Virus record (IMG/VR): IMGVR_UViG_3300025168_013869
Span: 1 to 63,378 of that record
DNA from: a virus
Taxonomy: Duplodnaviria > Caudoviricetes
Length of the DNA: 63,378 nucleotides
Reading direction: 5' to 3' (one strand)
Below the pieces are notes generated by a model that saw only the letters and a list, made by a program, of their open reading frames with translations, was not told where the DNA came from and did no database searches. This document shows positions 1 through 63,378 of the stretch, piece by piece. Both the position numbers and the translations under genes were made by a program. The first letter of the stretch is position 1, and each line of letters starts with the position of its first letter.

Positions 1-397
1 CATCTGCAATTTGAGGTATATGAGTATCAGTTGCTTCTTCTATCTCACCTCCTTTAGTAACATGCTTCTTAAGTAGATGTTTTAAGCTTACTTTGAACTC
101 AGTATCATCTTCTGTTTCAACTTCATTCATACCTGGCATATAATCTCTTACCCAATGAGTACTACTTAATCTTTCCATTGATACTCGTTCTACTTCTTTT
201 TGTTGTATATTAAAGAATACAACCTCATTCTTCTTAGTATCAAGGAATGCTATCTCACTTGGATATCTATGATCATTGGTTGCAATATATTGTACTTGAT
301 CATTAGGCTTAGATTTTAGTTTAGGATCTACAAATGGTTTCACTTCATTAAGCTTTGCTTCTGATAATACTTCGTTTAATAATTTTTTTAGTTTCAT
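1..397 (-). CDS. Hypothetical protein with KLKxLL-x-E N-terminal leader (3' partial, runs off the window)
   Basis: Not in the ORF track. Manual translation from ATG at 397 gives MKLKKLLNEVLSEAKLNEVKPFVDPK... with no stop before base 1. Confidence 0.8.
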   Translation of the reverse strand, partial: MKLKKLLNEVLSEAKLNEVKPFVDPKLKSKPNDQVQYIATNDHRYPSEIAFLDTKKNEVVFFNIQQKEVERVSMERLSSTHWVRDYMPGMNEVETEDDTEFKVSLKHLLKKHVTKGGEIEEATDTHIPQIAD

Positions 398-398
398 A

Positions 399-1340
399 TT
401 ATCTTCTTTCTATTTCAGCTAATGCCTTTGCACAAGCTGCTCTAAAACTTTCCATGAAATCTTCTACTCTAGGTTCATCTGGTCCTGTATCTTGAAACCA
501 CTCAATTGCATTTCCAAGATCTGCTCCTTCTCTATGATAATTAACATCTGTAAATGATTCTGAAGCAGCTTCCATTGTTCCTATGTTATCAAATGTGATA
601 TCAGGTGCTTCTGCTCCCCATCGTAACATACCAGTATAATCAAAATCATTTGACCACTTATCACCTGGTTCAAATATCCCAGTTCCTGCTGCTTCATTTA
701 CACCTTCGAAAGCTGATTTAGTTGGTTTTCCTTTTAATGCATCTACACATGCTTTATTAAATTTCTTAAACCAACCTCTTGCTTCTGATGGTGATCTATC
801 TTGCATTAGTTCAATTCCCATATTTAGATGACTTGCTATATCATCTGCTTGTTCATCATCTATATCTTCAAATTTATCTGATAGTTTAACTAGGGCATCT
901 TCACCAACATTACTCTTGATAGTTGAACCTATCATCAATAAAGGTTTTAGGCCTCTTGCTAATGCTTCAGTCATAGTTGCACGATCAACACTTTCTGCTC
1001 TAGGTGCATCTTGCATAATTGCATCCATTGCATCTCTATCTAAATCTACACTTGGAAGAACATCTGCTGGAATTGGATGTTTACTATGTAATTGCTTTAC
1101 TATGTTTATCCACTCTTTATCAAATTGAGTACCAGTAGGTGGTAATTGACCTTGGTGCCAGTATACATATGTCATTATATCATCTGGTTGGTATTCCCAC
1201 CAAGTGTTTAAGTCAGGAAACTTCTCTCCTGGTATTCTTGTTCTTAAAGATTTAAGCATAGGATCACTTCCTGGTCCTTCGTTTAAATTTCTTTGCCATT
1301 TCTGATGATTGAATACACCATTTTTTATATAATTACTCAT
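399..1340 (-). CDS. Hypothetical acidic protein, possibly virion-associated
   Basis: 313-aa ORF with AGGGA SD 7 nt upstream; no recognisable catalytic motif. Confidence 0.7.
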   Translation of the reverse strand: MSNYIKNGVFNHQKWQRNLNEGPGSDPMLKSLRTRIPGEKFPDLNTWWEYQPDDIMTYVYWHQGQLPPTGTQFDKEWINIVKQLHSKHPIPADVLPSVDLDRDAMDAIMQDAPRAESVDRATMTEALARGLKPLLMIGSTIKSNVGEDALVKLSDKFEDIDDEQADDIASHLNMGIELMQDRSPSEARGWFKKFNKACVDALKGKPTKSAFEGVNEAAGTGIFEPGDKWSNDFDYTGMLRWGAEAPDITFDNIGTMEAASESFTDVNYHREGADLGNAIEWFQDTGPDEPRVEDFMESFRAACAKALAEIERR

Positions 1341-1352
1341 ATTGTTTTCCCT

Positions 1353-1568
1353 TTATTTCTTTGCAAATTTTTCTGCGCCAGCTATTCCAAAACAGCCTAT
1401 TACAATCCACATAAATGAATTGTATATAATTTCATTGATAACTAAATCTTTCCCTAAATATCCAGTAACTAGGTCCATTAGAGCAAAAATGGTCATTACT
1501 ATAAATGCTATAAAACCTACTACAGTTTTTTCATTCCATTCATTATCATTCTTAAATATACCCCACAT
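1353..1568 (-). CDS. Small two-TM membrane protein (holin-like)
   Basis: Two hydrophobic helices and a basic C-terminus (EKFAKK); AGGA SD. Confidence 0.6.
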   Translation of the reverse strand: MWGIFKNDNEWNEKTVVGFIAFIVMTIFALMDLVTGYLGKDLVINEIIYNSFMWIVIGCFGIAGAEKFAKK

Positions 1569-1580
1569 AGTTTTCCTTTT

Positions 1581-1591
1581 ATATAAATATC
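1581..1591 (-). promoter_or_regulatory. Class B motif GATATTTATAT (putative late promoter)
   Basis: Intergenic, 12 nt upstream of ATG 1568; same motif recurs at 9773, 14678, 38004, 55356 and 61930. Confidence 0.6.
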
Positions 1592-1598
1592 AAGTTAA

Positions 1599-1976
1599 TT
1601 AGAATTCCTCCATTATGATTTCATCTATCTTATCTTGTACTTCTTTCTTTGTTGCTTCCATTTCCATCATAATGTTTGCTTGGTATCTCTTAGTTTCTTT
1701 ACCATTAACAAATACTATAACTGTCGGAGTAACTACTATACTAAAATCTTTTTGCCAATCACCTTTGTCTATTAAAATTCGTTTTGTTCCTACATCAGAT
1801 AAGTCATGTAACCATTCTACATTATTACCTGCATTCCAACTAGCATTAAATTCTACTACACATATATCTTCATCACAAGTATAAGTTTGGCCTTTTGCGG
1901 AACTACATACTAACATTAAAAATAATATTAATATGTAACCGGCCATCATTTTTATCCATGTATAATCTTTTTTCAT
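1599..1976 (-). CDS. Exported thioredoxin-fold protein lacking CxxC
   Basis: N-terminal hydrophobic signal; VVEFNASWN and IVVTPTVIVFVNGKE resemble the thioredoxin FxAxW and PT motifs, but there is no CxxC. Confidence 0.6.
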   Translation of the reverse strand: MKKDYTWIKMMAGYILILFLMLVCSSAKGQTYTCDEDICVVEFNASWNAGNNVEWLHDLSDVGTKRILIDKGDWQKDFSIVVTPTVIVFVNGKETKRYQANIMMEMEATKKEVQDKIDEIIMEEF

Positions 1977-1989
1977 AACTTATCCTTTA

Positions 1990-2274
1990 TTATCTTAATG
2001 CGTCAATTTTATCATTTAACTTCTCAAGTTGTTCTTTAATTTCTTTAACATCTTCTTGAGTTGTCATGATAGTTTGTCTAACCAATTGGTCTTTCATGTC
2101 AAATTCCATTCTTGTTATTTCAGGTGATGGTGGTTCTGGTAATTCTCTAGCTTCGGCTATATCAGCCTGCAACATAAACCACATAGATATTACTGTAGCC
2201 ATTGCAGCTCCTATTCCAATTAAGGTTTTTATTGATACCTTAAATCCACTATCTTCATTTAACTCTTTACTCAT
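1990..2274 (-). CDS. Membrane-anchored coiled-coil protein
   Basis: One TM segment followed by a heptad-rich C-terminus; AGGAG SD. Confidence 0.6.
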   Translation of the reverse strand: MSKELNEDSGFKVSIKTLIGIGAAMATVISMWFMLQADIAEARELPEPPSPEITRMEFDMKDQLVRQTIMTTQEDVKEIKEQLEKLNDKIDALR

Positions 2275-2285
2275 TTACTTTCTCC

Positions 2286-2540
2286 TTAATTCCAAAAGAT
2301 TAGTTTACCTAATATACCTATTAAAACTACCCAAATAGACCATAAAGTCTTTTGAGCACCTTTTCTGAATGTGGTATTTTTATTGACTCTTGCGATGGCA
2401 CCATCATCTGGACCTAACAGTTGTTTCTTTATCATTGTTAAATCGTCTTGCATCTTTACTTGATTGTCTTTAATATGACATACGTCATTCTTTACTACCT
2501 TTATCTCGGTATATAAATTTTCATTTGTTGGTCTTGCCAT
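2286..2540 (-). CDS. Coiled-coil protein with C-terminal TM helix
   Basis: Start moved from 2621 to ATG 2540 (MARPTNENL), immediately after the upstream stop at 2542. Confidence 0.6.
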   Translation of the reverse strand: MARPTNENLYTEIKVVKNDVCHIKDNQVKMQDDLTMIKKQLLGPDDGAIARVNKNTTFRKGAQKTLWSIWVVLIGILGKLIFWN

Positions 2541-2541
2541 C

Positions 2542-3633
2542 TTAAAATACCCTATAATTAATTCCTGCACTAAATCCGTGCCACTTTCTATTCCAATACT
2601 TGTTATAAGTACCTTCTGCAAATATACCTAAATTCTTAGAAAACCAATGTCCAAATATTATTCCTCCAGAATAATCAGACCATTGTCCTTCATTATATTT
2701 ATGATAACTAAATTCTCCACCATCATCATAATGATATGGCATTACATTACCCCATACATGTAACCAACTCTTCTTAGTATAATTATAGTAATCAAACCCA
2801 AGAACCATAGAATATTGTATAGTATTTTTTAATTCTCCTCGTTTCTTTTCAGTATAATCAGATAACATATTTGGTATTGCAACTGCTTCCCAGACTTCTG
2901 TACTTGTTGCAACTGAATTACCTGATGGGTCTAAGTATTCAACTCCACCTTCACCATCAAAGTTAACTGAATATCCTTCTTCAAGTGCTAAAAATGTATA
3001 ATGTAAATTGTTATTTGATAATAGCCATTCCTCTAATGGATCATATCCATAAGGTTCTGATAACCTTTGAGCTGCTCCTATGTTAACAGATAATCCATCT
3101 ACTTTATCAATATTATATCTATATCTTTGTGATGCTTCAAAGTATTCAATATCTGCAAAACCATCTTGAAGGTATTCTACTTTTGCTATAAAGTGTTTCC
3201 AACAGTATTTATTACTACATCCATCATCTGCTATATATCTAATAAAGTGATGTTGATCTAAGTAACGTTCTCCTTCCTGTCTCTTAAGCTTTCCTTCAAA
3301 TAGAAATTCTACATTATTTGACCATCTTCCAACTGTTGCTGCATCTGAGAATGAATTTTCTGTTCCGTTCTTAAATGCTTCTTTAGGTTGATATCCGAAT
3401 TTCTTAAATTTTCTAATTCCTAATATAATAGAATAATCATAAGGAGTTTCTACCACAGAAGTATTTAATCCATTTGTAACTGAATAGACATCTCTATCTG
3501 ATAAAGAGGTTCCTCCATTAACAGCTCCATACACTGTTCCAAATTTGAATATCTTTTTGAAATCAATTTTTTTCTCTTGAGCACTAACTTGTAAGCTAAT
3601 TACTGCAAGTATTATTATTATTAGTTTTTTCAT
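2542..3633 (-). CDS. Predicted outer-membrane beta-barrel protein with Sec signal peptide
   Basis: Likely start ATG 3633 (MKKLIIIILAVISLQVSA/Q); alternating aromatic beta-strands; C-terminal GINYRVF with terminal Phe, resembling a BAM beta-signal. Confidence 0.6.
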   Translation of the reverse strand: MKKLIIIILAVISLQVSAQEKKIDFKKIFKFGTVYGAVNGGTSLSDRDVYSVTNGLNTSVVETPYDYSIILGIRKFKKFGYQPKEAFKNGTENSFSDAATVGRWSNNVEFLFEGKLKRQEGERYLDQHHFIRYIADDGCSNKYCWKHFIAKVEYLQDGFADIEYFEASQRYRYNIDKVDGLSVNIGAAQRLSEPYGYDPLEEWLLSNNNLHYTFLALEEGYSVNFDGEGGVEYLDPSGNSVATSTEVWEAVAIPNMLSDYTEKKRGELKNTIQYSMVLGFDYYNYTKKSWLHVWGNVMPYHYDDGGEFSYHKYNEGQWSDYSGGIIFGHWFSKNLGIFAEGTYNKYWNRKWHGFSAGINYRVF

Positions 3634-3637
3634 ATTA

Positions 3638-3943
3638 TTAGTTCCAATGGTTATCAAATATTGCTTTACCAGTTTTCTTAAACGCTTCCCAGTTTTTCCA
3701 AAATGTAGATCTTGGATCTAATACATCTTTTTGTACTGCATCATACATAGCATTAGCTTCTTTTTCAAATAAAGGTGCATTAGGTTTGTTTCTATGTTTT
3801 TTAGATACTGCTGCTAATTTCTGTACTGCCTTGTCCAATGTTACTGCAGCCTTAATTACTCTTTCATGAGCCTTCTGTATTACAATTGCATCTTTAACTT
3901 GCCATTGTTGACTAGCTTCAGTTAATAAGTCTTTTAATTTCAT
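3638..3943 (-). CDS. Hypothetical protein with KLKxLL-x-E leader
   Basis: Starts MKLKDLLTEA; ATGA overlap with the upstream gene. Confidence 0.7.
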   Translation of the reverse strand: MKLKDLLTEASQQWQVKDAIVIQKAHERVIKAAVTLDKAVQKLAAVSKKHRNKPNAPLFEKEANAMYDAVQKDVLDPRSTFWKNWEAFKKTGKAIFDNHWN

Positions 3944-6900
3944 TGTTTAATCACCTTTTTACTATATCTACTACTATTATAAAGTATAACCATATTATAT
4001 ATACCATTCGGTAACTTGGATAAATCTAAGCGTTTAGTATTTCGTTCACTAACCACCTTAGACCCTATCATATCATACAATTCTACTTCTATTTCTAATC
4101 TTGTTTCTATTGTTACTATATCCTTAGTTGGATTAGGATAAACTACAATTCCTAATGCTGATATATCTTCTATTGAAGTTGGCCAACCTAATTGACAATA
4201 GTCATACATTGATTGACATGATGCATCCCAATCATTAGTACAACAAAAATCATCAACGTCTATTACCCAAGCATAACAACCATCATTTAACCAATAAGGA
4301 ATTCCAGGTCCTCCATAACAACCTGCATCATATAAACATGCTAATGTATCAGATACATTTGCAGCTGGATTATAATTATAAGCTGCCACATCTGTACATC
4401 CTGATACTGCTGTTATACATGTATTAACTGGTTCATAACATGCATTTGGATCATAGTTCAATGCAGTTGCATCCATACAACCTGAGATGTAACAACATGT
4501 ATTATCTGATGTATTTGCTAATGGATTGTAATTTAATGCTGATACATCATTACATCCATATATGAAAGGAATACAATTTCCATTATCCACATTTGCTAAT
4601 GCATTATAATTAAACATTATACTATCCATACATCCATATATTGGATTGATACATGTACCATCATCTGTATTAGCATTAGCATTATAATTTAATGCATTTG
4701 GATTAGTACATCCATATATAAACGGCACACAAGTATTATTATCTGTATTGGCTAATGGATTGTAATTGAATTGAGTTGAGTCTGTACATCCGTATATTGG
4801 ATTGATACAAGAACCATCATCTGTATTTGCTAGTAAATTGTAATTTAACGCTACAGGGTTTGTACATCCATACACATATCCTACACATGAATTATTATCT
4901 GTATTTGCTAAAGGATCATAATTAAATGAGGTTGAATCTGTACACCCATATACAAATGGAATACATGAATTATTATCTGTATTTGCATTTTGGTTATAGT
5001 TCCACATTGTATTGTCCATACATCCATATATAAATGGAACACAACTACCATTGTCTGTATTTGCTAAAGGATCATAATTAAATTGAGTTGCATCTGTACA
5101 ACCTAATACTGGATATATACATCCTATATTAATATTTGCTAATGAATCATAGTTAAGTGCTGTTGGATCAGTACAACCTAACACTTCTGCAATACATGTT
5201 CCATTATCTGTATTGGCATTTACATCGTAATTAAATGCTAAAGGATCTATACATCCTTCAATAACTGGAATACAACCTACACTTGTATTTGCTGTTATAT
5301 CATAATTAAATGCTGATGTATCTGTACAACCATATACAAATGGAATACAATTACCGTCATCAGTATTAGCAGCTGCATTATAATTAAATTGTGTAATGTC
5401 CATGCAACCATTAATAACTGGTATACATGATGATTGATCATTTGAATTTGCTGATGGATTAAAGTTAAATGCTGTAGTATCCATACACCCAATTACTTCT
5501 GCAATACATCCTCCATCATCTACATTTGCAGTTGGATCATAATTAAATGCTAAATCATTTGTACATCCTAACACTATTGGTATACATGTACTAGGCATAT
5601 TAGCTAATGGATCATAATTAAATGCTAATGCATCCATACAACCAATTATACCATCTGTACAGTAGTCACCACATTCAGGTACATTATTATACTTGAACGG
5701 AAATTTCTTTATAGGATCTAACCAAGCATTTGTTCCTCCTGATAATGTAGTATCTCCTTCAGGTCCTATTAAATAGAATCCATTTTGATCTGCTGTTGAT
5801 GATGAATTACCTGGAGCAAAGAACATTATATCTACTGGACTTAATGCACTTAAACTAATTGTAAATGTTTGTTGTCCGCCATCATATGGTCCCATCATAA
5901 ATGGACCGAATGTTGTAGTATCTTGTAATACTCCTAACCATGCTCCAAACCAACCATCTTGAGCTGCATCTGTAATTACTAATGTATAATCACAAGTTGG
6001 AATTATATCCATTGTGTTTGCTGATGAATTATAATCTGGTGAAGTAGGATCTATACAACCTAATACTACTGGTGTTAAACAAGTACTATCATCTTGTGTT
6101 GCTTGAGGATTGTATTCTGTAAATCCGGGAGTTGTACATCCTAAGATGGCATTAACAGTACATGGAGCAACAGTATATAGTACTGACGTATCCGTTCCAA
6201 AATTAGCATTAGGAGATTGTATTGATAATATAGTATCACCACAAAGAGTTTGTACTAAAGCACTACCATCTACTCCTCCGTAACATGAACCACAAAGCCC
6301 ATCACCAAAATTATCCATTAATGTAAATTCTACAACAGTACCATTAGGTACACATACTTCAGTTATAACTGTTTCACCTTCTCCTGAATATAATGAAGAC
6401 ACAGCTAATATATTACCTGTTGTGTCTGCTAATTCCCAACTAGTTTCACCAAAATAAGTATCCGTCATTATTGTCACTACTATGTTGGATTCTCCAGCTG
6501 CGCAATTTGCAGGTGGAGCTTGACATGAACTATCATCTGAATTGGCCCATGGATTATAATTTAATGCAGTTGGATCTGTACAACCAGGTATACAATCAGG
6601 AGTTGTAATTACTAAAGTGTCTGTATAAGTTGAATCGGTTAACATACCTACAAAATAGTATGTCATGTTAGGTTGCTGGTTTTGGTAAATTAATGCTGTA
6701 TTTGACCAATTAGAAGGATAAGGATACCATTGTGATCCTAAATTATAAAGATCTGTTGATCTAGTATATGAAGCCATTCTACAATTAGGATTCGGCATAT
6801 TAGACCAATTATATTTAACTGTGGCAGTAGCTCCTGTACAATAAGTTTCTACATAGAAAGTATCTAAACCATTACATGGTGGATAGATGCAAGAACCATC

Positions 6901-7341
6901 ATCAGTTGTTGCAGTATTATCATAGTTAGTTGCTATTGAATCTGTACACCCTGATAATGGTGGTGCACATGGTTGTATATTGACTAATGTATCTAATTGA
7001 AAGAACATCATCCATAAAGGATCATAGTTTAATATTTGACCTTGGCAATCATTTTGCATCTTAAACCAAGCTGGATTGTTTGAATTCCAACCATCACCAT
7101 AAGAATCATTTAATGTAATAACATAATTACCTGAGTTAATGCTAATTGTAGTATCTAAATATTGATATGCAATTGTTGGTTGATGAAAAATTGCTGTATC
7201 GCCATTAACAGTATCTTCAACCATAAACCAATTGGACTCTTGTGGAGCCCAACTATCATATTGTACTTTGAATTGTACCCAACTATCTTGCGCTAATAAC
7301 ATTGTTGGCAATAAAGCCAGTAATAATATAAACTTCTTCAT
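3940..7341 (-). CDS. Secreted Cys-rich repeat protein with T9SS type A C-terminal sorting domain
   Basis: Signal peptide MKKFILLLALLPTMLLA/Q; about 21 GC(T/M)D...NY(N/D)PxAxxDDGSC repeats; C-terminal VYPNPTKDIVTI...LDLSKLPNGIY...KKVIKQ is the typical Por/T9SS CTD signature. Confidence 0.85.
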   Translation of the reverse strand: MKKFILLLALLPTMLLAQDSWVQFKVQYDSWAPQESNWFMVEDTVNGDTAIFHQPTIAYQYLDTTISINSGNYVITLNDSYGDGWNSNNPAWFKMQNDCQGQILNYDPLWMMFFQLDTLVNIQPCAPPLSGCTDSIATNYDNTATTDDGSCIYPPCNGLDTFYVETYCTGATATVKYNWSNMPNPNCRMASYTRSTDLYNLGSQWYPYPSNWSNTALIYQNQQPNMTYYFVGMLTDSTYTDTLVITTPDCIPGCTDPTALNYNPWANSDDSSCQAPPANCAAGESNIVVTIMTDTYFGETSWELADTTGNILAVSSLYSGEGETVITEVCVPNGTVVEFTLMDNFGDGLCGSCYGGVDGSALVQTLCGDTILSIQSPNANFGTDTSVLYTVAPCTVNAILGCTTPGFTEYNPQATQDDSTCLTPVVLGCIDPTSPDYNSSANTMDIIPTCDYTLVITDAAQDGWFGAWLGVLQDTTTFGPFMMGPYDGGQQTFTISLSALSPVDIMFFAPGNSSSTADQNGFYLIGPEGDTTLSGGTNAWLDPIKKFPFKYNNVPECGDYCTDGIIGCMDALAFNYDPLANMPSTCIPIVLGCTNDLAFNYDPTANVDDGGCIAEVIGCMDTTAFNFNPSANSNDQSSCIPVINGCMDITQFNYNAAANTDDGNCIPFVYGCTDTSAFNYDITANTSVGCIPVIEGCIDPLAFNYDVNANTDNGTCIAEVLGCTDPTALNYDSLANINIGCIYPVLGCTDATQFNYDPLANTDNGSCVPFIYGCMDNTMWNYNQNANTDNNSCIPFVYGCTDSTSFNYDPLANTDNNSCVGYVYGCTNPVALNYNLLANTDDGSCINPIYGCTDSTQFNYNPLANTDNNTCVPFIYGCTNPNALNYNANANTDDGTCINPIYGCMDSIMFNYNALANVDNGNCIPFIYGCNDVSALNYNPLANTSDNTCCYISGCMDATALNYDPNACYEPVNTCITAVSGCTDVAAYNYNPAANVSDTLACLYDAGCYGGPGIPYWLNDGCYAWVIDVDDFCCTNDWDASCQSMYDYCQLGWPTSIEDISALGIVVYPNPTKDIVTIETRLEIEVELYDMIGSKVVSERNTKRLDLSKLPNGIYNMVILYNSSRYSKKVIKQ
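4336..5643 (-). repeat. Tandem array of 17 ~26-aa GCTD-type repeats within the T9SS-cargo gene
   Basis: Counted in the translation from GCMDALAFNY to GCTDVAAYNY...DTLAC; four more dispersed copies lie further N-terminal. Confidence 0.85.
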
Positions 7342-7361
7342 ATAGATGTCTCCTAATAGAT

Positions 7362-7661
7362 TTAGTTTTTACAACAACCGGTGTTTCCACCTTTACATAA
7401 TTTACAACCACATGTAGTTAGATATGCCCAACCTAATGCTCCTGCTAATATTATAGTTCCCCATACAAAACTTACACCAAATGAGCATCCAGCTCCTACT
7501 GCTAATATGTATCCACCATAACATTTACAGTGACATAATATTAAATCATACATTGATTTATTTTCTTTATACTCTGCTACTAACTTTTCATCTAACTCAG
7601 TACTATCAAGTACTTTCTTTACTACTTTCTTTACTACTTTTTTTGCTGTTTTCTTTGCCAT
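7362..7661 (-). CDS. Small Cys-rich membrane protein with basic N-terminus
   Basis: KKTAKKVVKKVVKKV start, two TM segments, CGCKLC...GCC end; AGGA SD. Confidence 0.6.
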   Translation of the reverse strand: MAKKTAKKVVKKVVKKVLDSTELDEKLVAEYKENKSMYDLILCHCKCYGGYILAVGAGCSFGVSFVWGTIILAGALGWAYLTTCGCKLCKGGNTGCCKN

Positions 7662-7681
7662 TTTAATGTCCTTTAAATTAA

Positions 7682-8023
7682 TTAATCTTTATCTGGATGA
7701 TATTCCAGAGTAACTTTCTTTACTGCTTTTCCTTTTGATGTACCATCAGCTATTAACCCAATTGGTACTATATTATCAGGAGTAGTATACCAATATTGAA
7801 CTTCGTATCCTTTACCATCAGTCCATTTTACTATTAATCCTCTATCTGCTCCTCCTGGCTCTACCTCGGCTTTAAGTACTATTTCTTTTTTTGGTGGTAA
7901 TACCATATCAATAGCTTTTTTACCTGCTCTTTTTGGTGAATCACTATCATGCCAATCTTTAGGAATTTCTACAAATCCTGATCCTTTAACTAGGTCTGCT
8001 AATTTAATTTTTTTATCGGCCAT
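7682..8023 (-). CDS. Hypothetical protein
   Basis: 113 aa; TAATG coupling to the upstream gene; weak leader match KIKLADLV. Confidence 0.65.
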   Translation of the reverse strand: MADKKIKLADLVKGSGFVEIPKDWHDSDSPKRAGKKAIDMVLPPKKEIVLKAEVEPGGADRGLIVKWTDGKGYEVQYWYTTPDNIVPIGLIADGTSKGKAVKKVTLEYHPDKD

Positions 8024-8841
8024 TACATTTTCTCTAATTGATCTGATTGTTTTGTTAATACATCACCAGGTCTATATGATTTAGATTTATCTCCATTAGT
8101 TACTGAATATTTAACTTCGCCAGCATTTGGTAAATCTATTACAATTCCTTTAGAACCAAAATGAGGACATCCTGGATCTTTATCATTTACAATATCTCCA
8201 GTACCAAATTTATATCCGTCATGATCTTCTGATACATATACATCTTCAATTGGTTTCTTTTTAAGTTCTTTTTCTTTTTCTTTAGCCGCTTTAATTTTAG
8301 CATCAGCTGCATCAGCCATTGCATCAATAGCTAACTGTTCTGCATCTGCCTCATCTTGACTAATTTCTGCTAAAGGATTATATTTCATCTTTATCATATT
8401 TCTTTCAGATGGTAATTGTCCTAATATACTCTCACTTATTAAATCTTTTAATTTCATATCTTTTCCTCCTGGGTTATAATGATCTGACATTGATGGTCCT
8501 GATTTAGCTTCTCCATCTTTCTCATCTTCATCTTTTGGATCTTCTTCATCCTCTGGTTCTTTTTGTGCTGGAGCTTCATCTCCACTATGTAAAGTTTCCA
8601 TTCCTTTATTGTATGTTGCTATATCTATTTTATTACCGTTAACTTGTAAAAATTCAACTTCTGGATATGAAAATTGTACCATCTCACCATGTTCATCCAT
8701 TCCAAATCCTATTAATGCATCCTCTATATCATCTGCATCTGTAAGTGTTAAAAATCTACCAGAAGTATATACCTTAATTGGTATTCCTGTTAATACAAAT
8801 TGTCCTATTATTACGTTATTAAATACTTTTGGTGCTGGCAT
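8023..8841 (-). CDS. Hypothetical protein with probable internal second start at 8457
   Basis: 272 aa; an acidic linker is followed by MKLKDLISE preceded by AGGAGG. Confidence 0.7.
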   Translation of the reverse strand: MPAPKVFNNVIIGQFVLTGIPIKVYTSGRFLTLTDADDIEDALIGFGMDEHGEMVQFSYPEVEFLQVNGNKIDIATYNKGMETLHSGDEAPAQKEPEDEEDPKDEDEKDGEAKSGPSMSDHYNPGGKDMKLKDLISESILGQLPSERNMIKMKYNPLAEISQDEADAEQLAIDAMADAADAKIKAAKEKEKELKKKPIEDVYVSEDHDGYKFGTGDIVNDKDPGCPHFGSKGIVIDLPNAGEVKYSVTNGDKSKSYRPGDVLTKQSDQLEKM

Positions 8842-8842
8842 A

Positions 8843-9745
8843 TTATTTCCCTTTCTTTATATTTGCAATCTTCTGGAAATGTTCTTTAAGAGTAACTCCT
8901 TCACCAAATGGTTCAGATACATTTATCATTCCTTTTGCTAACGCCTTTAATTTATTTTCTGGATCACCACCTACGTCTGATTGAGGCATTGACTTTCTAC
9001 CAGGCGCGCCTGTTGCATATTTTCTTTTAATCATAAGTTCTAGATTAGTAAAGATTGCAGTTGCAATATCTCCTGGGTTCGTAAGTTCTATTTTCTTTCT
9101 TCCTGCATATACAGGTGAATTATCCATCCAAACCTTTTCAACATTTGTTCCTAAGTTGTCTTGTACCTTTTGTTGAATTATAGATAAATCAACTCCTTTC
9201 AATAAATTCTCACCTTTTGGATCTGCTGCTGGAACTTTGCCTAACTCTGCTGCAATTGCACCATGAACTACTTTTAACATATCTGTATGAGTGAATCCCG
9301 GTTTCTCTGCTATATCCAAAGCTTCAAGCTTTGCAAATGGATTAGCTGCAAATACCTGACTCCATCTATGATGTCCATCAATAATATATTGTCCTGCATA
9401 TGTTACAATTGGACCGCCTACATCAGCATTTCCTTTAAGGAAAGAATCTAATGAACCATACTGATCAGTTAATAGATTCATAACACTTTGATCAAAGCCA
9501 ATTTCATTTTGAGTTGGTAACAACTTCATTACTTGAATTGTAGTAGATGTATATGGAAATTTATCATCATTAGGATCACCATCTTTATCACCTGCATTTA
9601 ATAATGCTTGTACTTTTGGGTCACTAATTACATTGGACAACTTTTTTCTTCCAATTGCAACCGATCCTCCTTTTTGTGAATCGCCGTAAACTTTTTCTAA
9701 TTCATCAGACGGTGCTTCTGTGAGTAGTGATTTTAATTTTAACAT
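8843..9745 (-). CDS. ParB/Srx-like nuclease-fold protein with KLKxLL-x-E leader
   Basis: LLPTQNEI...IIDGHHRW motif of the ParB/sulfiredoxin fold; starts MLKLKSLLTEA. Confidence 0.7.
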   Translation of the reverse strand: MLKLKSLLTEAPSDELEKVYGDSQKGGSVAIGRKKLSNVISDPKVQALLNAGDKDGDPNDDKFPYTSTTIQVMKLLPTQNEIGFDQSVMNLLTDQYGSLDSFLKGNADVGGPIVTYAGQYIIDGHHRWSQVFAANPFAKLEALDIAEKPGFTHTDMLKVVHGAIAAELGKVPAADPKGENLLKGVDLSIIQQKVQDNLGTNVEKVWMDNSPVYAGRKKIELTNPGDIATAIFTNLELMIKRKYATGAPGRKSMPQSDVGGDPENKLKALAKGMINVSEPFGEGVTLKEHFQKIANIKKGK

Positions 9746-9772
9746 GTTGTTTTCCCTTGTTTATTTATTTTA

Positions 9773-9783
9773 ATATAAATATG
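9773..9783 (-). promoter_or_regulatory. Class B motif CATATTTATAT
   Basis: Intergenic, upstream of ATG 9745. Confidence 0.6.
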
Positions 9784-9793
9784 CAGATGGATA

Positions 9794-10138
9794 CTATTTC
9801 CAGAGAATTTGTACCAGAACTAATGTACAAGCTAATACTAATGATATTGCAGTCTTAGCATTTATCCCTTCTCCCATATAATAATTGGTTAGAATTGTAA
9901 ATGTTAACATTCCACATGCAAATCCTATAAATCTACCTGGCCATAACTGACCATCGAAATGTTCTACTACAAACTTAGTTCCCCATATAAACCCATATGA
10001 TATTGGTATTGAAAATATCAATGCCATATAACCTGGATTATTCTTTGCCCAAGGCCAAACAAATTGTCCATTTGTCTGATACCATATAAGCGCCTGTCCT
10101 ACTGTATATAATAATATACCTGCTACTAATTTACTCAT
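9794..10138 (-). CDS. Small four-TM membrane protein (DMT/SMR-like size and topology)
   Basis: 114 aa with four hydrophobic segments. Confidence 0.55.
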   Translation of the reverse strand: MSKLVAGILLYTVGQALIWYQTNGQFVWPWAKNNPGYMALIFSIPISYGFIWGTKFVVEHFDGQLWPGRFIGFACGMLTFTILTNYYMGEGINAKTAISLVLACTLVLVQILWK

Positions 10139-10268
10139 AACTTTTATTTTTTATTAATCTTATTCCAATCCACCAAAGGTCTATTCTTATAAACCAAATT
10201 CCTTTATGCTTTCCAAACCCAAACCGTAACATACGATTTTCTTTATCTAAATTTATTTTACTAAACAT
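10131..10268 (-). CDS. Small basic aromatic-rich hypothetical protein (45 aa)
   Basis: Below the ORF-track cutoff. Manual translation MFSKINLDKENRMLRFGFGKHKGIWFIRIDLWWIGIRLIKNKSYE fills the gap and overlaps both neighbours by 8 nt. Confidence 0.5.
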   Translation of the reverse strand: MFSKINLDKENRMLRFGFGKHKGIWFIRIDLWWIGIRLIKNKSYE

Positions 10269-11553
10269 TTCTACCATTTTCAAATACATGCTTCACCGTC
10301 GGAAATCTTAAACTAATTCCTCCATCTTGATTCTTTGTTTCTTCAAAGTATTGAACGGTAATTGTTTTGCCAATTAATTGTTCTGGATGAGCTTCATATC
10401 TAATTCTTTGCTCTTGGTTCCAACCAGATCCAACTGCTACTTCATTTCCTTTATGAGTAATATATGCCTGAGCTAACATTGGCATTTGTACTTCTTTACC
10501 ATCTCTAATAACCCTATGAGTATCAAAGTCTACACTTTCTACTACATACTCTGCATCAAAGAACTTCTTACACTTCAATAAGTTTTTAGTTCTCTTACCT
10601 TGATAACCAACATTCTTTCTTAACATGATACCTTCATATCCGGCCTTATCAGCTTCTGCAATCATATCATTTAGGTGTTCTACATCTTTAACATATACTT
10701 GATCAAGTACACTTAATGTATCATAATATCCATTATGATGAATTTCACCTTTAAGTTCTTTTATTCTTTCAGATAATTTCATATCACTTTCCTTAGCATC
10801 AAATTCTTTTAATGACAAGTAATCAAATATAACATATCTTGGATTCTCAATAGTATGGTTCTTTCTTTTGATTTGTTTCATTACACCTTGGAAGTCTTCA
10901 TTACCATTTTCATCCATCAAACATATCTCTCCATCTAATACAAAATCTCCTGACATTAATGATACATCATCTAATACCTTTTGTATGGTTGTAAATTCAT
11001 TTCCTTGTCTAGAATAAGCAATTACCATATCTCCTTCCTTTCTAATGATACATCTTACACCATCTAATTTTCTAGATGATAACCACCTTTCATTTTCAAA
11101 GTCACAAAATTTCTCTTCATATTTAGTTGCTAAGGCAACATCAAAGGTTGGAATTAATCCTGGTATAACTTTATTGATAACTGAATCGGATGCTCTAAGT
11201 TCTAGGTTCCTATCTATAATAGAGAAGATCAAATCTTTATATTCTTTATGTTCTCCAACATATCCATTTACCATTGCAATTGCATCATGTCCAGTATATG
11301 TTCTATTATTAAGATCATCAAATAAATCAAATATATCATCATAATTAGAATTCATATCACATATAGCTGCATTCTTTTTACAATTCTTTGAAGTAAGATA
11401 ATACTTCTTATATGGATCATATGTATAATTTAACGCGGTTGTAATGAACTTATTATCTTTAACTGAACCAATAATAACCTTTTTCTCTAATAGAGAAGAA
11501 GTGGATTTCATATTGTTAACAAATTCTTGGAGTTCTTTTAGCTTTTCTTTCAT
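10261..11553 (-). CDS. ATP-dependent DNA ligase
   Basis: Motif I SRKLDGVR, III VLDGEI, IIIa FDYL, IV EGIMLR, V LLKCK, VI SLRFP. Confidence 0.95.
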   Translation of the reverse strand: MKEKLKELQEFVNNMKSTSSLLEKKVIIGSVKDNKFITTALNYTYDPYKKYYLTSKNCKKNAAICDMNSNYDDIFDLFDDLNNRTYTGHDAIAMVNGYVGEHKEYKDLIFSIIDRNLELRASDSVINKVIPGLIPTFDVALATKYEEKFCDFENERWLSSRKLDGVRCIIRKEGDMVIAYSRQGNEFTTIQKVLDDVSLMSGDFVLDGEICLMDENGNEDFQGVMKQIKRKNHTIENPRYVIFDYLSLKEFDAKESDMKLSERIKELKGEIHHNGYYDTLSVLDQVYVKDVEHLNDMIAEADKAGYEGIMLRKNVGYQGKRTKNLLKCKKFFDAEYVVESVDFDTHRVIRDGKEVQMPMLAQAYITHKGNEVAVGSGWNQEQRIRYEAHPEQLIGKTITVQYFEETKNQDGGISLRFPTVKHVFENGRNV

Positions 11554-11577
11554 CTTATATTAATTTTTAATTATATA

Positions 11578-11609
11578 TAAAGATAAGGAAAATATCTCGT
11601 ACTACCAAA
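11578..11609 (-). promoter_or_regulatory. Class A promoter TTTG-N20-TATCTTTA
   Basis: Matches the Bacteroidota -33 TTTG / -7 TAnnTTTG architecture; one of 8 sites with identical 20-nt spacing. Confidence 0.75.
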
Positions 11610-11625
11610 TCTTTTGGCAGCTTTT

Positions 11626-12072
11626 TTACAGAAAAGTTTCAATTTTCTTTAAGATATCATTAGGTATTTTTTGGTCTTGTTTGCCTATTTCAGAATTTGA
11701 ATCTGGTATATCTTCTGCCATAACAACATCACCAGACATTTCCCATGGACCCCAAGTTCCATCCTCTGACATAAACCTTGCTGCTTCTTCTGGAGTATAA
11801 TATTTACATTCTTCTGGATTGATTCTTCCTAACGCATAATAAACTTTTGTTGGTACTTCTAATTTTCTTCCGTTGGAATGATCCATAACAGTATTCCTAG
11901 ATTCAACCCAACAATGACCATACCGCATACCTTCTAATGCACCTTGACCATTTACCATACCATGTACTAGTTTATGGTCTTTATCACCAAAGAAATTCAT
12001 TATAAGTCTTCCTCCGGCTTGATAACAGTCGCCTAACTTACCTTCTAATAATATTTGTTTTAATTTTATCAT
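11626..12072 (-). CDS. Transglutaminase/papain-like Cys-His-Asp protein with KLKxIL-x-E leader
   Basis: GDCY...GHCWVE...MDHS; starts MIKLKQILLEG. Confidence 0.55.
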   Translation of the reverse strand: MIKLKQILLEGKLGDCYQAGGRLIMNFFGDKDHKLVHGMVNGQGALEGMRYGHCWVESRNTVMDHSNGRKLEVPTKVYYALGRINPEECKYYTPEEAARFMSEDGTWGPWEMSGDVVMAEDIPDSNSEIGKQDQKIPNDILKKIETFL

Positions 12073-12599
12073 AAATCCAGGTCCTCTATATTTGGGTCTT
12101 CTTCAACGTATCGGTCTGGATCTAAATCCTTTGCAAATTTTTTATCTACAAATTGTTCTTGTCCTACCGGATCATATATATTACCTTTTTTATCTACCAA
12201 CCAATAATGTGGAATATATTTCCAGGATTCTGAATACTTACTGTTTTCAATCCAAACCCGTCTTTCTTTAGCACTATTAAAGTTACCACCATCTTCTAAA
12301 AATTCTATTTTCATTTCTTGAGTAAAATCTTTTTTACCTGATACTACTCTATCTGCTCTAAAATATCCTTGTGTTTTGTTTGGAAATGGACTATCTAATT
12401 CTATACCATATTCTTTTTTTGCAAACATCATAATATCTAATGCGGCTGGTCCACAATTATCTCGTCTACAATAATATGCGTGCATATTTGTTCCGGTCCA
12501 ATTTTTATCATCAGCCTTTGTCTTTTCTCTCCAAGCATCTAGTACCTCTTCAGGTTTTGGAGTCATCGATTCTAATATGTCTTTTAATTTTATCGCCAT
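12069..12599 (-). CDS. Transglutaminase/papain-like Cys-His-Asp protein with KLKxIL-E leader
   Basis: DNCGPAA...PHYWLV...IYDP; starts MAIKLKDILES. Confidence 0.5.
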   Translation of the reverse strand: MAIKLKDILESMTPKPEEVLDAWREKTKADDKNWTGTNMHAYYCRRDNCGPAALDIMMFAKKEYGIELDSPFPNKTQGYFRADRVVSGKKDFTQEMKIEFLEDGGNFNSAKERRVWIENSKYSESWKYIPHYWLVDKKGNIYDPVGQEQFVDKKFAKDLDPDRYVEEDPNIEDLDL

Positions 12600-12835
12600 G
12601 GTAACATTGTCATTCCAATTTTATTTAATATGAATTCCATTATAATTACAAATGATATTCCACCTACTATCTGCCATACCCAAAACTTCCAACCTGTCAA
12701 TCCTTCTTGCCATTTACGGAATCTGCTTTTCTTTGCCCACTCATACAATCCTAATTTAGAATTAATCTTATCTGCCCACCAACTCATATCAAATATGTTT
12801 CCTAACATCTTATAGAATTTTAACATTATTCCCAC
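12590..12835 (-). CDS. Small Trp-rich membrane protein
   Basis: C-terminal TM helix; overlaps both neighbours. Confidence 0.55.
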   Translation of the reverse strand: MGIMLKFYKMLGNIFDMSWWADKINSKLGLYEWAKKSRFRKWQEGLTGWKFWVWQIVGGISFVIIMEFILNKIGMTMLPWR

Positions 12836-13014
12836 TTCCTATTATATTTGTCCCTCTGGTCGACCATAACATATTCAACTGTATCGTGTTCACCACAATG
12901 AGGACATCTCAATTTTTCAATATGCTCTGCTTCATTGATTTTCCATTCACCTCCACATTTCTTATTACTACATTTATAAATATACGTGTGTCGTATAAAT
13001 ACCTTGTGCCCCAT
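12826..13014 (-). CDS. Small zinc-ribbon protein
   Basis: CSNKKC...CPHC; likely start ATG 13014 (TAATG overlap with the upstream stop). Confidence 0.65.
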   Translation of the reverse strand: MGHKVFIRHTYIYKCSNKKCGGEWKINEAEHIEKLRCPHCGEHDTVEYVMVDQRDKYNRKWE

Positions 13015-14015
13015 TAGATATACTCTCGCCAATTCTTTTCTGCATTAGATGCTTCTTTTTCAAATGGATTATTTTCATATCCTCCTTCTCTATATTCTTT
13101 CCATTTTGATGGGTCTTGTAATGAATGAGTATATTCATGTAACAGAGCTTTAATAATATGTTCTTCACTATGCATATTTGGATAATAGATAAATATCTTA
13201 TTTTCTTCATCATCATATTGTGCTTCTGAACTATGACTTTCTTCTCCTGTTGCTCCTGGAATTCCACTTAGTCTTGCATATATATCTGTATGTAATTCTA
13301 CTACCGGGACAGTATTTCCAAATATACTTTTTCCTAAGTCATTTACTATGCTAGGATATACCCTATCTATTATATCTTTTATTACATTCTTAGACATTCC
13401 TTCTGATAATATAGCGTTTATTTTAGAACTTTTTATATTAGAAAAGTTTATTTTACTAGTTGGTAATACCCTTTCTTTAATCAATTTTGTTATTGACTGT
13501 ACATCAGGATATCGTTTTAACATATTTCTTACGGCTGCTATATTCTTATTTGAGTCGTCCATAAAATATACTGTATCGTAACCTTTAAGTATTTGTTGTT
13601 CTATCCAATCAGCTTTTAATTTTGGGTCTGCACTTCCTATAGGAACTACATATGCATCTATACCTACAGTCTTTAAAAAACTAGTTACTGGAGCTCCCAA
13701 TCTTCTTGCAGTTAATATAGTTACCTTCCTAGTTCCTCTTGAAGCTCTCTTTGCTTTATCTATCTGCCTTCTTAATAAATCTGCATTCAATTTAATTAAT
13801 CTTGGATTTCGTAAAGGTCGATCAAAATCTTTGAAGTCAAATTCTTCTCCTGGTTTTTGTTTGTATACTGCAAATTGTGCAGGATCTAACTTTTTTGTAA
13901 CTCTTCCTGCCCGCGTGACATATATCCATGCATCTGATTTTGCTATTGTGTCATCAAAATCAAATACTGATAAAACTTTACGTTCTACTAAATACATATC
14001 TTTTAGAGTTAGCAT
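13014..14015 (-). CDS. Fusion of HAD-family phosphatase and HExxH metallopeptidase-like domain
   Basis: N-terminal FDFDDT (DxDxT), ILTAR, K and FMDDS HAD motifs; C-terminal ALLHEYTH...NPFEKEA. Confidence 0.7.
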   Translation of the reverse strand: MLTLKDMYLVERKVLSVFDFDDTIAKSDAWIYVTRAGRVTKKLDPAQFAVYKQKPGEEFDFKDFDRPLRNPRLIKLNADLLRRQIDKAKRASRGTRKVTILTARRLGAPVTSFLKTVGIDAYVVPIGSADPKLKADWIEQQILKGYDTVYFMDDSNKNIAAVRNMLKRYPDVQSITKLIKERVLPTSKINFSNIKSSKINAILSEGMSKNVIKDIIDRVYPSIVNDLGKSIFGNTVPVVELHTDIYARLSGIPGATGEESHSSEAQYDDEENKIFIYYPNMHSEEHIIKALLHEYTHSLQDPSKWKEYREGGYENNPFEKEASNAEKNWREYI

Positions 14016-14644
14016 CCTACTTCATCAAGATCTTTAGATTCTAATAATGTATATGAAAATGAATTACCATGTATTTCTCTAGCTGCTTGGCAGATATCTA
14101 AAAATTCATGCCAATCATCATTATCAGCAATTACCTGACATCCTGCAGACCATTTATCTACTCTTGTAGATTTATTTCCTGCCCGACCAGTTGCTCTATG
14201 AATATTAATTCCAAATAATCCTGTATCTGTTTTTGATTCATCTAAGTCATAATTACCATCACGGTCATTATCTCTATAAACAGTTACATCTTTCTTTTGA
14301 CCTAATGCTAAATATTTTCCTGCATGCAATCTAAGTTTATGTGAACCTCTATATTGGCCTGGCTTTAGTATAGCAGTACCCTTACTTTCTACTATTGGAT
14401 TATTCATATATGCAGATCCTGGATCTGTTGTACAATCGAATACATGAAATTCCCATTCACCATCTATTTTATATGATATCGTTATTTTATCATCAAAGGC
14501 ATTTGTAACTCTACCTTTTGTTTCATTGTTTCGTATTCCTACGATATTAACATCATATCCTTTGTTACTGTTATCTTCAAACCATTTGTAGCCTTTATCT
14601 TTTACGGCATTTTCAATTTGATTAAGATTTAATTCATCTAACAT
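14009..14644 (-). CDS. YkuD/L,D-transpeptidase-fold cell-wall enzyme (candidate endolysin)
   Basis: GINIH...WSAGCQV His/Cys catalytic signature and TTDPG motif. Confidence 0.7.
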   Translation of the reverse strand: MLDELNLNQIENAVKDKGYKWFEDNSNKGYDVNIVGIRNNETKGRVTNAFDDKITISYKIDGEWEFHVFDCTTDPGSAYMNNPIVESKGTAILKPGQYRGSHKLRLHAGKYLALGQKKDVTVYRDNDRDGNYDLDESKTDTGLFGINIHRATGRAGNKSTRVDKWSAGCQVIADNDDWHEFLDICQAAREIHGNSFSYTLLESKDLDEVGC

Positions 14645-14677
14645 TTGTTTTTCTCCTTTACTGTTGGTTGTTATTTA

Positions 14678-14688
14678 ATATAAATATA
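14678..14688 (-). promoter_or_regulatory. Class B-like motif TATATTTATAT
   Basis: Intergenic, upstream of ATG 14644; no -33 element at the class A spacing. Confidence 0.55.
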
Positions 14689-14702
14689 AGGAAATAAGTA
14701 AA

Positions 14703-14945
14703 TTACTGAGTTCTGACTTGTAGCTTTTTTATCTGATCTAAAAATTCTTCTACTGTATACTTCTTTCCTGTATCATCTAGTAGAATAATATGTTCTAACA
14801 CGTCAGGAGCTTCTTTAATTATCTTTTGTAAACTTTCAAAACCCGTTCCTGCCCAGAAAACTTTGAAAGAGCTTTCTCCTAATAAATATCTCTCATTTAT
14901 TAGATCCTGTTGTTTATATCCTAATGGTAATATAAAGTATTGCAT
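14703..14945 (-). CDS. Hypothetical protein
   Basis: 80 aa; TAATG coupling. Confidence 0.6.
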   Translation of the reverse strand: MQYFILPLGYKQQDLINERYLLGESSFKVFWAGTGFESLQKIIKEAPDVLEHIILLDDTGKKYTVEEFLDQIKKLQVRTQ

Positions 14946-15784
14946 TATATAATTGATCTACCTTTAAGATCTTCCCAATCTCTTTCTTTTCTTACTGTTA
15001 AATTTGTAGACCATACACCTACTAATGTATTTGGATGAATTCCTAATTCTTCTGCGAACCCAATCATTGCTCTTACATCTTTAGGAAAACATGAGCCACC
15101 AAAACCATTTTTACCATCAGGTCCAGGAACACTTAAATGACTATGTCCAATTCTACCATCTCTAACAAATCCATCTACTGCTGTATCCCAATCTACTCCA
15201 CATTTATCTGATATTAGCTTCATTTCATTTAAGAAAGAAATTTTGGTTGCAAAGAAACAGTTATTCATATATTTTATCATTTCAGCTGTTTCATAATTAG
15301 TTTCAATACATGGTGTTGAGTCTCCAAATCTCCATTGATATAATTTTTTAACTTTATTTGTATCTTCTATTTCTCCGCCTAAAACAAATCTAGCTTGATT
15401 AATAAAATCAAAGTTCGCAGATCTCTCTGTTAGGAATTCCGGATTAAATACTATTGGTAAATTAAATTTATTTTGTAGTTTTCTTGTTGTTCCAGGTGTT
15501 ACTGTAGATCGTATTAAGATAATTGGTCCAGCTTCATAAACATCTTTAATCTCTGATAATACTGATTCTAATATACCTAAGTGCATACTACCGTCTGGAT
15601 TAGATGGTGTAGGAACAGATAAGAATATAAAATCTGATTCATTAACTGTTTCTTTAAGTGTATGAGTTGATTTACTTTTGTCTTTATCATATATTCTAAT
15701 TTCTGCATCACAGCCAACATTTGGTGAAAACCCGAACTGTACTGCTGATCCAACAAATCCTCTTCCTATTATACCTATCTTCAT
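14945..15784 (-). CDS. UDP-glucose/GDP-mannose dehydrogenase family (short form)
   Basis: GRGFVG Rossmann motif, VPTP, RSTVTPGTT, FNPEFL, AEMIKY, catalytic GFGGSCFPKD. Confidence 0.9.
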   Translation of the reverse strand: MKIGIIGRGFVGSAVQFGFSPNVGCDAEIRIYDKDKSKSTHTLKETVNESDFIFLSVPTPSNPDGSMHLGILESVLSEIKDVYEAGPIILIRSTVTPGTTRKLQNKFNLPIVFNPEFLTERSANFDFINQARFVLGGEIEDTNKVKKLYQWRFGDSTPCIETNYETAEMIKYMNNCFFATKISFLNEMKLISDKCGVDWDTAVDGFVRDGRIGHSHLSVPGPDGKNGFGGSCFPKDVRAMIGFAEELGIHPNTLVGVWSTNLTVRKERDWEDLKGRSII

Positions 15785-16686
15785 ATTCCTAATTCCGTTT
15801 TATATTTGTTAATCCATTTTTGTAAGTCACCATTTGGTTTCCAATCTAAATCTAAATCAATTTTTGCTGTACTAGCCAATGTCTCAAATGGTTCAATAAC
15901 TTTATTACCATAACTCTTTTCTCCTCCCATCATATCAACTATTTCATTTACTGATACATTATCTCCATTCCCTATATTATACACCTCTCCATTGAATTCC
16001 TTTTCTGATGATGCAACTAACATATTTGCATTTACAACATCTCCTACATATGTCATATCTCTTTTTTGATTACCATCATTATTAATAGTACATGGGTTAC
16101 CTGCTTTTATCTGAGAAGCAAAGATTGGTATGGCTAATCTATATGCACCATCTAATGCCATCCTATCACCATACACATTAAAGTATCTTAAACATACAGT
16201 ATCAATATCATATAAAGTACTAAATAGTTTACAGTATTGTTCTCCAATTAATTTATGTAATGCATAAGGTGATATTGGATTCAGTTTATGATCTTCACTA
16301 GTTGGTACAGATGCATTTCCGTATACAGAACTTGATGAACTGAATATAAATTTAGGAACTCCTGCTTTTACGGCAGCTGCTAATAAATTATGTGTTCCAG
16401 TTACATTGACATTATGGTATGGAATTGGTTCTTCAATAGATGGTTGAACTCTTGCTAATGCTGCTAAATGGAATATTGCATCTACACCATCCATAAATAC
16501 TGCAAGGTCTTCTATAGGCGCTGATGCAATATCTACTTTCCAACAATATGCAGCTGGGTTAACATTTTCTACTTTACCTGTTGAGAAGTCGTCTAATATA
16601 GATACTTGTACTCCATCACTAATCAATCTATCTACTATATGAGAACCTATAAAACCGGCTCCTCCTGTTACTATTACTTTTTGCAT
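15781..16686 (-). CDS. NAD-dependent nucleotide-sugar epimerase/dehydratase (extended SDR)
   Basis: TGGAGFIGSH, SSSSVYG, YALHK (YxxxK), LRYFNVYG. Confidence 0.92.
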   Translation of the reverse strand: MQKVIVTGGAGFIGSHIVDRLISDGVQVSILDDFSTGKVENVNPAAYCWKVDIASAPIEDLAVFMDGVDAIFHLAALARVQPSIEEPIPYHNVNVTGTHNLLAAAVKAGVPKFIFSSSSSVYGNASVPTSEDHKLNPISPYALHKLIGEQYCKLFSTLYDIDTVCLRYFNVYGDRMALDGAYRLAIPIFASQIKAGNPCTINNDGNQKRDMTYVGDVVNANMLVASSEKEFNGEVYNIGNGDNVSVNEIVDMMGGEKSYGNKVIEPFETLASTAKIDLDLDWKPNGDLQKWINKYKTELGI

Positions 16687-17930
16687 ACTATTAAATCTTT
16701 TTCTAATGTTTCTAAACTATTTATTGTTATTTTTAAACTACCTAACTCAAATGAATTTAAAAGAGTATCATTCTTAGTTTGAAGTTCATAAACTAGATCA
16801 TGTAATGATTCATCTGTAGCTATTATTTCTTGTAACTGAACTAAATATTGATAATCTAGTTTAGAAAGTTTCCTTCCATCCATCTCAACCAATACAGAAT
16901 TATTTTTATTATTATCATATGGTTGTACTCTTTCACTTAAATCATATAATGTATTTCTTTTTTCATCTTGGAAGTATGCATTTGTTAAATTATTAAAGTC
17001 ATCTATATAGATGGTGTTACACCATGGTTCAAGTTCTTTTAACAATATATCATTACAATTCTTAATAATGAACCCCAGGTCATACTTAGGTGTAATGATA
17101 GGTTTCAAAAATTCATCATGTTTAACCATCTGTCCCCATTTTCTTATAAAATTTCTAGTTGATTTATGGTTTTGAGTCAACCATTCATCTGTTTCTCTAT
17201 TCTTCATAAAAACATTTCCATCTGGATTTCTTTTAGCTCCATCTGCAAATCTAGATCCTCTACATGTCATATGATATACAAATCCTCTCCATGTTTGAAT
17301 AAACTTAATTCCATTTAACTGAAATCTATTAAAGATATCTGAATCTTCTTTTGATTGTGGCGCATATAATGGATCATGTCCATTTATCTCTTGAAAATCC
17401 TTTTTATAGAATGCCCATGGAGCAAATATACCATCAGTAGTTGGAATTTCATCTCCTTGCATAAATCCGGCTAACCATCTTAATAATTCATCTTCCTTAA
17501 ACTCTTCAGGCTCTATTCCAAAATCTTCTAATATCTTTTCTGGTCCTGGTGGATGTAATGGTGGTTCTATTCTTGTAAGAGATACTATTGTTTTTTCTTT
17601 TATTTCAGACTGGATTGCATCTAATGCTCCTGGACATAAATACATATCAGCATGATATATCATACAAATATCACTTGTGGCTACTTCATTAACTAATCTA
17701 TCATATAATATAGTATGGCCTAATCTAGTCGGACCTTCATTTCGTATTGCTGCAAAATTAGAATCTTCATTCATCATTTGTTGACACCATTCCCATGTAC
17801 CATCATTTGAAAAGTCATCTGCTATACAAATTTCTACTTCATGATTACCTTGGTTCTTTCTTATCGAATCATAAGACCATTTAAGATACTTAAGATTATT
17901 TCTTCCTGGTTGTATTAAACTTATTTTCAT
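16674..17930 (-). CDS. Glycosyltransferase family 2
   Basis: ADDFSNDGT, HAD at the DxD position, SKEDSD acceptor motif. Confidence 0.8.
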   Translation of the reverse strand: MKISLIQPGRNNLKYLKWSYDSIRKNQGNHEVEICIADDFSNDGTWEWCQQMMNEDSNFAAIRNEGPTRLGHTILYDRLVNEVATSDICMIYHADMYLCPGALDAIQSEIKEKTIVSLTRIEPPLHPPGPEKILEDFGIEPEEFKEDELLRWLAGFMQGDEIPTTDGIFAPWAFYKKDFQEINGHDPLYAPQSKEDSDIFNRFQLNGIKFIQTWRGFVYHMTCRGSRFADGAKRNPDGNVFMKNRETDEWLTQNHKSTRNFIRKWGQMVKHDEFLKPIITPKYDLGFIIKNCNDILLKELEPWCNTIYIDDFNNLTNAYFQDEKRNTLYDLSERVQPYDNNKNNSVLVEMDGRKLSKLDYQYLVQLQEIIATDESLHDLVYELQTKNDTLLNSFELGSLKITINSLETLEKDLIVCKK

Positions 17931-18541
17931 TTTTTCCTTTTTAATGCTACTATAGTTTGTAATGTATCTTGTACAGAATCAATAACATCATAATACTCTG
18001 TTATGACTTGGTATGGTGGACGCTTCCAATAATCATGTATAAATACAATTGAATCATCATCTATATAATTAAGTATCTTAAATGCACAATCAGCTCGGGC
18101 CCTTCCATCTATTAGTACAAAATCATATATCTTAGTTTTTAATTTATCTACCCAATCTATATATTCATGAAATACAAATCTATTTTTTGGATAGATGCAA
18201 TAATCTAAATCTGGAATGCTATTAGTTGTTAATTTGGATAACTCATGAATTTCCGTTTCCCATTTATCATAGAAAGCTTTTTTAGCAGTTGGAACTTCTT
18301 TTGATATATCTACTAAATTAAAATCTATATTACTAAGGCCGGATTCTTTAATTGTATCCTGTACATTAATGTACCAATCTAAATTATGTTCTATACTTAC
18401 ATAATGATTTACTTCTTTAGAAAATATTAATGTACTTCCACCACAACCCCATTCTAACATTGTAGAGTCTGGCTTCTGTTGTATATACTTTAGTATTAAT
18501 TCCTTTTCTTTTGGGTCCATCCAAAGATTTATATCTGACAT
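17927..18541 (-). CDS. Class I SAM-dependent methyltransferase
   Basis: MLEWGCGGST, SIEH, DFVLIDGRAR, FIHD. Confidence 0.8.
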   Translation of the reverse strand: MSDINLWMDPKEKELILKYIQQKPDSTMLEWGCGGSTLIFSKEVNHYVSIEHNLDWYINVQDTIKESGLSNIDFNLVDISKEVPTAKKAFYDKWETEIHELSKLTTNSIPDLDYCIYPKNRFVFHEYIDWVDKLKTKIYDFVLIDGRARADCAFKILNYIDDDSIVFIHDYWKRPPYQVITEYYDVIDSVQDTLQTIVALKRKK

Positions 18542-18542
18542 A

Positions 18543-19445
18543 TTATTCTTTATCTAATTTAAACTTACTCTCATGATAATATTCCTTATAATTTTTTCGC
18601 GCTTCATTACTACAATATAAATAAAATTCTTCATCTTTCCTAAGCATTTTTGCTATTTGTTTTGCTTTTGTTAAATCTCCTACATCTACTGTACATGCAG
18701 GGTGGCATATCATTTGAGTATCCAATCCTTCATACCCAATACATGGAATTCCTAAATATGCACAATTAAGAGCAAATGTTCCTGCTGCATGAGTTCTCAT
18801 TAAATGAACTCCATATTTTCTTTTACTTAATTCTACTATCCAATTAGTCCAATTCAAATATGATAAATGAGTTAAATTTTCCATTTGCTCTTCACCTTCT
18901 ATTTTTCTACCCATACTTGGTACTGTTACATCTGTACCAAATTCTTGTGCTACCATATATGAATCAAATCCACCATACCAATGACAGAAATTTCCACCCA
19001 TCATTACTCCTTCTCGTAGTACATATGTATTACTGATAGTATCTTCTATCATTAGACTTGATAATACTTTACATTCTTTGCCTGTAAGTCCGTGGTAGTA
19101 CTTTTTATCTATTTCATTATGTACATATAGAAAATCCATATCTTGTAATGTATTATAATACCATATTTGTAGATCTAATGGATAGTCTTGGAAATACCAA
19201 TGAGGTCCTTCTTGCATTGATGCTACCTGCTTACAATGTTTACGAATTCTTTCAACATTAAATTGAGGATTCTTTTTAGGTATAATACATACTGCTAGAT
19301 CATATTCACCTTGAATATCACCTCCGTGTATATTATAATGATCTGCTTCAAGTGTGCACATCCAGGCCATTTCAGTTCTCATATTTGGATTATCTCTTGA
19401 GACTTTACCTGTCCAATTACCTTCTGTAAAAAATGCTATTTTCAT
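18543..19445 (-). CDS. Putative GT-B glycosyltransferase
   Basis: C-terminal AAGTFALNCAYLGIPCIG resembles the GT-B nucleotide-binding segment; glycan-island context. Confidence 0.55.
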   Translation of the reverse strand: MKIAFFTEGNWTGKVSRDNPNMRTEMAWMCTLEADHYNIHGGDIQGEYDLAVCIIPKKNPQFNVERIRKHCKQVASMQEGPHWYFQDYPLDLQIWYYNTLQDMDFLYVHNEIDKKYYHGLTGKECKVLSSLMIEDTISNTYVLREGVMMGGNFCHWYGGFDSYMVAQEFGTDVTVPSMGRKIEGEEQMENLTHLSYLNWTNWIVELSKRKYGVHLMRTHAAGTFALNCAYLGIPCIGYEGLDTQMICHPACTVDVGDLTKAKQIAKMLRKDEEFYLYCSNEARKNYKEYYHESKFKLDKE

Positions 19446-20113
19446 AATTGTCCTAATGTTTTAAATTGTATATCCTGTTGTGATAAATGATCTAGTGATA
19501 CTCTTAGTTGTTGATAGTTAGTTTCATTCCATACATTATCATTATGGTCACCTGCTATATGTGATTGAAACATTATATTTCCATCATGTATTGATATATC
19601 TGTTTCATGTATTCCATCTGCACCAAAAATCATTTTACAATCCCATTGTAAATTATGATTATGTTCGTAATGTACAGCTGCATATTTGAAAATTGGACCT
19701 AACCATTTAATTGCCTCTGGATGTGCTAACCAGCCTGGATTCCTCCAACCTACAGGTATATGATCTACATCACTCCATTCTTCCATCATTTGCCAAATTC
19801 TAGATTTTGCTTTATCTGCAGTATCTATTTCATAGAACTCACATTCTCCTATATCCTTTCTATCACACATATGATAATGTCCATGTGCCGCTAATTCAAA
19901 ATATTCTTTTGACTTTAACCAGTCAATCCATTCCTGATGGTCTGAGATAGGAAACTTGTTATGGTAATTAGATGGAATGAATAATGTAAACTTAGCTCCA
20001 AACTCTCTATTAAGTTCTTCCAAATAACCCATACAGTCATCACCTTCCATTCCCCACCCTTTCTCTGGATGGATATCATCTATGGATATTGTTATATTAG
20101 TTTTGGCTTGCAT
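19442..20113 (-). CDS. Polysaccharide deacetylase-like (NodB-type) protein
   Basis: ISIDD, ELAAHGHYH, GWRNPGW motifs. Confidence 0.75.
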   Translation of the reverse strand: MQAKTNITISIDDIHPEKGWGMEGDDCMGYLEELNREFGAKFTLFIPSNYHNKFPISDHQEWIDWLKSKEYFELAAHGHYHMCDRKDIGECEFYEIDTADKAKSRIWQMMEEWSDVDHIPVGWRNPGWLAHPEAIKWLGPIFKYAAVHYEHNHNLQWDCKMIFGADGIHETDISIHDGNIMFQSHIAGDHNDNVWNETNYQQLRVSLDHLSQQDIQFKTLGQL

Positions 20114-20450
20114 GATTTTGTTTAGTCTCTATAAAGCCTTCTTTATATAAAGTTGTAATTTCATTTTTACATGCTACACGTTCATTATTAATATTACGAA
20201 TCAATAATGCCCTACGACCGACTTCCTCAAGTCCTAATTCTTTTTCTTTTCCTCTACGTATATCAGATTCTAAATCCCATATTCTCCCATTAATTACTTT
20301 TAGGTTTTCTACCCAAATATTAATACCAATGTATGGTGCTATTGCTGATTTATAATCATCTACTTCTTGAGTAATTTCTAAATCTGTACGTTCTAATTTT
20401 AATAATAGAATTGAATATCTATCTGCTATTTCTCCAATTTGCATTTTCAT
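20097..20450 (-). CDS. Small helical protein of a type commonly found in glycan loci
   Basis: IGEIADRYSIL...IWDLESDIR...NNERVACKNEI pattern; family recalled from memory only. Confidence 0.5.
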   Translation of the reverse strand: MKMQIGEIADRYSILLLKLERTDLEITQEVDDYKSAIAPYIGINIWVENLKVINGRIWDLESDIRRGKEKELGLEEVGRRALLIRNINNERVACKNEITTLYKEGFIETKQNHASQN

Positions 20451-21460
20451 AATTTATTTATCTCTTTTTGATGGTCTTCAAATGTTAAAAACTTATCTTG
20501 GTTTACTCTTAATTTACTTAAATTTGACTTGGACATGTTTGATATCAGTTTCCACCAATCACCTTTTCCATGATCACAATCACCACGTGGGTTGTCTTCA
20601 TCTTTTATATATAATCTCTTTTGTGGATGTCGTCTATTATGTACTCTTAGGATATTTTTAATGACAAATTGTATATATTTATCTCCCATCATAAATTCAG
20701 CCATGTCTGCAAAACTAGTATCTTCTCCACATACTAATAATGCATGCGGAATATTAACACCTGCTTTAATTAAATCTGTTGATATAACTAAACATGATCC
20801 ATCAAATTTTGGTTTGTTCAATATCCTAATATCTAATTCATCTGCCTTATCATTAATCTCATTCATTTGTTCTAATGACATATATGATTTAGGACTCTCA
20901 GGTGCATTAAGATTCCATTCTTTTGTATCAATGAATGGCTTATCTGTCATATCAACATGTTCTAAAGGTTTCCAATCAGCTCCCCACATCTTTCTATACG
21001 CAAATGTTACAACATATCTGTTTATCTTATTTGATCTTGCATGATCATCGATCATTTCAATTGATGAAAATGTTTCTTTTGGCCATAGACTATCCGTCTC
21101 TCCCCATAATACAAAATCACATTCATCACAGTAATTATAATTCAAATCTCTTCTGTATGCTGCGATATTATAAATCTTATCATCATTAGTTTTAATATCT
21201 AAATCAACTGGACATCCTATATCTGATAATCGTTTTATTTGTTTATTGAATCTAGATTCTAATTCTTCTATAGTTATTTTTTCTGTATCTATTCTTTCAA
21301 AAAATTCTGATTTATTAAAACAGAAATGGAATGTAACATTTTCTTTATTCTTAACTATCTCTAATGCCTGAATACAACTATCTATATATTCTGATACCAT
21401 CTCTATTTCATAGAACTGCACCAATACTCCTATTGTATATTTATTTTTTATATCTATCAT
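20447..21460 (-). CDS. Putative GT-A glycosyltransferase
   Basis: LWGETD, GEDTSF and C-terminal H motif; island context. Confidence 0.55.
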   Translation of the reverse strand: MIDIKNKYTIGVLVQFYEIEMVSEYIDSCIQALEIVKNKENVTFHFCFNKSEFFERIDTEKITIEELESRFNKQIKRLSDIGCPVDLDIKTNDDKIYNIAAYRRDLNYNYCDECDFVLWGETDSLWPKETFSSIEMIDDHARSNKINRYVVTFAYRKMWGADWKPLEHVDMTDKPFIDTKEWNLNAPESPKSYMSLEQMNEINDKADELDIRILNKPKFDGSCLVISTDLIKAGVNIPHALLVCGEDTSFADMAEFMMGDKYIQFVIKNILRVHNRRHPQKRLYIKDEDNPRGDCDHGKGDWWKLISNMSKSNLSKLRVNQDKFLTFEDHQKEINKL

Positions 21461-21463
21461 AAT

Positions 21464-22072
21464 TTATTTCCTTAAAAACATTATTGACTCTGCTTGAGTT
21501 GTTTTATATGTGTTAATTATATTCTTATTATGTCCGGTTTTCACTAACCGTTCATTTAATTCATCTATAAATAGTTCATGGATGTCTTCTATAATATAAA
21601 TTCCTCCTTCCTTTAATTTTGGCCAGAAATTCTCAATAGTTGGTTGCCATGCATTTGGTCTATGACATCCATCATCAATTATAAAATCAAAGTCTGGATA
21701 TGAATGTATACGTTTATCCCAGGTATCTATTTCATCAGATGCTCCTTGACAGACTAACTTTAGATTTTTGTTTGCAAATGCTCCTAATTTCTCTAATTCA
21801 GGCTTCATTAATTCAAATTCCTTTATTGATAAATCAACTCCATATAGTTCTCCATTAACAAAATAATCTGAGAACGTTGCTAATTTACGTCCTTGGAATA
21901 CTCCAATTTCTAATAATCTAATATTAGATGTTCTCCAAGCCTGAAAGTACTTATCATATAATGTTGTATAACCATGTTGATTCATATCACCTCCTGAATT
22001 AGTAAATCCAGTACCCCTATTAAGAGCTGATTTGTACTTATAATGACTGCTAATTTCTGTTAATGTTTTCAT
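21464..22072 (-). CDS. Class I SAM-dependent sugar O-methyltransferase-like protein
   Basis: LLEIGV, GVD, DFIIDDGCH, GGIYIIEDI; start moved to ATG 22072. Confidence 0.8.
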   Translation of the reverse strand: MKTLTEISSHYKYKSALNRGTGFTNSGGDMNQHGYTTLYDKYFQAWRTSNIRLLEIGVFQGRKLATFSDYFVNGELYGVDLSIKEFELMKPELEKLGAFANKNLKLVCQGASDEIDTWDKRIHSYPDFDFIIDDGCHRPNAWQPTIENFWPKLKEGGIYIIEDIHELFIDELNERLVKTGHNKNIINTYKTTQAESIMFLRK

Positions 22073-22811
22073 ATAATTCTTTATAAGTTTTTTCCATCCA
22101 ATTGTATGTCGATGAATCTCCTCCAGGTATTGCATTGAATTGATATATTCCAGGTATCTTTATATACCTCATGTCATCCGATAACAATCCATGTCGTGGC
22201 AAATCCACCATACAATAAATATATGGTAATTGTTTACATTCAATTTGCTTCATATGAACATAATGATTTAATAATGGTTGGTCTGTTCCTACACCATATT
22301 TTTGTTGTACTGCATTAATCTTATCTTTATTTTTCCAGAAAAATTCCATGAAGTCCTTAAAGAATTCTTTATGTTGTTTATTGATAATTAAAAATCCTGA
22401 ATTGAAATATGACCATATATCAAACTTATTGAATTCATCAAACTCGTGAGCATAATTTTCCATGCTTCTGATAGTCCAATCATAATCGCCATCACAATGA
22501 GTTACATATAATTTATCATCTGTTAGTTCAAAAAAGTTAGGACAATCTGGATGTATTATACTATCTACATCTGTTATACAAACTTTATCGTATTCAATAC
22601 CAGACTGTTCCAATAATTCTAAAGCATAATATCTAGAAAAATTGACTTTCATTTCATCTGGTTGAGCTATTAACTCATCAAGTATGAATAATTCTACATT
22701 GTTCTTCTTACACCAATGTCTATAACTATCTATTCCATATCTATAAGGTGCCGACCTAGATTCTTTACCAGGCACTGTTATTGCAACTAGAAATAATACG
22801 TTCTTTTTCAT
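22050..22811 (-). CDS. GT-A glycosyltransferase (GT8/GT34-like)
   Basis: DVD, YFNSGF, DQPLLN motifs. Confidence 0.75.
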   Translation of the reverse strand: MKKNVLFLVAITVPGKESRSAPYRYGIDSYRHWCKKNNVELFILDELIAQPDEMKVNFSRYYALELLEQSGIEYDKVCITDVDSIIHPDCPNFFELTDDKLYVTHCDGDYDWTIRSMENYAHEFDEFNKFDIWSYFNSGFLIINKQHKEFFKDFMEFFWKNKDKINAVQQKYGVGTDQPLLNHYVHMKQIECKQLPYIYCMVDLPRHGLLSDDMRYIKIPGIYQFNAIPGGDSSTYNWMEKTYKELYENINRN

Positions 22812-23557
22812 TAATACTTGTCTTTATATTGTGTCCATGTCTGTTCCATAAGCCTTTTACGATCTTCTACAGGAAATCCAGTAAAGTGCCATACATTAGC
22901 ATATTTTACAAAATATGGATCTGTATCTATATTGAGTTGCCAATTATGAGTAAACATATTTCTTCTATGTATAGATAAAAGATTCCAGGCTGGTGTTAGG
23001 AATTTCTTTTTTACATTATTTTTTACTAGTATGTAATTTAATATTGTCTGTTCACGGCCACCTCCTTTATTCCAATTATCAAGCTCTTCTTGATTATCTA
23101 GATATAAATCTAAAACTTGCTTAAACACATCTAGATATTTATTATGAAAGAATAATACTCCTGCGTTCATATATTTCATTAAATCAATTTCTGTTCCTGG
23201 AAAGAACTTTTTATATTGTGATATACTATTCATCAACCAAGAGAAATCTGCAATATCATTTACTCCACAAAACTCATCTTCAAATGTTTCGAATATATTT
23301 GGTGCGTTCCATTTGACCATAGTATCTGAATCTACTACTCCAATTTTCTCATACTCTTTTCCTATTTCATATATAAGTTCTTTATTCCAAATTGGTCTAC
23401 CAAATCTACTATCATGGTCTGTATTAACTATTATATCAATATCATATTTTTTACACCATGCTGTCCATGATGCAATACAATATTTAGAATAATCGCTACA
23501 TTTGTTTTCTGAAGTATTATGATCAATAGATACTATATATATTAGATTCTTTTTCAT
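22811..23557 (-). CDS. GT-A glycosyltransferase (GT8/GT34-like), paralogue of its neighbour
   Basis: DSD, YMNAGV, EQTILN, WN, HFTG motifs. Confidence 0.75.
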   Translation of the reverse strand: MKKNLIYIVSIDHNTSENKCSDYSKYCIASWTAWCKKYDIDIIVNTDHDSRFGRPIWNKELIYEIGKEYEKIGVVDSDTMVKWNAPNIFETFEDEFCGVNDIADFSWLMNSISQYKKFFPGTEIDLMKYMNAGVLFFHNKYLDVFKQVLDLYLDNQEELDNWNKGGGREQTILNYILVKNNVKKKFLTPAWNLLSIHRRNMFTHNWQLNIDTDPYFVKYANVWHFTGFPVEDRKRLMEQTWTQYKDKY

Positions 23558-24177
23558 ATTTTATCTAGATCCGGTGTATAATCAACATCTAATTTTTCTC
23601 CTATATAATAAAATCCAGTCTTATTATTATATAATAACCCGTTAAGAAATTGATGTTCAGAGGCCTTTGCCATTATCAAGTAATGTGATGTCTTAAAACA
23701 TTTTGGATAATCTTGTCTTCTATAGAAATCATGACTATTAATAATAGACGAATAAATTCCTTCTTCATGTAGACAAAGATATGGATGAGTTTTTACATCT
23801 TCTTTACATAATGCAGATGTTAAATTATGTTTATAATAAAATTCTTTAAATTTTAATATCTCATCTAATGTTCTTCCTGGGTATGTTGGGTATAATGTTA
23901 GTATGTCTGCGGCAGGATCTAGTTCTAAATCTTGTATTACATTTAGAATTACTGATCTCATACTAGCAGTATCTGAAGAATACTTGGTTGGTCGGTCATG
24001 GACTGTTATACCATATCGTTCTCCATATTTTTGTAAGATTGGATCATCGCTTGATAAAATTACATTATCTAATAAGTTAAATTTATCAAGTTTTCTTAAT
24101 AATTGAGGTACTAATTTACGATTCTTAAATGGTGCGCCTTTAGAGCCTAATCTTGCTGGTATTAATATATATTGCAT
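23554..24177 (-). CDS. neuA: Acylneuraminate cytidylyltransferase (CMP-nonulosonate synthetase)
   Basis: IPARLGSKG.PFKN, SSDD, RP...SSD, LYPTYPGR, RRQD, DVD. Confidence 0.85.
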   Translation of the reverse strand: MQYILIPARLGSKGAPFKNRKLVPQLLRKLDKFNLLDNVILSSDDPILQKYGERYGITVHDRPTKYSSDTASMRSVILNVIQDLELDPAADILTLYPTYPGRTLDEILKFKEFYYKHNLTSALCKEDVKTHPYLCLHEEGIYSSIINSHDFYRRQDYPKCFKTSHYLIMAKASEHQFLNGLLYNNKTGFYYIGEKLDVDYTPDLDKI

Positions 24178-25859
24178 TACATTTCTAATATTTTTTCAAT
24201 CTCATCATTATCTATATGTTCCCTTGCTTGTAAGAACTCTTCCATACTCATTGATCCAAAATTAACTGGATTCCCATCTCTATCATTTAGTATCTTTGTT
24301 GCATCATCTAATTCTAATACATACCTATGGAAGTTATCATCACATATAGGATTACCAAATTTATCATGACTTAAACCAAAATGTTTTTCCAAGTTAGGTC
24401 GTACCACTCTCCACATTTCTGTACCTGGATATGCTGTAGCTGTAAACATTCTTCTATTTACTCCGTCTCTAAGTCTTTCATAATCTGGTGATCCAGGCTC
24501 ATGTCCATCTGTCCAGAATTGTTGTTGCCAAATTATAAATGCAACACTAGTTTTTAAGTGTTCTAATTCTTCTCCTGGATATGCCATTATCCAAGTACAA
24601 TTAGCATGTATTCCTGCTTTAGCGCAATTTCTAATAGCAGTCATCATTGTTTTAGGAAAATTATATATTTTACCGTTTACCTCTGTAGGTACTAGTCCGT
24701 TTCTTAATATGAACCCACCTTTTTGCATTAAAGTAAGAACATGATCAGATGCAGATTCTGCTCCAAATCCTATATAGATGCAACCCGCGGCCGCCATTGA
24801 AAATGCTCTGTCGTCAGCTTCATCCATCCTTGTATGGGTTCCCCATTTTACATGATCTATACCATACTCCTTAAACACTGGAACCATGTTTAATATTCTT
24901 TTTTTCTGTACAGCAAAATTATCATCTGGAAATGCTATGAAATCTAAATTATACTTATCAACATATTCTCTGATTTGAATAGCTATAGCTTCTGTGCTCC
25001 TTACTCCGTAATTTCTTTCTCCTGTTGAACCTCTATAACAAAACGCACAGGAATAAGGACAGCCTCTACTACTAACAGTTGATAAACTTCGTTTCATAGT
25101 AAATGGAGTTGCTGAACTATTATTTGCAGCTGTACCCCATATTGATGCATTAATATAATCTTCTAATACATTATGGCCATATGGATCACATTCTAATAAA
25201 TCATATGCTGGGTTTGGGATATCATCTAAGTTTGCAGGCCTACTTCCTTCATATACACATCTATTCTTTCCTTCAATTTCTCCAACAAAAAAAGGACTTA
25301 ATTTACCAGAAGAAATAGCCTTAGGCCATCCTAATTCTTTAATTAGTTTCCCGTCCTTACATATATCAAATATGATTCCATCACCTTCAGATCTTGCTAT
25401 TGCGTCAAGTCCTGGAATCCATGTAAATAAACCTCTTTTAATTTCTGTTGCTAATCCATTTCCAGATACTAAAAAACAATCTGGTTGTAACTTTTTTATT
25501 ATCTTTGCTGTATCTTCTTGCCATTGCAAAGTTGTTATTTTTCCAGAGAATGCAAATATATCTTGTTCACCAACATTATCTAAATGTTTTGCAATTAAAT
25601 CTTCGGCCTCTTTAAGAGTTAAATGTCTACCATTCGATAAATTTCGATCGGCTGCAAGGTCATCTTTTATTCTATATGCATTTAAGTCTATAACATGAGG
25701 TTCTCCACCATACTTCCTAATTATAGCAGATAAGATACATGGACCTTCTGGAGGGAAATTAGGTGTCGCAGATTCTCTTAAAGGCATATTAACAAATGTA
25801 ATTTTGATGTCTTTTAACTCGTCATATGAAATATCAGTAAATTGTATATGTTTTTTCAT
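24177..25859 (-). CDS. B12-binding radical SAM protein (class B methyltransferase-like)
   Basis: N-terminal cobalamin-binding-like domain, SRGCPYSCAFC (CxxxCxxC), DDNF, GAESAS, AYPGTE. Confidence 0.85.
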   Translation of the reverse strand: MKKHIQFTDISYDELKDIKITFVNMPLRESATPNFPPEGPCILSAIIRKYGGEPHVIDLNAYRIKDDLAADRNLSNGRHLTLKEAEDLIAKHLDNVGEQDIFAFSGKITTLQWQEDTAKIIKKLQPDCFLVSGNGLATEIKRGLFTWIPGLDAIARSEGDGIIFDICKDGKLIKELGWPKAISSGKLSPFFVGEIEGKNRCVYEGSRPANLDDIPNPAYDLLECDPYGHNVLEDYINASIWGTAANNSSATPFTMKRSLSTVSSRGCPYSCAFCYRGSTGERNYGVRSTEAIAIQIREYVDKYNLDFIAFPDDNFAVQKKRILNMVPVFKEYGIDHVKWGTHTRMDEADDRAFSMAAAGCIYIGFGAESASDHVLTLMQKGGFILRNGLVPTEVNGKIYNFPKTMMTAIRNCAKAGIHANCTWIMAYPGEELEHLKTSVAFIIWQQQFWTDGHEPGSPDYERLRDGVNRRMFTATAYPGTEMWRVVRPNLEKHFGLSHDKFGNPICDDNFHRYVLELDDATKILNDRDGNPVNFGSMSMEEFLQAREHIDNDEIEKILEM

Positions 25860-26458
25860 TTTAATGCTTTTTTACATTTATAATATCCTTGGTCTTTCGT
25901 TTCGCCATCTGTAAATGTTGTTTCGATAAAATACGAGTCTTGAATTTCGAACCCAGTTTTATTTAATAATTCTGTAAAGTCTTTGTTTGAATATTCTAAA
26001 CTATGAAATTTATTACTAGGATTGTAATTAGTTTCTGGTACTATTGGTGTTGTAATTACAAAGTCTCCATCTTTTTTTAATAATGTATTTAATGTTGTTA
26101 AGAATTCAATTCCTTTATTAGATGGCATATGTTCTATTGTCTCTATAGATAAAATTACATTAAATTGTTGATCTTTAATAGTTGAAAGGTCGTTTACAAA
26201 TGTACAATCAGGTGTTTTATATATTTTTTGTGCATACTTGATAGCATCTTTATTTATATCATATCCAATAACATGCTTTGTAAAGTTTGAAAGTAAATTT
26301 GTACCATACCCACAACCACAAGCACAATCTAACCATAACTCATTCGGGCCTAATTTCTTTAAAATTTTTATACATTCAGAATATCGTTCAAAGTGTCTTA
26401 AAGATGGATCAAAATCCATTTCAAATTTCTTTGGAAAAAAGGTTTCAATAGCTTTCAT
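25856..26458 (-). CDS. Class I SAM-dependent methyltransferase
   Basis: LDCACGCGYG, SIETIEH, ITTP. Confidence 0.85.
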   Translation of the reverse strand: MKAIETFFPKKFEMDFDPSLRHFERYSECIKILKKLGPNELWLDCACGCGYGTNLLSNFTKHVIGYDINKDAIKYAQKIYKTPDCTFVNDLSTIKDQQFNVILSIETIEHMPSNKGIEFLTTLNTLLKKDGDFVITTPIVPETNYNPSNKFHSLEYSNKDFTELLNKTGFEIQDSYFIETTFTDGETKDQGYYKCKKALK

Positions 26459-26465
26459 ATCTATA

Positions 26466-27935
26466 TTATTTTATTAAGTCGATTTTTATTTTTCTATCAT
26501 CCAACTCTAATTTATTAATCTTTGGGTTTTGATATATAGAATCACCTGGTATATGAGTTGTAGAGACTTCTTCTACTACACATCCTCCTTTGCTACTAAA
26601 TGAATGATCAACTTTAGTATTAATTAATTTTGGTGCACCTAATTTAAGATCAATTACTCTCCCATTTAATACTAATTCACAATCACCATATAGTAATTCA
26701 AATGATTCTTCTTTGATCATATGCCGATGAGTAGGATGAGATTGGCCTGGTAACATTACTATAATCTTTTTACAATATCGTCTATTAATTTTAGATATAA
26801 TAACAGCTCCAATATTAATAAACTCATCTAATCCATAATGACATGAAATATCAACATCATCCTTTTCTGTTATTGTTACATTTGCTGCATGTAATATATC
26901 ACTAACTTGAGATTTTATTTTATGAATAATAGATTGCTTCTTAACATCTACTATGTCAGAATATTTTAATCCTTCGTTAGATTTCAAATCTCGAGTTAAC
27001 TCTGATCCAATAATATCATAATACGATGATGCATTTAACATACCTTCTTGCACCGGCATTGCGTAATAAATATCATTATCAGTTATGGTATGTCCTTTAT
27101 AAATATCATTTCTTAAATATACTCCCCTCTTAAGAGCAACTAAAGCTTTCTTTTCATTTTTAGATTTTCCTTGTGATGCTTGGAATAATTGATCTACTTC
27201 TTTTATAACCGTTTCCATTTGGTCTGGTGTTAATGAATAATCATTTAATGCAATATCATTAGTTTTTACTCCTATATGCTTTTCAATGATTGTACATCCC
27301 ATTGCAATTGCATATGGCGTCATTGATTTTTCTAATGGAGATTCATGAGTAGAAAATCCAATTTCTATATCAGGAAATTCTCGTTTCATATCTTTAATTC
27401 TATCTAAATTTGAAACGTTTATTGGAGTTGGATATTCTCCTACACAATGCATGAAAGCAAAATCTCTTCCCTTTTTCTTAAATAAATTATAAACACGTCT
27501 TACTGTATTTAACTCGACGCCAGCCGTTGAAATTATTATTTTTTTATTAATATTCGATAATTCTTCTAGTAATGGCCAATCATCAACAGAACAACTTGCT
27601 ACTTTTAGAACATCAATATTCAATTCATTTGTTAATGGGATTGACTCATTATCGAACGGAGTAGTAATAGCTAATAATCCTTTAGATTTAATATAATCTA
27701 CAATTTCCTTGAACTCAGATTTATCTAATCGAGTTTCATTAAATCGTTTAACATATTTCAGGTCACTACGAGTCTGATATTCTGGATGTATAAATGTATC
27801 TAGGTTACGGAATTGTAACTTAATACCAGCTGTTAGATTATTATCCTTAGATAATATAGCAAATTCATCTACTATTTTTTTTGCGTGATCAACACTTCCC
27901 ATATGGTTATTAGCCATTTCAAATATATATAACAT
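26466..27935 (-). CDS. neuB: N-acetylneuraminate synthase family protein fused to SAF and C-terminal cupin domains
   Basis: EMANNHMG, KLQ, TTPFD, KVAS, ISTAG, MHCVGEYPT, GFSTH, IIEKH; cupin YCKKIIVMLPGQSHPTHRHMIKEESF...HSF...EEVST. Confidence 0.88.
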   Translation of the reverse strand: MLYIFEMANNHMGSVDHAKKIVDEFAILSKDNNLTAGIKLQFRNLDTFIHPEYQTRSDLKYVKRFNETRLDKSEFKEIVDYIKSKGLLAITTPFDNESIPLTNELNIDVLKVASCSVDDWPLLEELSNINKKIIISTAGVELNTVRRVYNLFKKKGRDFAFMHCVGEYPTPINVSNLDRIKDMKREFPDIEIGFSTHESPLEKSMTPYAIAMGCTIIEKHIGVKTNDIALNDYSLTPDQMETVIKEVDQLFQASQGKSKNEKKALVALKRGVYLRNDIYKGHTITDNDIYYAMPVQEGMLNASSYYDIIGSELTRDLKSNEGLKYSDIVDVKKQSIIHKIKSQVSDILHAANVTITEKDDVDISCHYGLDEFINIGAVIISKINRRYCKKIIVMLPGQSHPTHRHMIKEESFELLYGDCELVLNGRVIDLKLGAPKLINTKVDHSFSSKGGCVVEEVSTTHIPGDSIYQNPKINKLELDDRKIKIDLIK

Positions 27936-27955
27936 AATTCTTTTTTTTATTTATA

Positions 27956-27987
27956 TAAATATAACAAATTTTTCTCGGATATCCTAG
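27956..27987 (-). promoter_or_regulatory. Class A promoter CTAG-N20-TATATTTA
   Basis: Same spacing as the other class A sites; upstream of neuB. Confidence 0.65.
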
Positions 27988-27989
27988 TA

Positions 27990-28769
27990 CTAATAACTCT
28001 TTATTCTTCCAATTGATTCTAAATATGCAATGGATTGTTCTTCAGCTGCAAAATTATGTAGTTCCAGTCCGGGTGAATATACCTGTTCAAAATAATGTAA
28101 ATTTTGGGTGGTATCTGCATTTTTATAAAAATCAAAACCAAATATATTAACTGATTTAAAGAATGATAAGAATAAATGTATTCCAAAAAATCCTGCACTA
28201 GGTTCAGTAGCTGATAAATTTTCTAGTATTGTTTTCTGAACTGATGGTTGTACTATACTTATTTTATTTGATCCATTAATGTTATTAATTAAACCACCAA
28301 CTAAATATCTAGATGATAAGTTCATATCAGATTTTAATATAAAATGTTCATCTTTAAGTGTTGGTATAAAATTAGAATCAAAACTTGTTAACTGATTACA
28401 TTCTTTATATCCAAAAACTTTTGCTGATATTACTCTGAAGTTTGTTTTTGTGCCGACCTGTATTTCATATCCTTTTGTCTGGCTATGATTGAATCGTACT
28501 ATTATATCATGTGCATCAATAAAATTACCATATTGATTTTCTAACACGGTTGGAGCATTTCCAACTATTGCACAGGTTTTGTCAGAAAAATTATAATTAA
28601 ATTTATCATCAATTATATTATTTGATAATAATAATATTTCATCTAAACTATAATCATCTTTATTTACGCCAAACTCTTTATCAAAATATGAACTTCCAAT
28701 GGAATGTTCATGTTTAATCATATCCTGATAGTCATGTTTTGAAATGAATATATCTTCTTTAAGCTTCAT
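27990..28769 (-). CDS. GT29-family sialyltransferase
   Basis: Sialylmotif L (CAIVGNA...YGNFIDAHDIIVRFN...VGTKT), S (PSAGFFGI...VNIFGF), III (HYFE) and VS (HNFAAE). Confidence 0.88.
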   Translation of the reverse strand: MKLKEDIFISKHDYQDMIKHEHSIGSSYFDKEFGVNKDDYSLDEILLLSNNIIDDKFNYNFSDKTCAIVGNAPTVLENQYGNFIDAHDIIVRFNHSQTKGYEIQVGTKTNFRVISAKVFGYKECNQLTSFDSNFIPTLKDEHFILKSDMNLSSRYLVGGLINNINGSNKISIVQPSVQKTILENLSATEPSAGFFGIHLFLSFFKSVNIFGFDFYKNADTTQNLHYFEQVYSPGLELHNFAAEEQSIAYLESIGRIKSY

Positions 28770-29703
28770 AAAGATCTTCTATTTGTAATGGACCATCATT
28801 GATATGCATATTAAATAAAGCTTTTTGTATAGTATTATCATACTTATCTATTACAGATTGAAACTCATTTCTTAAATTTTTATTTCTATAACCCCAGCCC
28901 CATCCATATTTTTTCCTCCAGTTCATTTGATGATCTTGAGAATTAGTATCACCAAAATAATGAGGGTTATATGTCTGTGAGTCTGGTACTCCTGCTGCAT
29001 GTTTTAAGCTTATATGATGTTTAACTATTAAATCCGTGAAACCTATATTACAAATATTATTAAACATAAATTGGTGTGCGACATCATCACCCCAGAGGTT
29101 CAAATTATAATCTGTATCGATATTGATACATGTCTTAAATAGATTAATATTAATACCAGTTGCTATATAATTTGTTGATTCGACTACACAATAATCTTTC
29201 TTTAAATAACTATCTGGTACATTTTGATACCAACTTGAATATGGAGGTTCAAGTATACCTTTAATTAAATTTCCTCTTCCTAATCTATTAGATGTATCTA
29301 CATCATTGAATCCAAACATTCCAACGACTTGTTTGAAATTTTCATGTTCTATAAGTTTGTCATCTAATTTTTTCCAAAAGTCTTCAGTTACAGGATATGC
29401 ATCATGCTGGAACACTATTAGCCAATCAATATCTGTATCAGTATTATCTAGAAATTTAATAGCTTCATCTACACAGTTCTGCATTGGTAATGTATCTCGA
29501 TCGGTTTCTATATTTGTAATATTAAATTTTTTACAAATCTCTTTACCATATTTCACTTGTTCATCTGTAGATTGTACATCTATATTTAAGAATAAAACAT
29601 CTTCTACAGATTTTACATCTACCTTTTTATAGAATAATTCCTCGAATAAGATATAATTATTTCTACTTGCAAATAAAACGGCATACTTCTTTTTATATTT
29701 CAT
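28759..29703 (-). CDS. Putative GT-A (GT2-like) glycosyltransferase
   Basis: VFQHD, WGDD and VKH motifs. Confidence 0.6.
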   Translation of the reverse strand: MKYKKKYAVLFASRNNYILFEELFYKKVDVKSVEDVLFLNIDVQSTDEQVKYGKEICKKFNITNIETDRDTLPMQNCVDEAIKFLDNTDTDIDWLIVFQHDAYPVTEDFWKKLDDKLIEHENFKQVVGMFGFNDVDTSNRLGRGNLIKGILEPPYSSWYQNVPDSYLKKDYCVVESTNYIATGININLFKTCINIDTDYNLNLWGDDVAHQFMFNNICNIGFTDLIVKHHISLKHAAGVPDSQTYNPHYFGDTNSQDHQMNWRKKYGWGWGYRNKNLRNEFQSVIDKYDNTIQKALFNMHINDGPLQIEDLYEA

Positions 29704-29707
29704 ATTA

Positions 29708-30694
29708 TTACTTAATTTTATTTATACTATAAACTTCTAACCAATGATCACACATTTCATGCATCATAGATTCAAATGTATATTCTGGTTTCCATCCTAG
29801 TTCTGTTTTTATTTTAGTCGGATCTCCTTTAAGGTATGGTAACTCCTCTGGTCTTAAGAACTTTGGGTTTTGAGTGACATATTCTTTATAATCTAGTCCT
29901 AGATACTTAAATACTAAATCACACATTTCTCTAACCGAATGAGTTTTTCCTGTAGCTACTACCCAATCACCTGGTTCATCTTGTTGCATCATTAAGTGCA
30001 TTGCTCTAACATAATCTTTAGAATGGCCCCAATCTCTATATGAATCTATATTACCTAGTTCAAGTTTGTCTTGAAGACCTAACTTGATTCTTACAGCTGC
30101 CTTAACTACTTTATTAGTTACAAAATTACTTCCCCTCCTAGGCGACTCATGATTAAATAAAATTCCATTAACTGCATGTAGTTTATAAGCTCTTCTATAA
30201 TTTCTTACTATATTATACCCAAATACTTTTGAACAACCATATGGTGATACTGGATTCATTGGTGTTGTTTCTTTCTGGGAGTTATTTGATTCTATTGATA
30301 ACCCAAACATTTCAGATGAACTTGCTTGATAAAATTTTGCTTTTGGGCATGCTCTTCTATATGCTTCTAATACATTGAGTACACCCATTGCATTTGTTTG
30401 AACTGTAAATTGTGGAATATCAAAACTAATTCTTACATGGCTTTGGGCTGCTATGTTATATATCTCATCAGGTTGTATTTTATCTAATAACCTTTCTATA
30501 CCACCTTGATCTAATAAGTCGCCATAATATGTATGAACCATATCTTCCAAATGGGATATTCTACTGTCTTGTGTCTCTGCTGTAGAATGTCGTCTGACTA
30601 TTCCGTGCACTTCATATCCTAAGTTTAATAAGTATTCTGCTAAATAACTTCCATCTTGGCCTCCTATTCCTGTAATAAATGCTTTCTTTTTCAT
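29708..30694 (-). CDS. gmd: GDP-mannose 4,6-dehydratase
   Basis: ITGIGGQDGSYLAE, AAQSHVRISF, YQASSSEMFG, PYGCSK, LFNHESPRRG, RDWGH. Confidence 0.96.
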   Translation of the reverse strand: MKKKAFITGIGGQDGSYLAEYLLNLGYEVHGIVRRHSTAETQDSRISHLEDMVHTYYGDLLDQGGIERLLDKIQPDEIYNIAAQSHVRISFDIPQFTVQTNAMGVLNVLEAYRRACPKAKFYQASSSEMFGLSIESNNSQKETTPMNPVSPYGCSKVFGYNIVRNYRRAYKLHAVNGILFNHESPRRGSNFVTNKVVKAAVRIKLGLQDKLELGNIDSYRDWGHSKDYVRAMHLMMQQDEPGDWVVATGKTHSVREMCDLVFKYLGLDYKEYVTQNPKFLRPEELPYLKGDPTKIKTELGWKPEYTFESMMHEMCDHWLEVYSINKIK

Positions 30695-30696
30695 AA

Positions 30697-31335
30697 TTAT
30701 CTTGTTTGTAAATATATATCTACTTCATTTTTTTTATTGAATATTCTCATCTTTGATACATCTGGCCAATCATCTATTGACCATTGCCTTGGAGTTGTTT
30801 TTATTGCATCATCTAATTTATTTAGGCCTTGTTGTGCAGTTTCTGGTGTCATATAATAATGATATCCCATGGAACTAATGTCCTGATCTCCCCATGGAGA
30901 ATCTGGTGATCTACCATCGTATGACATTCGTTTAAGTTCGATTGCTGCATCTTTATTATCTGTTAATATAATACCTCCCCTACCCAGACTTAGGTGTTTC
31001 CTGAATTGAAAACTTATACACATAAATGATCTAGGAATATAACTATCCTCCTTCCATAGTATTGCAGCATCTATTATCGGATCAAAGCCTTCATGATTAG
31101 TTAGATAATAATAGTCTTTCCATTTTTCATCTGTCCATTTTAATTGAATACCTAATTTTTTAGAAAGAAATGGAACTGAGATATATGTATGCCTAGGAAC
31201 GTTAATATAACTAAAGTTTTGGTATCTTAAACATAATTCCAATCCATGTGTACAACAATCTACTGCAACTGCAAAAGGCGCACCAAAGAATTCTGCTATT
31301 TTATTCTCAAATGTTTTAATTACTTCAAAACTCAT
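30697..31335 (-). CDS. DegT/DnrJ/EryC1/StrS-family PLP enzyme (short form)
   Basis: FENKIAEFFG...AVAVDCCT, IIDAA, SFQFRKHL..G.GG with PLP Lys; only 212 aa. Confidence 0.75.
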   Translation of the reverse strand: MSFEVIKTFENKIAEFFGAPFAVAVDCCTHGLELCLRYQNFSYINVPRHTYISVPFLSKKLGIQLKWTDEKWKDYYYLTNHEGFDPIIDAAILWKEDSYIPRSFMCISFQFRKHLSLGRGGIILTDNKDAAIELKRMSYDGRSPDSPWGDQDISSMGYHYYMTPETAQQGLNKLDDAIKTTPRQWSIDDWPDVSKMRIFNKKNEVDIYLQTR

Positions 31336-31736
31336 ATTATTATATTATCAACTCTAAATGTATCTGATTCATAATCTTTGCCTCCTCTTTTCCCTTGTGA
31401 GAATACTACAAACTCATTACCTTCAGGTCCAATTCTTAATGCATGTATCTCATTAGGACCAGTCGAAACTAAATCTCCTTTGGTTGCTACAACCATCTTT
31501 GCTTTCTCATTTGAATTTACTGGCTTGTACCAGTATTCTAATGAACCTCTAGTCATTAGCATATGTTGAGTAGTTTCTTTATGATAATGATTTCCTCTAA
31601 TTGCGTTTGGTTCTGATATAACAGTTGCTACATGATTTATATCTTCTGCGTAAAATAAATCTACTATAGTACCTCTATCATCTATATGCATTTCTAATGG
31701 TTCTTCTACGTCTTTCCAAATATTTTTTATTTTCAT
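31332..31736 (-). CDS. Cupin, NDP-sugar 3,4-ketoisomerase/epimerase-like
   Basis: DDRG, RGNHYH, EIHA. Confidence 0.7.
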   Translation of the reverse strand: MKIKNIWKDVEEPLEMHIDDRGTIVDLFYAEDINHVATVISEPNAIRGNHYHKETTQHMLMTRGSLEYWYKPVNSNEKAKMVVATKGDLVSTGPNEIHALRIGPEGNEFVVFSQGKRGGKDYESDTFRVDNIII

Positions 31737-31740
31737 TATG

Positions 31741-32901
31741 TTATATTGTTAAAAATGTTATGTTTGCTTTACTAATTTTTTGTAGTTTTTCTTTTAATAA
31801 ATCTGATATATTCCATGAAAGTATTATTGCATATACTTCATCGTACTTTTCAAATACAGTTTTATCATCAAGTATAGGTATTCTAGTTAAAGGTGTATAT
31901 TTTCCAATTTTATACTCAGAAACATCAGTTACATAATCTAAAACAGTATTATCTATGTTATAGAAATTTAGAAATGTATTACCTTTGGCAGCTGCTCCTA
32001 TACCTACTATAGGTTTACCTGTTTTTGAAATTGCATACAATTTTTCTAGAAAGAGTGCTCTTGATTTTTTAATATCTTTCATAAATCTATCATACCGCTC
32101 TTGTGTAAATAGTCCTTCCTTTTCCTCTTGGTGTATAAACCTATTCACAGCTTCAGAAATAGAACATTTTCCTTTCTTAGCAAAAACTCTAATTGAACCA
32201 CCATGATAATCTACCCATTGTACATCATATACTGTTAGTCCAGCCTTTGCTAATAATTTTACTGCTGCTTTAACTGTAAAGTAACTAACATGTTCATGAT
32301 ATATTTGATCAAATCTTTTATCAACTATTGTATTATACCAATAAGGAACTTCAAATACAAATGTTCCTTTGTTTGATAATACTCTTTCTACATCTTTTGC
32401 AAATTCTAATGGATCATTTGCATGATTGAATACATTATTAGCTACTACTAAATCGTAACTATCAGATGACAGTGCATCATAACTAAATAAACCGCATATA
32501 GTATCTATACCTCTTTCATTTGCTATGTCACACATTTTTCTTGATGGATCAATTCCTAATACAGAATGACCTTGATCTTTAAATTGCTTAGAAAGATATC
32601 CATCATTAGATCCTATTTCAAGTACCTTACCAATTGTTTCCCAGAATACATTATTAGTTACAGATGTAGCAAATGAATCCCAATGTTCTCTAGATACTTT
32701 AGAATTAGCAGATGTATATGAATAATCATATAAATTATATCTTTGGTCTGCACTTGTTTCATATACTAATTTAACTAAACCTGATTCTTGATCTAATTTA
32801 CATTGTAATGGGTAAACTGGTTCTGGTAAGTTAAGTTGGGCTTCAGATACAAATGTGTCTGCAAATGGATGCATTCCTAAATCTATTATTATGTCTTTCA
32901 T
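31741..32901 (-). CDS. NDP-hexose C-methyltransferase
   Basis: LEIGSNDG, ANNVFNH, FDQIYHEHVSYF, HGGSIR, GAAAKGNT. Confidence 0.88.
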   Translation of the reverse strand: MKDIIIDLGMHPFADTFVSEAQLNLPEPVYPLQCKLDQESGLVKLVYETSADQRYNLYDYSYTSANSKVSREHWDSFATSVTNNVFWETIGKVLEIGSNDGYLSKQFKDQGHSVLGIDPSRKMCDIANERGIDTICGLFSYDALSSDSYDLVVANNVFNHANDPLEFAKDVERVLSNKGTFVFEVPYWYNTIVDKRFDQIYHEHVSYFTVKAAVKLLAKAGLTVYDVQWVDYHGGSIRVFAKKGKCSISEAVNRFIHQEEKEGLFTQERYDRFMKDIKKSRALFLEKLYAISKTGKPIVGIGAAAKGNTFLNFYNIDNTVLDYVTDVSEYKIGKYTPLTRIPILDDKTVFEKYDEVYAIILSWNISDLLKEKLQKISKANITFLTI

Positions 32902-33308
32902 TATATCTTTTCTTTATCTATATCTATACCAAAATATGGACCTGTTTTAAATTCATAGAATATAGTATCTTCTTCTACTACCTCTAATGAATGTCCACCT
33001 CTATATAATACAATACAATCACCATCAGTTAAAATAGACTCATATAGTATACTATTATCTAAATCATAAAAGATTCCTTTAACCTTTCCGTTCAATATTA
33101 TCCAAGCTTCTTGAGTTATATTAGTAGTTCTATCTATTTGTAAATGTTTATGTGCAGGTACTATAGTTCCTAATTTTAATTTTCTACCAGATACTTGTAA
33201 AAATTCTTCGTCCGGACTTAAATCTGTTCTATACTCTGATATCTCATGAAACCTTAGTTCTGATAGTATCAATTTTGTTGGATCTATTTTTGAGTATATT
33301 TTCTTCAT
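32901..33308 (-). CDS. Cupin-fold protein
   Basis: PAHKH...QEAW...GGHSL...EFKTGPY. Confidence 0.7.
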   Translation of the reverse strand: MKKIYSKIDPTKLILSELRFHEISEYRTDLSPDEEFLQVSGRKLKLGTIVPAHKHLQIDRTTNITQEAWIILNGKVKGIFYDLDNSILYESILTDGDCIVLYRGGHSLEVVEEDTIFYEFKTGPYFGIDIDKEKI

Positions 33309-33309
33309 A

Positions 33310-34035
33310 TTAAGCTATCTTATGTTTATTAAATATATCTAAAAGTTCTCGTGATAACAAGTCTTTTCCTAAAAAGTTATTAATATCTTTTGGTTCATCA
33401 GGTTTGAAGGCTCCTACATATATTGGCTTATTAGCTGAATTATATCTCATATCAAATTGAGTACAACCTACATTAAATTGGTTATTCAATAATGTAAATC
33501 TACGTTGTATATCTGGATATAGATTATAAACCATATTTACTATATTCTCATCACCTTTATTATCAACTGCGGGATGTGTTCTATTTTCTTTCATAAACTT
33601 GATAATTAATTCCCATATATCAACACTTGATGGTTTCACAAAAATTGATCCTGTATTCCATTGTTCTGCATTAATATATCTACACATTCCTATATCTGCA
33701 CCAAATGCTGGAAATTCAAATTTCTGTAGTGGCCAATCATCAAAATCATGAAACCAGAACGGTTCGGTGATTAATCCTTTATCTAATAATTCCCAAATAC
33801 CAAATTGTTTATTGAAATACTTATTAAATTTACATTCATGTTCTAATCTGATTATTGTAACATCTTTATATTCGAAATCTAAATTTGTACATATTACAAT
33901 GTCTTCAGCTTTCCAACCTAACTGTAAACTATTATCAATCTGTGCTCTGAAATAATTAAATAACTCTTCTTGTTGCCATTGGTGTCCATAAGTTACATCA
34001 TTAACAAAGTCTTGAAATATAACTACATTCTTCAT
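33310..34035 (-). CDS. Putative GT-A glycosyltransferase
   Basis: FHDFD, WNTGSIF, DENIVN motifs. Confidence 0.55.
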   Translation of the reverse strand: MKNVVIFQDFVNDVTYGHQWQQEELFNYFRAQIDNSLQLGWKAEDIVICTNLDFEYKDVTIIRLEHECKFNKYFNKQFGIWELLDKGLITEPFWFHDFDDWPLQKFEFPAFGADIGMCRYINAEQWNTGSIFVKPSSVDIWELIIKFMKENRTHPAVDNKGDENIVNMVYNLYPDIQRRFTLLNNQFNVGCTQFDMRYNSANKPIYVGAFKPDEPKDINNFLGKDLLSRELLDIFNKHKIA

Positions 34036-34658
34036 ATTGTTTCATAAAATGCATTTTGCTTTTCTTGTCTTCCAATATCCTTTGGATGGTATAAACAGAA
34101 TTTTTCTTCTGCTGGAAGATTTGCAAATTTAGTGTAACCTCGTAATTGTTCATGTACTGGTTTTATCCAATATATGTTTTCTATATTTCTATAGATTCTC
34201 ATTTGCCAGTCTGGAAAGTTAACCCATTTATCTTCATTTACTCTCCAGCCCCATTTAGCAATATGACCATCCGTAATACCTGCAACTGTGTTTACTCTTG
34301 GGACCCAATATGCTTCTACATCTGCATTTGATTCTAGAATAAATGGTAAAGCTTCTAATAGGTATTCATTTGGTATTTCATCTGCATCAATAGCAAATAT
34401 CCAATTACCATCACAATTCTTATTAAGATTGTTCTTATGTGCTGCAAAGTTTTTATTTAATTTATGCTCAATGAGTCTATATTCATCAAATGGTTTATTT
34501 TCAAACTTTTCGCATACACTCCATACTTCTTTAGTAGCAGTTGTATCCATTTGGACTACTACTTGATCTTCTTTTCTTTTATGCTCAAATAGAAATGTTA
34601 ATAATTTCTCTATTTCTTTGTGTTCATTACATACTGTAATTGCGTAACTAATTTTCAT
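34032..34658 (-). CDS. Glycosyltransferase family 2
   Basis: ISYAITVCNE, NFAAHKN, WIFAIDADE, PDWQMR, VHE. Confidence 0.88.
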   Translation of the reverse strand: MKISYAITVCNEHKEIEKLLTFLFEHKRKEDQVVVQMDTTATKEVWSVCEKFENKPFDEYRLIEHKLNKNFAAHKNNLNKNCDGNWIFAIDADEIPNEYLLEALPFILESNADVEAYWVPRVNTVAGITDGHIAKWGWRVNEDKWVNFPDWQMRIYRNIENIYWIKPVHEQLRGYTKFANLPAEEKFCLYHPKDIGRQEKQNAFYETI

Positions 34659-34659
34659 A

Positions 34660-35175
34660 TTATTTTCCTATTATAGAATAGAATTTATCCATTGCACTCT
34701 TGAACTCTTTTTGTGGATATGGTATTGCATTTTCAATATCTATTATATGAGTATGGTATTCAACTGGGTCTTTACCTTCTACTGGATATTCTATTCTTTC
34801 ATCAAGCGTTAACTCTCTTACTAATGCAAGCTTCCATTCATAATTATCTTTATCCATTCCTTCTGCATATAAACAAGCAGCTGGAGTTCTTAATGTTACT
34901 AGATACCATATTTGATCTAATAAATTATCTGCATACTTAGTATCTTTATATAGTTGTGGAATTCTTGTTTCATATTCTGTTACTGCATCACTTCCAAACT
35001 TAAGTTTTTCTGTTGTAGTATATCCAGTTTCCATACATATACGAGATTCTATATTTGTGGCTTCGTCTGCTTCTATTAAGACACATTTATTTCCTGTAAA
35101 TGGAGAGATATCATCATAATCTAATTTTAACCCTGCCGGGTTTGTAATTTCTATTTTTGTTTTTTCTTCTTTCAT
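34660..35175 (-). CDS. Hypothetical protein
   Basis: 171 aa, translationally coupled to its neighbours. Confidence 0.65.
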   Translation of the reverse strand: MKEEKTKIEITNPAGLKLDYDDISPFTGNKCVLIEADEATNIESRICMETGYTTTEKLKFGSDAVTEYETRIPQLYKDTKYADNLLDQIWYLVTLRTPAACLYAEGMDKDNYEWKLALVRELTLDERIEYPVEGKDPVEYHTHIIDIENAIPYPQKEFKSAMDKFYSIIGK

Positions 35176-36518
35176 GCTTCTACCTTTTTTAATTTTGGTA
35201 ATTTTAATTTAGGTACACTACCAACCTTTTGTAGTTTTGGTAATTTTAATTGAACTTGTTCAGGTGTATTTACTTTAGATAATATCTCAGTAAATCTTTC
35301 TGTCATATTGTCCATACTAAAATTATTACGTATATGTTGAGATTGTTTTCTAGATTTTTCTAGATATTTTTTATAATGTTTATATACATCCTTTAATACT
35401 TTACTTGCGTATTGATATTGTACAGTAAACCACCTAGAATCTTTTAATAAAAATCGATCGGCTGATGATTGATGAACTGGTTTCAATTCTCCAGGTAATA
35501 AGTTTGTATACATTGGATGTAAAAAGTCTAGGTGTCCTGACCAATTAGATGCTATTATTGGTTTACCTGTTAATCCAAATTCAGCTAATGGCCTTCCATA
35601 TCCTTCACCTTTTGTAAATGACACCATGGCTTTTACTTTAGGATGATTATATAATGAATTCATTTCATTATCTGTTAAGTCTCCATGTAAGAGATATACA
35701 TTTGGTGCAGAGGAACCATATGGTTCTAAAATTGATGATACCTTTTCTTGTATATGATCTCTATCCATAATACTAAAAACTGCTCCGCTTACCTTCAAGA
35801 TTAAGGCTGGCTTATTCTTTGATTGACCATTTTTGAATGTTTCACAGAATGTTTTAATTGTCATTCCTAAATCTTTCCTATCCTCTCCTAAGGATCCTTT
35901 TATCCAATGGCCTACTACAAGATAACAAAACTGTTCTGGTATTTGTGATAATTCGTTTATAACTGATTTATCTAATTGGTCTGTTTTGTGATATATATCT
36001 AAATCAGTTCCTTCAAATAATACTTCGATAGGTGTTGTACATCTTAATTCACCTTCTTTTTGTTTTGACTCATTATTGATTTTATCAAATGCAGTCTTTA
36101 CAATTGTATCAGCTGTAAAATTTGATGTCGCAATTACCATATCCATTCTATTACATCCTTCAATGCAATCTGCTGGCATAACAGTTGTTTCAACTCCTGC
36201 CGTAACACCAATATTAAATTTTCCTGGTTTTACTAGTTGGCCATTAGGACCCATACAAAATTCATTTGGAACTGAAACTTGTATAAATATATCTGGCTGG
36301 CGTTGTAAATTTGTTGTTAATAAGCAATTAATAATTTCTGCATCTTTTGGGTCCTGTTGATTTAATGCATTCATTGGACAGTTACCCCATGGTAAAGATA
36401 TAATCTTAATATCATACTTATTCATTGCAATTAAACTTCTTACAAGATCTCTTGTATGGTTTCCATAACCTGATCTAGTTGCTACTGGTCCTTGTACTAC
36501 TATTAATGGTTTTGTCAT
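35172..36518 (-). CDS. GT-B (GT4-like) glycosyltransferase
   Basis: SGYG, RKD, KGEGYGRPLAEF...KPIIAS..SGH.DF. Confidence 0.85.
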   Translation of the reverse strand: MTKPLIVVQGPVATRSGYGNHTRDLVRSLIAMNKYDIKIISLPWGNCPMNALNQQDPKDAEIINCLLTTNLQRQPDIFIQVSVPNEFCMGPNGQLVKPGKFNIGVTAGVETTVMPADCIEGCNRMDMVIATSNFTADTIVKTAFDKINNESKQKEGELRCTTPIEVLFEGTDLDIYHKTDQLDKSVINELSQIPEQFCYLVVGHWIKGSLGEDRKDLGMTIKTFCETFKNGQSKNKPALILKVSGAVFSIMDRDHIQEKVSSILEPYGSSAPNVYLLHGDLTDNEMNSLYNHPKVKAMVSFTKGEGYGRPLAEFGLTGKPIIASNWSGHLDFLHPMYTNLLPGELKPVHQSSADRFLLKDSRWFTVQYQYASKVLKDVYKHYKKYLEKSRKQSQHIRNNFSMDNMTERFTEILSKVNTPEQVQLKLPKLQKVGSVPKLKLPKLKKVEA

Positions 36519-37972
36519 ATTATAACTCCTGGTTTTTCTATTTTTTGTTGTGGTTCTGATTTATACATGGTAAATCTTTTTCTGGGGGTCCAGTTTGTAA
36601 AACAACCATCTATATATTTCACCATTAATTTACACATATTCTTTGCTGACATATTAGCCTCATCTCCTATTACCCAATCATATCCAGCTTCTCCGCATTC
36701 CTCTCTTTCTTCTTTGGACATATCATACCAATACTTTATTGCAACTGCTACATCTTCAAAATTTGCTCTATCAGAAAATATATAAGGTGTCATTGGTGAT
36801 CCTTGTAGAGACCTACATGCAGGGAATACTGGTTTTGCCCATACTCCACATTTCTTATATGTTCCTGTATGGTTTGATGGAAAATCTGTTGTGAATTCAA
36901 TCCATTTTCCATTTTCATCTTCAAATCTCATATGATCTTGTAACCCACCTGTTACATTATTAATGATAGGTGTTTTAGTTATTAATGATTCTGCTCCTGA
37001 TAACCCAAATCCTTCGTTATCTGCAATATTAATTGTTACATCAGCTATATTATAAAAGAAATTTAATGTTTTAAGATCTACTCCTCCATTAGTTATTTCA
37101 ATTTTATAATCTGGACATAATGCCGTTTTCACTGCTCTTAGATCTGTACCATTTTCATCACTGATTTGGGTATTCATTAATAATAGACATTTATCAGCCT
37201 TTTCCTTTGGTAGAGAATCACAGAATGTCTTGTATGATAAAATTAAATCACCTGGCTGTTTCCTTCTAATATTTCTATTGTTCCAAAACAAAATAAAGTC
37301 TACATTATGTTTCTTCTTAAAACTATCTTCAAAGTTTGAATATGCTGTAAAGTCTGAATGTAGTGCATCAATCGGATAAAATTCTTTTTCATTAATTCCA
37401 TGAGGAACATATTGAACTGCCCAATCTGGTTTAGGATGTTTTCTAATTACATTCTTTACAATATTTTGGGTTTGTCTTGATATATTCATTATCAAATCAC
37501 ATGATTCATAAAATGGTTCATTCCAGAATGGATATGGTACATCATCCCATATATTAAGATACATTAATGGAACTTCTTGTCTTAATTCATGTTCCATATT
37601 ATATAACCATCCCCAAAATCTTGGATCAGTAAAGTGTAGTATTGCATCTGGTTTTTCTATCTTAAGCAATTCTCGTAATTTTTGAGGATTTCCATATCCT
37701 GTTGATGCATATACCTTAAGATATGCATCTTGTATGCCTTGTTTCTGGCCTACCTCTTGTGATAAATCAAATACTTGATTTTCTTGTGGATGTTTAACTG
37801 CTCCTCCTAATTGTACCCAATCATATTTATCTAATGTTCCAAAAACGAAATCACGTGATACATTTGCTATACCAGAATGCATTCTTAAATCATCTGATAA
37901 TAGTAATATCTTTTTCTTTTTTGGTTTGTTTGGGTCAATCTGTCTTAGCTTTGGTAACTTTATTGTTTGCAT
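36515..37972 (-). CDS. GT-B (GT4-like) glycosyltransferase
   Basis: SGIA, VPHGI, NRNIRRK, NEGFGLSGAES...TPII..TGG. Confidence 0.85.
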   Translation of the reverse strand: MQTIKLPKLRQIDPNKPKKKKILLLSDDLRMHSGIANVSRDFVFGTLDKYDWVQLGGAVKHPQENQVFDLSQEVGQKQGIQDAYLKVYASTGYGNPQKLRELLKIEKPDAILHFTDPRFWGWLYNMEHELRQEVPLMYLNIWDDVPYPFWNEPFYESCDLIMNISRQTQNIVKNVIRKHPKPDWAVQYVPHGINEKEFYPIDALHSDFTAYSNFEDSFKKKHNVDFILFWNNRNIRRKQPGDLILSYKTFCDSLPKEKADKCLLLMNTQISDENGTDLRAVKTALCPDYKIEITNGGVDLKTLNFFYNIADVTINIADNEGFGLSGAESLITKTPIINNVTGGLQDHMRFEDENGKWIEFTTDFPSNHTGTYKKCGVWAKPVFPACRSLQGSPMTPYIFSDRANFEDVAVAIKYWYDMSKEEREECGEAGYDWVIGDEANMSAKNMCKLMVKYIDGCFTNWTPRKRFTMYKSEPQQKIEKPGVII

Positions 37973-38003
37973 ATAATTCTCCTATAACCGTTCTTTTAAT
38001 TTA

Positions 38004-38014
38004 ATATAAATATG
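38004..38014 (-). promoter_or_regulatory. Class B motif CATATTTATAT
   Basis: Intergenic, upstream of ATG 37972 at the head of the glycosyltransferase run. Confidence 0.6.
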
Positions 38015-38026
38015 CTTATGCATACT

Positions 38027-38212
38027 TTAACCTTTAATTTTTCTGAAAATAAATTTATCAATTGGCCAGAATACTATTGCTCCTACAAATTGAAATCCAA
38101 TAATTGTAGCCCAATGTGGCCAATGAAATATATCTTCAAATAAATACATACATGGTAATGATACTATGATACCTAATTGCCATTTAGCATGATATGTTAA
38201 ATATTTTTTCAT
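38027..38212 (-). CDS. Small two-TM membrane protein
   Basis: 61 aa, two hydrophobic helices; ATGA overlap. Confidence 0.55.
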   Translation of the reverse strand: MKKYLTYHAKWQLGIIVSLPCMYLFEDIFHWPHWATIIGFQFVGAIVFWPIDKFIFRKIKG

Positions 38213-38502
38213 AATTCTTCTATTCTTTTTGTTTTATCACATATTAATAAATCATAAGCAGGTTTTTCACCAACACTTAAGTTGTGATGTTTACACCCCC
38301 ATAATTCTAATTGTTTCTTAGTTGTCAGTACCCAATCTAGTCCAGTAACCGTTCCTCTCGCTGTCCAATATGTTATTTCATTTCCTTCATCATATAGCTT
38401 ATTTATTTTAGCTATATTTTCCATATTAGGAATTGCATCTGGATAATGTCTTTCTTCATCATAGAAACATATTGTTTCGTCGATATCTACATATATTTTC
38501 AT
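38209..38502 (-). CDS. Capless HAD-family phosphatase
   Basis: VDIDET, WTARG, KP, ICDK. Confidence 0.8.
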   Translation of the reverse strand: MKIYVDIDETICFYDEERHYPDAIPNMENIAKINKLYDEGNEITYWTARGTVTGLDWVLTTKKQLELWGCKHHNLSVGEKPAYDLLICDKTKRIEEL

Positions 38503-38900
38503 GATACTATTGTTACTGGTTTATTTAATTTTTTAACAGTCTTAATTGCACTTAAACTACCATTTGCATCACAGCCATTTGGAATAAATGCCATCATTAC
38601 ATCACAATCTTTTGCTATTAGCATATTTCTATGATGGAACTGTGATACATGATATGTTTTATTATAATAATTATCTGTCATAGCTGAGTATAAGTTTTTT
38701 GTTGTATGAGCTGGATTGAATTCTTTATATTTAATTCCAAATTCCAATGCATACTTTCTTGCAAATTTATCAGCTCCATCTTTTGCTCCTCCCGATATGA
38801 TAATTAGATCGTCATTGAATTTTTCTTTTAGTTGAAATAATGTATCTTTTATTTTACGTGTATTTTCATACATCCGACTACCTATTATTGCTACTTTCAT
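38499..38900 (-). CDS. SLOG-superfamily (DprA/YspA-like) nucleotide-binding protein
   Basis: VAIIGSR, ISGGAKDGAD, RN, GS motifs. Confidence 0.75.
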   Translation of the reverse strand: MKVAIIGSRMYENTRKIKDTLFQLKEKFNDDLIIISGGAKDGADKFARKYALEFGIKYKEFNPAHTTKNLYSAMTDNYYNKTYHVSQFHHRNMLIAKDCDVMMAFIPNGCDANGSLSAIKTVKKLNKPVTIVS

Positions 38901-39832
38901 TCTTTAATTCTATTTGCTTTTGGACATAAATCAAATTGATCTTTAAATTCACACCATTTACAATGTTTATTATTTTTTCCAGCTACTGCTACATGTTGTT
39001 TATCTATATAAGAACCATCTAATGCAAAGTTTAAATCAACGAATGACTTAATCGAACTGGCTAATTTATTTCTAGTTGGTTTTCCACTAGCAGGCATAAA
39101 TTCTGTAACGCGTTTCTGAGGAAACATTGCTCCATCAATTAACTTACGTTTCATTATCATATACTTGATATCAATTTTCTCTACATCATATCCATATTGT
39201 TCTGCAAAGTACTTTTTATATAGTACCAATTGTGATGTCTTTGTCTTATCAGCTTTTTGATATTTATTCCATCCCATTGTACTAGTTTTAATATCAATAA
39301 TAGTTATTTTACCATCTCTCTTATCTCTTACTACTATATCTAAATAACCTAACATCATAACCACATCATTAGTATCATTTACTGGATGATAAATTGGAAC
39401 TTCAATTCCTAATAATTCTTCATTCTTTGCAGAGAAATATTGTCCTCGTTTCTTTTTGAACCAATCAAGTATTTCAACACCATCAGAATAAAATTCGTTT
39501 AGTTCTTTTTGTGTACTAAAATGCTTTCCATCCATTTTCTCAACAGCTTCTTTATATAAAGAATGCATTTGATCTGCCAAATATTTATTAATATCAATTT
39601 GGTCAGCTTTCTTAACAGACTCATTAAACATTACAGTTAAATAATTTTGTAATGTTTCATGGAATGCTGTTCCAAATATTGTATGTATTGATTGATTGAA
39701 AGTTCTTAGACCTTTAACATATGCTAACTCCCAATGCTTAGGACAACTGGAATACATTGCAAATTGAGAATAAGATATCTTTTTGTCGCCTTTGACAGGC
39801 TCTCTTTGGTTATACTTTAAAAATTTATTCAT
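38897..39832 (-). CDS. PD-(D/E)XK exonuclease, Cas4/RecB-like with four Cys
   Basis: SYSQ...CP, GTAFH, E, GYLD, IIDIKT, QLVLY, CKWC...C. Confidence 0.85.
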   Translation of the reverse strand: MNKFLKYNQREPVKGDKKISYSQFAMYSSCPKHWELAYVKGLRTFNQSIHTIFGTAFHETLQNYLTVMFNESVKKADQIDINKYLADQMHSLYKEAVEKMDGKHFSTQKELNEFYSDGVEILDWFKKKRGQYFSAKNEELLGIEVPIYHPVNDTNDVVMMLGYLDIVVRDKRDGKITIIDIKTSTMGWNKYQKADKTKTSQLVLYKKYFAEQYGYDVEKIDIKYMIMKRKLIDGAMFPQKRVTEFMPASGKPTRNKLASSIKSFVDLNFALDGSYIDKQHVAVAGKNNKHCKWCEFKDQFDLCPKANRIKE

Positions 39833-39835
39833 ATA

Positions 39836-39867
39836 TAAATATAAGAAAAATTATCCGTAATTCCTAA
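39836..39867 (-). promoter_or_regulatory. Class A promoter TTAG-N20-TATATTTA (probably leaderless transcript)
   Basis: ATG 39832 begins 3 nt after the -7 box. Confidence 0.7.
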
Positions 39868-40260
39868 TTATTTACCCCATTTCTTTGCAGAAACTATTTG
39901 AGCAATAATACCATATATTGACATGTCTTGAAATGTATCTTGTTCAGATTCTCCAACTTCATCTTCATGTCCTAATATAATTAATTGTTTTAATCTTTGA
40001 ATTTTATCATTCATTCTAAACCATAATCCTGTTAATGATAATTTAACATCATCTTTAGTTTCTAGACTAGTTCCTACTGATATATTACCAGGACCATAAT
40101 TCTTTTGTTTTTTACAAAACATTAGATATTGATCCTTCATTATTTTCTTGAACTCGTTACAGGTTTCTGGATAATTAGATTCACAATAATCTACGGCTGG
40201 GTTTCCTGTTGATGTTTTTTCTTTGAAATCTACTCTTGGTCTATCTTTTATTGTCTTCAT
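39868..40260 (-). CDS. DUF1599 / nucleotide-modification-associated domain 1 protein
   Basis: KQKNYG...RMNDKIQRL...ESEQDTFQDMSIYGII pattern. Confidence 0.7.
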   Translation of the reverse strand: MKTIKDRPRVDFKEKTSTGNPAVDYCESNYPETCNEFKKIMKDQYLMFCKKQKNYGPGNISVGTSLETKDDVKLSLTGLWFRMNDKIQRLKQLIILGHEDEVGESEQDTFQDMSIYGIIAQIVSAKKWGK

Positions 40261-40703
40261 TTTAATAACTTTTTAATTTCTTTTTCTGTTTTACCATATA
40301 TTTTCATTGCATCAACTAAAGATTGTAATCCTTTATTAGTTAGTATTAACACATCAATCATATCTTCCGCTTCTCGTTTACTAGTCACATAATGATCTTT
40401 AACAAATTTAACAAGATCTTTATTATACTTATCAGCCTTCTTACCTTTAATATATTTAGCTCTTACATTGGCATTTGGTAAAATTTCATAGTATAATTGA
40501 TATACATGCTTTTTACTTAAAGGTCCAATTGTATATTGCTGAAACATTGCAATATATTCAATTAAATCTGGATGCATAGATAACCATCTATTAATGATAT
40601 ATGGAGTAAAAGATTTTTGATCTGTTTCTGATAACTTTTCCCAAGGTTTCTTCTTGGCAGTAATGCCTGATATATGATCAAATATAGTAGCTGGTTTTTT
40701 CAT
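40257..40703 (-). CDS. Clamp loader small subunit (T4 gp62-like)
   Basis: FTPYIINRWLSM motif, size and position near the clamp/clamp-loader genes. Confidence 0.7.
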   Translation of the reverse strand: MKKPATIFDHISGITAKKKPWEKLSETDQKSFTPYIINRWLSMHPDLIEYIAMFQQYTIGPLSKKHVYQLYYEILPNANVRAKYIKGKKADKYNKDLVKFVKDHYVTSKREAEDMIDVLILTNKGLQSLVDAMKIYGKTEKEIKKLLK

Positions 40704-40704
40704 A

Positions 40705-42360
<1,656 letters not shown>

Positions 42361-42609
42361 TTATTTCTTTTCTATTGGTAAAAATTCTTTATTAATATGT
42401 CCACATTCATCACATCTAAATACTGGAACTGGCATGATTTGCTCCTTTCCTGTAGGTGATATTAATGCTGATAGTTTTTTGAATGCACTTACTTGTCTGA
42501 AGAATTTACCTTCACAGTTTTCACAGACAATATCTATTAGATCGTTAAGATCTATCTTTACTTGAGTTTTTGGTTGGTCTTTACCACCCAGTCCTATTAC
42601 CTTTCCCAT
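42361..42609 (-). CDS. Zinc-ribbon protein
   Basis: CENC...CDECGH. Confidence 0.7.
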   Translation of the reverse strand: MGKVIGLGGKDQPKTQVKIDLNDLIDIVCENCEGKFFRQVSAFKKLSALISPTGKEQIMPVPVFRCDECGHINKEFLPIEKK

Positions 42610-42619
42610 AATTTTCCTT

Positions 42620-43549
42620 TTATTTTAATTCGTTAATTATTTTTATCATTGTAGCCATTATATGTATCTCTTTATCAACTGCAAATGCATCTTGATATTG
42701 GGATTCTGCTAAAATTAATATAATGGATGCAATATGTCCTTTACCATAGTTATCTATTTCATCAAATAGAAATTTATATAATGCTGTAAAATCTTTTACT
42801 TTGCTATCATTAATTAATTGTCTTATATTTTGAAAACAAGATTTTTTATCATTTTCATTTTGTAAGATATCTAAAAGCTTAGTCATATAATTTGCTTGTA
42901 CTAAACTTTGTTTATCTATTTCTAATTTACCATCAATTACCTGTCGTTGAGCCGAATTTAATATCCTTCTGATATCTGGATATCCGCTATTAATTAAAGT
43001 TGCCAGATCACTCATCTGAAATTCTACATTTTCATCTTTCAAAATTTCAACAATCCTTTTAGCTACCTCTTTCTTGTTAGGTGGAGTAATGCCAAATACT
43101 TGACATCTAGATTGAATAGGGTCTATAATCTTTTCAACATAATTACATGTTAATATAAATCTAGTTGTTTTAGAAAACGTCTCCATTAAATTTCTTAATG
43201 CTGCTTGTCCATTAGGAGTCATATAATCTGCTTCATCTAATATAACAATTTTCCATTTCTTAAATCCAATTGTACTCGCGTAATTTTTAATCTTAGTACG
43301 TACTGTTTCTACATTATTCTCATCAGATGCATTTATATACATCAAATCTGCATCAATATTATTTGCAATAATTTTTGCTAATGTAGTTTTACCTGTACCA
43401 GCTTGGCCGTAAAATAATAAATGAGGAACATCTCCATTCTTAAGATATAATTGTACCTTACTTATAACTGCTTCGTTACCAACATAACCATCTAGGGTTC
43501 CAGGTCGAAACTTTTCTACCCATAATGTATTTTCTTGATTTCCAAACAT
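42620..43549 (-). CDS. Clamp loader AAA+ subunit (RFC small subunit/T4 gp44-like)
   Basis: LWVEKFRP, GQAGTGKTT, INASDE, ILDEAD, QSRC. Confidence 0.95.
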   Translation of the reverse strand: MFGNQENTLWVEKFRPGTLDGYVGNEAVISKVQLYLKNGDVPHLLFYGQAGTGKTTLAKIIANNIDADLMYINASDENNVETVRTKIKNYASTIGFKKWKIVILDEADYMTPNGQAALRNLMETFSKTTRFILTCNYVEKIIDPIQSRCQVFGITPPNKKEVAKRIVEILKDENVEFQMSDLATLINSGYPDIRRILNSAQRQVIDGKLEIDKQSLVQANYMTKLLDILQNENDKKSCFQNIRQLINDSKVKDFTALYKFLFDEIDNYGKGHIASIILILAESQYQDAFAVDKEIHIMATMIKIINELK

Positions 43550-43550
43550 A

Positions 43551-44270
43551 TTAATTAGCTTGTAATTGTACTAGGTAATATGTAGATGAATAATCTTTAC
43601 CTGTAAATGATACTCTTGCAAGTCCTGCACTAGATACTTCAATAAATCCAGTTTCATGTTCTTTATTTGCAACTAATATTTCTTTGAATAGATTAGCTGA
43701 GAAACATGTCGCCTTTAAATCACTTTGAGCTCCTTCTGTAATTGTAGGCCATGTAATTCTATTCGTATTCAAAGTTGAATAATTTAATATCATATTAGTC
43801 CCCATTGCATCACTTTCAATTGCAAAGTTTTCTGTTTCTGGTAATGCATTCTTAGATTTAACAAACTTATCTGCAAAATCTTTTGTTAATTTAATTTTAA
43901 CATTAAAGTCTGGTAATTGTTTCATTGCCGGGACTTGTCTGATTACAGATAAATCAGCTAACATAAATGTTACATCTGTTGTCTTATCTGATAAGTTAAT
44001 TGAATATGCTGTACTATCTGCATTATTAACTCTCATTTTGATATCGACATCTAATGCAGTTAATAACTTTGTTAATTGAGAAGTTGCATATACTCCTAAT
44101 GTTACATCATCAATATCAAAATTGTCCATTGATACTGTACCTACTACGTTTTGATCATCTGTAATAAAATTACAGCTTAATGTTTTATCCTTAACATCTA
44201 ATCTAACAGAATTTGCATTTCCTGCTAAATGATATTTATCGATAAAACCTGTTAATTGTTTCTTTTCCAT
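43551..44270 (-). CDS. Sliding clamp (T4 gp45/PCNA-like)
   Basis: 239-aa two-domain beta-rich pattern ending STYYLV; adjacent to the clamp loader. Confidence 0.75.
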   Translation of the reverse strand: MEKKQLTGFIDKYHLAGNANSVRLDVKDKTLSCNFITDDQNVVGTVSMDNFDIDDVTLGVYATSQLTKLLTALDVDIKMRVNNADSTAYSINLSDKTTDVTFMLADLSVIRQVPAMKQLPDFNVKIKLTKDFADKFVKSKNALPETENFAIESDAMGTNMILNYSTLNTNRITWPTITEGAQSDLKATCFSANLFKEILVANKEHETGFIEVSSAGLARVSFTGKDYSSTYYLVQLQAN

Positions 44271-44283
44271 TGTTTACTTTTTT

Positions 44284-45468
44284 TTATTCGAAAAATTGAT
44301 TAAATACTTCATTGTTTACTAAGTCTCTTGTTGTTCCACCAAACTTGTCATATAATTGTCTATTCTTATTATAGATATGAATTGCTTTATCTGGGTCTTG
44401 GAACATTTCTTCCATGCTCATTAGTATTGCATAAAAATCTCTTGGTATTACTGTTTGTAATAACTCGTTATGACATTTTACTATTTCTTCTACTTGCCTA
44501 ACAGTTTCATTAAATACAAATAAATTATTTAATGTCATCTTCATTGTTACATCACCTTTATAATTTGATACCTCACCAAATGTCATTCCTTCACATACTG
44601 GATGACCTAATGGATTAGGAACTAAATCATCTGCATTATACGGAAGATTATCTCCTTTTGGAAAATATAAATCTGTAAAAGTCATTTTACTTAATTGAGG
44701 TGAATGTAAATGAGTTCCATATACAGGATATAAACCTGGTGAACTTGAATCTGTTGATACTTGTATGTTACCTCCATGATATTTATTTAACATCTTTTGT
44801 AAGAAGCTTAACATAAAGAAATCAGAAATCTTTGATATACCTAATACATGTATAAATTGATTTCTTACCTTTTCAAATTCTCTATTCTTAATCATTGGAA
44901 CTAATGCAGACATAAACATAGTAACTCTCTTTTGAGCTCCTCCAATACACCAACCATTAAATTCAAAGTCTTTCATCTTTTGATACCATGTCTCATACTC
45001 CTCAACATTATTACCTTGAATAACATTTAAGAATTTACATTTACCAGTCTGGTTATCTGCAAAATATTTGAAGTTATCATAACTAATATTTAAACATTCA
45101 TTAAACTTTCCATCATACTTAGCTCTAGGTGGAATATCTAAATTAACTCCAATATCACAATTTGCTTCTAACCAATCAAATATTTTTACTTTAAATGATG
45201 GATCCCATTTAATTGCTCCTGTTGCTAACTGGAACCCTCCGGAATCACCCATTACTAATACATCATCTTCTAATCCATAACGCTGTCTTGCATCTGGCCA
45301 TTTGTAATGATGACCTGCCGTTATTAGGAAATAAGGATGTCTCCATCTTTCAGGAAAGTCTTTATCATAGAATCTACATGATAATCCTGGTTTTACTTCT
45401 TTGTTCTTTTTGAAATCACCTGCGCAACCTCCTGCAGATAATGACGGGTAATAAATTAAATCTTTCAT
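44284..45468 (-). CDS. dpdA: tRNA-guanine transglycosylase-fold protein, probable DNA 7-deazaguanine transglycosylase (DpdA-like)
   Basis: GDSGGFQ, LDIPP, NVIQG, GWCIGG, IHVLG, STDSSS TGT-family motifs; folE/queD/queE nearby. Confidence 0.8.
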   Translation of the reverse strand: MKDLIYYPSLSAGGCAGDFKKNKEVKPGLSCRFYDKDFPERWRHPYFLITAGHHYKWPDARQRYGLEDDVLVMGDSGGFQLATGAIKWDPSFKVKIFDWLEANCDIGVNLDIPPRAKYDGKFNECLNISYDNFKYFADNQTGKCKFLNVIQGNNVEEYETWYQKMKDFEFNGWCIGGAQKRVTMFMSALVPMIKNREFEKVRNQFIHVLGISKISDFFMLSFLQKMLNKYHGGNIQVSTDSSSPGLYPVYGTHLHSPQLSKMTFTDLYFPKGDNLPYNADDLVPNPLGHPVCEGMTFGEVSNYKGDVTMKMTLNNLFVFNETVRQVEEIVKCHNELLQTVIPRDFYAILMSMEEMFQDPDKAIHIYNKNRQLYDKFGGTTRDLVNNEVFNQFFE

Positions 45469-45469
45469 T

Positions 45470-46690
45470 TTATTTTTCTTTCCATTCTAATTCGTATTGA
45501 CTTAATATCTTTGTTTCATGTGACTGAAACGTTTCTTGTTCTAATAAAGACTCGCATAGTTCTTTTTCATGCCATACACATAATTCATTCTCATAATCAT
45601 TAGCAATAATATATCCTTCCATTTGTCTTCCTAGGTCTGATATGTCTACTATATTTTTATGAACCTTTGGTGTCTCTAATGCATCTTCTATTGTCTCTAA
45701 TGCATCTTTAACATCAAATGGTTTATACATTCTATCTGCATCTATAAATTCTGGAAAACTTCTGAAGTATGGAAATACTACATCTGCTCCAAATGTAGTC
45801 GATTCAATAACTGTCCATGATACATAATCTTGTAATGCGGAATTGAATTGAATTTTACAAGTTGCTAACTCTGTATAATATTCTTCTTTTGTTAATCCTG
45901 TCATCAGTACAAACCTAGGTTGATCTTTTGCTAATTTTTCTAATGCATCTATTACACCTGGTAACATACTCTTAAATCCTTTACCTGATGTGGTTACATG
46001 CCATTCATAATCTGGGTGATTTTCTAAAAATGCTTCTGCTACTTTCATCATAAAGAAAGGATTCTTTTCTTTATCTAATCTAGATGAATATACAATAGTA
46101 TTTTTCTTTTTATATGTTCCTGCAGGAAGTTTTTCTAATGTAGCTTGTTTATGTATTGGTAATGATACAACATGTATTGGCGCTTCAAATCCTGCTGCTC
46201 TTAACTGTTCTTTATGTATAGAACTTCCAACAAATATACCAGTCAATCTTTTATCTAATCCTAATTCATATGGCCTCATCCAATCTCTCATAGGATATGT
46301 AAAATCATATTCATCAACTGATTGCGCATGACACATGGTATATACCTTTACATCTTTATAGCCATACAGGTCTAATGCATACCATATGGCTTCGACTCCT
46401 GGTGTCCAATAGTCTTGCAAGAATATTATATCACCATCTTGGACTTTGTCATTATACAGCATTTCTAAGAAGTTTTGGCATTGAGATAAACTATACTTTC
46501 CTCTTCCGATTGCATCTAAAACTGCGCCAACTTTAATCTCACAATCAGGATCAAAATCACCTTCAACATCAATAAAATTTAATTTATCTTGATATTTTTC
46601 AAATGTTTTCGGCATCCATTCTTTACATAATTGATATGTATACCTTGCTTTTAATGGCTCTAGGCCGAAGTAAAATAAATTTCTTTTCAT
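45470..46690 (-). CDS. GT-B glycosyltransferase adjacent to dpdA
   Basis: YSSRLDKEKNP, SALQDYVSWTVIES...VVFPYFRSFPE GT-B C-terminal lobe motifs. Confidence 0.75.
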   Translation of the reverse strand: MKRNLFYFGLEPLKARYTYQLCKEWMPKTFEKYQDKLNFIDVEGDFDPDCEIKVGAVLDAIGRGKYSLSQCQNFLEMLYNDKVQDGDIIFLQDYWTPGVEAIWYALDLYGYKDVKVYTMCHAQSVDEYDFTYPMRDWMRPYELGLDKRLTGIFVGSSIHKEQLRAAGFEAPIHVVSLPIHKQATLEKLPAGTYKKKNTIVYSSRLDKEKNPFFMMKVAEAFLENHPDYEWHVTTSGKGFKSMLPGVIDALEKLAKDQPRFVLMTGLTKEEYYTELATCKIQFNSALQDYVSWTVIESTTFGADVVFPYFRSFPEFIDADRMYKPFDVKDALETIEDALETPKVHKNIVDISDLGRQMEGYIIANDYENELCVWHEKELCESLLEQETFQSHETKILSQYELEWKEK

Positions 46691-46691
46691 A

Positions 46692-47111
46692 TTATTCTTT
46701 TATTCTATCAAATTTATAATCATCAGGATTAATCTCCATCATATTACATTTTGTAATTTGATGTACTCTATACCATCCTGCATCTATAGATAATGTATCT
46801 GTATTCTTTAGTTTTGCAACATGTTCATCTGCTATTCTATATATGACATGAGCTCTATTAAATATAGACATTGGAATTTTACTCATTAACTTATCATTTG
46901 CTTCTACAGTAACATATTGTTTAGTTTCTAATATATCATGTATCTCTTTCCAATTACCATGAACACATGCTATTTCCATATATTCAATTGTAAAATAGAT
47001 ATGTGGATAATCTTTATAGTTTTTAGGAACTTGTCCTCGAACAAATACCGTTTCAATATCAGATAACCGACCTTCTACTTCCTTTCCATACCAATAACTT
47101 TTTCCGTACAT
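46692..47111 (-). CDS. Hypothetical protein, first gene of the GT-dpdA-clamp unit
   Basis: 139 aa, directly downstream of class A promoter 47134-47165. Confidence 0.7.
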   Translation of the reverse strand: MYGKSYWYGKEVEGRLSDIETVFVRGQVPKNYKDYPHIYFTIEYMEIACVHGNWKEIHDILETKQYVTVEANDKLMSKIPMSIFNRAHVIYRIADEHVAKLKNTDTLSIDAGWYRVHQITKCNMMEINPDDYKFDRIKE

Positions 47112-47133
47112 AACCTTTTATTTTTTATTTATA

Positions 47134-47165
47134 TTAATATAATAAATTTTTTGCAAACAACCAAA
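47134..47165 (-). promoter_or_regulatory. Class A promoter TTTG-N20-TATATTAA
   Basis: Conserved spacing. Confidence 0.7.
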
Positions 47166-47190
47166 TGAATTCATCTAAAAGTTAACTAAA

Positions 47191-47523
47191 CTATTTAGTT
47201 AATCCTTTTATTTTATCCATATTTGGATTAATTGTTTTGTCTAATCTATGAACTTCATCCCACACCTTATCAAAACGCCTATCCGTACTACTTTCAACTT
47301 GAACTTGATATTCATCTATTCTTCTGTGAATATCTTGTTGTTGTTCACCTCTTTCTCGGGTTTCATGATCAAGTCCTTTTTCAAACTTATCATCTAAATC
47401 CACCATCTCCATTCTTACTAGCTCCAGATCATTGACCCTTTTGCTCAACCTTATTACACCCGCAAACGCATACGATAACGCACCCACCCCGATTGTACTT
47501 AAAACTGTTATTATTGTTTCCAT
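47191..47523 (-). CDS. Membrane-anchored coiled-coil protein
   Basis: N-terminal TM helix followed by charged helical region. Confidence 0.6.
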   Translation of the reverse strand: METIITVLSTIGVGALSYAFAGVIRLSKRVNDLELVRMEMVDLDDKFEKGLDHETRERGEQQQDIHRRIDEYQVQVESSTDRRFDKVWDEVHRLDKTINPNMDKIKGLTK

Positions 47524-47555
47524 ATTTTTTCTCTCTTTTTAATTGATGGAATCAT

Positions 47556-50039
47556 TTAATTGAATGCAAAAAACTTACCTAAATTATTATTTTCTGGGAT
47601 TCCTCCCCATTTCATTGCTCCATAGAAATCATTCAATTTGTTAGCAAATGCAGATGTAAATACTTTATTGTAATTAATATTATCTTGCACAAATTTTTCT
47701 ATTGGAGGTGGATCTTCAAATCCTTTCATTGCCATTGTATCTAATCCCATATTGTTAGCTTTAACATATGTCCATTTTATTTTTTCACCGTTAATGATTT
47801 CTCGAATATTTTTTATATTATGATGTTTTAACATGTCATTATAATTTAATGCAGATTTAACATGTACTGGAGTTCCTTTCATTCTTACTGCAAATTTACC
47901 ATCACCTTTCCTTTGCCATTTTTTAACATTCTTAACACCAATCGGAAACATTACATCAATTAAAGGAAGGGTTTTCATATGTTCTTTGAAATTAAGAATC
48001 TTTTCATCTAATTCTTCTTTTGAAATATCATTCAATATATCTTCTAACACTTCGGCCATAAATTTTCTAAATGAAGGCGGAAAGGATGACCTAACAACAT
48101 CTAAACCTTTTACATCTAATTTAGATACTGTATGTCCTTCTATATTGATAATCCATTGAGCATATCGCTTCTTTGCAATCCATAAACCAGCTTTAGCTAC
48201 ATTCTCTTGTTTAATATCAAACTTATGAACATTTACATTATGAAATTTATCAGCATATATATCATATGATCTATTAATGAAATCTTGAACCTCATCTGCA
48301 ACCTCTATAGTTTTATCTGCCATCCACTTTTCATCTGTTATATCAAAATCTGGATACCTATGTTTAATAATTGGTAATGATGAGAAGAAGGTAGAATCTG
48401 TATCTGTATAAATACAATAATCTTCTTTCTTTTTTAATTCGTTTGTATAGAATTTATTTCCTATGTTAGCCGTAAATTTAATTAACTGCTGACCTGTACT
48501 TGTAATTGCAACTGCATTATCAGGATCATTAAATCTAAAAGTTGGATTACCTAGAACTCCATAAAATGAATTTAACAAAATCTTAGTAACTAATTGCAAT
48601 CTATCAAAATATTCAGCTTTGGCAGCATCACCTTCTGATTCGTATTTCTTTCTTAAATTTTTATATTCAACTCTTTCTGCAAACCATTTTTCAAGTATAG
48701 ACGATATAAAACCTTTTTGTTTCGTATCATATATAACACCATTTGCCGCTACCGAATATTTATTTTCTGTTAAATACGTTCTTAATGCTTGAGGTGATTC
48801 CCAACCATCTTTACCCATTGAATATTCCATTGGAATATCTTTAATATATTTATGGCCGTCAAAGTCTTCAAGTTTGCCTATCTTAGTTTCTGGTGAAACA
48901 TTAAGTGTCATGATGATACTAGGATATAGAGATGTTAAATCAAGGTCATATACCCACTTATATCTACCTGGATTAGGTGCTTTTACATATGCTCCTAATA
49001 AGTCAACATGTTTTATTTCATCATGCCTAGGCTTATTAGGTGCTACAATACCTAATCGTTTCATGTATGTTAATGCAGCTCCATCTAAATATCTAGTTGG
49101 AAATAAGAAATCTTCATATGGAACATGACCTTTATGACATATACCACGAGCTAGATCCATTAGTTTCATTTTTTGATCTATTTCATATACTAGATCTACA
49201 TCATTCATGTTATAATCAATATAACCTTGTATATCATTTTTCATCAAATCATCTAAGGTTCCTTCATATTTCATTTTACCTTTACCTAATTCTTTTTGAG
49301 ATATAGCTTCTAGTGAATAACTAGATTCTTCATTATAAGTAAAGTTTTTATATAATGCCATATAATCTAAACATGATACTCCAGATATTCTATATCTATT
49401 TCTATGCTTTAACCAAATTACATCTTTAATAGGTGATAATGTTCTTGCTTGAGATTCTCCTAACACATGACATATTCTATTATAAAGATATGGTATATCA
49501 AAAAAGTCAATATTCCATCCTGTAATTAAGGTTGGCATTATCTCATAATATTTCAATAAGAACTTACTTAATAAAGTGGCTTCATCCTGACAAGAGGTTG
49601 TTTCAAAATTACCTTTCTTTGTTGATGCAACTTTACAGTCTTTATCTAAAATCCAAACATGTTTTTGATCTCCTGCTTCATCGTAAATTGCAATTGCAGT
49701 TACTTCATTCTGAGCTAACTCTGGTGTTGGAAATCCATCTTCAATATCAACCTCGATATCAATAAATAAAGTTCTATGGCCAGTTGATATTTCATCTGAA
49801 TCTGGATATTGGTCTATTAGAGTCCTCATTTCAGGATTCAAATCAGATTCGTATAACCCTGGTGCATTTTCATCTGGGTTCCATACTTTATCTACTCGAG
49901 TTCCATCTAATGTTGTTAAATCACCAGATGGATTCTTTGCATATGCATACGGCTTATACTTTATTTTAACATGACCTTTAATATCATCCCATATATGGAC
50001 TGTATTATTACGTCTTTGATATGCTACTGCTTGATACAT
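47556..50039 (-). CDS. Family B DNA polymerase (T4 gp43-like)
   Basis: Exo I DIE, Exo II GWNIDFFDIPY, Exo III YNMND; pol motifs DLTSLYPSII, KILLNSFYG, YTDTDS, KKRY. Confidence 0.98.
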   Translation of the reverse strand: MYQAVAYQRRNNTVHIWDDIKGHVKIKYKPYAYAKNPSGDLTTLDGTRVDKVWNPDENAPGLYESDLNPEMRTLIDQYPDSDEISTGHRTLFIDIEVDIEDGFPTPELAQNEVTAIAIYDEAGDQKHVWILDKDCKVASTKKGNFETTSCQDEATLLSKFLLKYYEIMPTLITGWNIDFFDIPYLYNRICHVLGESQARTLSPIKDVIWLKHRNRYRISGVSCLDYMALYKNFTYNEESSYSLEAISQKELGKGKMKYEGTLDDLMKNDIQGYIDYNMNDVDLVYEIDQKMKLMDLARGICHKGHVPYEDFLFPTRYLDGAALTYMKRLGIVAPNKPRHDEIKHVDLLGAYVKAPNPGRYKWVYDLDLTSLYPSIIMTLNVSPETKIGKLEDFDGHKYIKDIPMEYSMGKDGWESPQALRTYLTENKYSVAANGVIYDTKQKGFISSILEKWFAERVEYKNLRKKYESEGDAAKAEYFDRLQLVTKILLNSFYGVLGNPTFRFNDPDNAVAITSTGQQLIKFTANIGNKFYTNELKKKEDYCIYTDTDSTFFSSLPIIKHRYPDFDITDEKWMADKTIEVADEVQDFINRSYDIYADKFHNVNVHKFDIKQENVAKAGLWIAKKRYAQWIINIEGHTVSKLDVKGLDVVRSSFPPSFRKFMAEVLEDILNDISKEELDEKILNFKEHMKTLPLIDVMFPIGVKNVKKWQRKGDGKFAVRMKGTPVHVKSALNYNDMLKHHNIKNIREIINGEKIKWTYVKANNMGLDTMAMKGFEDPPPIEKFVQDNINYNKVFTSAFANKLNDFYGAMKWGGIPENNNLGKFFAFN

Positions 50040-50266
50040 TAAACTAATTCTTCTATTATTCCTACCATTTCACTTAATATAAGAAAAATAACTGACATTA
50101 CCAAATTAAATGGCAACAATCCATATCCTAATATTCTAATTCCTGATTTAATAAAACTTATAATCTGATGCTTTCTTGCATCTGGTAATTGTTGTTTATT
50201 ATCATTCGCTTGATAAGTTTTATTAGCCGTCCATTTATCTGTTTTTCCGTTGTAAAATCCTTGCAT
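50039..50266 (-). CDS. Small membrane protein
   Basis: C-terminal hydrophobic segments; TAATG-type coupling to the polymerase gene. Confidence 0.55.
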   Translation of the reverse strand: MQGFYNGKTDKWTANKTYQANDNKQQLPDARKHQIISFIKSGIRILGYGLLPFNLVMSVIFLILSEMVGIIEELV

Positions 50267-50269
50267 ATT

Positions 50270-50776
50270 CTAATTTATTTTGTAAATATTTCTATAATTT
50301 CTTTTTAGTCCGTTATCATCTAAACCATAACCTACTACCCATTCTTTATCTATTTCAAAACAAAAATGATCTACTGGTGGACTATCTTCTTTTCTTTTTA
50401 ACAAAGTAACAATTTTTACTGATGTTGGCATCATATCATTTACTCTTAATAAAATTTCTAACATTGTTTTTCCTGTATCAACTATATCATCTACAATATA
50501 AACTCTTCTGCCTTTGCAATGTAATTCTAATTCTTTGGTAAACTTGACTCCTGCAGAATTATCTTGTCCTTCATATGATTTAGCTCTAATAAAATCTATA
50601 GATACGTCTATACCCATATCTTTAACTAGATCTGTAAAGAACATGAATCCACCATTTAATACACATATCATTACTGGTGGTAATGAATCTCCTGAAGCTC
50701 TATGTTCTTCTGATATTTTATGTGCCATGGCTCTGACACGTCTTTCTATCTTAAACTCTGGTATTAATATATCCAT
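50270..50776 (-). CDS. hpt: Hypoxanthine-guanine phosphoribosyltransferase family
   Basis: VLNGG.MF..DL, KSY, PRPP motif VYIVDDIVDTGKT, WVVGYGLD. Confidence 0.92.
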   Translation of the reverse strand: MDILIPEFKIERRVRAMAHKISEEHRASGDSLPPVMICVLNGGFMFFTDLVKDMGIDVSIDFIRAKSYEGQDNSAGVKFTKELELHCKGRRVYIVDDIVDTGKTMLEILLRVNDMMPTSVKIVTLLKRKEDSPPVDHFCFEIDKEWVVGYGLDDNGLKRNYRNIYKIN

Positions 50777-51432
50777 TAATAACCTTTTACAAATTCGTAA
50801 TACTCATTTCTTGTTGATGGATCATCTTTGAATGCACCAGTTAATTTACTAGTCTTCATACTTGCACCACCATGTTTAACTCCCCTACATTGTACACAAT
50901 TATGAGTTGCATCAATCATTACAGCTACACCATTATTATCTGAAATAATAGTATGCATTGCATTATGTATTGCAACAGTCAATTGTTCTTGAATTGCACC
51001 TCGTCTTGCAAAATGTTCTACTAATCTATTTAATTTAGATAATCCAATTACTTGACTATCTTTACCTGGAATATATGCAACATGTACTTTACCCATTATA
51101 GTTTGATGATGATGTGAACACATACTAGTTAATGGAATTCCTCCTTCAAATACCATTCCGTCATAACCATCACTAGGAAAGGTTGTTATACTCGGTGGAG
51201 CTTCATATCTACCTGCCCATAAGTCATTTACATATGCTTTAGCAACTCTAAAAGGAGTTTTATCTGAATTTGGATCTTCTCTCCAATTCACTTTTAACGC
51301 ATCAAGAAACTGACCAAATGCTATTTCTGCTTCGGCAATCATAATTCCTTTTTCTGCTACTGTTAAAGGTCTTCCGTCAGCAACTCCATTTGCATAACCT
51401 GCCTTTACTAGTTCTAAATTTAATTTTTCCAT
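50776..51432 (-). CDS. folE: GTP cyclohydrolase I
   Basis: TPFRVAK, SMCSHH, IGLSKLNRLV, IQEQLT, HNCVQCRGV. Confidence 0.96.
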   Translation of the reverse strand: MEKLNLELVKAGYANGVADGRPLTVAEKGIMIAEAEIAFGQFLDALKVNWREDPNSDKTPFRVAKAYVNDLWAGRYEAPPSITTFPSDGYDGMVFEGGIPLTSMCSHHHQTIMGKVHVAYIPGKDSQVIGLSKLNRLVEHFARRGAIQEQLTVAIHNAMHTIISDNNGVAVMIDATHNCVQCRGVKHGGASMKTSKLTGAFKDDPSTRNEYYEFVKGY

Positions 51433-51433
51433 A

Positions 51434-51739
51434 TTACTTTTTTATTGATACCATTGCTATATCTGATTCTCTTACTAGTACATAAGTTTCATCCTTAAGA
51501 ATAATTTCATTTCCATTTTTACCACTTAACTTACTAGTAAGTGCTATTACAGTGTCTCCCACTTTACATGTCATTTCAATTAAATCGCCTGTCATAGTAC
51601 GTACACCATCTCCTGTTGCAATAACTTCTGCTCTTCCAAATGTTTCTGCATCTGCAGATAATATTATTCCACTTGCTGATTTAGTTTCTTTTTTTACTGC
51701 TTTAAGCAATAATTGGTCTCCCATTGGTTTCATTTTCAT
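51434..51739 (-). CDS. groES: Co-chaperonin GroES
   Basis: MKPMGDQLL, KSASGIIL mobile loop, VKVGD-like CKVGD, LVRESDIA. Confidence 0.92.
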   Translation of the reverse strand: MKMKPMGDQLLLKAVKKETKSASGIILSADAETFGRAEVIATGDGVRTMTGDLIEMTCKVGDTVIALTSKLSGKNGNEIILKDETYVLVRESDIAMVSIKK

Positions 51740-51755
51740 AATTTTTCTTTTTTTA

Positions 51756-52529
51756 TTATACCATTATTTGTGTATCATATGCAATTATATGATCTCTACC
51801 GGTCATATTATAACCATGTTCTGCCACCATTTCAAATACTAATGGATACATTTTAATTAATGTTTCTCTATTATCTCCTGCAGGCATTATATATGTCTTA
51901 TCTTTAGGAGCTCCAAGTAATGTTCTGAAATTTTCTATTTCTTCTAAATTTTTATCTGTTCCATCCCATACTGGTTTATAATGATAATCTTTATGAAACA
52001 TTATCATTTGTTTCATTGCATCAAGATTTAAACGTTTCTTGTTATGTGTATCAATAAATCTTTGATCTACTACTTTATCACCTGGAGTTGAGATTCCTAA
52101 TTTAGGAACACTGTTTTCAAATTTAGGACTTAAACTAATTAATCCAATTGGATAATCTGTTTCAACAAATGCCGATCCTTCTGTTTCAATAGTAATTGTA
52201 ATTCCTCTATCATTTGCAAAATGAGTTAATTCATTTACTAATGCCGGATGCATTGTTGGTGAACCACCTGTTAACATCATTTCTTTTACATGCGGATTCT
52301 CATCATACATATTGATAATATCATTAAATGTATGTATTCCTTTTTCTGGATGAATTGAAGTATACCAGGAATCACACCATCCGCCTTCTCCAAAATAACA
52401 TCTATGTGTACATCCTGTAGTTCTAACTGTTATAGTAGGTCTACCTACTCTACTTCCTTCTGATTGTACACACCTATATAATTCTAATACAGGTAATACT
52501 TTATTATAATCTTCTATTCTTTTATTCAC
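51756..52529 (-). CDS. queE: 7-carboxy-7-deazaguanine synthase (radical SAM)
   Basis: VQSEG, VRTTGCTHRCYFGEGGWCDS, LTGGSP, IETEG, SLSPK; GTG start. Confidence 0.9.
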   Translation of the reverse strand: MNKRIEDYNKVLPVLELYRCVQSEGSRVGRPTITVRTTGCTHRCYFGEGGWCDSWYTSIHPEKGIHTFNDIINMYDENPHVKEMMLTGGSPTMHPALVNELTHFANDRGITITIETEGSAFVETDYPIGLISLSPKFENSVPKLGISTPGDKVVDQRFIDTHNKKRLNLDAMKQMIMFHKDYHYKPVWDGTDKNLEEIENFRTLLGAPKDKTYIMPAGDNRETLIKMYPLVFEMVAEHGYNMTGRDHIIAYDTQIMV

Positions 52530-53018
52530 TTACTCTTGATATATTGATGAATTTCTGTCAGCTTCCCAACACTCTACCTTTACTACCTTTACTCTACCAC
52601 CACCAGTTAACTTCATTCGTTCATTGAATTTATCGTAAACTAATTTAGCACAGGATTCAGCACCCATTTTATCCATAATTCGTAAATCCAATACTCCTAA
52701 CTCTTCCATCATCTTGAATGATTCTAATTGCGGATCATCTTTCTCGATTAAACAAGTATGATCCCACATATGATTCATCCACTTCTTTAATCCATTACCT
52801 GGAGTTGGTTCAGCATCAGTATCTTTAAATCCACCATAATCCATGATCCAATTCATTTCATCTAATTGCTTACCTTCCATTATTTCGTTTGATTCAAACC
52901 ATACTTTAAATTTTAAAGCATATCCATGTAGTAATTCACAATGAGAATGAGCTGCTTTCCATTGTCTTAATGCTACCGAATAATTGTCGAATATTTTTGT
53001 TGATTGATACTTTGCCAT
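52530..53018 (-). CDS. queD: 6-carboxy-5,6,7,8-tetrahydropterin synthase
   Basis: HCELLHGY, WIMDYG, WDH, GAE, VECWE. Confidence 0.9.
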   Translation of the reverse strand: MAKYQSTKIFDNYSVALRQWKAAHSHCELLHGYALKFKVWFESNEIMEGKQLDEMNWIMDYGGFKDTDAEPTPGNGLKKWMNHMWDHTCLIEKDDPQLESFKMMEELGVLDLRIMDKMGAESCAKLVYDKFNERMKLTGGGRVKVVKVECWEADRNSSIYQE

Positions 53019-53024
53019 AACTAT

Positions 53025-53327
53025 TTAATCTTTAACGTAACTCCAAACTAACCAATATTTTCTTCCTCTTGGATGAGGAAATAATAAATGAGTGGCTTGT
53101 TCGGCTGAATGATAAAACTTCTCTTTATAAAGGTCTTTTGCGGCTGGATCATTAAATAATGCAAAATCTTCTGCTTCTGGGTACATTGTATTAAATGGTA
53201 TTCCACTATCTAGATAAGATCTAGCATTGACAGCTTCTTTGTACATGGTTGATAAATATTCTTTATCTTTCCAACTTACACGACTCCAATCAAATCCTTT
53301 TACAAATTTTGAGACATCTTTTGACAT
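53025..53327 (-). CDS. Hypothetical protein
   Basis: 100 aa, first gene after class A promoter 53354-53385. Confidence 0.65.
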   Translation of the reverse strand: MSKDVSKFVKGFDWSRVSWKDKEYLSTMYKEAVNARSYLDSGIPFNTMYPEAEDFALFNDPAAKDLYKEKFYHSAEQATHLLFPHPRGRKYWLVWSYVKD

Positions 53328-53353
53328 AACTTTTATTTTTTAATTAATATATA

Positions 53354-53385
53354 TTAATATAACAATTTTTTATCGAACTTCCAAA
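53354..53385 (-). promoter_or_regulatory. Class A promoter TTTG-N20-TATATTAA
   Basis: Conserved spacing; shares upstream GCCAAAAGATTTGG with the site at 11578-11609. Confidence 0.75.
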
Positions 53386-53412
53386 TCTTTTGGCTACTTT
53401 TTTTAAGAAAAG

Positions 53413-55269
53413 TTAAACTATTTCACATGCACCACCTGCACATGCTAATTCACCTTTAAGATCTGTTTCATCTTCTGTTTCAATTATATTTGATAAATTA
53501 ACAGATGTTAATGTTTCCATTAATCTATTGTACTCCTCTTCTGTAATATCTTCAAAGGGGGCTTGTGTATATGTACCTCCATCATATGGTAATACTGCTA
53601 ATCCATTATAATAATTTTTATTATCCCACATCCATTCACCTGCTGCATCCCATTCATGATCTCTCAACGAAATTGTAGCAGATACATTATGAGTATTTGA
53701 TCCAGCTCTATGGCCTGGCTTGATCCATTCTTGAGCAACTTTCTTAACTCTCTCTAACAATTGAAATGGAGATTCTGTTCTCATAATAGCCCCTGTTGGT
53801 GCTTTTTGTGGTATACTAATGACTGCAGTATCATGGGCTCTAAAGAATTCATCTTCAACTAATTCTGGATGGGTTTCGTTTAGGTATTTATATATTGATT
53901 CATTCTTACCTACTCTAATTCTTCTAATGTAATAATCATTATGCCATGCATGAATTCCAGATGATGTTCCTAATGTTAAAGAAGTTGTTCCTGCAGGTTT
54001 TACTGTAGTTGCTCTTGCTGTTTTATTTATTCCAATTAAGTCTGCTACTCTCGCATTCTCTTCTTTTACTACCTTAGCTGCAGATTTCATATCATATCCT
54101 AATACTGTACCACTTCCTATTCCTGTCATTGAGACTCCTATTAAAGCATCCTTCTCTGTAGTTCTTTGCCATACAGGTCTCAAATAATGGAACTCTGTAT
54201 ATCCTGCTTGTAATGTACCAATAAATGCTGCAGCTTTTACTCTTGATTCAAAATCTTCTTGAGATTCTATATTTGAAACATTTACTTCACAAAGGTTACA
54301 GAATTGAAATGGTCGTAATGCTATTTCACAACATGGATTAGTTCCCCAGTCTTTATCATTTGATAAATAAATTCCAGGTTCACCTGCTCCGGATAATTCA
54401 ACTCTTTTCCATATATCTAAGAAAAATTCTTTTGTAATTTTATGCCTCATCAATACAGCTGAATTATTAGATCTACCTCTTTGTGGATTAAGTTCCCACC
54501 AATTACCTGTTTTACATGAAATCATTTCCTCATCATGTGCGCTAAATAAACTAATCAACGCTGCTCTTCTAATACCTCCTGCTAATACAGCATCTGCTAT
54601 ATGACATACTATATCATGTACTTCCAATGTAGATAATTTATCACCATCTTGCTTTTGTTTTAACATACCTTCAATCTTAACCAAACATTCTTTCAAAGGT
54701 TGTGGTCCTGGGGCTTTTCCTCCTGAGGTCACAAGCCTTGCTCCTTTAGCTCTAATATCTGTATAATCAAATTTAATTGAAGATCCATCGAAAAAGTATG
54801 ACTTCATTAAAATTTTAACAGCATCTGCCCATCCTTCAATTGAATCTGCAATTAAAAATCTTCTACTTCTATTTGGGTTAGGTTTTCTAATTTCTGGTAG
54901 TTCGTCTACATGATGTTTCTGTACAGAATATCCAACTCCAGTACCACCTAGCAATAAAAACATTGTTTCAGAAAATGCTCTCCAATCGTCTATTGGAAGA
55001 TATGCACAATTATAAACTCTATTTGGAGAGATTTCAATTGGTTTTCCTGCAAATTGCATACTTCTCATTGAAGGAAGTATCTTTTTATTATGAACTAGTT
55101 TATATGCTGACATGATCTCATCTTTAAGGTCAGGATATTTTTTAAGATGCATCTTTCTATTCCTATTAACTAATTCTTTCCAAGTTTCTCGTCTATTCTT
55201 ACTTGGAATGTATTTTGCATACTTCATGTAGACTGTAATCTCTGAGAGTATTTTTGTAGATATATTCAT
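53413..55269 (-). CDS. nrdJ: Class II (adenosylcobalamin-dependent) ribonucleotide reductase, monomeric RTPR type
   Basis: YNCA, GTGVG, GGIRRAALI, GTNPCCEI, TTVKPAGT, C-terminal CAGGACEI; no nrdB/F partner in the window. Confidence 0.9.
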   Translation of the reverse strand: MNISTKILSEITVYMKYAKYIPSKNRRETWKELVNRNRKMHLKKYPDLKDEIMSAYKLVHNKKILPSMRSMQFAGKPIEISPNRVYNCAYLPIDDWRAFSETMFLLLGGTGVGYSVQKHHVDELPEIRKPNPNRSRRFLIADSIEGWADAVKILMKSYFFDGSSIKFDYTDIRAKGARLVTSGGKAPGPQPLKECLVKIEGMLKQKQDGDKLSTLEVHDIVCHIADAVLAGGIRRAALISLFSAHDEEMISCKTGNWWELNPQRGRSNNSAVLMRHKITKEFFLDIWKRVELSGAGEPGIYLSNDKDWGTNPCCEIALRPFQFCNLCEVNVSNIESQEDFESRVKAAAFIGTLQAGYTEFHYLRPVWQRTTEKDALIGVSMTGIGSGTVLGYDMKSAAKVVKEENARVADLIGINKTARATTVKPAGTTSLTLGTSSGIHAWHNDYYIRRIRVGKNESIYKYLNETHPELVEDEFFRAHDTAVISIPQKAPTGAIMRTESPFQLLERVKKVAQEWIKPGHRAGSNTHNVSATISLRDHEWDAAGEWMWDNKNYYNGLAVLPYDGGTYTQAPFEDITEEEYNRLMETLTSVNLSNIIETEDETDLKGELACAGGACEIV

Positions 55270-55355
55270 TGCGTTTTCGCCTTTTTTATTAAAATTGAGT
55301 GTATAAAACGTAAAAAATCGTAACCTTCATTGTTAACGTTTCATCTTATTATCAT

Positions 55356-55366
55356 ATATAAATATG
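55356..55366 (-). promoter_or_regulatory. Class B motif CATATTTATAT
   Basis: Intergenic, upstream of nrdJ. Confidence 0.55.
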
Positions 55367-55415
55367 GTGTTGGCATGCATTCATGAACGCTTTTGATGAA
55401 AAAATATTTGCTTTT

Positions 55416-56771
55416 TTACTCAAAACCTTCATTTGTTATTTCTTGGTATTTGCGTGCTAGTAATTTTCTCGTAAGCTCATTGCCGCCATCCATTTGCTTC
55501 TGTGTATCCTTCCCTCCTACTGATGTCTCTGCATATAAATGAAATTGTCCATTTGATGTATTCATTTTACTTGGTAATGTAATACCATCTGGACCAAATC
55601 TATTTTTAATAACATGCCATCTTCCAGTTCCTGCTAACTTATCTGCTACCTTTCTTGATAATGATAATACAAAGTCAGCAACCATTACTTTACCATATGA
55701 TTCTGATATCTTACTTGCATCAATAATATCTTCTTCCAATGCTGATCTATTTGCTTGAGATGCAGTCCAAACAGGTATATCATATTCTCCGGCCATACCT
55801 CTAAGGTCTTCATAAATACCTTCTAACTCATGCCTTTTTTCTTGTCCATGACCTCTTAACAAATCCGCGTAATCAACTATTATACAATCTGGTTTCTTGT
55901 CCTGCATTATACATTTTTCAACATGGGCTCTAATACCCATTACAGATACAGACTTTGTCGGATAATGTTTAATAATTAACTCACCTTTTAGTTTTGCTAA
56001 TTGTTCTTTAATATCTTCTTTATAATGTTTAAGATTCTGATTTGCAATACCTGTTATAACCGAATCATATCTTAACCCAACATATGCTTGATTTAACTCT
56101 AATGTATAATGAACAACTGTTTTACCTTGTTTAACTAAATGGGCACCTACATTCATTAATGCCCAAGACTTACCAATACCAGCTGGTGCAACCATTACTC
56201 CTAGTTCACCTTTGCCTAAACCTCCATCTGTTAATTCATTAATAACATCCCATGGAGTAGGTTGTACATCTCTAACTGCATCTGTATACCGTTCATCTAT
56301 TTCCTCCATATAATCATGCCCAATATCTTTATCAGCTCCGGCCTTTAAGGCTTCATCAACTCTAGCTTTAATGCCATCATAATCTCCATTTTTTAGTAAC
56401 TCTACAGATCCTAAAATAGCTTTTTTGATTTCTTGGTTCTTACAGAAGTCCATTGCCTGATCTTTGATGTATGCTAAATCAGGTGATTCTGTATACTTCC
56501 AAGCATCTTTCAGATGAGCAATTATTTGTTCTTTTAATATATCATGATCAACCTTTTCAAGTTTTACTTTCATCACTTCCAAAGTAGGAGATGATTTATA
56601 CTCAGTAAAATATTCTAAGATTGTATCTACAATCCAACTGTTAGCATCCGATTCAAAATATGATGATAACATGATATCTGAAATTTGTTGTAGAAATGAT
56701 TTATCTACTAGTAATGCTGTTATTACCTTTATCTGAAATGCGTACCCGTACGAGCTTAATCTATCTGTCAT
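55416..56771 (-). CDS. Replicative DnaB-family helicase (T4 gp41-like)
   Basis: APAGIGKS Walker A, YTLEL, IIVDYAD, WTASQANR, KNRFG. Confidence 0.95.
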   Translation of the reverse strand: MTDRLSSYGYAFQIKVITALLVDKSFLQQISDIMLSSYFESDANSWIVDTILEYFTEYKSSPTLEVMKVKLEKVDHDILKEQIIAHLKDAWKYTESPDLAYIKDQAMDFCKNQEIKKAILGSVELLKNGDYDGIKARVDEALKAGADKDIGHDYMEEIDERYTDAVRDVQPTPWDVINELTDGGLGKGELGVMVAPAGIGKSWALMNVGAHLVKQGKTVVHYTLELNQAYVGLRYDSVITGIANQNLKHYKEDIKEQLAKLKGELIIKHYPTKSVSVMGIRAHVEKCIMQDKKPDCIIVDYADLLRGHGQEKRHELEGIYEDLRGMAGEYDIPVWTASQANRSALEEDIIDASKISESYGKVMVADFVLSLSRKVADKLAGTGRWHVIKNRFGPDGITLPSKMNTSNGQFHLYAETSVGGKDTQKQMDGGNELTRKLLARKYQEITNEGFE

Positions 56772-56774
56772 ACT

Positions 56775-56806
56775 TTAATATAATAATTTTTTTTCTAATA
56801 TCCTAA
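56775..56806 (-). promoter_or_regulatory. Class A promoter TTAG-N20-TATATTAA (probably leaderless transcript)
   Basis: ATG 56771 begins 3 nt after the -7 box. Confidence 0.7.
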
Positions 56807-57873
56807 TCTTTTCGCATCTGAATAAATGCGTTAAGAGTATTGAAGGAAGTTGCTAACCAAGTATCTAAATCTTTTATGATTGTATACATTTTATCTGCCA
56901 TGAACATCTTCTTGAATTGTAATGTATTTAATTTGTCAACAGGACCTTTTACCTTATCATGTATCATTAACTTTATAGATCCTGCAATATCAACCTCTTT
57001 GAGTTGCATAAGATTATGGTTCAAGTCAACCTGGTCCTCTGATTCTACTACGGACTTATAGATTTTGTAGCGGCCTTCTTCTGCTCCATCTTTTGCATGA
57101 TTTATAATTTCATGTATCTGTACTTCTCTATTTTCTGTAACCATTGGAAAGAATTTCTTAAGTGATTTCAATGCAACACCTTTCACTCCAGGAATATTAT
57201 CTGATTTATCACCTAGGAATGTTCTATATAATAAATAGTTAGAAGCATTAATTCCAAATTCTTCTTGCATTAATCTTGGATTATACATTTTCTTTTTAAT
57301 TGGACTCCAAACAGAAATTCTATTATTTACTAATTGTAAAAAATCTCTATCAGTTGATACAATTTGAACTTTTTGATTTGGCTCTGTATATACTTCATTT
57401 GCAATATATGCTATTGCATCATCAGCTTCGATATTATCAACTGATAATAATGTTACTGGTAAACAATCTAAGTATTCTATTAGTCTACCAAATTGCTTTT
57501 TCATAGAATCAGATTCATCTGTTAATGATGCAAATTCTTTATATCTATTAAATGCAGTTTTAACAGCTCTATTTGCTTTATAATCTGGAAAAATCTTTTT
57601 TCTACGTTTAGAACCTCCTTTACCATCAAAACAAACAATGACTCTAGTAGGTTTTAATAATCGAATATTAGCAGCTAGTGATCTTAAAAATCCTGTTACT
57701 CCTCCAATGTGATCTCCATCATCATTCAATGCAGGTACTGCGGAGAATACTCTAATGAAGGTATTAAGACCATCGAGTATCAATATGTTACTATTAATAT
57801 CCGATGGCCTACCCTCTTGATGTTCCTTGACAACGTCTTGGAAAAATTTCTGAAGTTGTTTATGATTCTTCAC
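56803..57873 (-). CDS. 5'-3' exonuclease/flap endonuclease (T4 RNase H-like)
   Basis: ILDGLN, FDGKGG, YKANR, EADDAI, STDRDFLQL, GDKSDNIPGVKG. Confidence 0.95.
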   Translation of the reverse strand: MKNHKQLQKFFQDVVKEHQEGRPSDINSNILILDGLNTFIRVFSAVPALNDDGDHIGGVTGFLRSLAANIRLLKPTRVIVCFDGKGGSKRRKKIFPDYKANRAVKTAFNRYKEFASLTDESDSMKKQFGRLIEYLDCLPVTLLSVDNIEADDAIAYIANEVYTEPNQKVQIVSTDRDFLQLVNNRISVWSPIKKKMYNPRLMQEEFGINASNYLLYRTFLGDKSDNIPGVKGVALKSLKKFFPMVTENREVQIHEIINHAKDGAEEGRYKIYKSVVESEDQVDLNHNLMQLKEVDIAGSIKLMIHDKVKGPVDKLNTLQFKKMFMADKMYTIIKDLDTWLATSFNTLNAFIQMRKD

Positions 57874-59014
57874 CTACAAAGTCTTCTTCAATTTCAACAT
57901 CATCAATTCCAATATTATCACCAGGTTTATATGTTAATATATACGCATCACAAATACCTTTGTATATCTCATCCTTCAATTCTGGATCGGCTTCAAGTTT
58001 ACCTTGAAAGTCTTTTGATAAGAATTTTACAGCTGTACCATCTGCTTTTGTATATGTATACCATGCTCCTGCTATACTCACCAGTTTATATTGCTTCATA
58101 ACATTTAACCAGCCACCAAAGTTATCTATTCCACTTTCAAAGTAAATATCATAATCGATAGTCTTTAAAGGTGGACCCATTCTATTTTTAATAACTTGGC
58201 ATCTAGTTTTGATACCAACAGTTTGATCAACCCCATCCTTCTTGACTTTGATCTGTCCTACTGATTTCAATCGTAACCGTACTGATGAGTGAAATGGAAT
58301 TGCTTTTCCTCCACTAGTTGTCCATGGATCACCAAATGCTACTCCTAGCCTTGAACGAAGCTGATTAGTAAACAATAATGCAACTTTTTGTCTACCAAGT
58401 AGATTTGTAATCTTACGCATACCTTTTGATAATATAATAGCCTTGGATGTTGCCCAACCTGCTTTATCATAATCATCTGCTTGTTCAATCTTTGTTGATG
58501 CACCCATTACTGAGTCTACTACAATTGTTACCAATCTATCCTTACTAGATTTTCTAACTGATTCTATAATACTTTCAATTGCTTCAAAGATATCTTCAAT
58601 AGTATCTAATGGAACATAAAGCATTTTTTCTAAATCTAATCCAATTGCTTCAAGGAATTCTCTACTGACTGCATTTTCTGTATCAATATAAACTGCTAAG
58701 CCTCCTTGCTTTTGTGTATCTGCTAAAGCATGAGCTGCCAATAATGATTTACCTGATGCTTCTAATCCTGTTATCTCAGTTATTCTTCCAACTGGAAATC
58801 CTCCTACAGGTCTATTTGCAATAGCCAAGTCTAACATGGATGAACCTGATCCTACCCATCCTCTAACTTCTGATGGTGAATCCGTATCTCCATCTAAGAA
58901 ATATGCAACTTTATAGTTAGTATGTTTGAATTTCTTATTAAGACCTTCTCTAATATTTTCTCCTAAGGCCGTTGCGAGCTCGTCTGCTTGTTCTGCTTTA
59001 CTTTTCTTTGCCAT
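57860..59014 (-). CDS. RecA/UvsX recombinase
   Basis: GLEASGKS, YIDTENA, VVDSV, FTNQLR, TSGGKAIPFHSSVRL, IKNR. Confidence 0.96.
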   Translation of the reverse strand: MAKKSKAEQADELATALGENIREGLNKKFKHTNYKVAYFLDGDTDSPSEVRGWVGSGSSMLDLAIANRPVGGFPVGRITEITGLEASGKSLLAAHALADTQKQGGLAVYIDTENAVSREFLEAIGLDLEKMLYVPLDTIEDIFEAIESIIESVRKSSKDRLVTIVVDSVMGASTKIEQADDYDKAGWATSKAIILSKGMRKITNLLGRQKVALLFTNQLRSRLGVAFGDPWTTSGGKAIPFHSSVRLRLKSVGQIKVKKDGVDQTVGIKTRCQVIKNRMGPPLKTIDYDIYFESGIDNFGGWLNVMKQYKLVSIAGAWYTYTKADGTAVKFLSKDFQGKLEADPELKDEIYKGICDAYILTYKPGDNIGIDDVEIEEDFVGEES

Positions 59015-59027
59015 ATATAACCTCTAT

Positions 59028-59804
59028 TTATTCGTTAAACAAATCATCAAATGCTGCTGATACATCATCTACTTTATTAACACTTGCCGGTGCTTTTGTT
59101 TCTTGCTTAACTGGTTCTGGTGCTGTTGATGATGGATCTACTGTGTCTGATCCTTCTGGGTTTAACCAAATTGCTAATGCTTCTTTTAACTCATCATAAG
59201 ATGGTTCTTTAAAGATATCAGATAAATTAGGTTGACTATCAGTTGCTGCTTTTGAAACATTACTATCTTCTGATAATGCTGTAACATTAGGTTTAACTCT
59301 AATAGTAGTTTTTGGAAAGTTACCTGCTCCTTCTGCTGGAGTAAATTCAACTAAGATATCTCTTCCATTCATTGGATCTGTAATATCACCATAATCTGGA
59401 TCTGCTATTACTCCTAAAAGTTCTTGATAAACTAGTTTACCAAAGCCCCAAAATTTAACACCTTCTGATTCTTTACCTCTTACTAATACCGGAGCATAAG
59501 TTCTCATTTTAGGTTCCATTTTCTTTCCTAATTTCCATTCATCTGAATTACCAGAAGATTTTAATTTTTCAGAAAATTCTACTACTGGATCTGGTCTACC
59601 ATGAGTTACTGGTGATAAGAAGTTTTTCTTACCTAAGTCATAATGAAAGTACAATTCATTGAATGGATTGTCTTTGTTGTGCTGATAAGGTACGATTCTG
59701 ATTATTTGTTTGCCTGGTTCAGGCTTCCATAAGGTTGACGTTCTGTTGTTCGTCGTTTGTAATTGATTAAGCTTTGCCTTAATCGCGTCTAAGTTAATTG
59801 CCAT
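59028..59804 (-). CDS. Single-stranded DNA-binding protein (T4 gp32-like)
   Basis: LWKP..G...IRIVP, DITDPMNGRD, acidic tail AAFDDLFNE; adjacent to the recombinase. Confidence 0.85.
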   Translation of the reverse strand: MAINLDAIKAKLNQLQTTNNRTSTLWKPEPGKQIIRIVPYQHNKDNPFNELYFHYDLGKKNFLSPVTHGRPDPVVEFSEKLKSSGNSDEWKLGKKMEPKMRTYAPVLVRGKESEGVKFWGFGKLVYQELLGVIADPDYGDITDPMNGRDILVEFTPAEGAGNFPKTTIRVKPNVTALSEDSNVSKAATDSQPNLSDIFKEPSYDELKEALAIWLNPEGSDTVDPSSTAPEPVKQETKAPASVNKVDDVSAAFDDLFNE

Positions 59805-59837
59805 TTTTCTTTTTCTTTTTTTAATGGTTAATAATTA

Positions 59838-59869
59838 TTAATATAACAACTTTATTTCATTTAACCTAA
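59838..59869 (-). promoter_or_regulatory. Class A promoter TTAG-N20-TATATTAA (proximal SSB promoter)
   Basis: Conserved spacing. Confidence 0.7.
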
Positions 59870-59921
59870 TGTTTATCGAAAAAAGTTGCAAAAAAGTTTT
59901 TAATTTTTAATTTTTAATTTT

Positions 59922-59943
59922 GAGTTTAATTATGGCTAAACTC
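59922..59943 (-). promoter_or_regulatory. Stem-loop GAGTTTA-GCCATAAT-TAAACTC in the SSB upstream region
   Basis: Perfect 7-bp inverted repeat, followed on the minus strand by three TTAAAAA repeats. Confidence 0.5.
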
Positions 59944-59963
59944 TAATCCTTTTTATTTATATA

Positions 59964-59995
59964 TAAATATAATGAAAATATTTCATATATCCTAA
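59964..59995 (-). promoter_or_regulatory. Class A promoter TTAG-N20-TATATTTA (distal SSB promoter)
   Basis: Conserved spacing. Confidence 0.7.
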
Positions 59996-60643
59996 TTATA
60001 CTACTTTAAATCTAGCACCTTGTATTCTGTTTCCTCGCTTTTTGACTGCAAATTTTATGTCTTTTACTATATAGTCTTCTAAACTATATTCTGTTGCACC
60101 ACCACCTAAATCAAATTCAAAAACTTTTTCCTTGAATGGATGGTTCCATTTACACCATGATTCGTCAATTGTAAAACCACCACGATCATGATTATATTCT
60201 GCCATCATTTCGATAGTCATTATACCATCAATGTTTATTTTTTCACCATCTTTCACCTCTTGGTGCTCCTCATCTGTTAGAACTTTGATGAATATTCGAA
60301 CAATACTTAAAAGTTGATTATCATCACTTCCACTTCCATGGTATCGAGGTTGTACTGTTCTGGAACGCACATACTGGACCCTAGACGTGAATGGGAAATG
60401 TACTATATTGTCTATATAATTACCATCTTTCTGCATCAGATTTCCATCTTTATCAAATATAGTTGAAGCTTCCATCTTATGCTTTTTCAATTCTTTTTCA
60501 AGACTTTTTTCAAAGTCATTCCAAAAGTCAAAGGGTTTGTGTATATCGATTAGTTCTCCTTCACTTGATTCGTTTAATAATTTAGAATCATTGCTTCTTG
60601 GTTTACCTTCAAACAATTGTTTATATTTTTTTCCTAAATTCAT
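59996..60643 (-). CDS. Hypothetical protein with shared 25-aa MNLGKKY leader
   Basis: MNLGKKYKQLFEGKPRSNDSKLLNE followed by a unique body; AGGA SD. Confidence 0.75.
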   Translation of the reverse strand: MNLGKKYKQLFEGKPRSNDSKLLNESSEGELIDIHKPFDFWNDFEKSLEKELKKHKMEASTIFDKDGNLMQKDGNYIDNIVHFPFTSRVQYVRSRTVQPRYHGSGSDDNQLLSIVRIFIKVLTDEEHQEVKDGEKINIDGIMTIEMMAEYNHDRGGFTIDESWCKWNHPFKEKVFEFDLGGGATEYSLEDYIVKDIKFAVKKRGNRIQGARFKVV

Positions 60644-60671
60644 GTTATTTATCCTAATTTATTTAGATATA

Positions 60672-61040
60672 TTACCAATCATCTGAATAATCATCTTCTT
60701 CTAATTCATACTCATAATCTACTACACCTAGTATAGGTTCATATAATGGTCCATCATTTTCTAAATCTTCTCCTTCCAAAGAGATAGACGTCATGCCGTC
60801 ATCTGTAGTTAAGACCCAATTAAAAGTAGCTCCTTCTATTTTAATAGTTCCATTTGCATCTCTATCCTTGCCACTAACAGATCCGTCTTCTATTGAGATT
60901 ACCTTTTCTAATTGTTCGTAACTCATTTTATCCGCTGCCTTAAGTGCAGCATCTACTAATGTATTTTCTTTAAGTAAATTAGAATCATTGCTTCTTGCTT
61001 TACCTTCAAATAATTGTTTGTATTTTTTTCCTAAGTTCAT
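60672..61040 (-). CDS. Acidic hypothetical protein with shared 25-aa MNLGKKY leader
   Basis: MNLGKKYKQLFEGKARSNDSNLLKE followed by a unique body. Confidence 0.75.
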   Translation of the reverse strand: MNLGKKYKQLFEGKARSNDSNLLKENTLVDAALKAADKMSYEQLEKVISIEDGSVSGKDRDANGTIKIEGATFNWVLTTDDGMTSISLEGEDLENDGPLYEPILGVVDYEYELEEDDYSDDW

Positions 61041-61052
61041 TTTTTCTTCTTT

Positions 61053-61472
61053 TTATAAGTATTCTAATTCATCTTCAGACCAACTTCCTAATTCAGATTC
61101 TACTTGTTTTGGATCTAATCCGCCCTTCTTTAAGGCATCTATAGAAGCTTTATCAAAAATAAATGTATACTCATCATCATATTTTGTTTTATCTATTTTA
61201 GCTGTTAAGAATTCCTCAGAACCTAAAGCTGGTCCTACTGTGTCTTTTCTAATTCCAGATCCAACTTGAAACTCTCCTTGTTGTAGGAATATTTGAACAT
61301 CTGATCCATCTTCTGCAGCAGCATAATAGTCTTCAAACATGTTAGTCATTTTATCCATATCTAACACATCTTCGTAATCTAATTCAAAACTTCTATATTC
61401 TTTAAGTAAACTAGAATCATTGCTTCTTGTTTTACCTTCAAATAATTGTTTGTATTTTTTTCCTAAATTCAT
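61053..61472 (-). CDS. Acidic hypothetical protein with shared 25-aa MNLGKKY leader
   Basis: Start placed at ATG 61472 by analogy with the paralogous leaders; upstream ATG 61511, coupled to the previous stop, is an alternative. Confidence 0.7.
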   Translation of the reverse strand: MNLGKKYKQLFEGKTRSNDSSLLKEYRSFELDYEDVLDMDKMTNMFEDYYAAAEDGSDVQIFLQQGEFQVGSGIRKDTVGPALGSEEFLTAKIDKTKYDDEYTFIFDKASIDALKKGGLDPKQVESELGSWSEDELEYL

Positions 61473-61510
61473 TTTTACTTCTTCTTTTTTATAATGCTCT
61501 GAATACCCCA

Positions 61511-61903
61511 TTATACATCAAATCTTTTATAAAGTTCTAATACAATTCTACGGTATCCATCATTATTAGTTAGCAATAAACTATTTTTATAATTTTCCCA
61601 TGCAATAATAAATGTTTTATCTAGAACTCCATTATTTACGGCTTTGATAATTTCATTCAATGCATTAACTGTATACAATGTATTTGTATCTTTCTTTCTA
61701 TGTATTAGAATTGTATTTGGAGTTTTTTTATAATCTTCTTTTGGGTTAACATTATATGTAACATAAACATCATTTGGTTTATCCGCATCATTAAATACAA
61801 AGATTTTCTTCTCAACAATAGTATAGCTTTGTTTAACATAATCTATTATAAGATTTAAGTCTTTTCTATGTGCAAATGTACATAATAAGTTTGTTCTAGC
61901 CAA
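61511..61903 (-). CDS. Hypothetical protein
   Basis: TTG start with AGGAAGGGA SD; 130 aa. Confidence 0.7.
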   Translation of the reverse strand: MARTNLLCTFAHRKDLNLIIDYVKQSYTIVEKKIFVFNDADKPNDVYVTYNVNPKEDYKKTPNTILIHRKKDTNTLYTVNALNEIIKAVNNGVLDKTFIIAWENYKNSLLLTNNDGYRRIVLELYKRFDV

Positions 61904-61929
61904 AATGATCCCTTCCTGTTTTATTTCTA

Positions 61930-61940
61930 TTATAAATATC
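61930..61940 (-). promoter_or_regulatory. Class B motif GATATTTATAA
   Basis: Intergenic, upstream of TTG 61903. Confidence 0.55.
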
Positions 61941-61973
61941 AGCTTTCCTTAAGAAACCGAAGTATTATTGTTA

Positions 61974-63378
61974 CTATCCTTTAACTTCTGGAGTAGGTTT
62001 ATCATAGCCCCAACCACCAAAATATTCTACAAAATGTTCTGTAAATATTGGAGCTGAAGAATAATTATTCATCTTTCCATTCCATTGGCCAAATCCCCAC
62101 CTAAATTTATTTGGTACAGTTATTAATACATTACCTGTTGTTTTATCTATAATTTCAATGTCACGTAAATAATCTGCTTCATCTGATTTATATTTTTTGA
62201 TATTAACAGTTACATTATCTGCTTTTGAATCTATTTGTTTTTTAGATGGAATAACATGAGAATTCTTTCCTTCTTTTGAAACATATAGATATGCATAGTT
62301 ATCATCTGCACGTAATAAATATTTAACTAACTCAGTAAGGTTTGTTTCATCTGTTTGCTTATCTGTGAAGTATTTATCTATAGCTGGGTTTAACTTTTCC
62401 TTTTTTGCTATTATATAATCATTTTTAGTTTCAACTAAATTATAAAGCTTATAATATACATCTCTAATTACTTTACTACCTTGATATGCTTCATATGATA
62501 TACTTGGGTCTAATTTTCCATTCAATAAATATTGCGTTGGTATTAACTTTTGTAATTCTGAGATTGCTCTAATTCCATGGCCACCTTTCTTTGCACTACC
62601 TGCAGATAATGATGGTGCATCTTCGGCGGCTGCAAGAAGATCTCCTCCATATTTTTCATCAATAACATTATTAATTACTGTTATAAATGTTGTCAACGTT
62701 TCATCTATTCCGTTTTTATATCCTTCGGCACGCATGGTCTCAAGTAATCGTGTTGTGGTATCACCTTTTATTCCAAATGCCAATTCAAGTATTTGTTGTA
62801 CTGATAAACTTCCAAACTGGCCTGCTCCCATTTTTAAAGAAATTAATATTGTTTCTTCTACCCCTTCTGGTGTTCGTACTAAAACTACAGAATCTTCTAC
62901 TGGCTTTGTTCCATCTGCACGCTTTCCTGTCATTCGTTTAACACCTGTAATTTGTGGTAATGATGTTCCTCCATATAAGCTTTGTATAGCATTAAATGTA
63001 CGCTCAGCTGAATAAATTGCATCTTTAAACATATCTTCAAAGTCAGAGTTTCCTTTATAATTTATATTTTGATATCTAAATGGTTTACTTCCATCTTCTT
63101 TTGGATATACTAACCATTTTTCATTGGCTTTCAAATCAGCTAGAATTTTGTCTCCTTCTAGTAAAAAATTTAATCCTTTGATCAATTTGATTAACTCATC
63201 AAATCCTATCAATGAACCTTGATTCTCTACTCTCCCATCTGGTCCTTGTGTATAAAACTTATCAGGTGTTAATGGCTTACCTCCTAATATAGCTGCAAGT
63301 GCTATAGCAAAGAATGATTCATGAAATATTTCAGTTAGTCCAGCTGGTATCTTTTCTTTTGGAGCTTCCATTACATCT
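61974..63378 (-). CDS. Hypothetical protein, possibly PD-(D/E)XK nuclease-fold; may be 5' partial
   Basis: Frame stays open from ATG 63371 to the window edge; E...D...ISLK pattern is only weakly suggestive. Confidence 0.55.
   Translation of the reverse strand, partial: DVMEAPKEKIPAGLTEIFHESFFAIALAAILGGKPLTPDKFYTQGPDGRVENQGSLIGFDELIKLIKGLNFLLEGDKILADLKANEKWLVYPKEDGSKPFRYQNINYKGNSDFEDMFKDAIYSAERTFNAIQSLYGGTSLPQITGVKRMTGKRADGTKPVEDSVVLVRTPEGVEETILISLKMGAGQFGSLSVQQILELAFGIKGDTTTRLLETMRAEGYKNGIDETLTTFITVINNVIDEKYGGDLLAAAEDAPSLSAGSAKKGGHGIRAISELQKLIPTQYLLNGKLDPSISYEAYQGSKVIRDVYYKLYNLVETKNDYIIAKKEKLNPAIDKYFTDKQTDETNLTELVKYLLRADDNYAYLYVSKEGKNSHVIPSKKQIDSKADNVTVNIKKYKSDEADYLRDIEIIDKTTGNVLITVPNKFRWGFGQWNGKMNNYSSAPIFTEHFVEYFGGWGYDKPTPEVKG

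Follow-up and report, generated by a model that had tools for sequence, protein, structure and literature searches.

Why would a phage place Shine–Dalgarno (SD) sequences in front of some of its genes and not of others, and which ribosomes would read them? This question is raised by the window, i.e., the whole stretch of 63,378 nucleotides that was analysed, in which an earlier note had described SD-less genes behind one promoter class and SD-led genes behind another.

Gene content and host of the window

All called genes of the record (1..63378) are located on the minus strand. The record is a fragment of the genome of a T4-like myophage, corresponding to about one third of it (approximately 36% by the CheckV estimate). 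Three gene blocks can be distinguished (Table 1). The replication block encodes a gp32-like SSB, UvsX, an exonuclease, DnaB, NrdJ, QueD/QueE/FolE, GroES, PolB, the clamp loader and GroEL, while the SDs of the sugar and glycosyltransferase cluster are grouped behind the class B site at 38005-38013. A Bacteroidota host, known to phylum level only, had been proposed for this phage and is supported by a T9SS sorting domain on a 1133-aa protein (3940-7341) and by early promoters of the -33/-7 type. In Bacteroidota, ribosomes normally take no account of SDs.

SD sites and the two promoter classes

Gene starts were set by our first-ATG rule. Each start was given the energy of the duplex that positions -20..-2 form with the 16S tail motif ACCUCCUUU, and an SD was counted at dG <= -5 kcal/mol, for which the background is 11-14% at other ATGs and random coding-strand positions. 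The starts previously listed as SD-led largely hold, as 11 of the 12 true ORF starts pass the threshold (1340, 1568, 1976, 2274, 7341, 7661, 8841, 9745, 14644, 37972 and 61903). The remaining one, 60643, has a weak TAGGAT (dG -4.0), and 8457, listed as a gene start as well, is an in-frame internal ATG of ORF 8023-8841 with AGGAGG 7 nt upstream. All seven starts listed as SD-less (11553, 27935, 53327, 59804, 39832, 56771 and 47111) lie above the threshold (+3.3 to -3.6), and the two exceptions that had been named, 42609 (dG -5.8) and nrdJ (55269; dG -4.4), are as described. Additional SD starts are present at 59014 (UvsX), 47523, 36518, 35175, 21460, 17930, 12826 and 12072. Altogether, SDs lead 10 of the 19 starts in the 0-14.7 kb block versus 9/59 in the rest of the window (Fisher p=0.002).

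Table 1. Gene blocks, SD sites and promoter-like sites of the window
Feature	Position	Strand	SD or dG (kcal/mol), remark
Replication/nucleotide-metabolism block	38027..59804	-	SD at 3/27 starts, background level
Sugar and glycosyltransferase cluster	14703..37972	-	SD at 5/28 starts
Endolysin-like gene, ligase, T9SS-tailed 1133-aa protein, unknown genes	399..14644	-	SD at 10/19 starts
SD AGGAAGG, 7 nt upstream of TTG start 61903	61911..61917	-	dG -7.0
SD AGGAG, 6 nt upstream of start 37972	37979..37983	-	dG -7.3
SD AGGAG, 7 nt upstream of overlapping start 36518	36526..36530	-	dG -6.9
SD AAAGGAG, 8 nt upstream of start 14644	14653..14659	-	dG -8.8
SD AAGGGA, 7 nt upstream of start 9745	9753..9758	-	dG -5.5
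SD AAGGGA, 6 nt upstream of start 8841	8848..8853	-	dG -5.5
SD AAAGGA, 7 nt upstream of start 7661	7669..7674	-	dG -5.4
SD AGGAG, 8 nt upstream of start 7341 (T9SS-tailed protein)	7350..7354	-	dG -7.3
SD AAGGAG, 7 nt upstream of start 2274	2282..2287	-	dG -8.2
SD AAAGGA, 6 nt upstream of start 1976	1983..1988	-	dG -5.5
SD AAAGGA, 5 nt upstream of start 1568	1574..1579	-	dG -5.8
SD AAGGGA, 7 nt upstream of start 1340	1348..1353	-	dG -5.5
Class A site (-33 TTTGG, -7 TTATATT), upstream of start 53327	53356..53385	-	no SD
Class A site, upstream of PolB start 50039	50076..50105	-	no SD
Class A site, upstream of start 47111	47136..47165	-	AAGG only, 2 nt from ATG
Class A site, upstream of ligase start 11553	11580..11609	-	no SD, dG +2.0
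Class A site (TTAGG -33 box), upstream of gp32-like start 59804	59840..59869	-	no SD
Class A site (TTAGG box), start 56771	56777..56806	-	-7 box ends 5 nt upstream
Class A site (TTAGG box) and class B 9-mer, start 39832	39838..39867	-	-7 box ends 5 nt upstream
Class A-like site (CTAGG box) and class B 9-mer, NeuB-like start 27935	27958..27987	-	no SD
Class B 9-mer, upstream of start 61903	61931..61939	-	
Class B 9-mer, distal end of 191-nt gap preceding gp32-like gene	59962..59970	-	
Class B 9-mer, 87 nt upstream of nrdJ start 55269	55357..55365	-	nrdJ: weak AAGG
Class B 9-mer, upstream of glycosyltransferase start 37972	38005..38013	-	
Class B 9-mer, upstream of endolysin-like start 14644	14679..14687	-	
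Class B 9-mer, upstream of start 9745	9774..9782	-	
Class B 9-mer, upstream of start 1568	1582..1590	-	

Both promoter classes are genuine motifs, promoter-like by sequence. Class A combines a -33 box (TTTGG/TTAGG) with a -7 box (TTATATT), resembles the host promoters of Bacteroidota and is found ahead of replication genes, nucleotide genes and many accessory genes. Class B consists of one AT-rich box, ATATTTAT[AT], without an upstream element; nine of the 17 coding-strand matches of this 9-mer fall in the intergenic 2.8% of the window. As class B is found upstream of the sheath, tube, baseplate and portal genes in a relative, it is read as a late promoter, the terms early and late denoting presumed expression times that are based on gene content. 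Starts 27935 and 39832 have both a -33 box and a class B 9-mer, which makes their assignment less clear-cut than had been implied. Class A genes have a short or A-rich leader, or none, and no SD precedes them. At several class A sites, 5-7 nt separate the end of the motif from the ATG, which points to leaderless mRNAs, and the mRNAs of 56771 and 39832 are probably leaderless, given that the -7 box ends 5 nt from both starts. Most class A leaders, however, measure 16-60 nt, yet have no SD.

In T4, early promoters are served by host sigma-70 and late promoters, TATAAATA, work with gp55, gp33 and gp45, while SDs are used in all gene classes. The present phage shares with T4 the host-type promoters preceding early and replication genes, the latter being T4-like here, as well as the single AT-rich -10-like box without -35 element that precedes virion genes. 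It differs from T4 in its late box, ATATTTAT[AT], and in having early promoters of the -33/-7 type of Bacteroidota. In the window and in the relative G002, PHROGs names no gp55 or gp33 homologue.

The SD split by promoter class is confirmed. With a strict pattern, SDs are present at 0/4 first genes behind class A versus 5/8 behind class B in the window (p=0.08), and with a refined class A pattern, written after the sites of the window had been seen, at 0/8 versus 5/6 (p=0.003). The split recurs in relatives with genuine virion genes: pooled over six related group-1 records, SDs are found at 11/77 class A versus 57/108 class B genes (Fisher 5e-8), and with the strict pattern in G0-G4 at 4/41 versus 46/90 (p=4.6e-6). 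The contrast is stable at thresholds from -4 to -7 and under a plain motif rule, with about half of the class B genes lacking an SD and G003 being less clean (SD at 4/9 class A genes). In G002, where PHROGs names portal, protease, sheath, tube and baseplate genes, 24/49 starts of the structural module have an SD versus 4/27 in the replication module (Mann-Whitney p=2e-5).

bS21 in related phages

The window contains no bS21 gene, in agreement with the earlier note, and a search for bS18, bS6 and S1 homologues found none. The suggestion that bS21 might be encoded outside the window is supported by its relatives, as bS21 (PF01165) scores above the cut-off in G002, G003, G004 and G012, and the window is enclosed by bS21-bearing relatives on the PolB tree, (G005,(G003,(G004,(window,(G002,G001))))). 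The genome from which the window derives thus probably carries bS21 as well. In the relatives, the gene is part of the head module, flanked by the prohead protease and capsid genes. Among 14 distinct clade sequences, none of the bS21 genes has an SD or a class B site, whereas 13 have a class A-type promoter. The phage protein has a conserved N-terminal extension and retains the equivalent of Tyr54 in 14/14 clade members. Tyr54 has been read as keeping the anti-SD blocked (Chen et al., 2022; PMC9723584); with its equivalent retained, a simple unmasking of the anti-SD by loss of the tyrosine is not supported.

The presence of bS21 co-occurs with SD-led head genes. Of 80 head loci retrieved, 20 hold both the protease and the capsid gene; SDs occur at 206/356 starts in the loci with bS21 (n=17) and at 6/60 in those without (n=3). 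Similarly, both promoter motifs are present in the complete 181-kb relative G005, which lacks bS21 and has an SD at only 15/251 starts. A quick protease tree of poor resolution places the SD-poor head regions in one to three clades (G005-like; L163 with L193; L144), so the association rests on very few independent events. In G006, another bS21 lineage, SDs are present in replication genes too, which indicates that bS21 is not always paired with an early/late split.

Comparable phages have been described. The bS21-encoding myophages of freshwater Bacteroidetes also have bS21 beside protease, capsid and portal genes, an inferred Bacteroidota host and a retained Tyr54 equivalent, and their bS21 was proposed to join host ribosomes and to give late phage transcripts an advantage (Chen et al., 2022, ISME Commun 2:31; PMC9723584). 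The available portions of that account name no selected mRNA feature and hold no SD analysis of phage genes, while in the present clade late genes are SD-led and early genes are not. Other differences are that bS21 lies opposite to the virion genes in those phages and on the same strand here, that the bS21 gene itself has early-type signals here, and that the window, unlike those phages, holds no bS21 gene (PMC9723584). T4-like marine phages such as Pelagibacter phage HTVC008M encode bS21 as well, but in the available portions of the report their hosts are not described as SD-blind and no class-specific SD use is mentioned (Mizuno et al., 2019; PMC6375957). Viral bS21 can enter foreign ribosomes (Mizuno et al., 2019, as cited in PMC9976891).

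A possible change of ribosomes late in infection

It is quite possible, though still tentative, that the late SDs are read by ribosomes with a freed anti-SD, with phage bS21 as the best candidate agent. Transcription would be driven by host-like class A promoters early and by class B promoters late, and class A genes would start translation in the SD-less way of the host. Selection for pairing with the 16S anti-SD would keep the SDs of class B units in place. In Flavobacterium johnsoniae, SDs go unread by the ribosomes if bS21 is present and the platform pocket is intact, the wild-type ribosomes needing an SD stronger than -13 kcal/mol (PMC13000457, PMC9976891). Since replete ribosomes of this species ignore SDs as short as those of the phage, the anti-SD would have to be free late in infection. 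Phage bS21, which the early-type promoter and SD-less leader of its gene suggest is made early, may make or keep it so. The logic of mRNA choice through ribosome composition that is proposed here is that of rpsU autoregulation in F. johnsoniae, where ribosomes with an anti-SD freed by a change in bS21 or the platform pocket favour an SD-led mRNA (PMC7797042, PMC9976891, PMC13000453, PMC13000457). That system concerns one gene of the host, whose 13-bp SD is exceptionally strong, whereas here dozens of phage genes have ordinary SDs of 5-7 nt, which according to those papers would not be readable by replete host ribosomes.

Alternatively, the SDs could work without any action of the phage, late mRNAs using a natural pool of bS21-free ribosomes that could grow once host bS21 synthesis stops; phage bS21 would then serve another purpose. 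F. johnsoniae ribosomes without bS21 indeed translate SD-led mRNA better (PMC9976891, PMC13000457), and the masking tyrosine is kept by phage bS21. We nevertheless consider this explanation unlikely, as it accounts neither for the loss of SDs in G005 and the three head loci, which have the same promoters and no bS21, nor for the bS21 gene being an early-type, SD-less island within a late head module.

Somewhat less probable still is a host lineage that is not SD-blind, in which SDs would raise the output of abundant late proteins, and early genes would lack them since transcripts from host-type promoters have no leader or a very short one. The phylum-level host assignment and the class A sites close to the ATG would allow this. 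However, the majority of class A leaders, at 16-60 nt, have no SD either, anti-SD sequestration is described for the whole class Bacteroidia (PMC9976891, PMC13000457), and the sister clade (G005) with the same promoter types has almost no SDs.

We regard as improbable that the SDs are a historical relic with little present function, the virion module having come from, or been exchanged with, SD-using T4-like ancestors and the sites not yet having decayed. In favour of this, more distant relatives (the 49-row half of the protease tree; G006) have many SDs, either throughout or in the head module, and the SD state of single orthologues is weakly conserved (window versus G001/G002/G003/G004, Fisher p = 0.11/0.39/0.053/0.18). 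Against this, SDs lead non-virion, lineage-specific genes behind class B sites in the 0-14.7 kb block, and orthologues with 35-80% protein identity retain them although the bases around them have changed (e.g., 14644, 2274, 1976 and 1568). Moreover, the G005-like clade illustrates that complete loss is possible, and the spacing is tight: GGA/GAG peaks at -13 to -8 with a spacer mode of 6-7 nt, AAGGA (65) and AGGAG (43) being the commonest cores, and the SD-to-ATG distance is 6.6 +/- 1.2 nt versus 16.6 +/- 7.2 nt from promoter to SD (n=57). That the purine motif, often close behind the class B box, is instead a binding site for a phage protein or the initially transcribed region of the late promoter is very improbable, given its fixed distance to the ATG and variable distance to the promoter, its presence at genes without a nearby promoter within class B units (56/186 coupled, 33/88 uncoupled) and its exact complementarity to the 16S tail motif.

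A ribosome switch in infected cells, as judged from the genomes, is thus plausible, if unproven. The SD signals behind late promoters, together with bS21 in close relatives, give phage bS21 a testable job.

Shine–Dalgarno sites and promoter classes

Pairing of positions -20 to -2 of each start with ACCUCCUUU was expressed as a duplex energy, and a start was regarded as led by a Shine–Dalgarno (SD) site at -5 kcal/mol or lower. Genes were called by a rule of our own (ORFs of at least 40 aa, first ATG, taken greedily by length on the dominant strand) that uses no SD information, so that start errors should favour neither promoter class. At this threshold the background, at other ATGs and at random coding-strand positions, is 9-14%. 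Complementarity to the 16S tail, with its CCUCC core, was found at 20 starts of the window. The 0-14.7 kb block differs from the remainder of the window in SD starts (Fisher p=0.002). In G002, a relative that is colinear with the window and reaches further upstream into the virion module, the virion genes differ from the replication genes (Mann-Whitney p=2e-5, Fisher p=0.003).

SD-led starts in regions of the window and of the relative G002
Region	SD starts
Window, 0-14.7 kb	10/19
Window, sugar cluster	5/28
Window, replication	3/27
Window, genes upstream of gp32	1/4
G002, virion module	24/49
G002, replication	4/27
G002, sugar cluster	7/20
G002, distal block	14/37

Promoter motifs were sought in the intergenic regions of the window and G002. 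Class A consists of a -33 element TTTGG (or TTAGG; TTTGCC in the relative G001), a spacer of 15-21 nt and a TTATATT box, and it lies upstream of the replication genes and of many accessory genes. The Bacteroidota primary-sigma promoter consists of -33 TTTG, about 19 nt, and -7 TAnnTTTG, whose G at -5 hardly ever varies (PMC6847099), and its transcription start lies about 5 nt beyond the -7 element. The -33 TTTG element is present in the window and its relatives, as TTTGG or TTAGG at 15-21 nt before TTATATT; the -7 box reads TAtaTT(T/A)(A/T), in which TA and TTT fit and A or T takes the place of the G. Judged by its motif, class A resembles the Bacteroidota primary promoter as a likeness, not as a strict match.

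Class B is the 9-mer ATATTTAT[AT], with no conserved box upstream. Its coding-strand matches are intergenic in 9 of 17 cases in the window, 25 of 33 in G001, 24 of 30 in G002 and 39 of 43 in the complete relative G005, records whose intergenic share is 2.8%, 5.6%, 4.6% and 5.9%, respectively. Of the 24 such sites of G002, 15 are situated in the virion half, ahead of portal, sheath, tube and baseplate genes. The late promoter of T4 has the consensus TATAAATA and is served by the late factor gp55/gp33. Class B is like it in being a lone AT-rich, -10-like box that stands before virion genes with no element upstream, and unlike it in the box itself, which is ATATTTAT[AT] and not TATAAATA. On gene content and the analogy with T4, class A can be read as early, used by the host polymerase, and class B as late. 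PHROGs named no late sigma factor among the 82 proteins of the window or in 132 of the 138 ORFs of G002 (six ORFs crossing piece borders were omitted), both records being fragments. Intergenic confinement of the 9-mer was also observed in the relatives G006 (23/30), G011 (19/25) and G014 (12/14) as in G005 (loci of the four records: L097-L106, L199-L208 and L215-L217), and spans the whole phage family, including lineages with other early promoters; the late promoter predates the SD split.

The earlier note had proposed that genes behind class A promoters are SD-less and genes behind class B are SD-led, and the pairing energies of starts divided by promoter class bear this out. With a strict pattern, 4 of 41 class A first genes in the window and G001-G004 have an SD, which is the background level, versus 46 of 90 class B first genes (p=4.6e-6), the latter against a background of 11-14% (binomial p=4e-18). 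A refined pattern, which adds TTAGG and CTAGG to class A, lets class A win overlaps and was written after the window sites had been seen, gives 0/8 and 5/6 in the window (p=0.003). In six clade records it gives 11/77 and 57/108 (p=5e-8), and as these pooled records are related, the p-values overstate independence. The contrast is stable at thresholds from -4 to -7 and under a plain motif rule.

At the level of individual starts, 11 of the 12 ORF starts that the note had listed as SD-led pass the threshold, 60643 being weak (-4.0), and all seven that it had called SD-less are without an SD. Its two exceptions, 42609 and nrdJ, are as it described them, and eight further SD-bearing starts were found (59014, 47523, 36518, 35175, 21460, 17930, 12826 and 12072). 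Position 8457, by contrast, is not the start of a gene but an in-frame internal ATG of a longer ORF; a perfect AGGAGG precedes it by 7 nt, which may mark a second initiation site or be due to chance. The leaderless reading of 39832 and 56771 is consistent with the spacing, the -7 boxes ending 5 nt before the ATG. In G002, the start corresponding to 39832 has the A of its ATG exactly at the transcription-start position given by Baez et al. (PMC6847099). Two class A -7 boxes also spell the class B 9-mer, and these dual sites may be promoters active both early and late.

GGA and GAG peak at -13 to -8 in the virion genes of G002, and are flat in its replication genes and in G005. The commonest SD cores across the clade are AAGGA (65) and AGGAG (43), and the spacer from the paired stretch to the ATG has a mode of 6-7 nt, within the start-anchored 4-10 nt or so of SD sites. 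For the 57 SD-led class B first genes, the distance from SD to ATG is 6.6 +/- 1.2 nt, versus 16.6 +/- 7.2 nt from promoter to SD. SDs are present as well at promoter-less genes, in class B units at 56 of 186 coupled genes and at 33 of 88 uncoupled ones, and in class A units at 17 of 113 and 11 of 58. The constant distance to the ATG and the SDs at promoter-less genes tie the motif to the start codon and not to the promoter.

Gene content and relatives of the window

The window is a single contig of 63,378 bp, estimated by CheckV at 36% of the genome, and its minus strand holds every long ORF (82 genes in the greedy call). PHROGs identified the T4-like myophage replication set of PolB, SSB, UvsX, clamp loader and DnaB-type helicase (E 1e-14 to 1e-190), and also exonucleases, NrdJ, QueD, QueE, GTP cyclohydrolase, GroES and GroEL; no capsid, portal, terminase or tail gene was named among the 82 proteins. 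Pfam was run on the 67 proteins that lack a clear PHROG function, and revealed a large sugar-biosynthesis cluster at 14.9-38 kb.

Coordinates of genes and sites in the window
Feature	Position	Strand	Source
PolB	47556-50039	-	PHROGs
gp32-like SSB	59028-59804	-	PHROGs
UvsX	57860-59014	-	PHROGs
DnaB-type helicase	55416-56771	-	PHROGs
Clamp loader	42620-43549 and 40257-40703	-	PHROGs
ATP-dependent ligase	10261-11553	-	PHROGs
Endolysin-like gene	14009-14644	-	PHROGs
GroEL	40705-42357	-	PHROGs
GroES	51434-51739	-	PHROGs
NeuB-like synthase	26466-27935	-	
Cytidylyltransferase	23554-24177	-	
GT29 sialyltransferase-family protein	27990-28769	-	
QueD, QueE, GTP cyclohydrolase I, phosphoribosyltransferase and DUF1599 'nucleotide modification' protein, first range	50270-53018	-	
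DUF1599 'nucleotide modification' protein	39868-40260	-	
1133-aa protein with sorting domain	3940-7341	-	PF18962
ORF around internal ATG 8457	8023-8841	-	
Internal ATG 8457 with AGGAGG	8455-8473	-	
Dual class A/B sites	39834-39842 and 27954-27962	-	
Gap before gp32-like gene	59805-59995	-	
nrdJ leader	55270-55415	-	

Several of these genes form sets. GroEL and GroES are both phage-encoded, about 9 kb apart, and both are kept in G002. The NeuB-like synthase, the cytidylyltransferase and the GT29 protein, within the sugar cluster of about 23 kb, look like a phage-encoded nonulosonic-acid pathway. QueD, QueE and GTP cyclohydrolase I adjoin a phosphoribosyltransferase and, with the DUF1599 protein nearby, suggest a 7-deazaguanine-type DNA modification. 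Two non-coding regions were also observed. The gap of 191 nt ahead of the gp32-like gene contains a class B box, an inverted repeat that is short and hairpin-like, a run of AAATTAAAA-type repeats and then a class A promoter, and its first part is nearly identical in G001. The nrdJ leader, 146 nt behind a class B box, contains a hairpin followed by TTTTTAC, which recurs in G001 and G002 with altered stem letters and may be a regulatory RNA element.

The 1133-aa protein ends in a type IX secretion (T9SS) sorting domain (E=5e-12, 46 bits, cut-off 27). T9SS is a system of Bacteroidota. The gene is part of a class B unit and its start is led by a strong SD, and orthologous ORFs of about 1000-1150 aa with PF18962 are found in G001 and G002, the only other records examined that have the domain; its absence from G003-G006, G011, G012, G014 and G015, mostly fragments, has little bearing on hosts. 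It would be unusual for a phage protein to pass through the host T9SS late in infection.

Among cultured phages, the nearest by PolB is Microcystis phage Mel-JY01, at only 43% identity; all 2684 records matching PolB lie below 60% identity, and megablast of window positions 1-25000 against cultured phages gave no match. Relatives are numerous in IMG/VR, and include G001 (129.6 kb, PolB 80% identical to that of the window, no virion module), G002 (127.4 kb, 79%), G003 (95 kb, 72%), G004 (85.5 kb, 73%) and G005 (181.6 kb, 51%, CheckV 100%); G006, G011, G012 and G014 were also taken as whole records. The PolB tree is (G005,(G003,(G004,(window,(G002,G001))))), with SH-aLRT support of 94-99. PHROGs named portal, prohead protease, tail sheath, tube, baseplate and fibre genes in G002.

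The phage bS21 gene and SD use across the family

As the earlier note had stated, the window contains no gene for the small ribosomal protein bS21 (PHROGs on its 82 proteins, Pfam and a six-frame profile search). PF01165, the bS21 family, scores above cut-off in G002, G003 and G004, and bS21 is also present in G006 and in G011-G015, while PF01165 was not found in G001 or in the complete G005. The lack of bS21 in G001 was set aside, given that this record holds no virion module. A 13-bit Pfam match in the relative G008 and a 261-aa ORF in the head locus L154 (profile E=0.009) were not counted as bS21. Homologues of bS18, bS6 and S1 were each found in none of the five records G000 (the window) to G004. 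In G002-G004 the bS21 gene has the prohead protease on one side and the capsid gene on the other, all of them on one strand. Because the window nests among bS21 carriers on the PolB tree, its own genome probably carries bS21 in the missing two thirds.

The bS21 proteins of the clade, 82-91 aa long and in G002 83 aa, have an N-terminal extension of about 20 residues with a conserved [IL]PG. The equivalent of Tyr54, by alignment to Flavobacterium johnsoniae bS21 (chain 7jil_z), is kept in 14 of 14 clade sequences, and this tyrosine is absent from eight more distant bS21 sequences aligned. Sixty close homologues (66-99 aa) occur in metagenome protein sets; among cultured phages, tblastn found only a Vibrio jumbo phage, whose match covers 72% of the query at 42% identity. 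In a separate lineage bS21 is longer, at 117 aa (L183:13525-13878) or as a 150-aa open frame (G006, L197), with a repetitive basic N-terminal extension. In the 14 distinct clade sequences, the bS21 gene has neither an SD (0/14, dG >= -2.2) nor a class B site (0/14), and in 13 it lies behind a class A-type promoter that ends 17-30 nt ahead of the ATG. The gene therefore forms an early-type island within an SD-rich late head module.

Alignment of the prohead protease led to 80 head-region loci, 20 of which hold the protease and the capsid gene and so cover the bS21 slot; near-duplicates are included (L121/L122, L126/L127, L157/L159). In the 17 loci with bS21, 206 of 356 starts are SD-led (37-77% per locus), versus 6 of 60 in the three without it (L151, L154, L173). 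One carrier, L172, was assigned by Pfam search and an iterated profile, having been missed by a three-sequence bS21 profile. G005 has both promoter motifs, no bS21, and SDs at 15 of 251 starts, under its own background of 10.7%, with 3 of 33 at class B first genes. On a quick protease tree, the SD-poor regions fall into a G005-like clade of six, the pair L163 and L193, and one long-branch locus, so that the contrast amounts to one to three events. In the distant SD-rich half of this tree, bS21 forms lack the tyrosine and their own genes have SDs; these phages may infect other phyla. G006 contains bS21, yet has SDs in its replication genes too.

A possible role of bS21 in late initiation

In F. 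johnsoniae, according to four papers, bS21, bS18 and bS6 form a pocket that holds the anti-SD, and SDs are read by ribosomes that lack bS21 or whose pocket is weakened; on wild-type ribosomes only an SD stronger than -13 kcal/mol is effective, and one mismatch is enough to abolish initiation (PMC7797042, PMC9976891, PMC13000453, PMC13000457). The phage SDs are ordinary sites of 5-7 nt and -5 to -9 kcal/mol. Their geometry, enrichment and persistence suggest that they are functional, as opposed to two rival readings, that they are relics or that the purine motif is read by something other than the ribosome. If the SDs are functional, the anti-SD must be free on the ribosomes of infected cells, and phage bS21 would be the obvious candidate for freeing it; the other rivals are that late mRNAs use natural bS21-free ribosomes, like those reading SDs in F. 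johnsoniae, or that the host is not SD-blind.

Chen et al. (2022) proposed that phage bS21 favours late phage transcripts; in the available part of the article no mRNA feature is named, and a kept tyrosine is read as keeping the anti-SD blocked (PMC9723584). Unmasking by loss of this tyrosine was rejected for the present clade, which keeps it. The N-terminal extension is the only clade-specific feature of bS21 to point to as a possible way in which a tyrosine-bearing protein would free the anti-SD. The explanation we favour tentatively is that the ribosomes of infected cells gain a free anti-SD late in infection, with phage bS21 as the leading candidate agent. A bolder reading, possible but rather unlikely, is that in this clade of T4-like Bacteroidota phages an early phage bS21 replaces that of the host and frees the anti-SD, with short SDs as a private late-gene signal. 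Phage bS21, made early and bearing the conserved extension, would displace host bS21 on SD-blind ribosomes, and the ribosomes carrying it would be left with a free anti-SD. Short SDs would then act as a start signal private to the phage, one that gates late phage proteins and also boosts them. With every gene on the same strand, read-through transcription is likely, and the SD gate would hold late genes silent on the resulting transcripts. The SD state of individual orthologues is weakly conserved, which counts against the favoured explanation.

In the literature searched, no account was found of Bacteroidota phages whose early and late genes differ in SD use; according to a preprint, the SD feature is missing from Cellulophaga phages. 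The window adds three things: SD use is cleanly tied to two explicit promoter classes, the bS21 gene of the clade itself has early-type, SD-less signals, and the pattern is visible in a fragment without virion genes and without bS21. In these phages, gene callers tuned to SD-less Bacteroidota will misplace late starts, and SD-tuned callers early starts. The pattern bears on two questions, namely why many aquatic phages encode bS21 and why Bacteroidia keep a near-idle anti-SD that serves almost only one host gene. The phage family answers neither alone, but makes both testable through its late-only SDs, the early-type signals of its bS21 gene and its SD-free sister phages without bS21. If the bolder reading is true, phage bS21 would gain a function, and the anti-SD of Bacteroidia would gain a role in infection.
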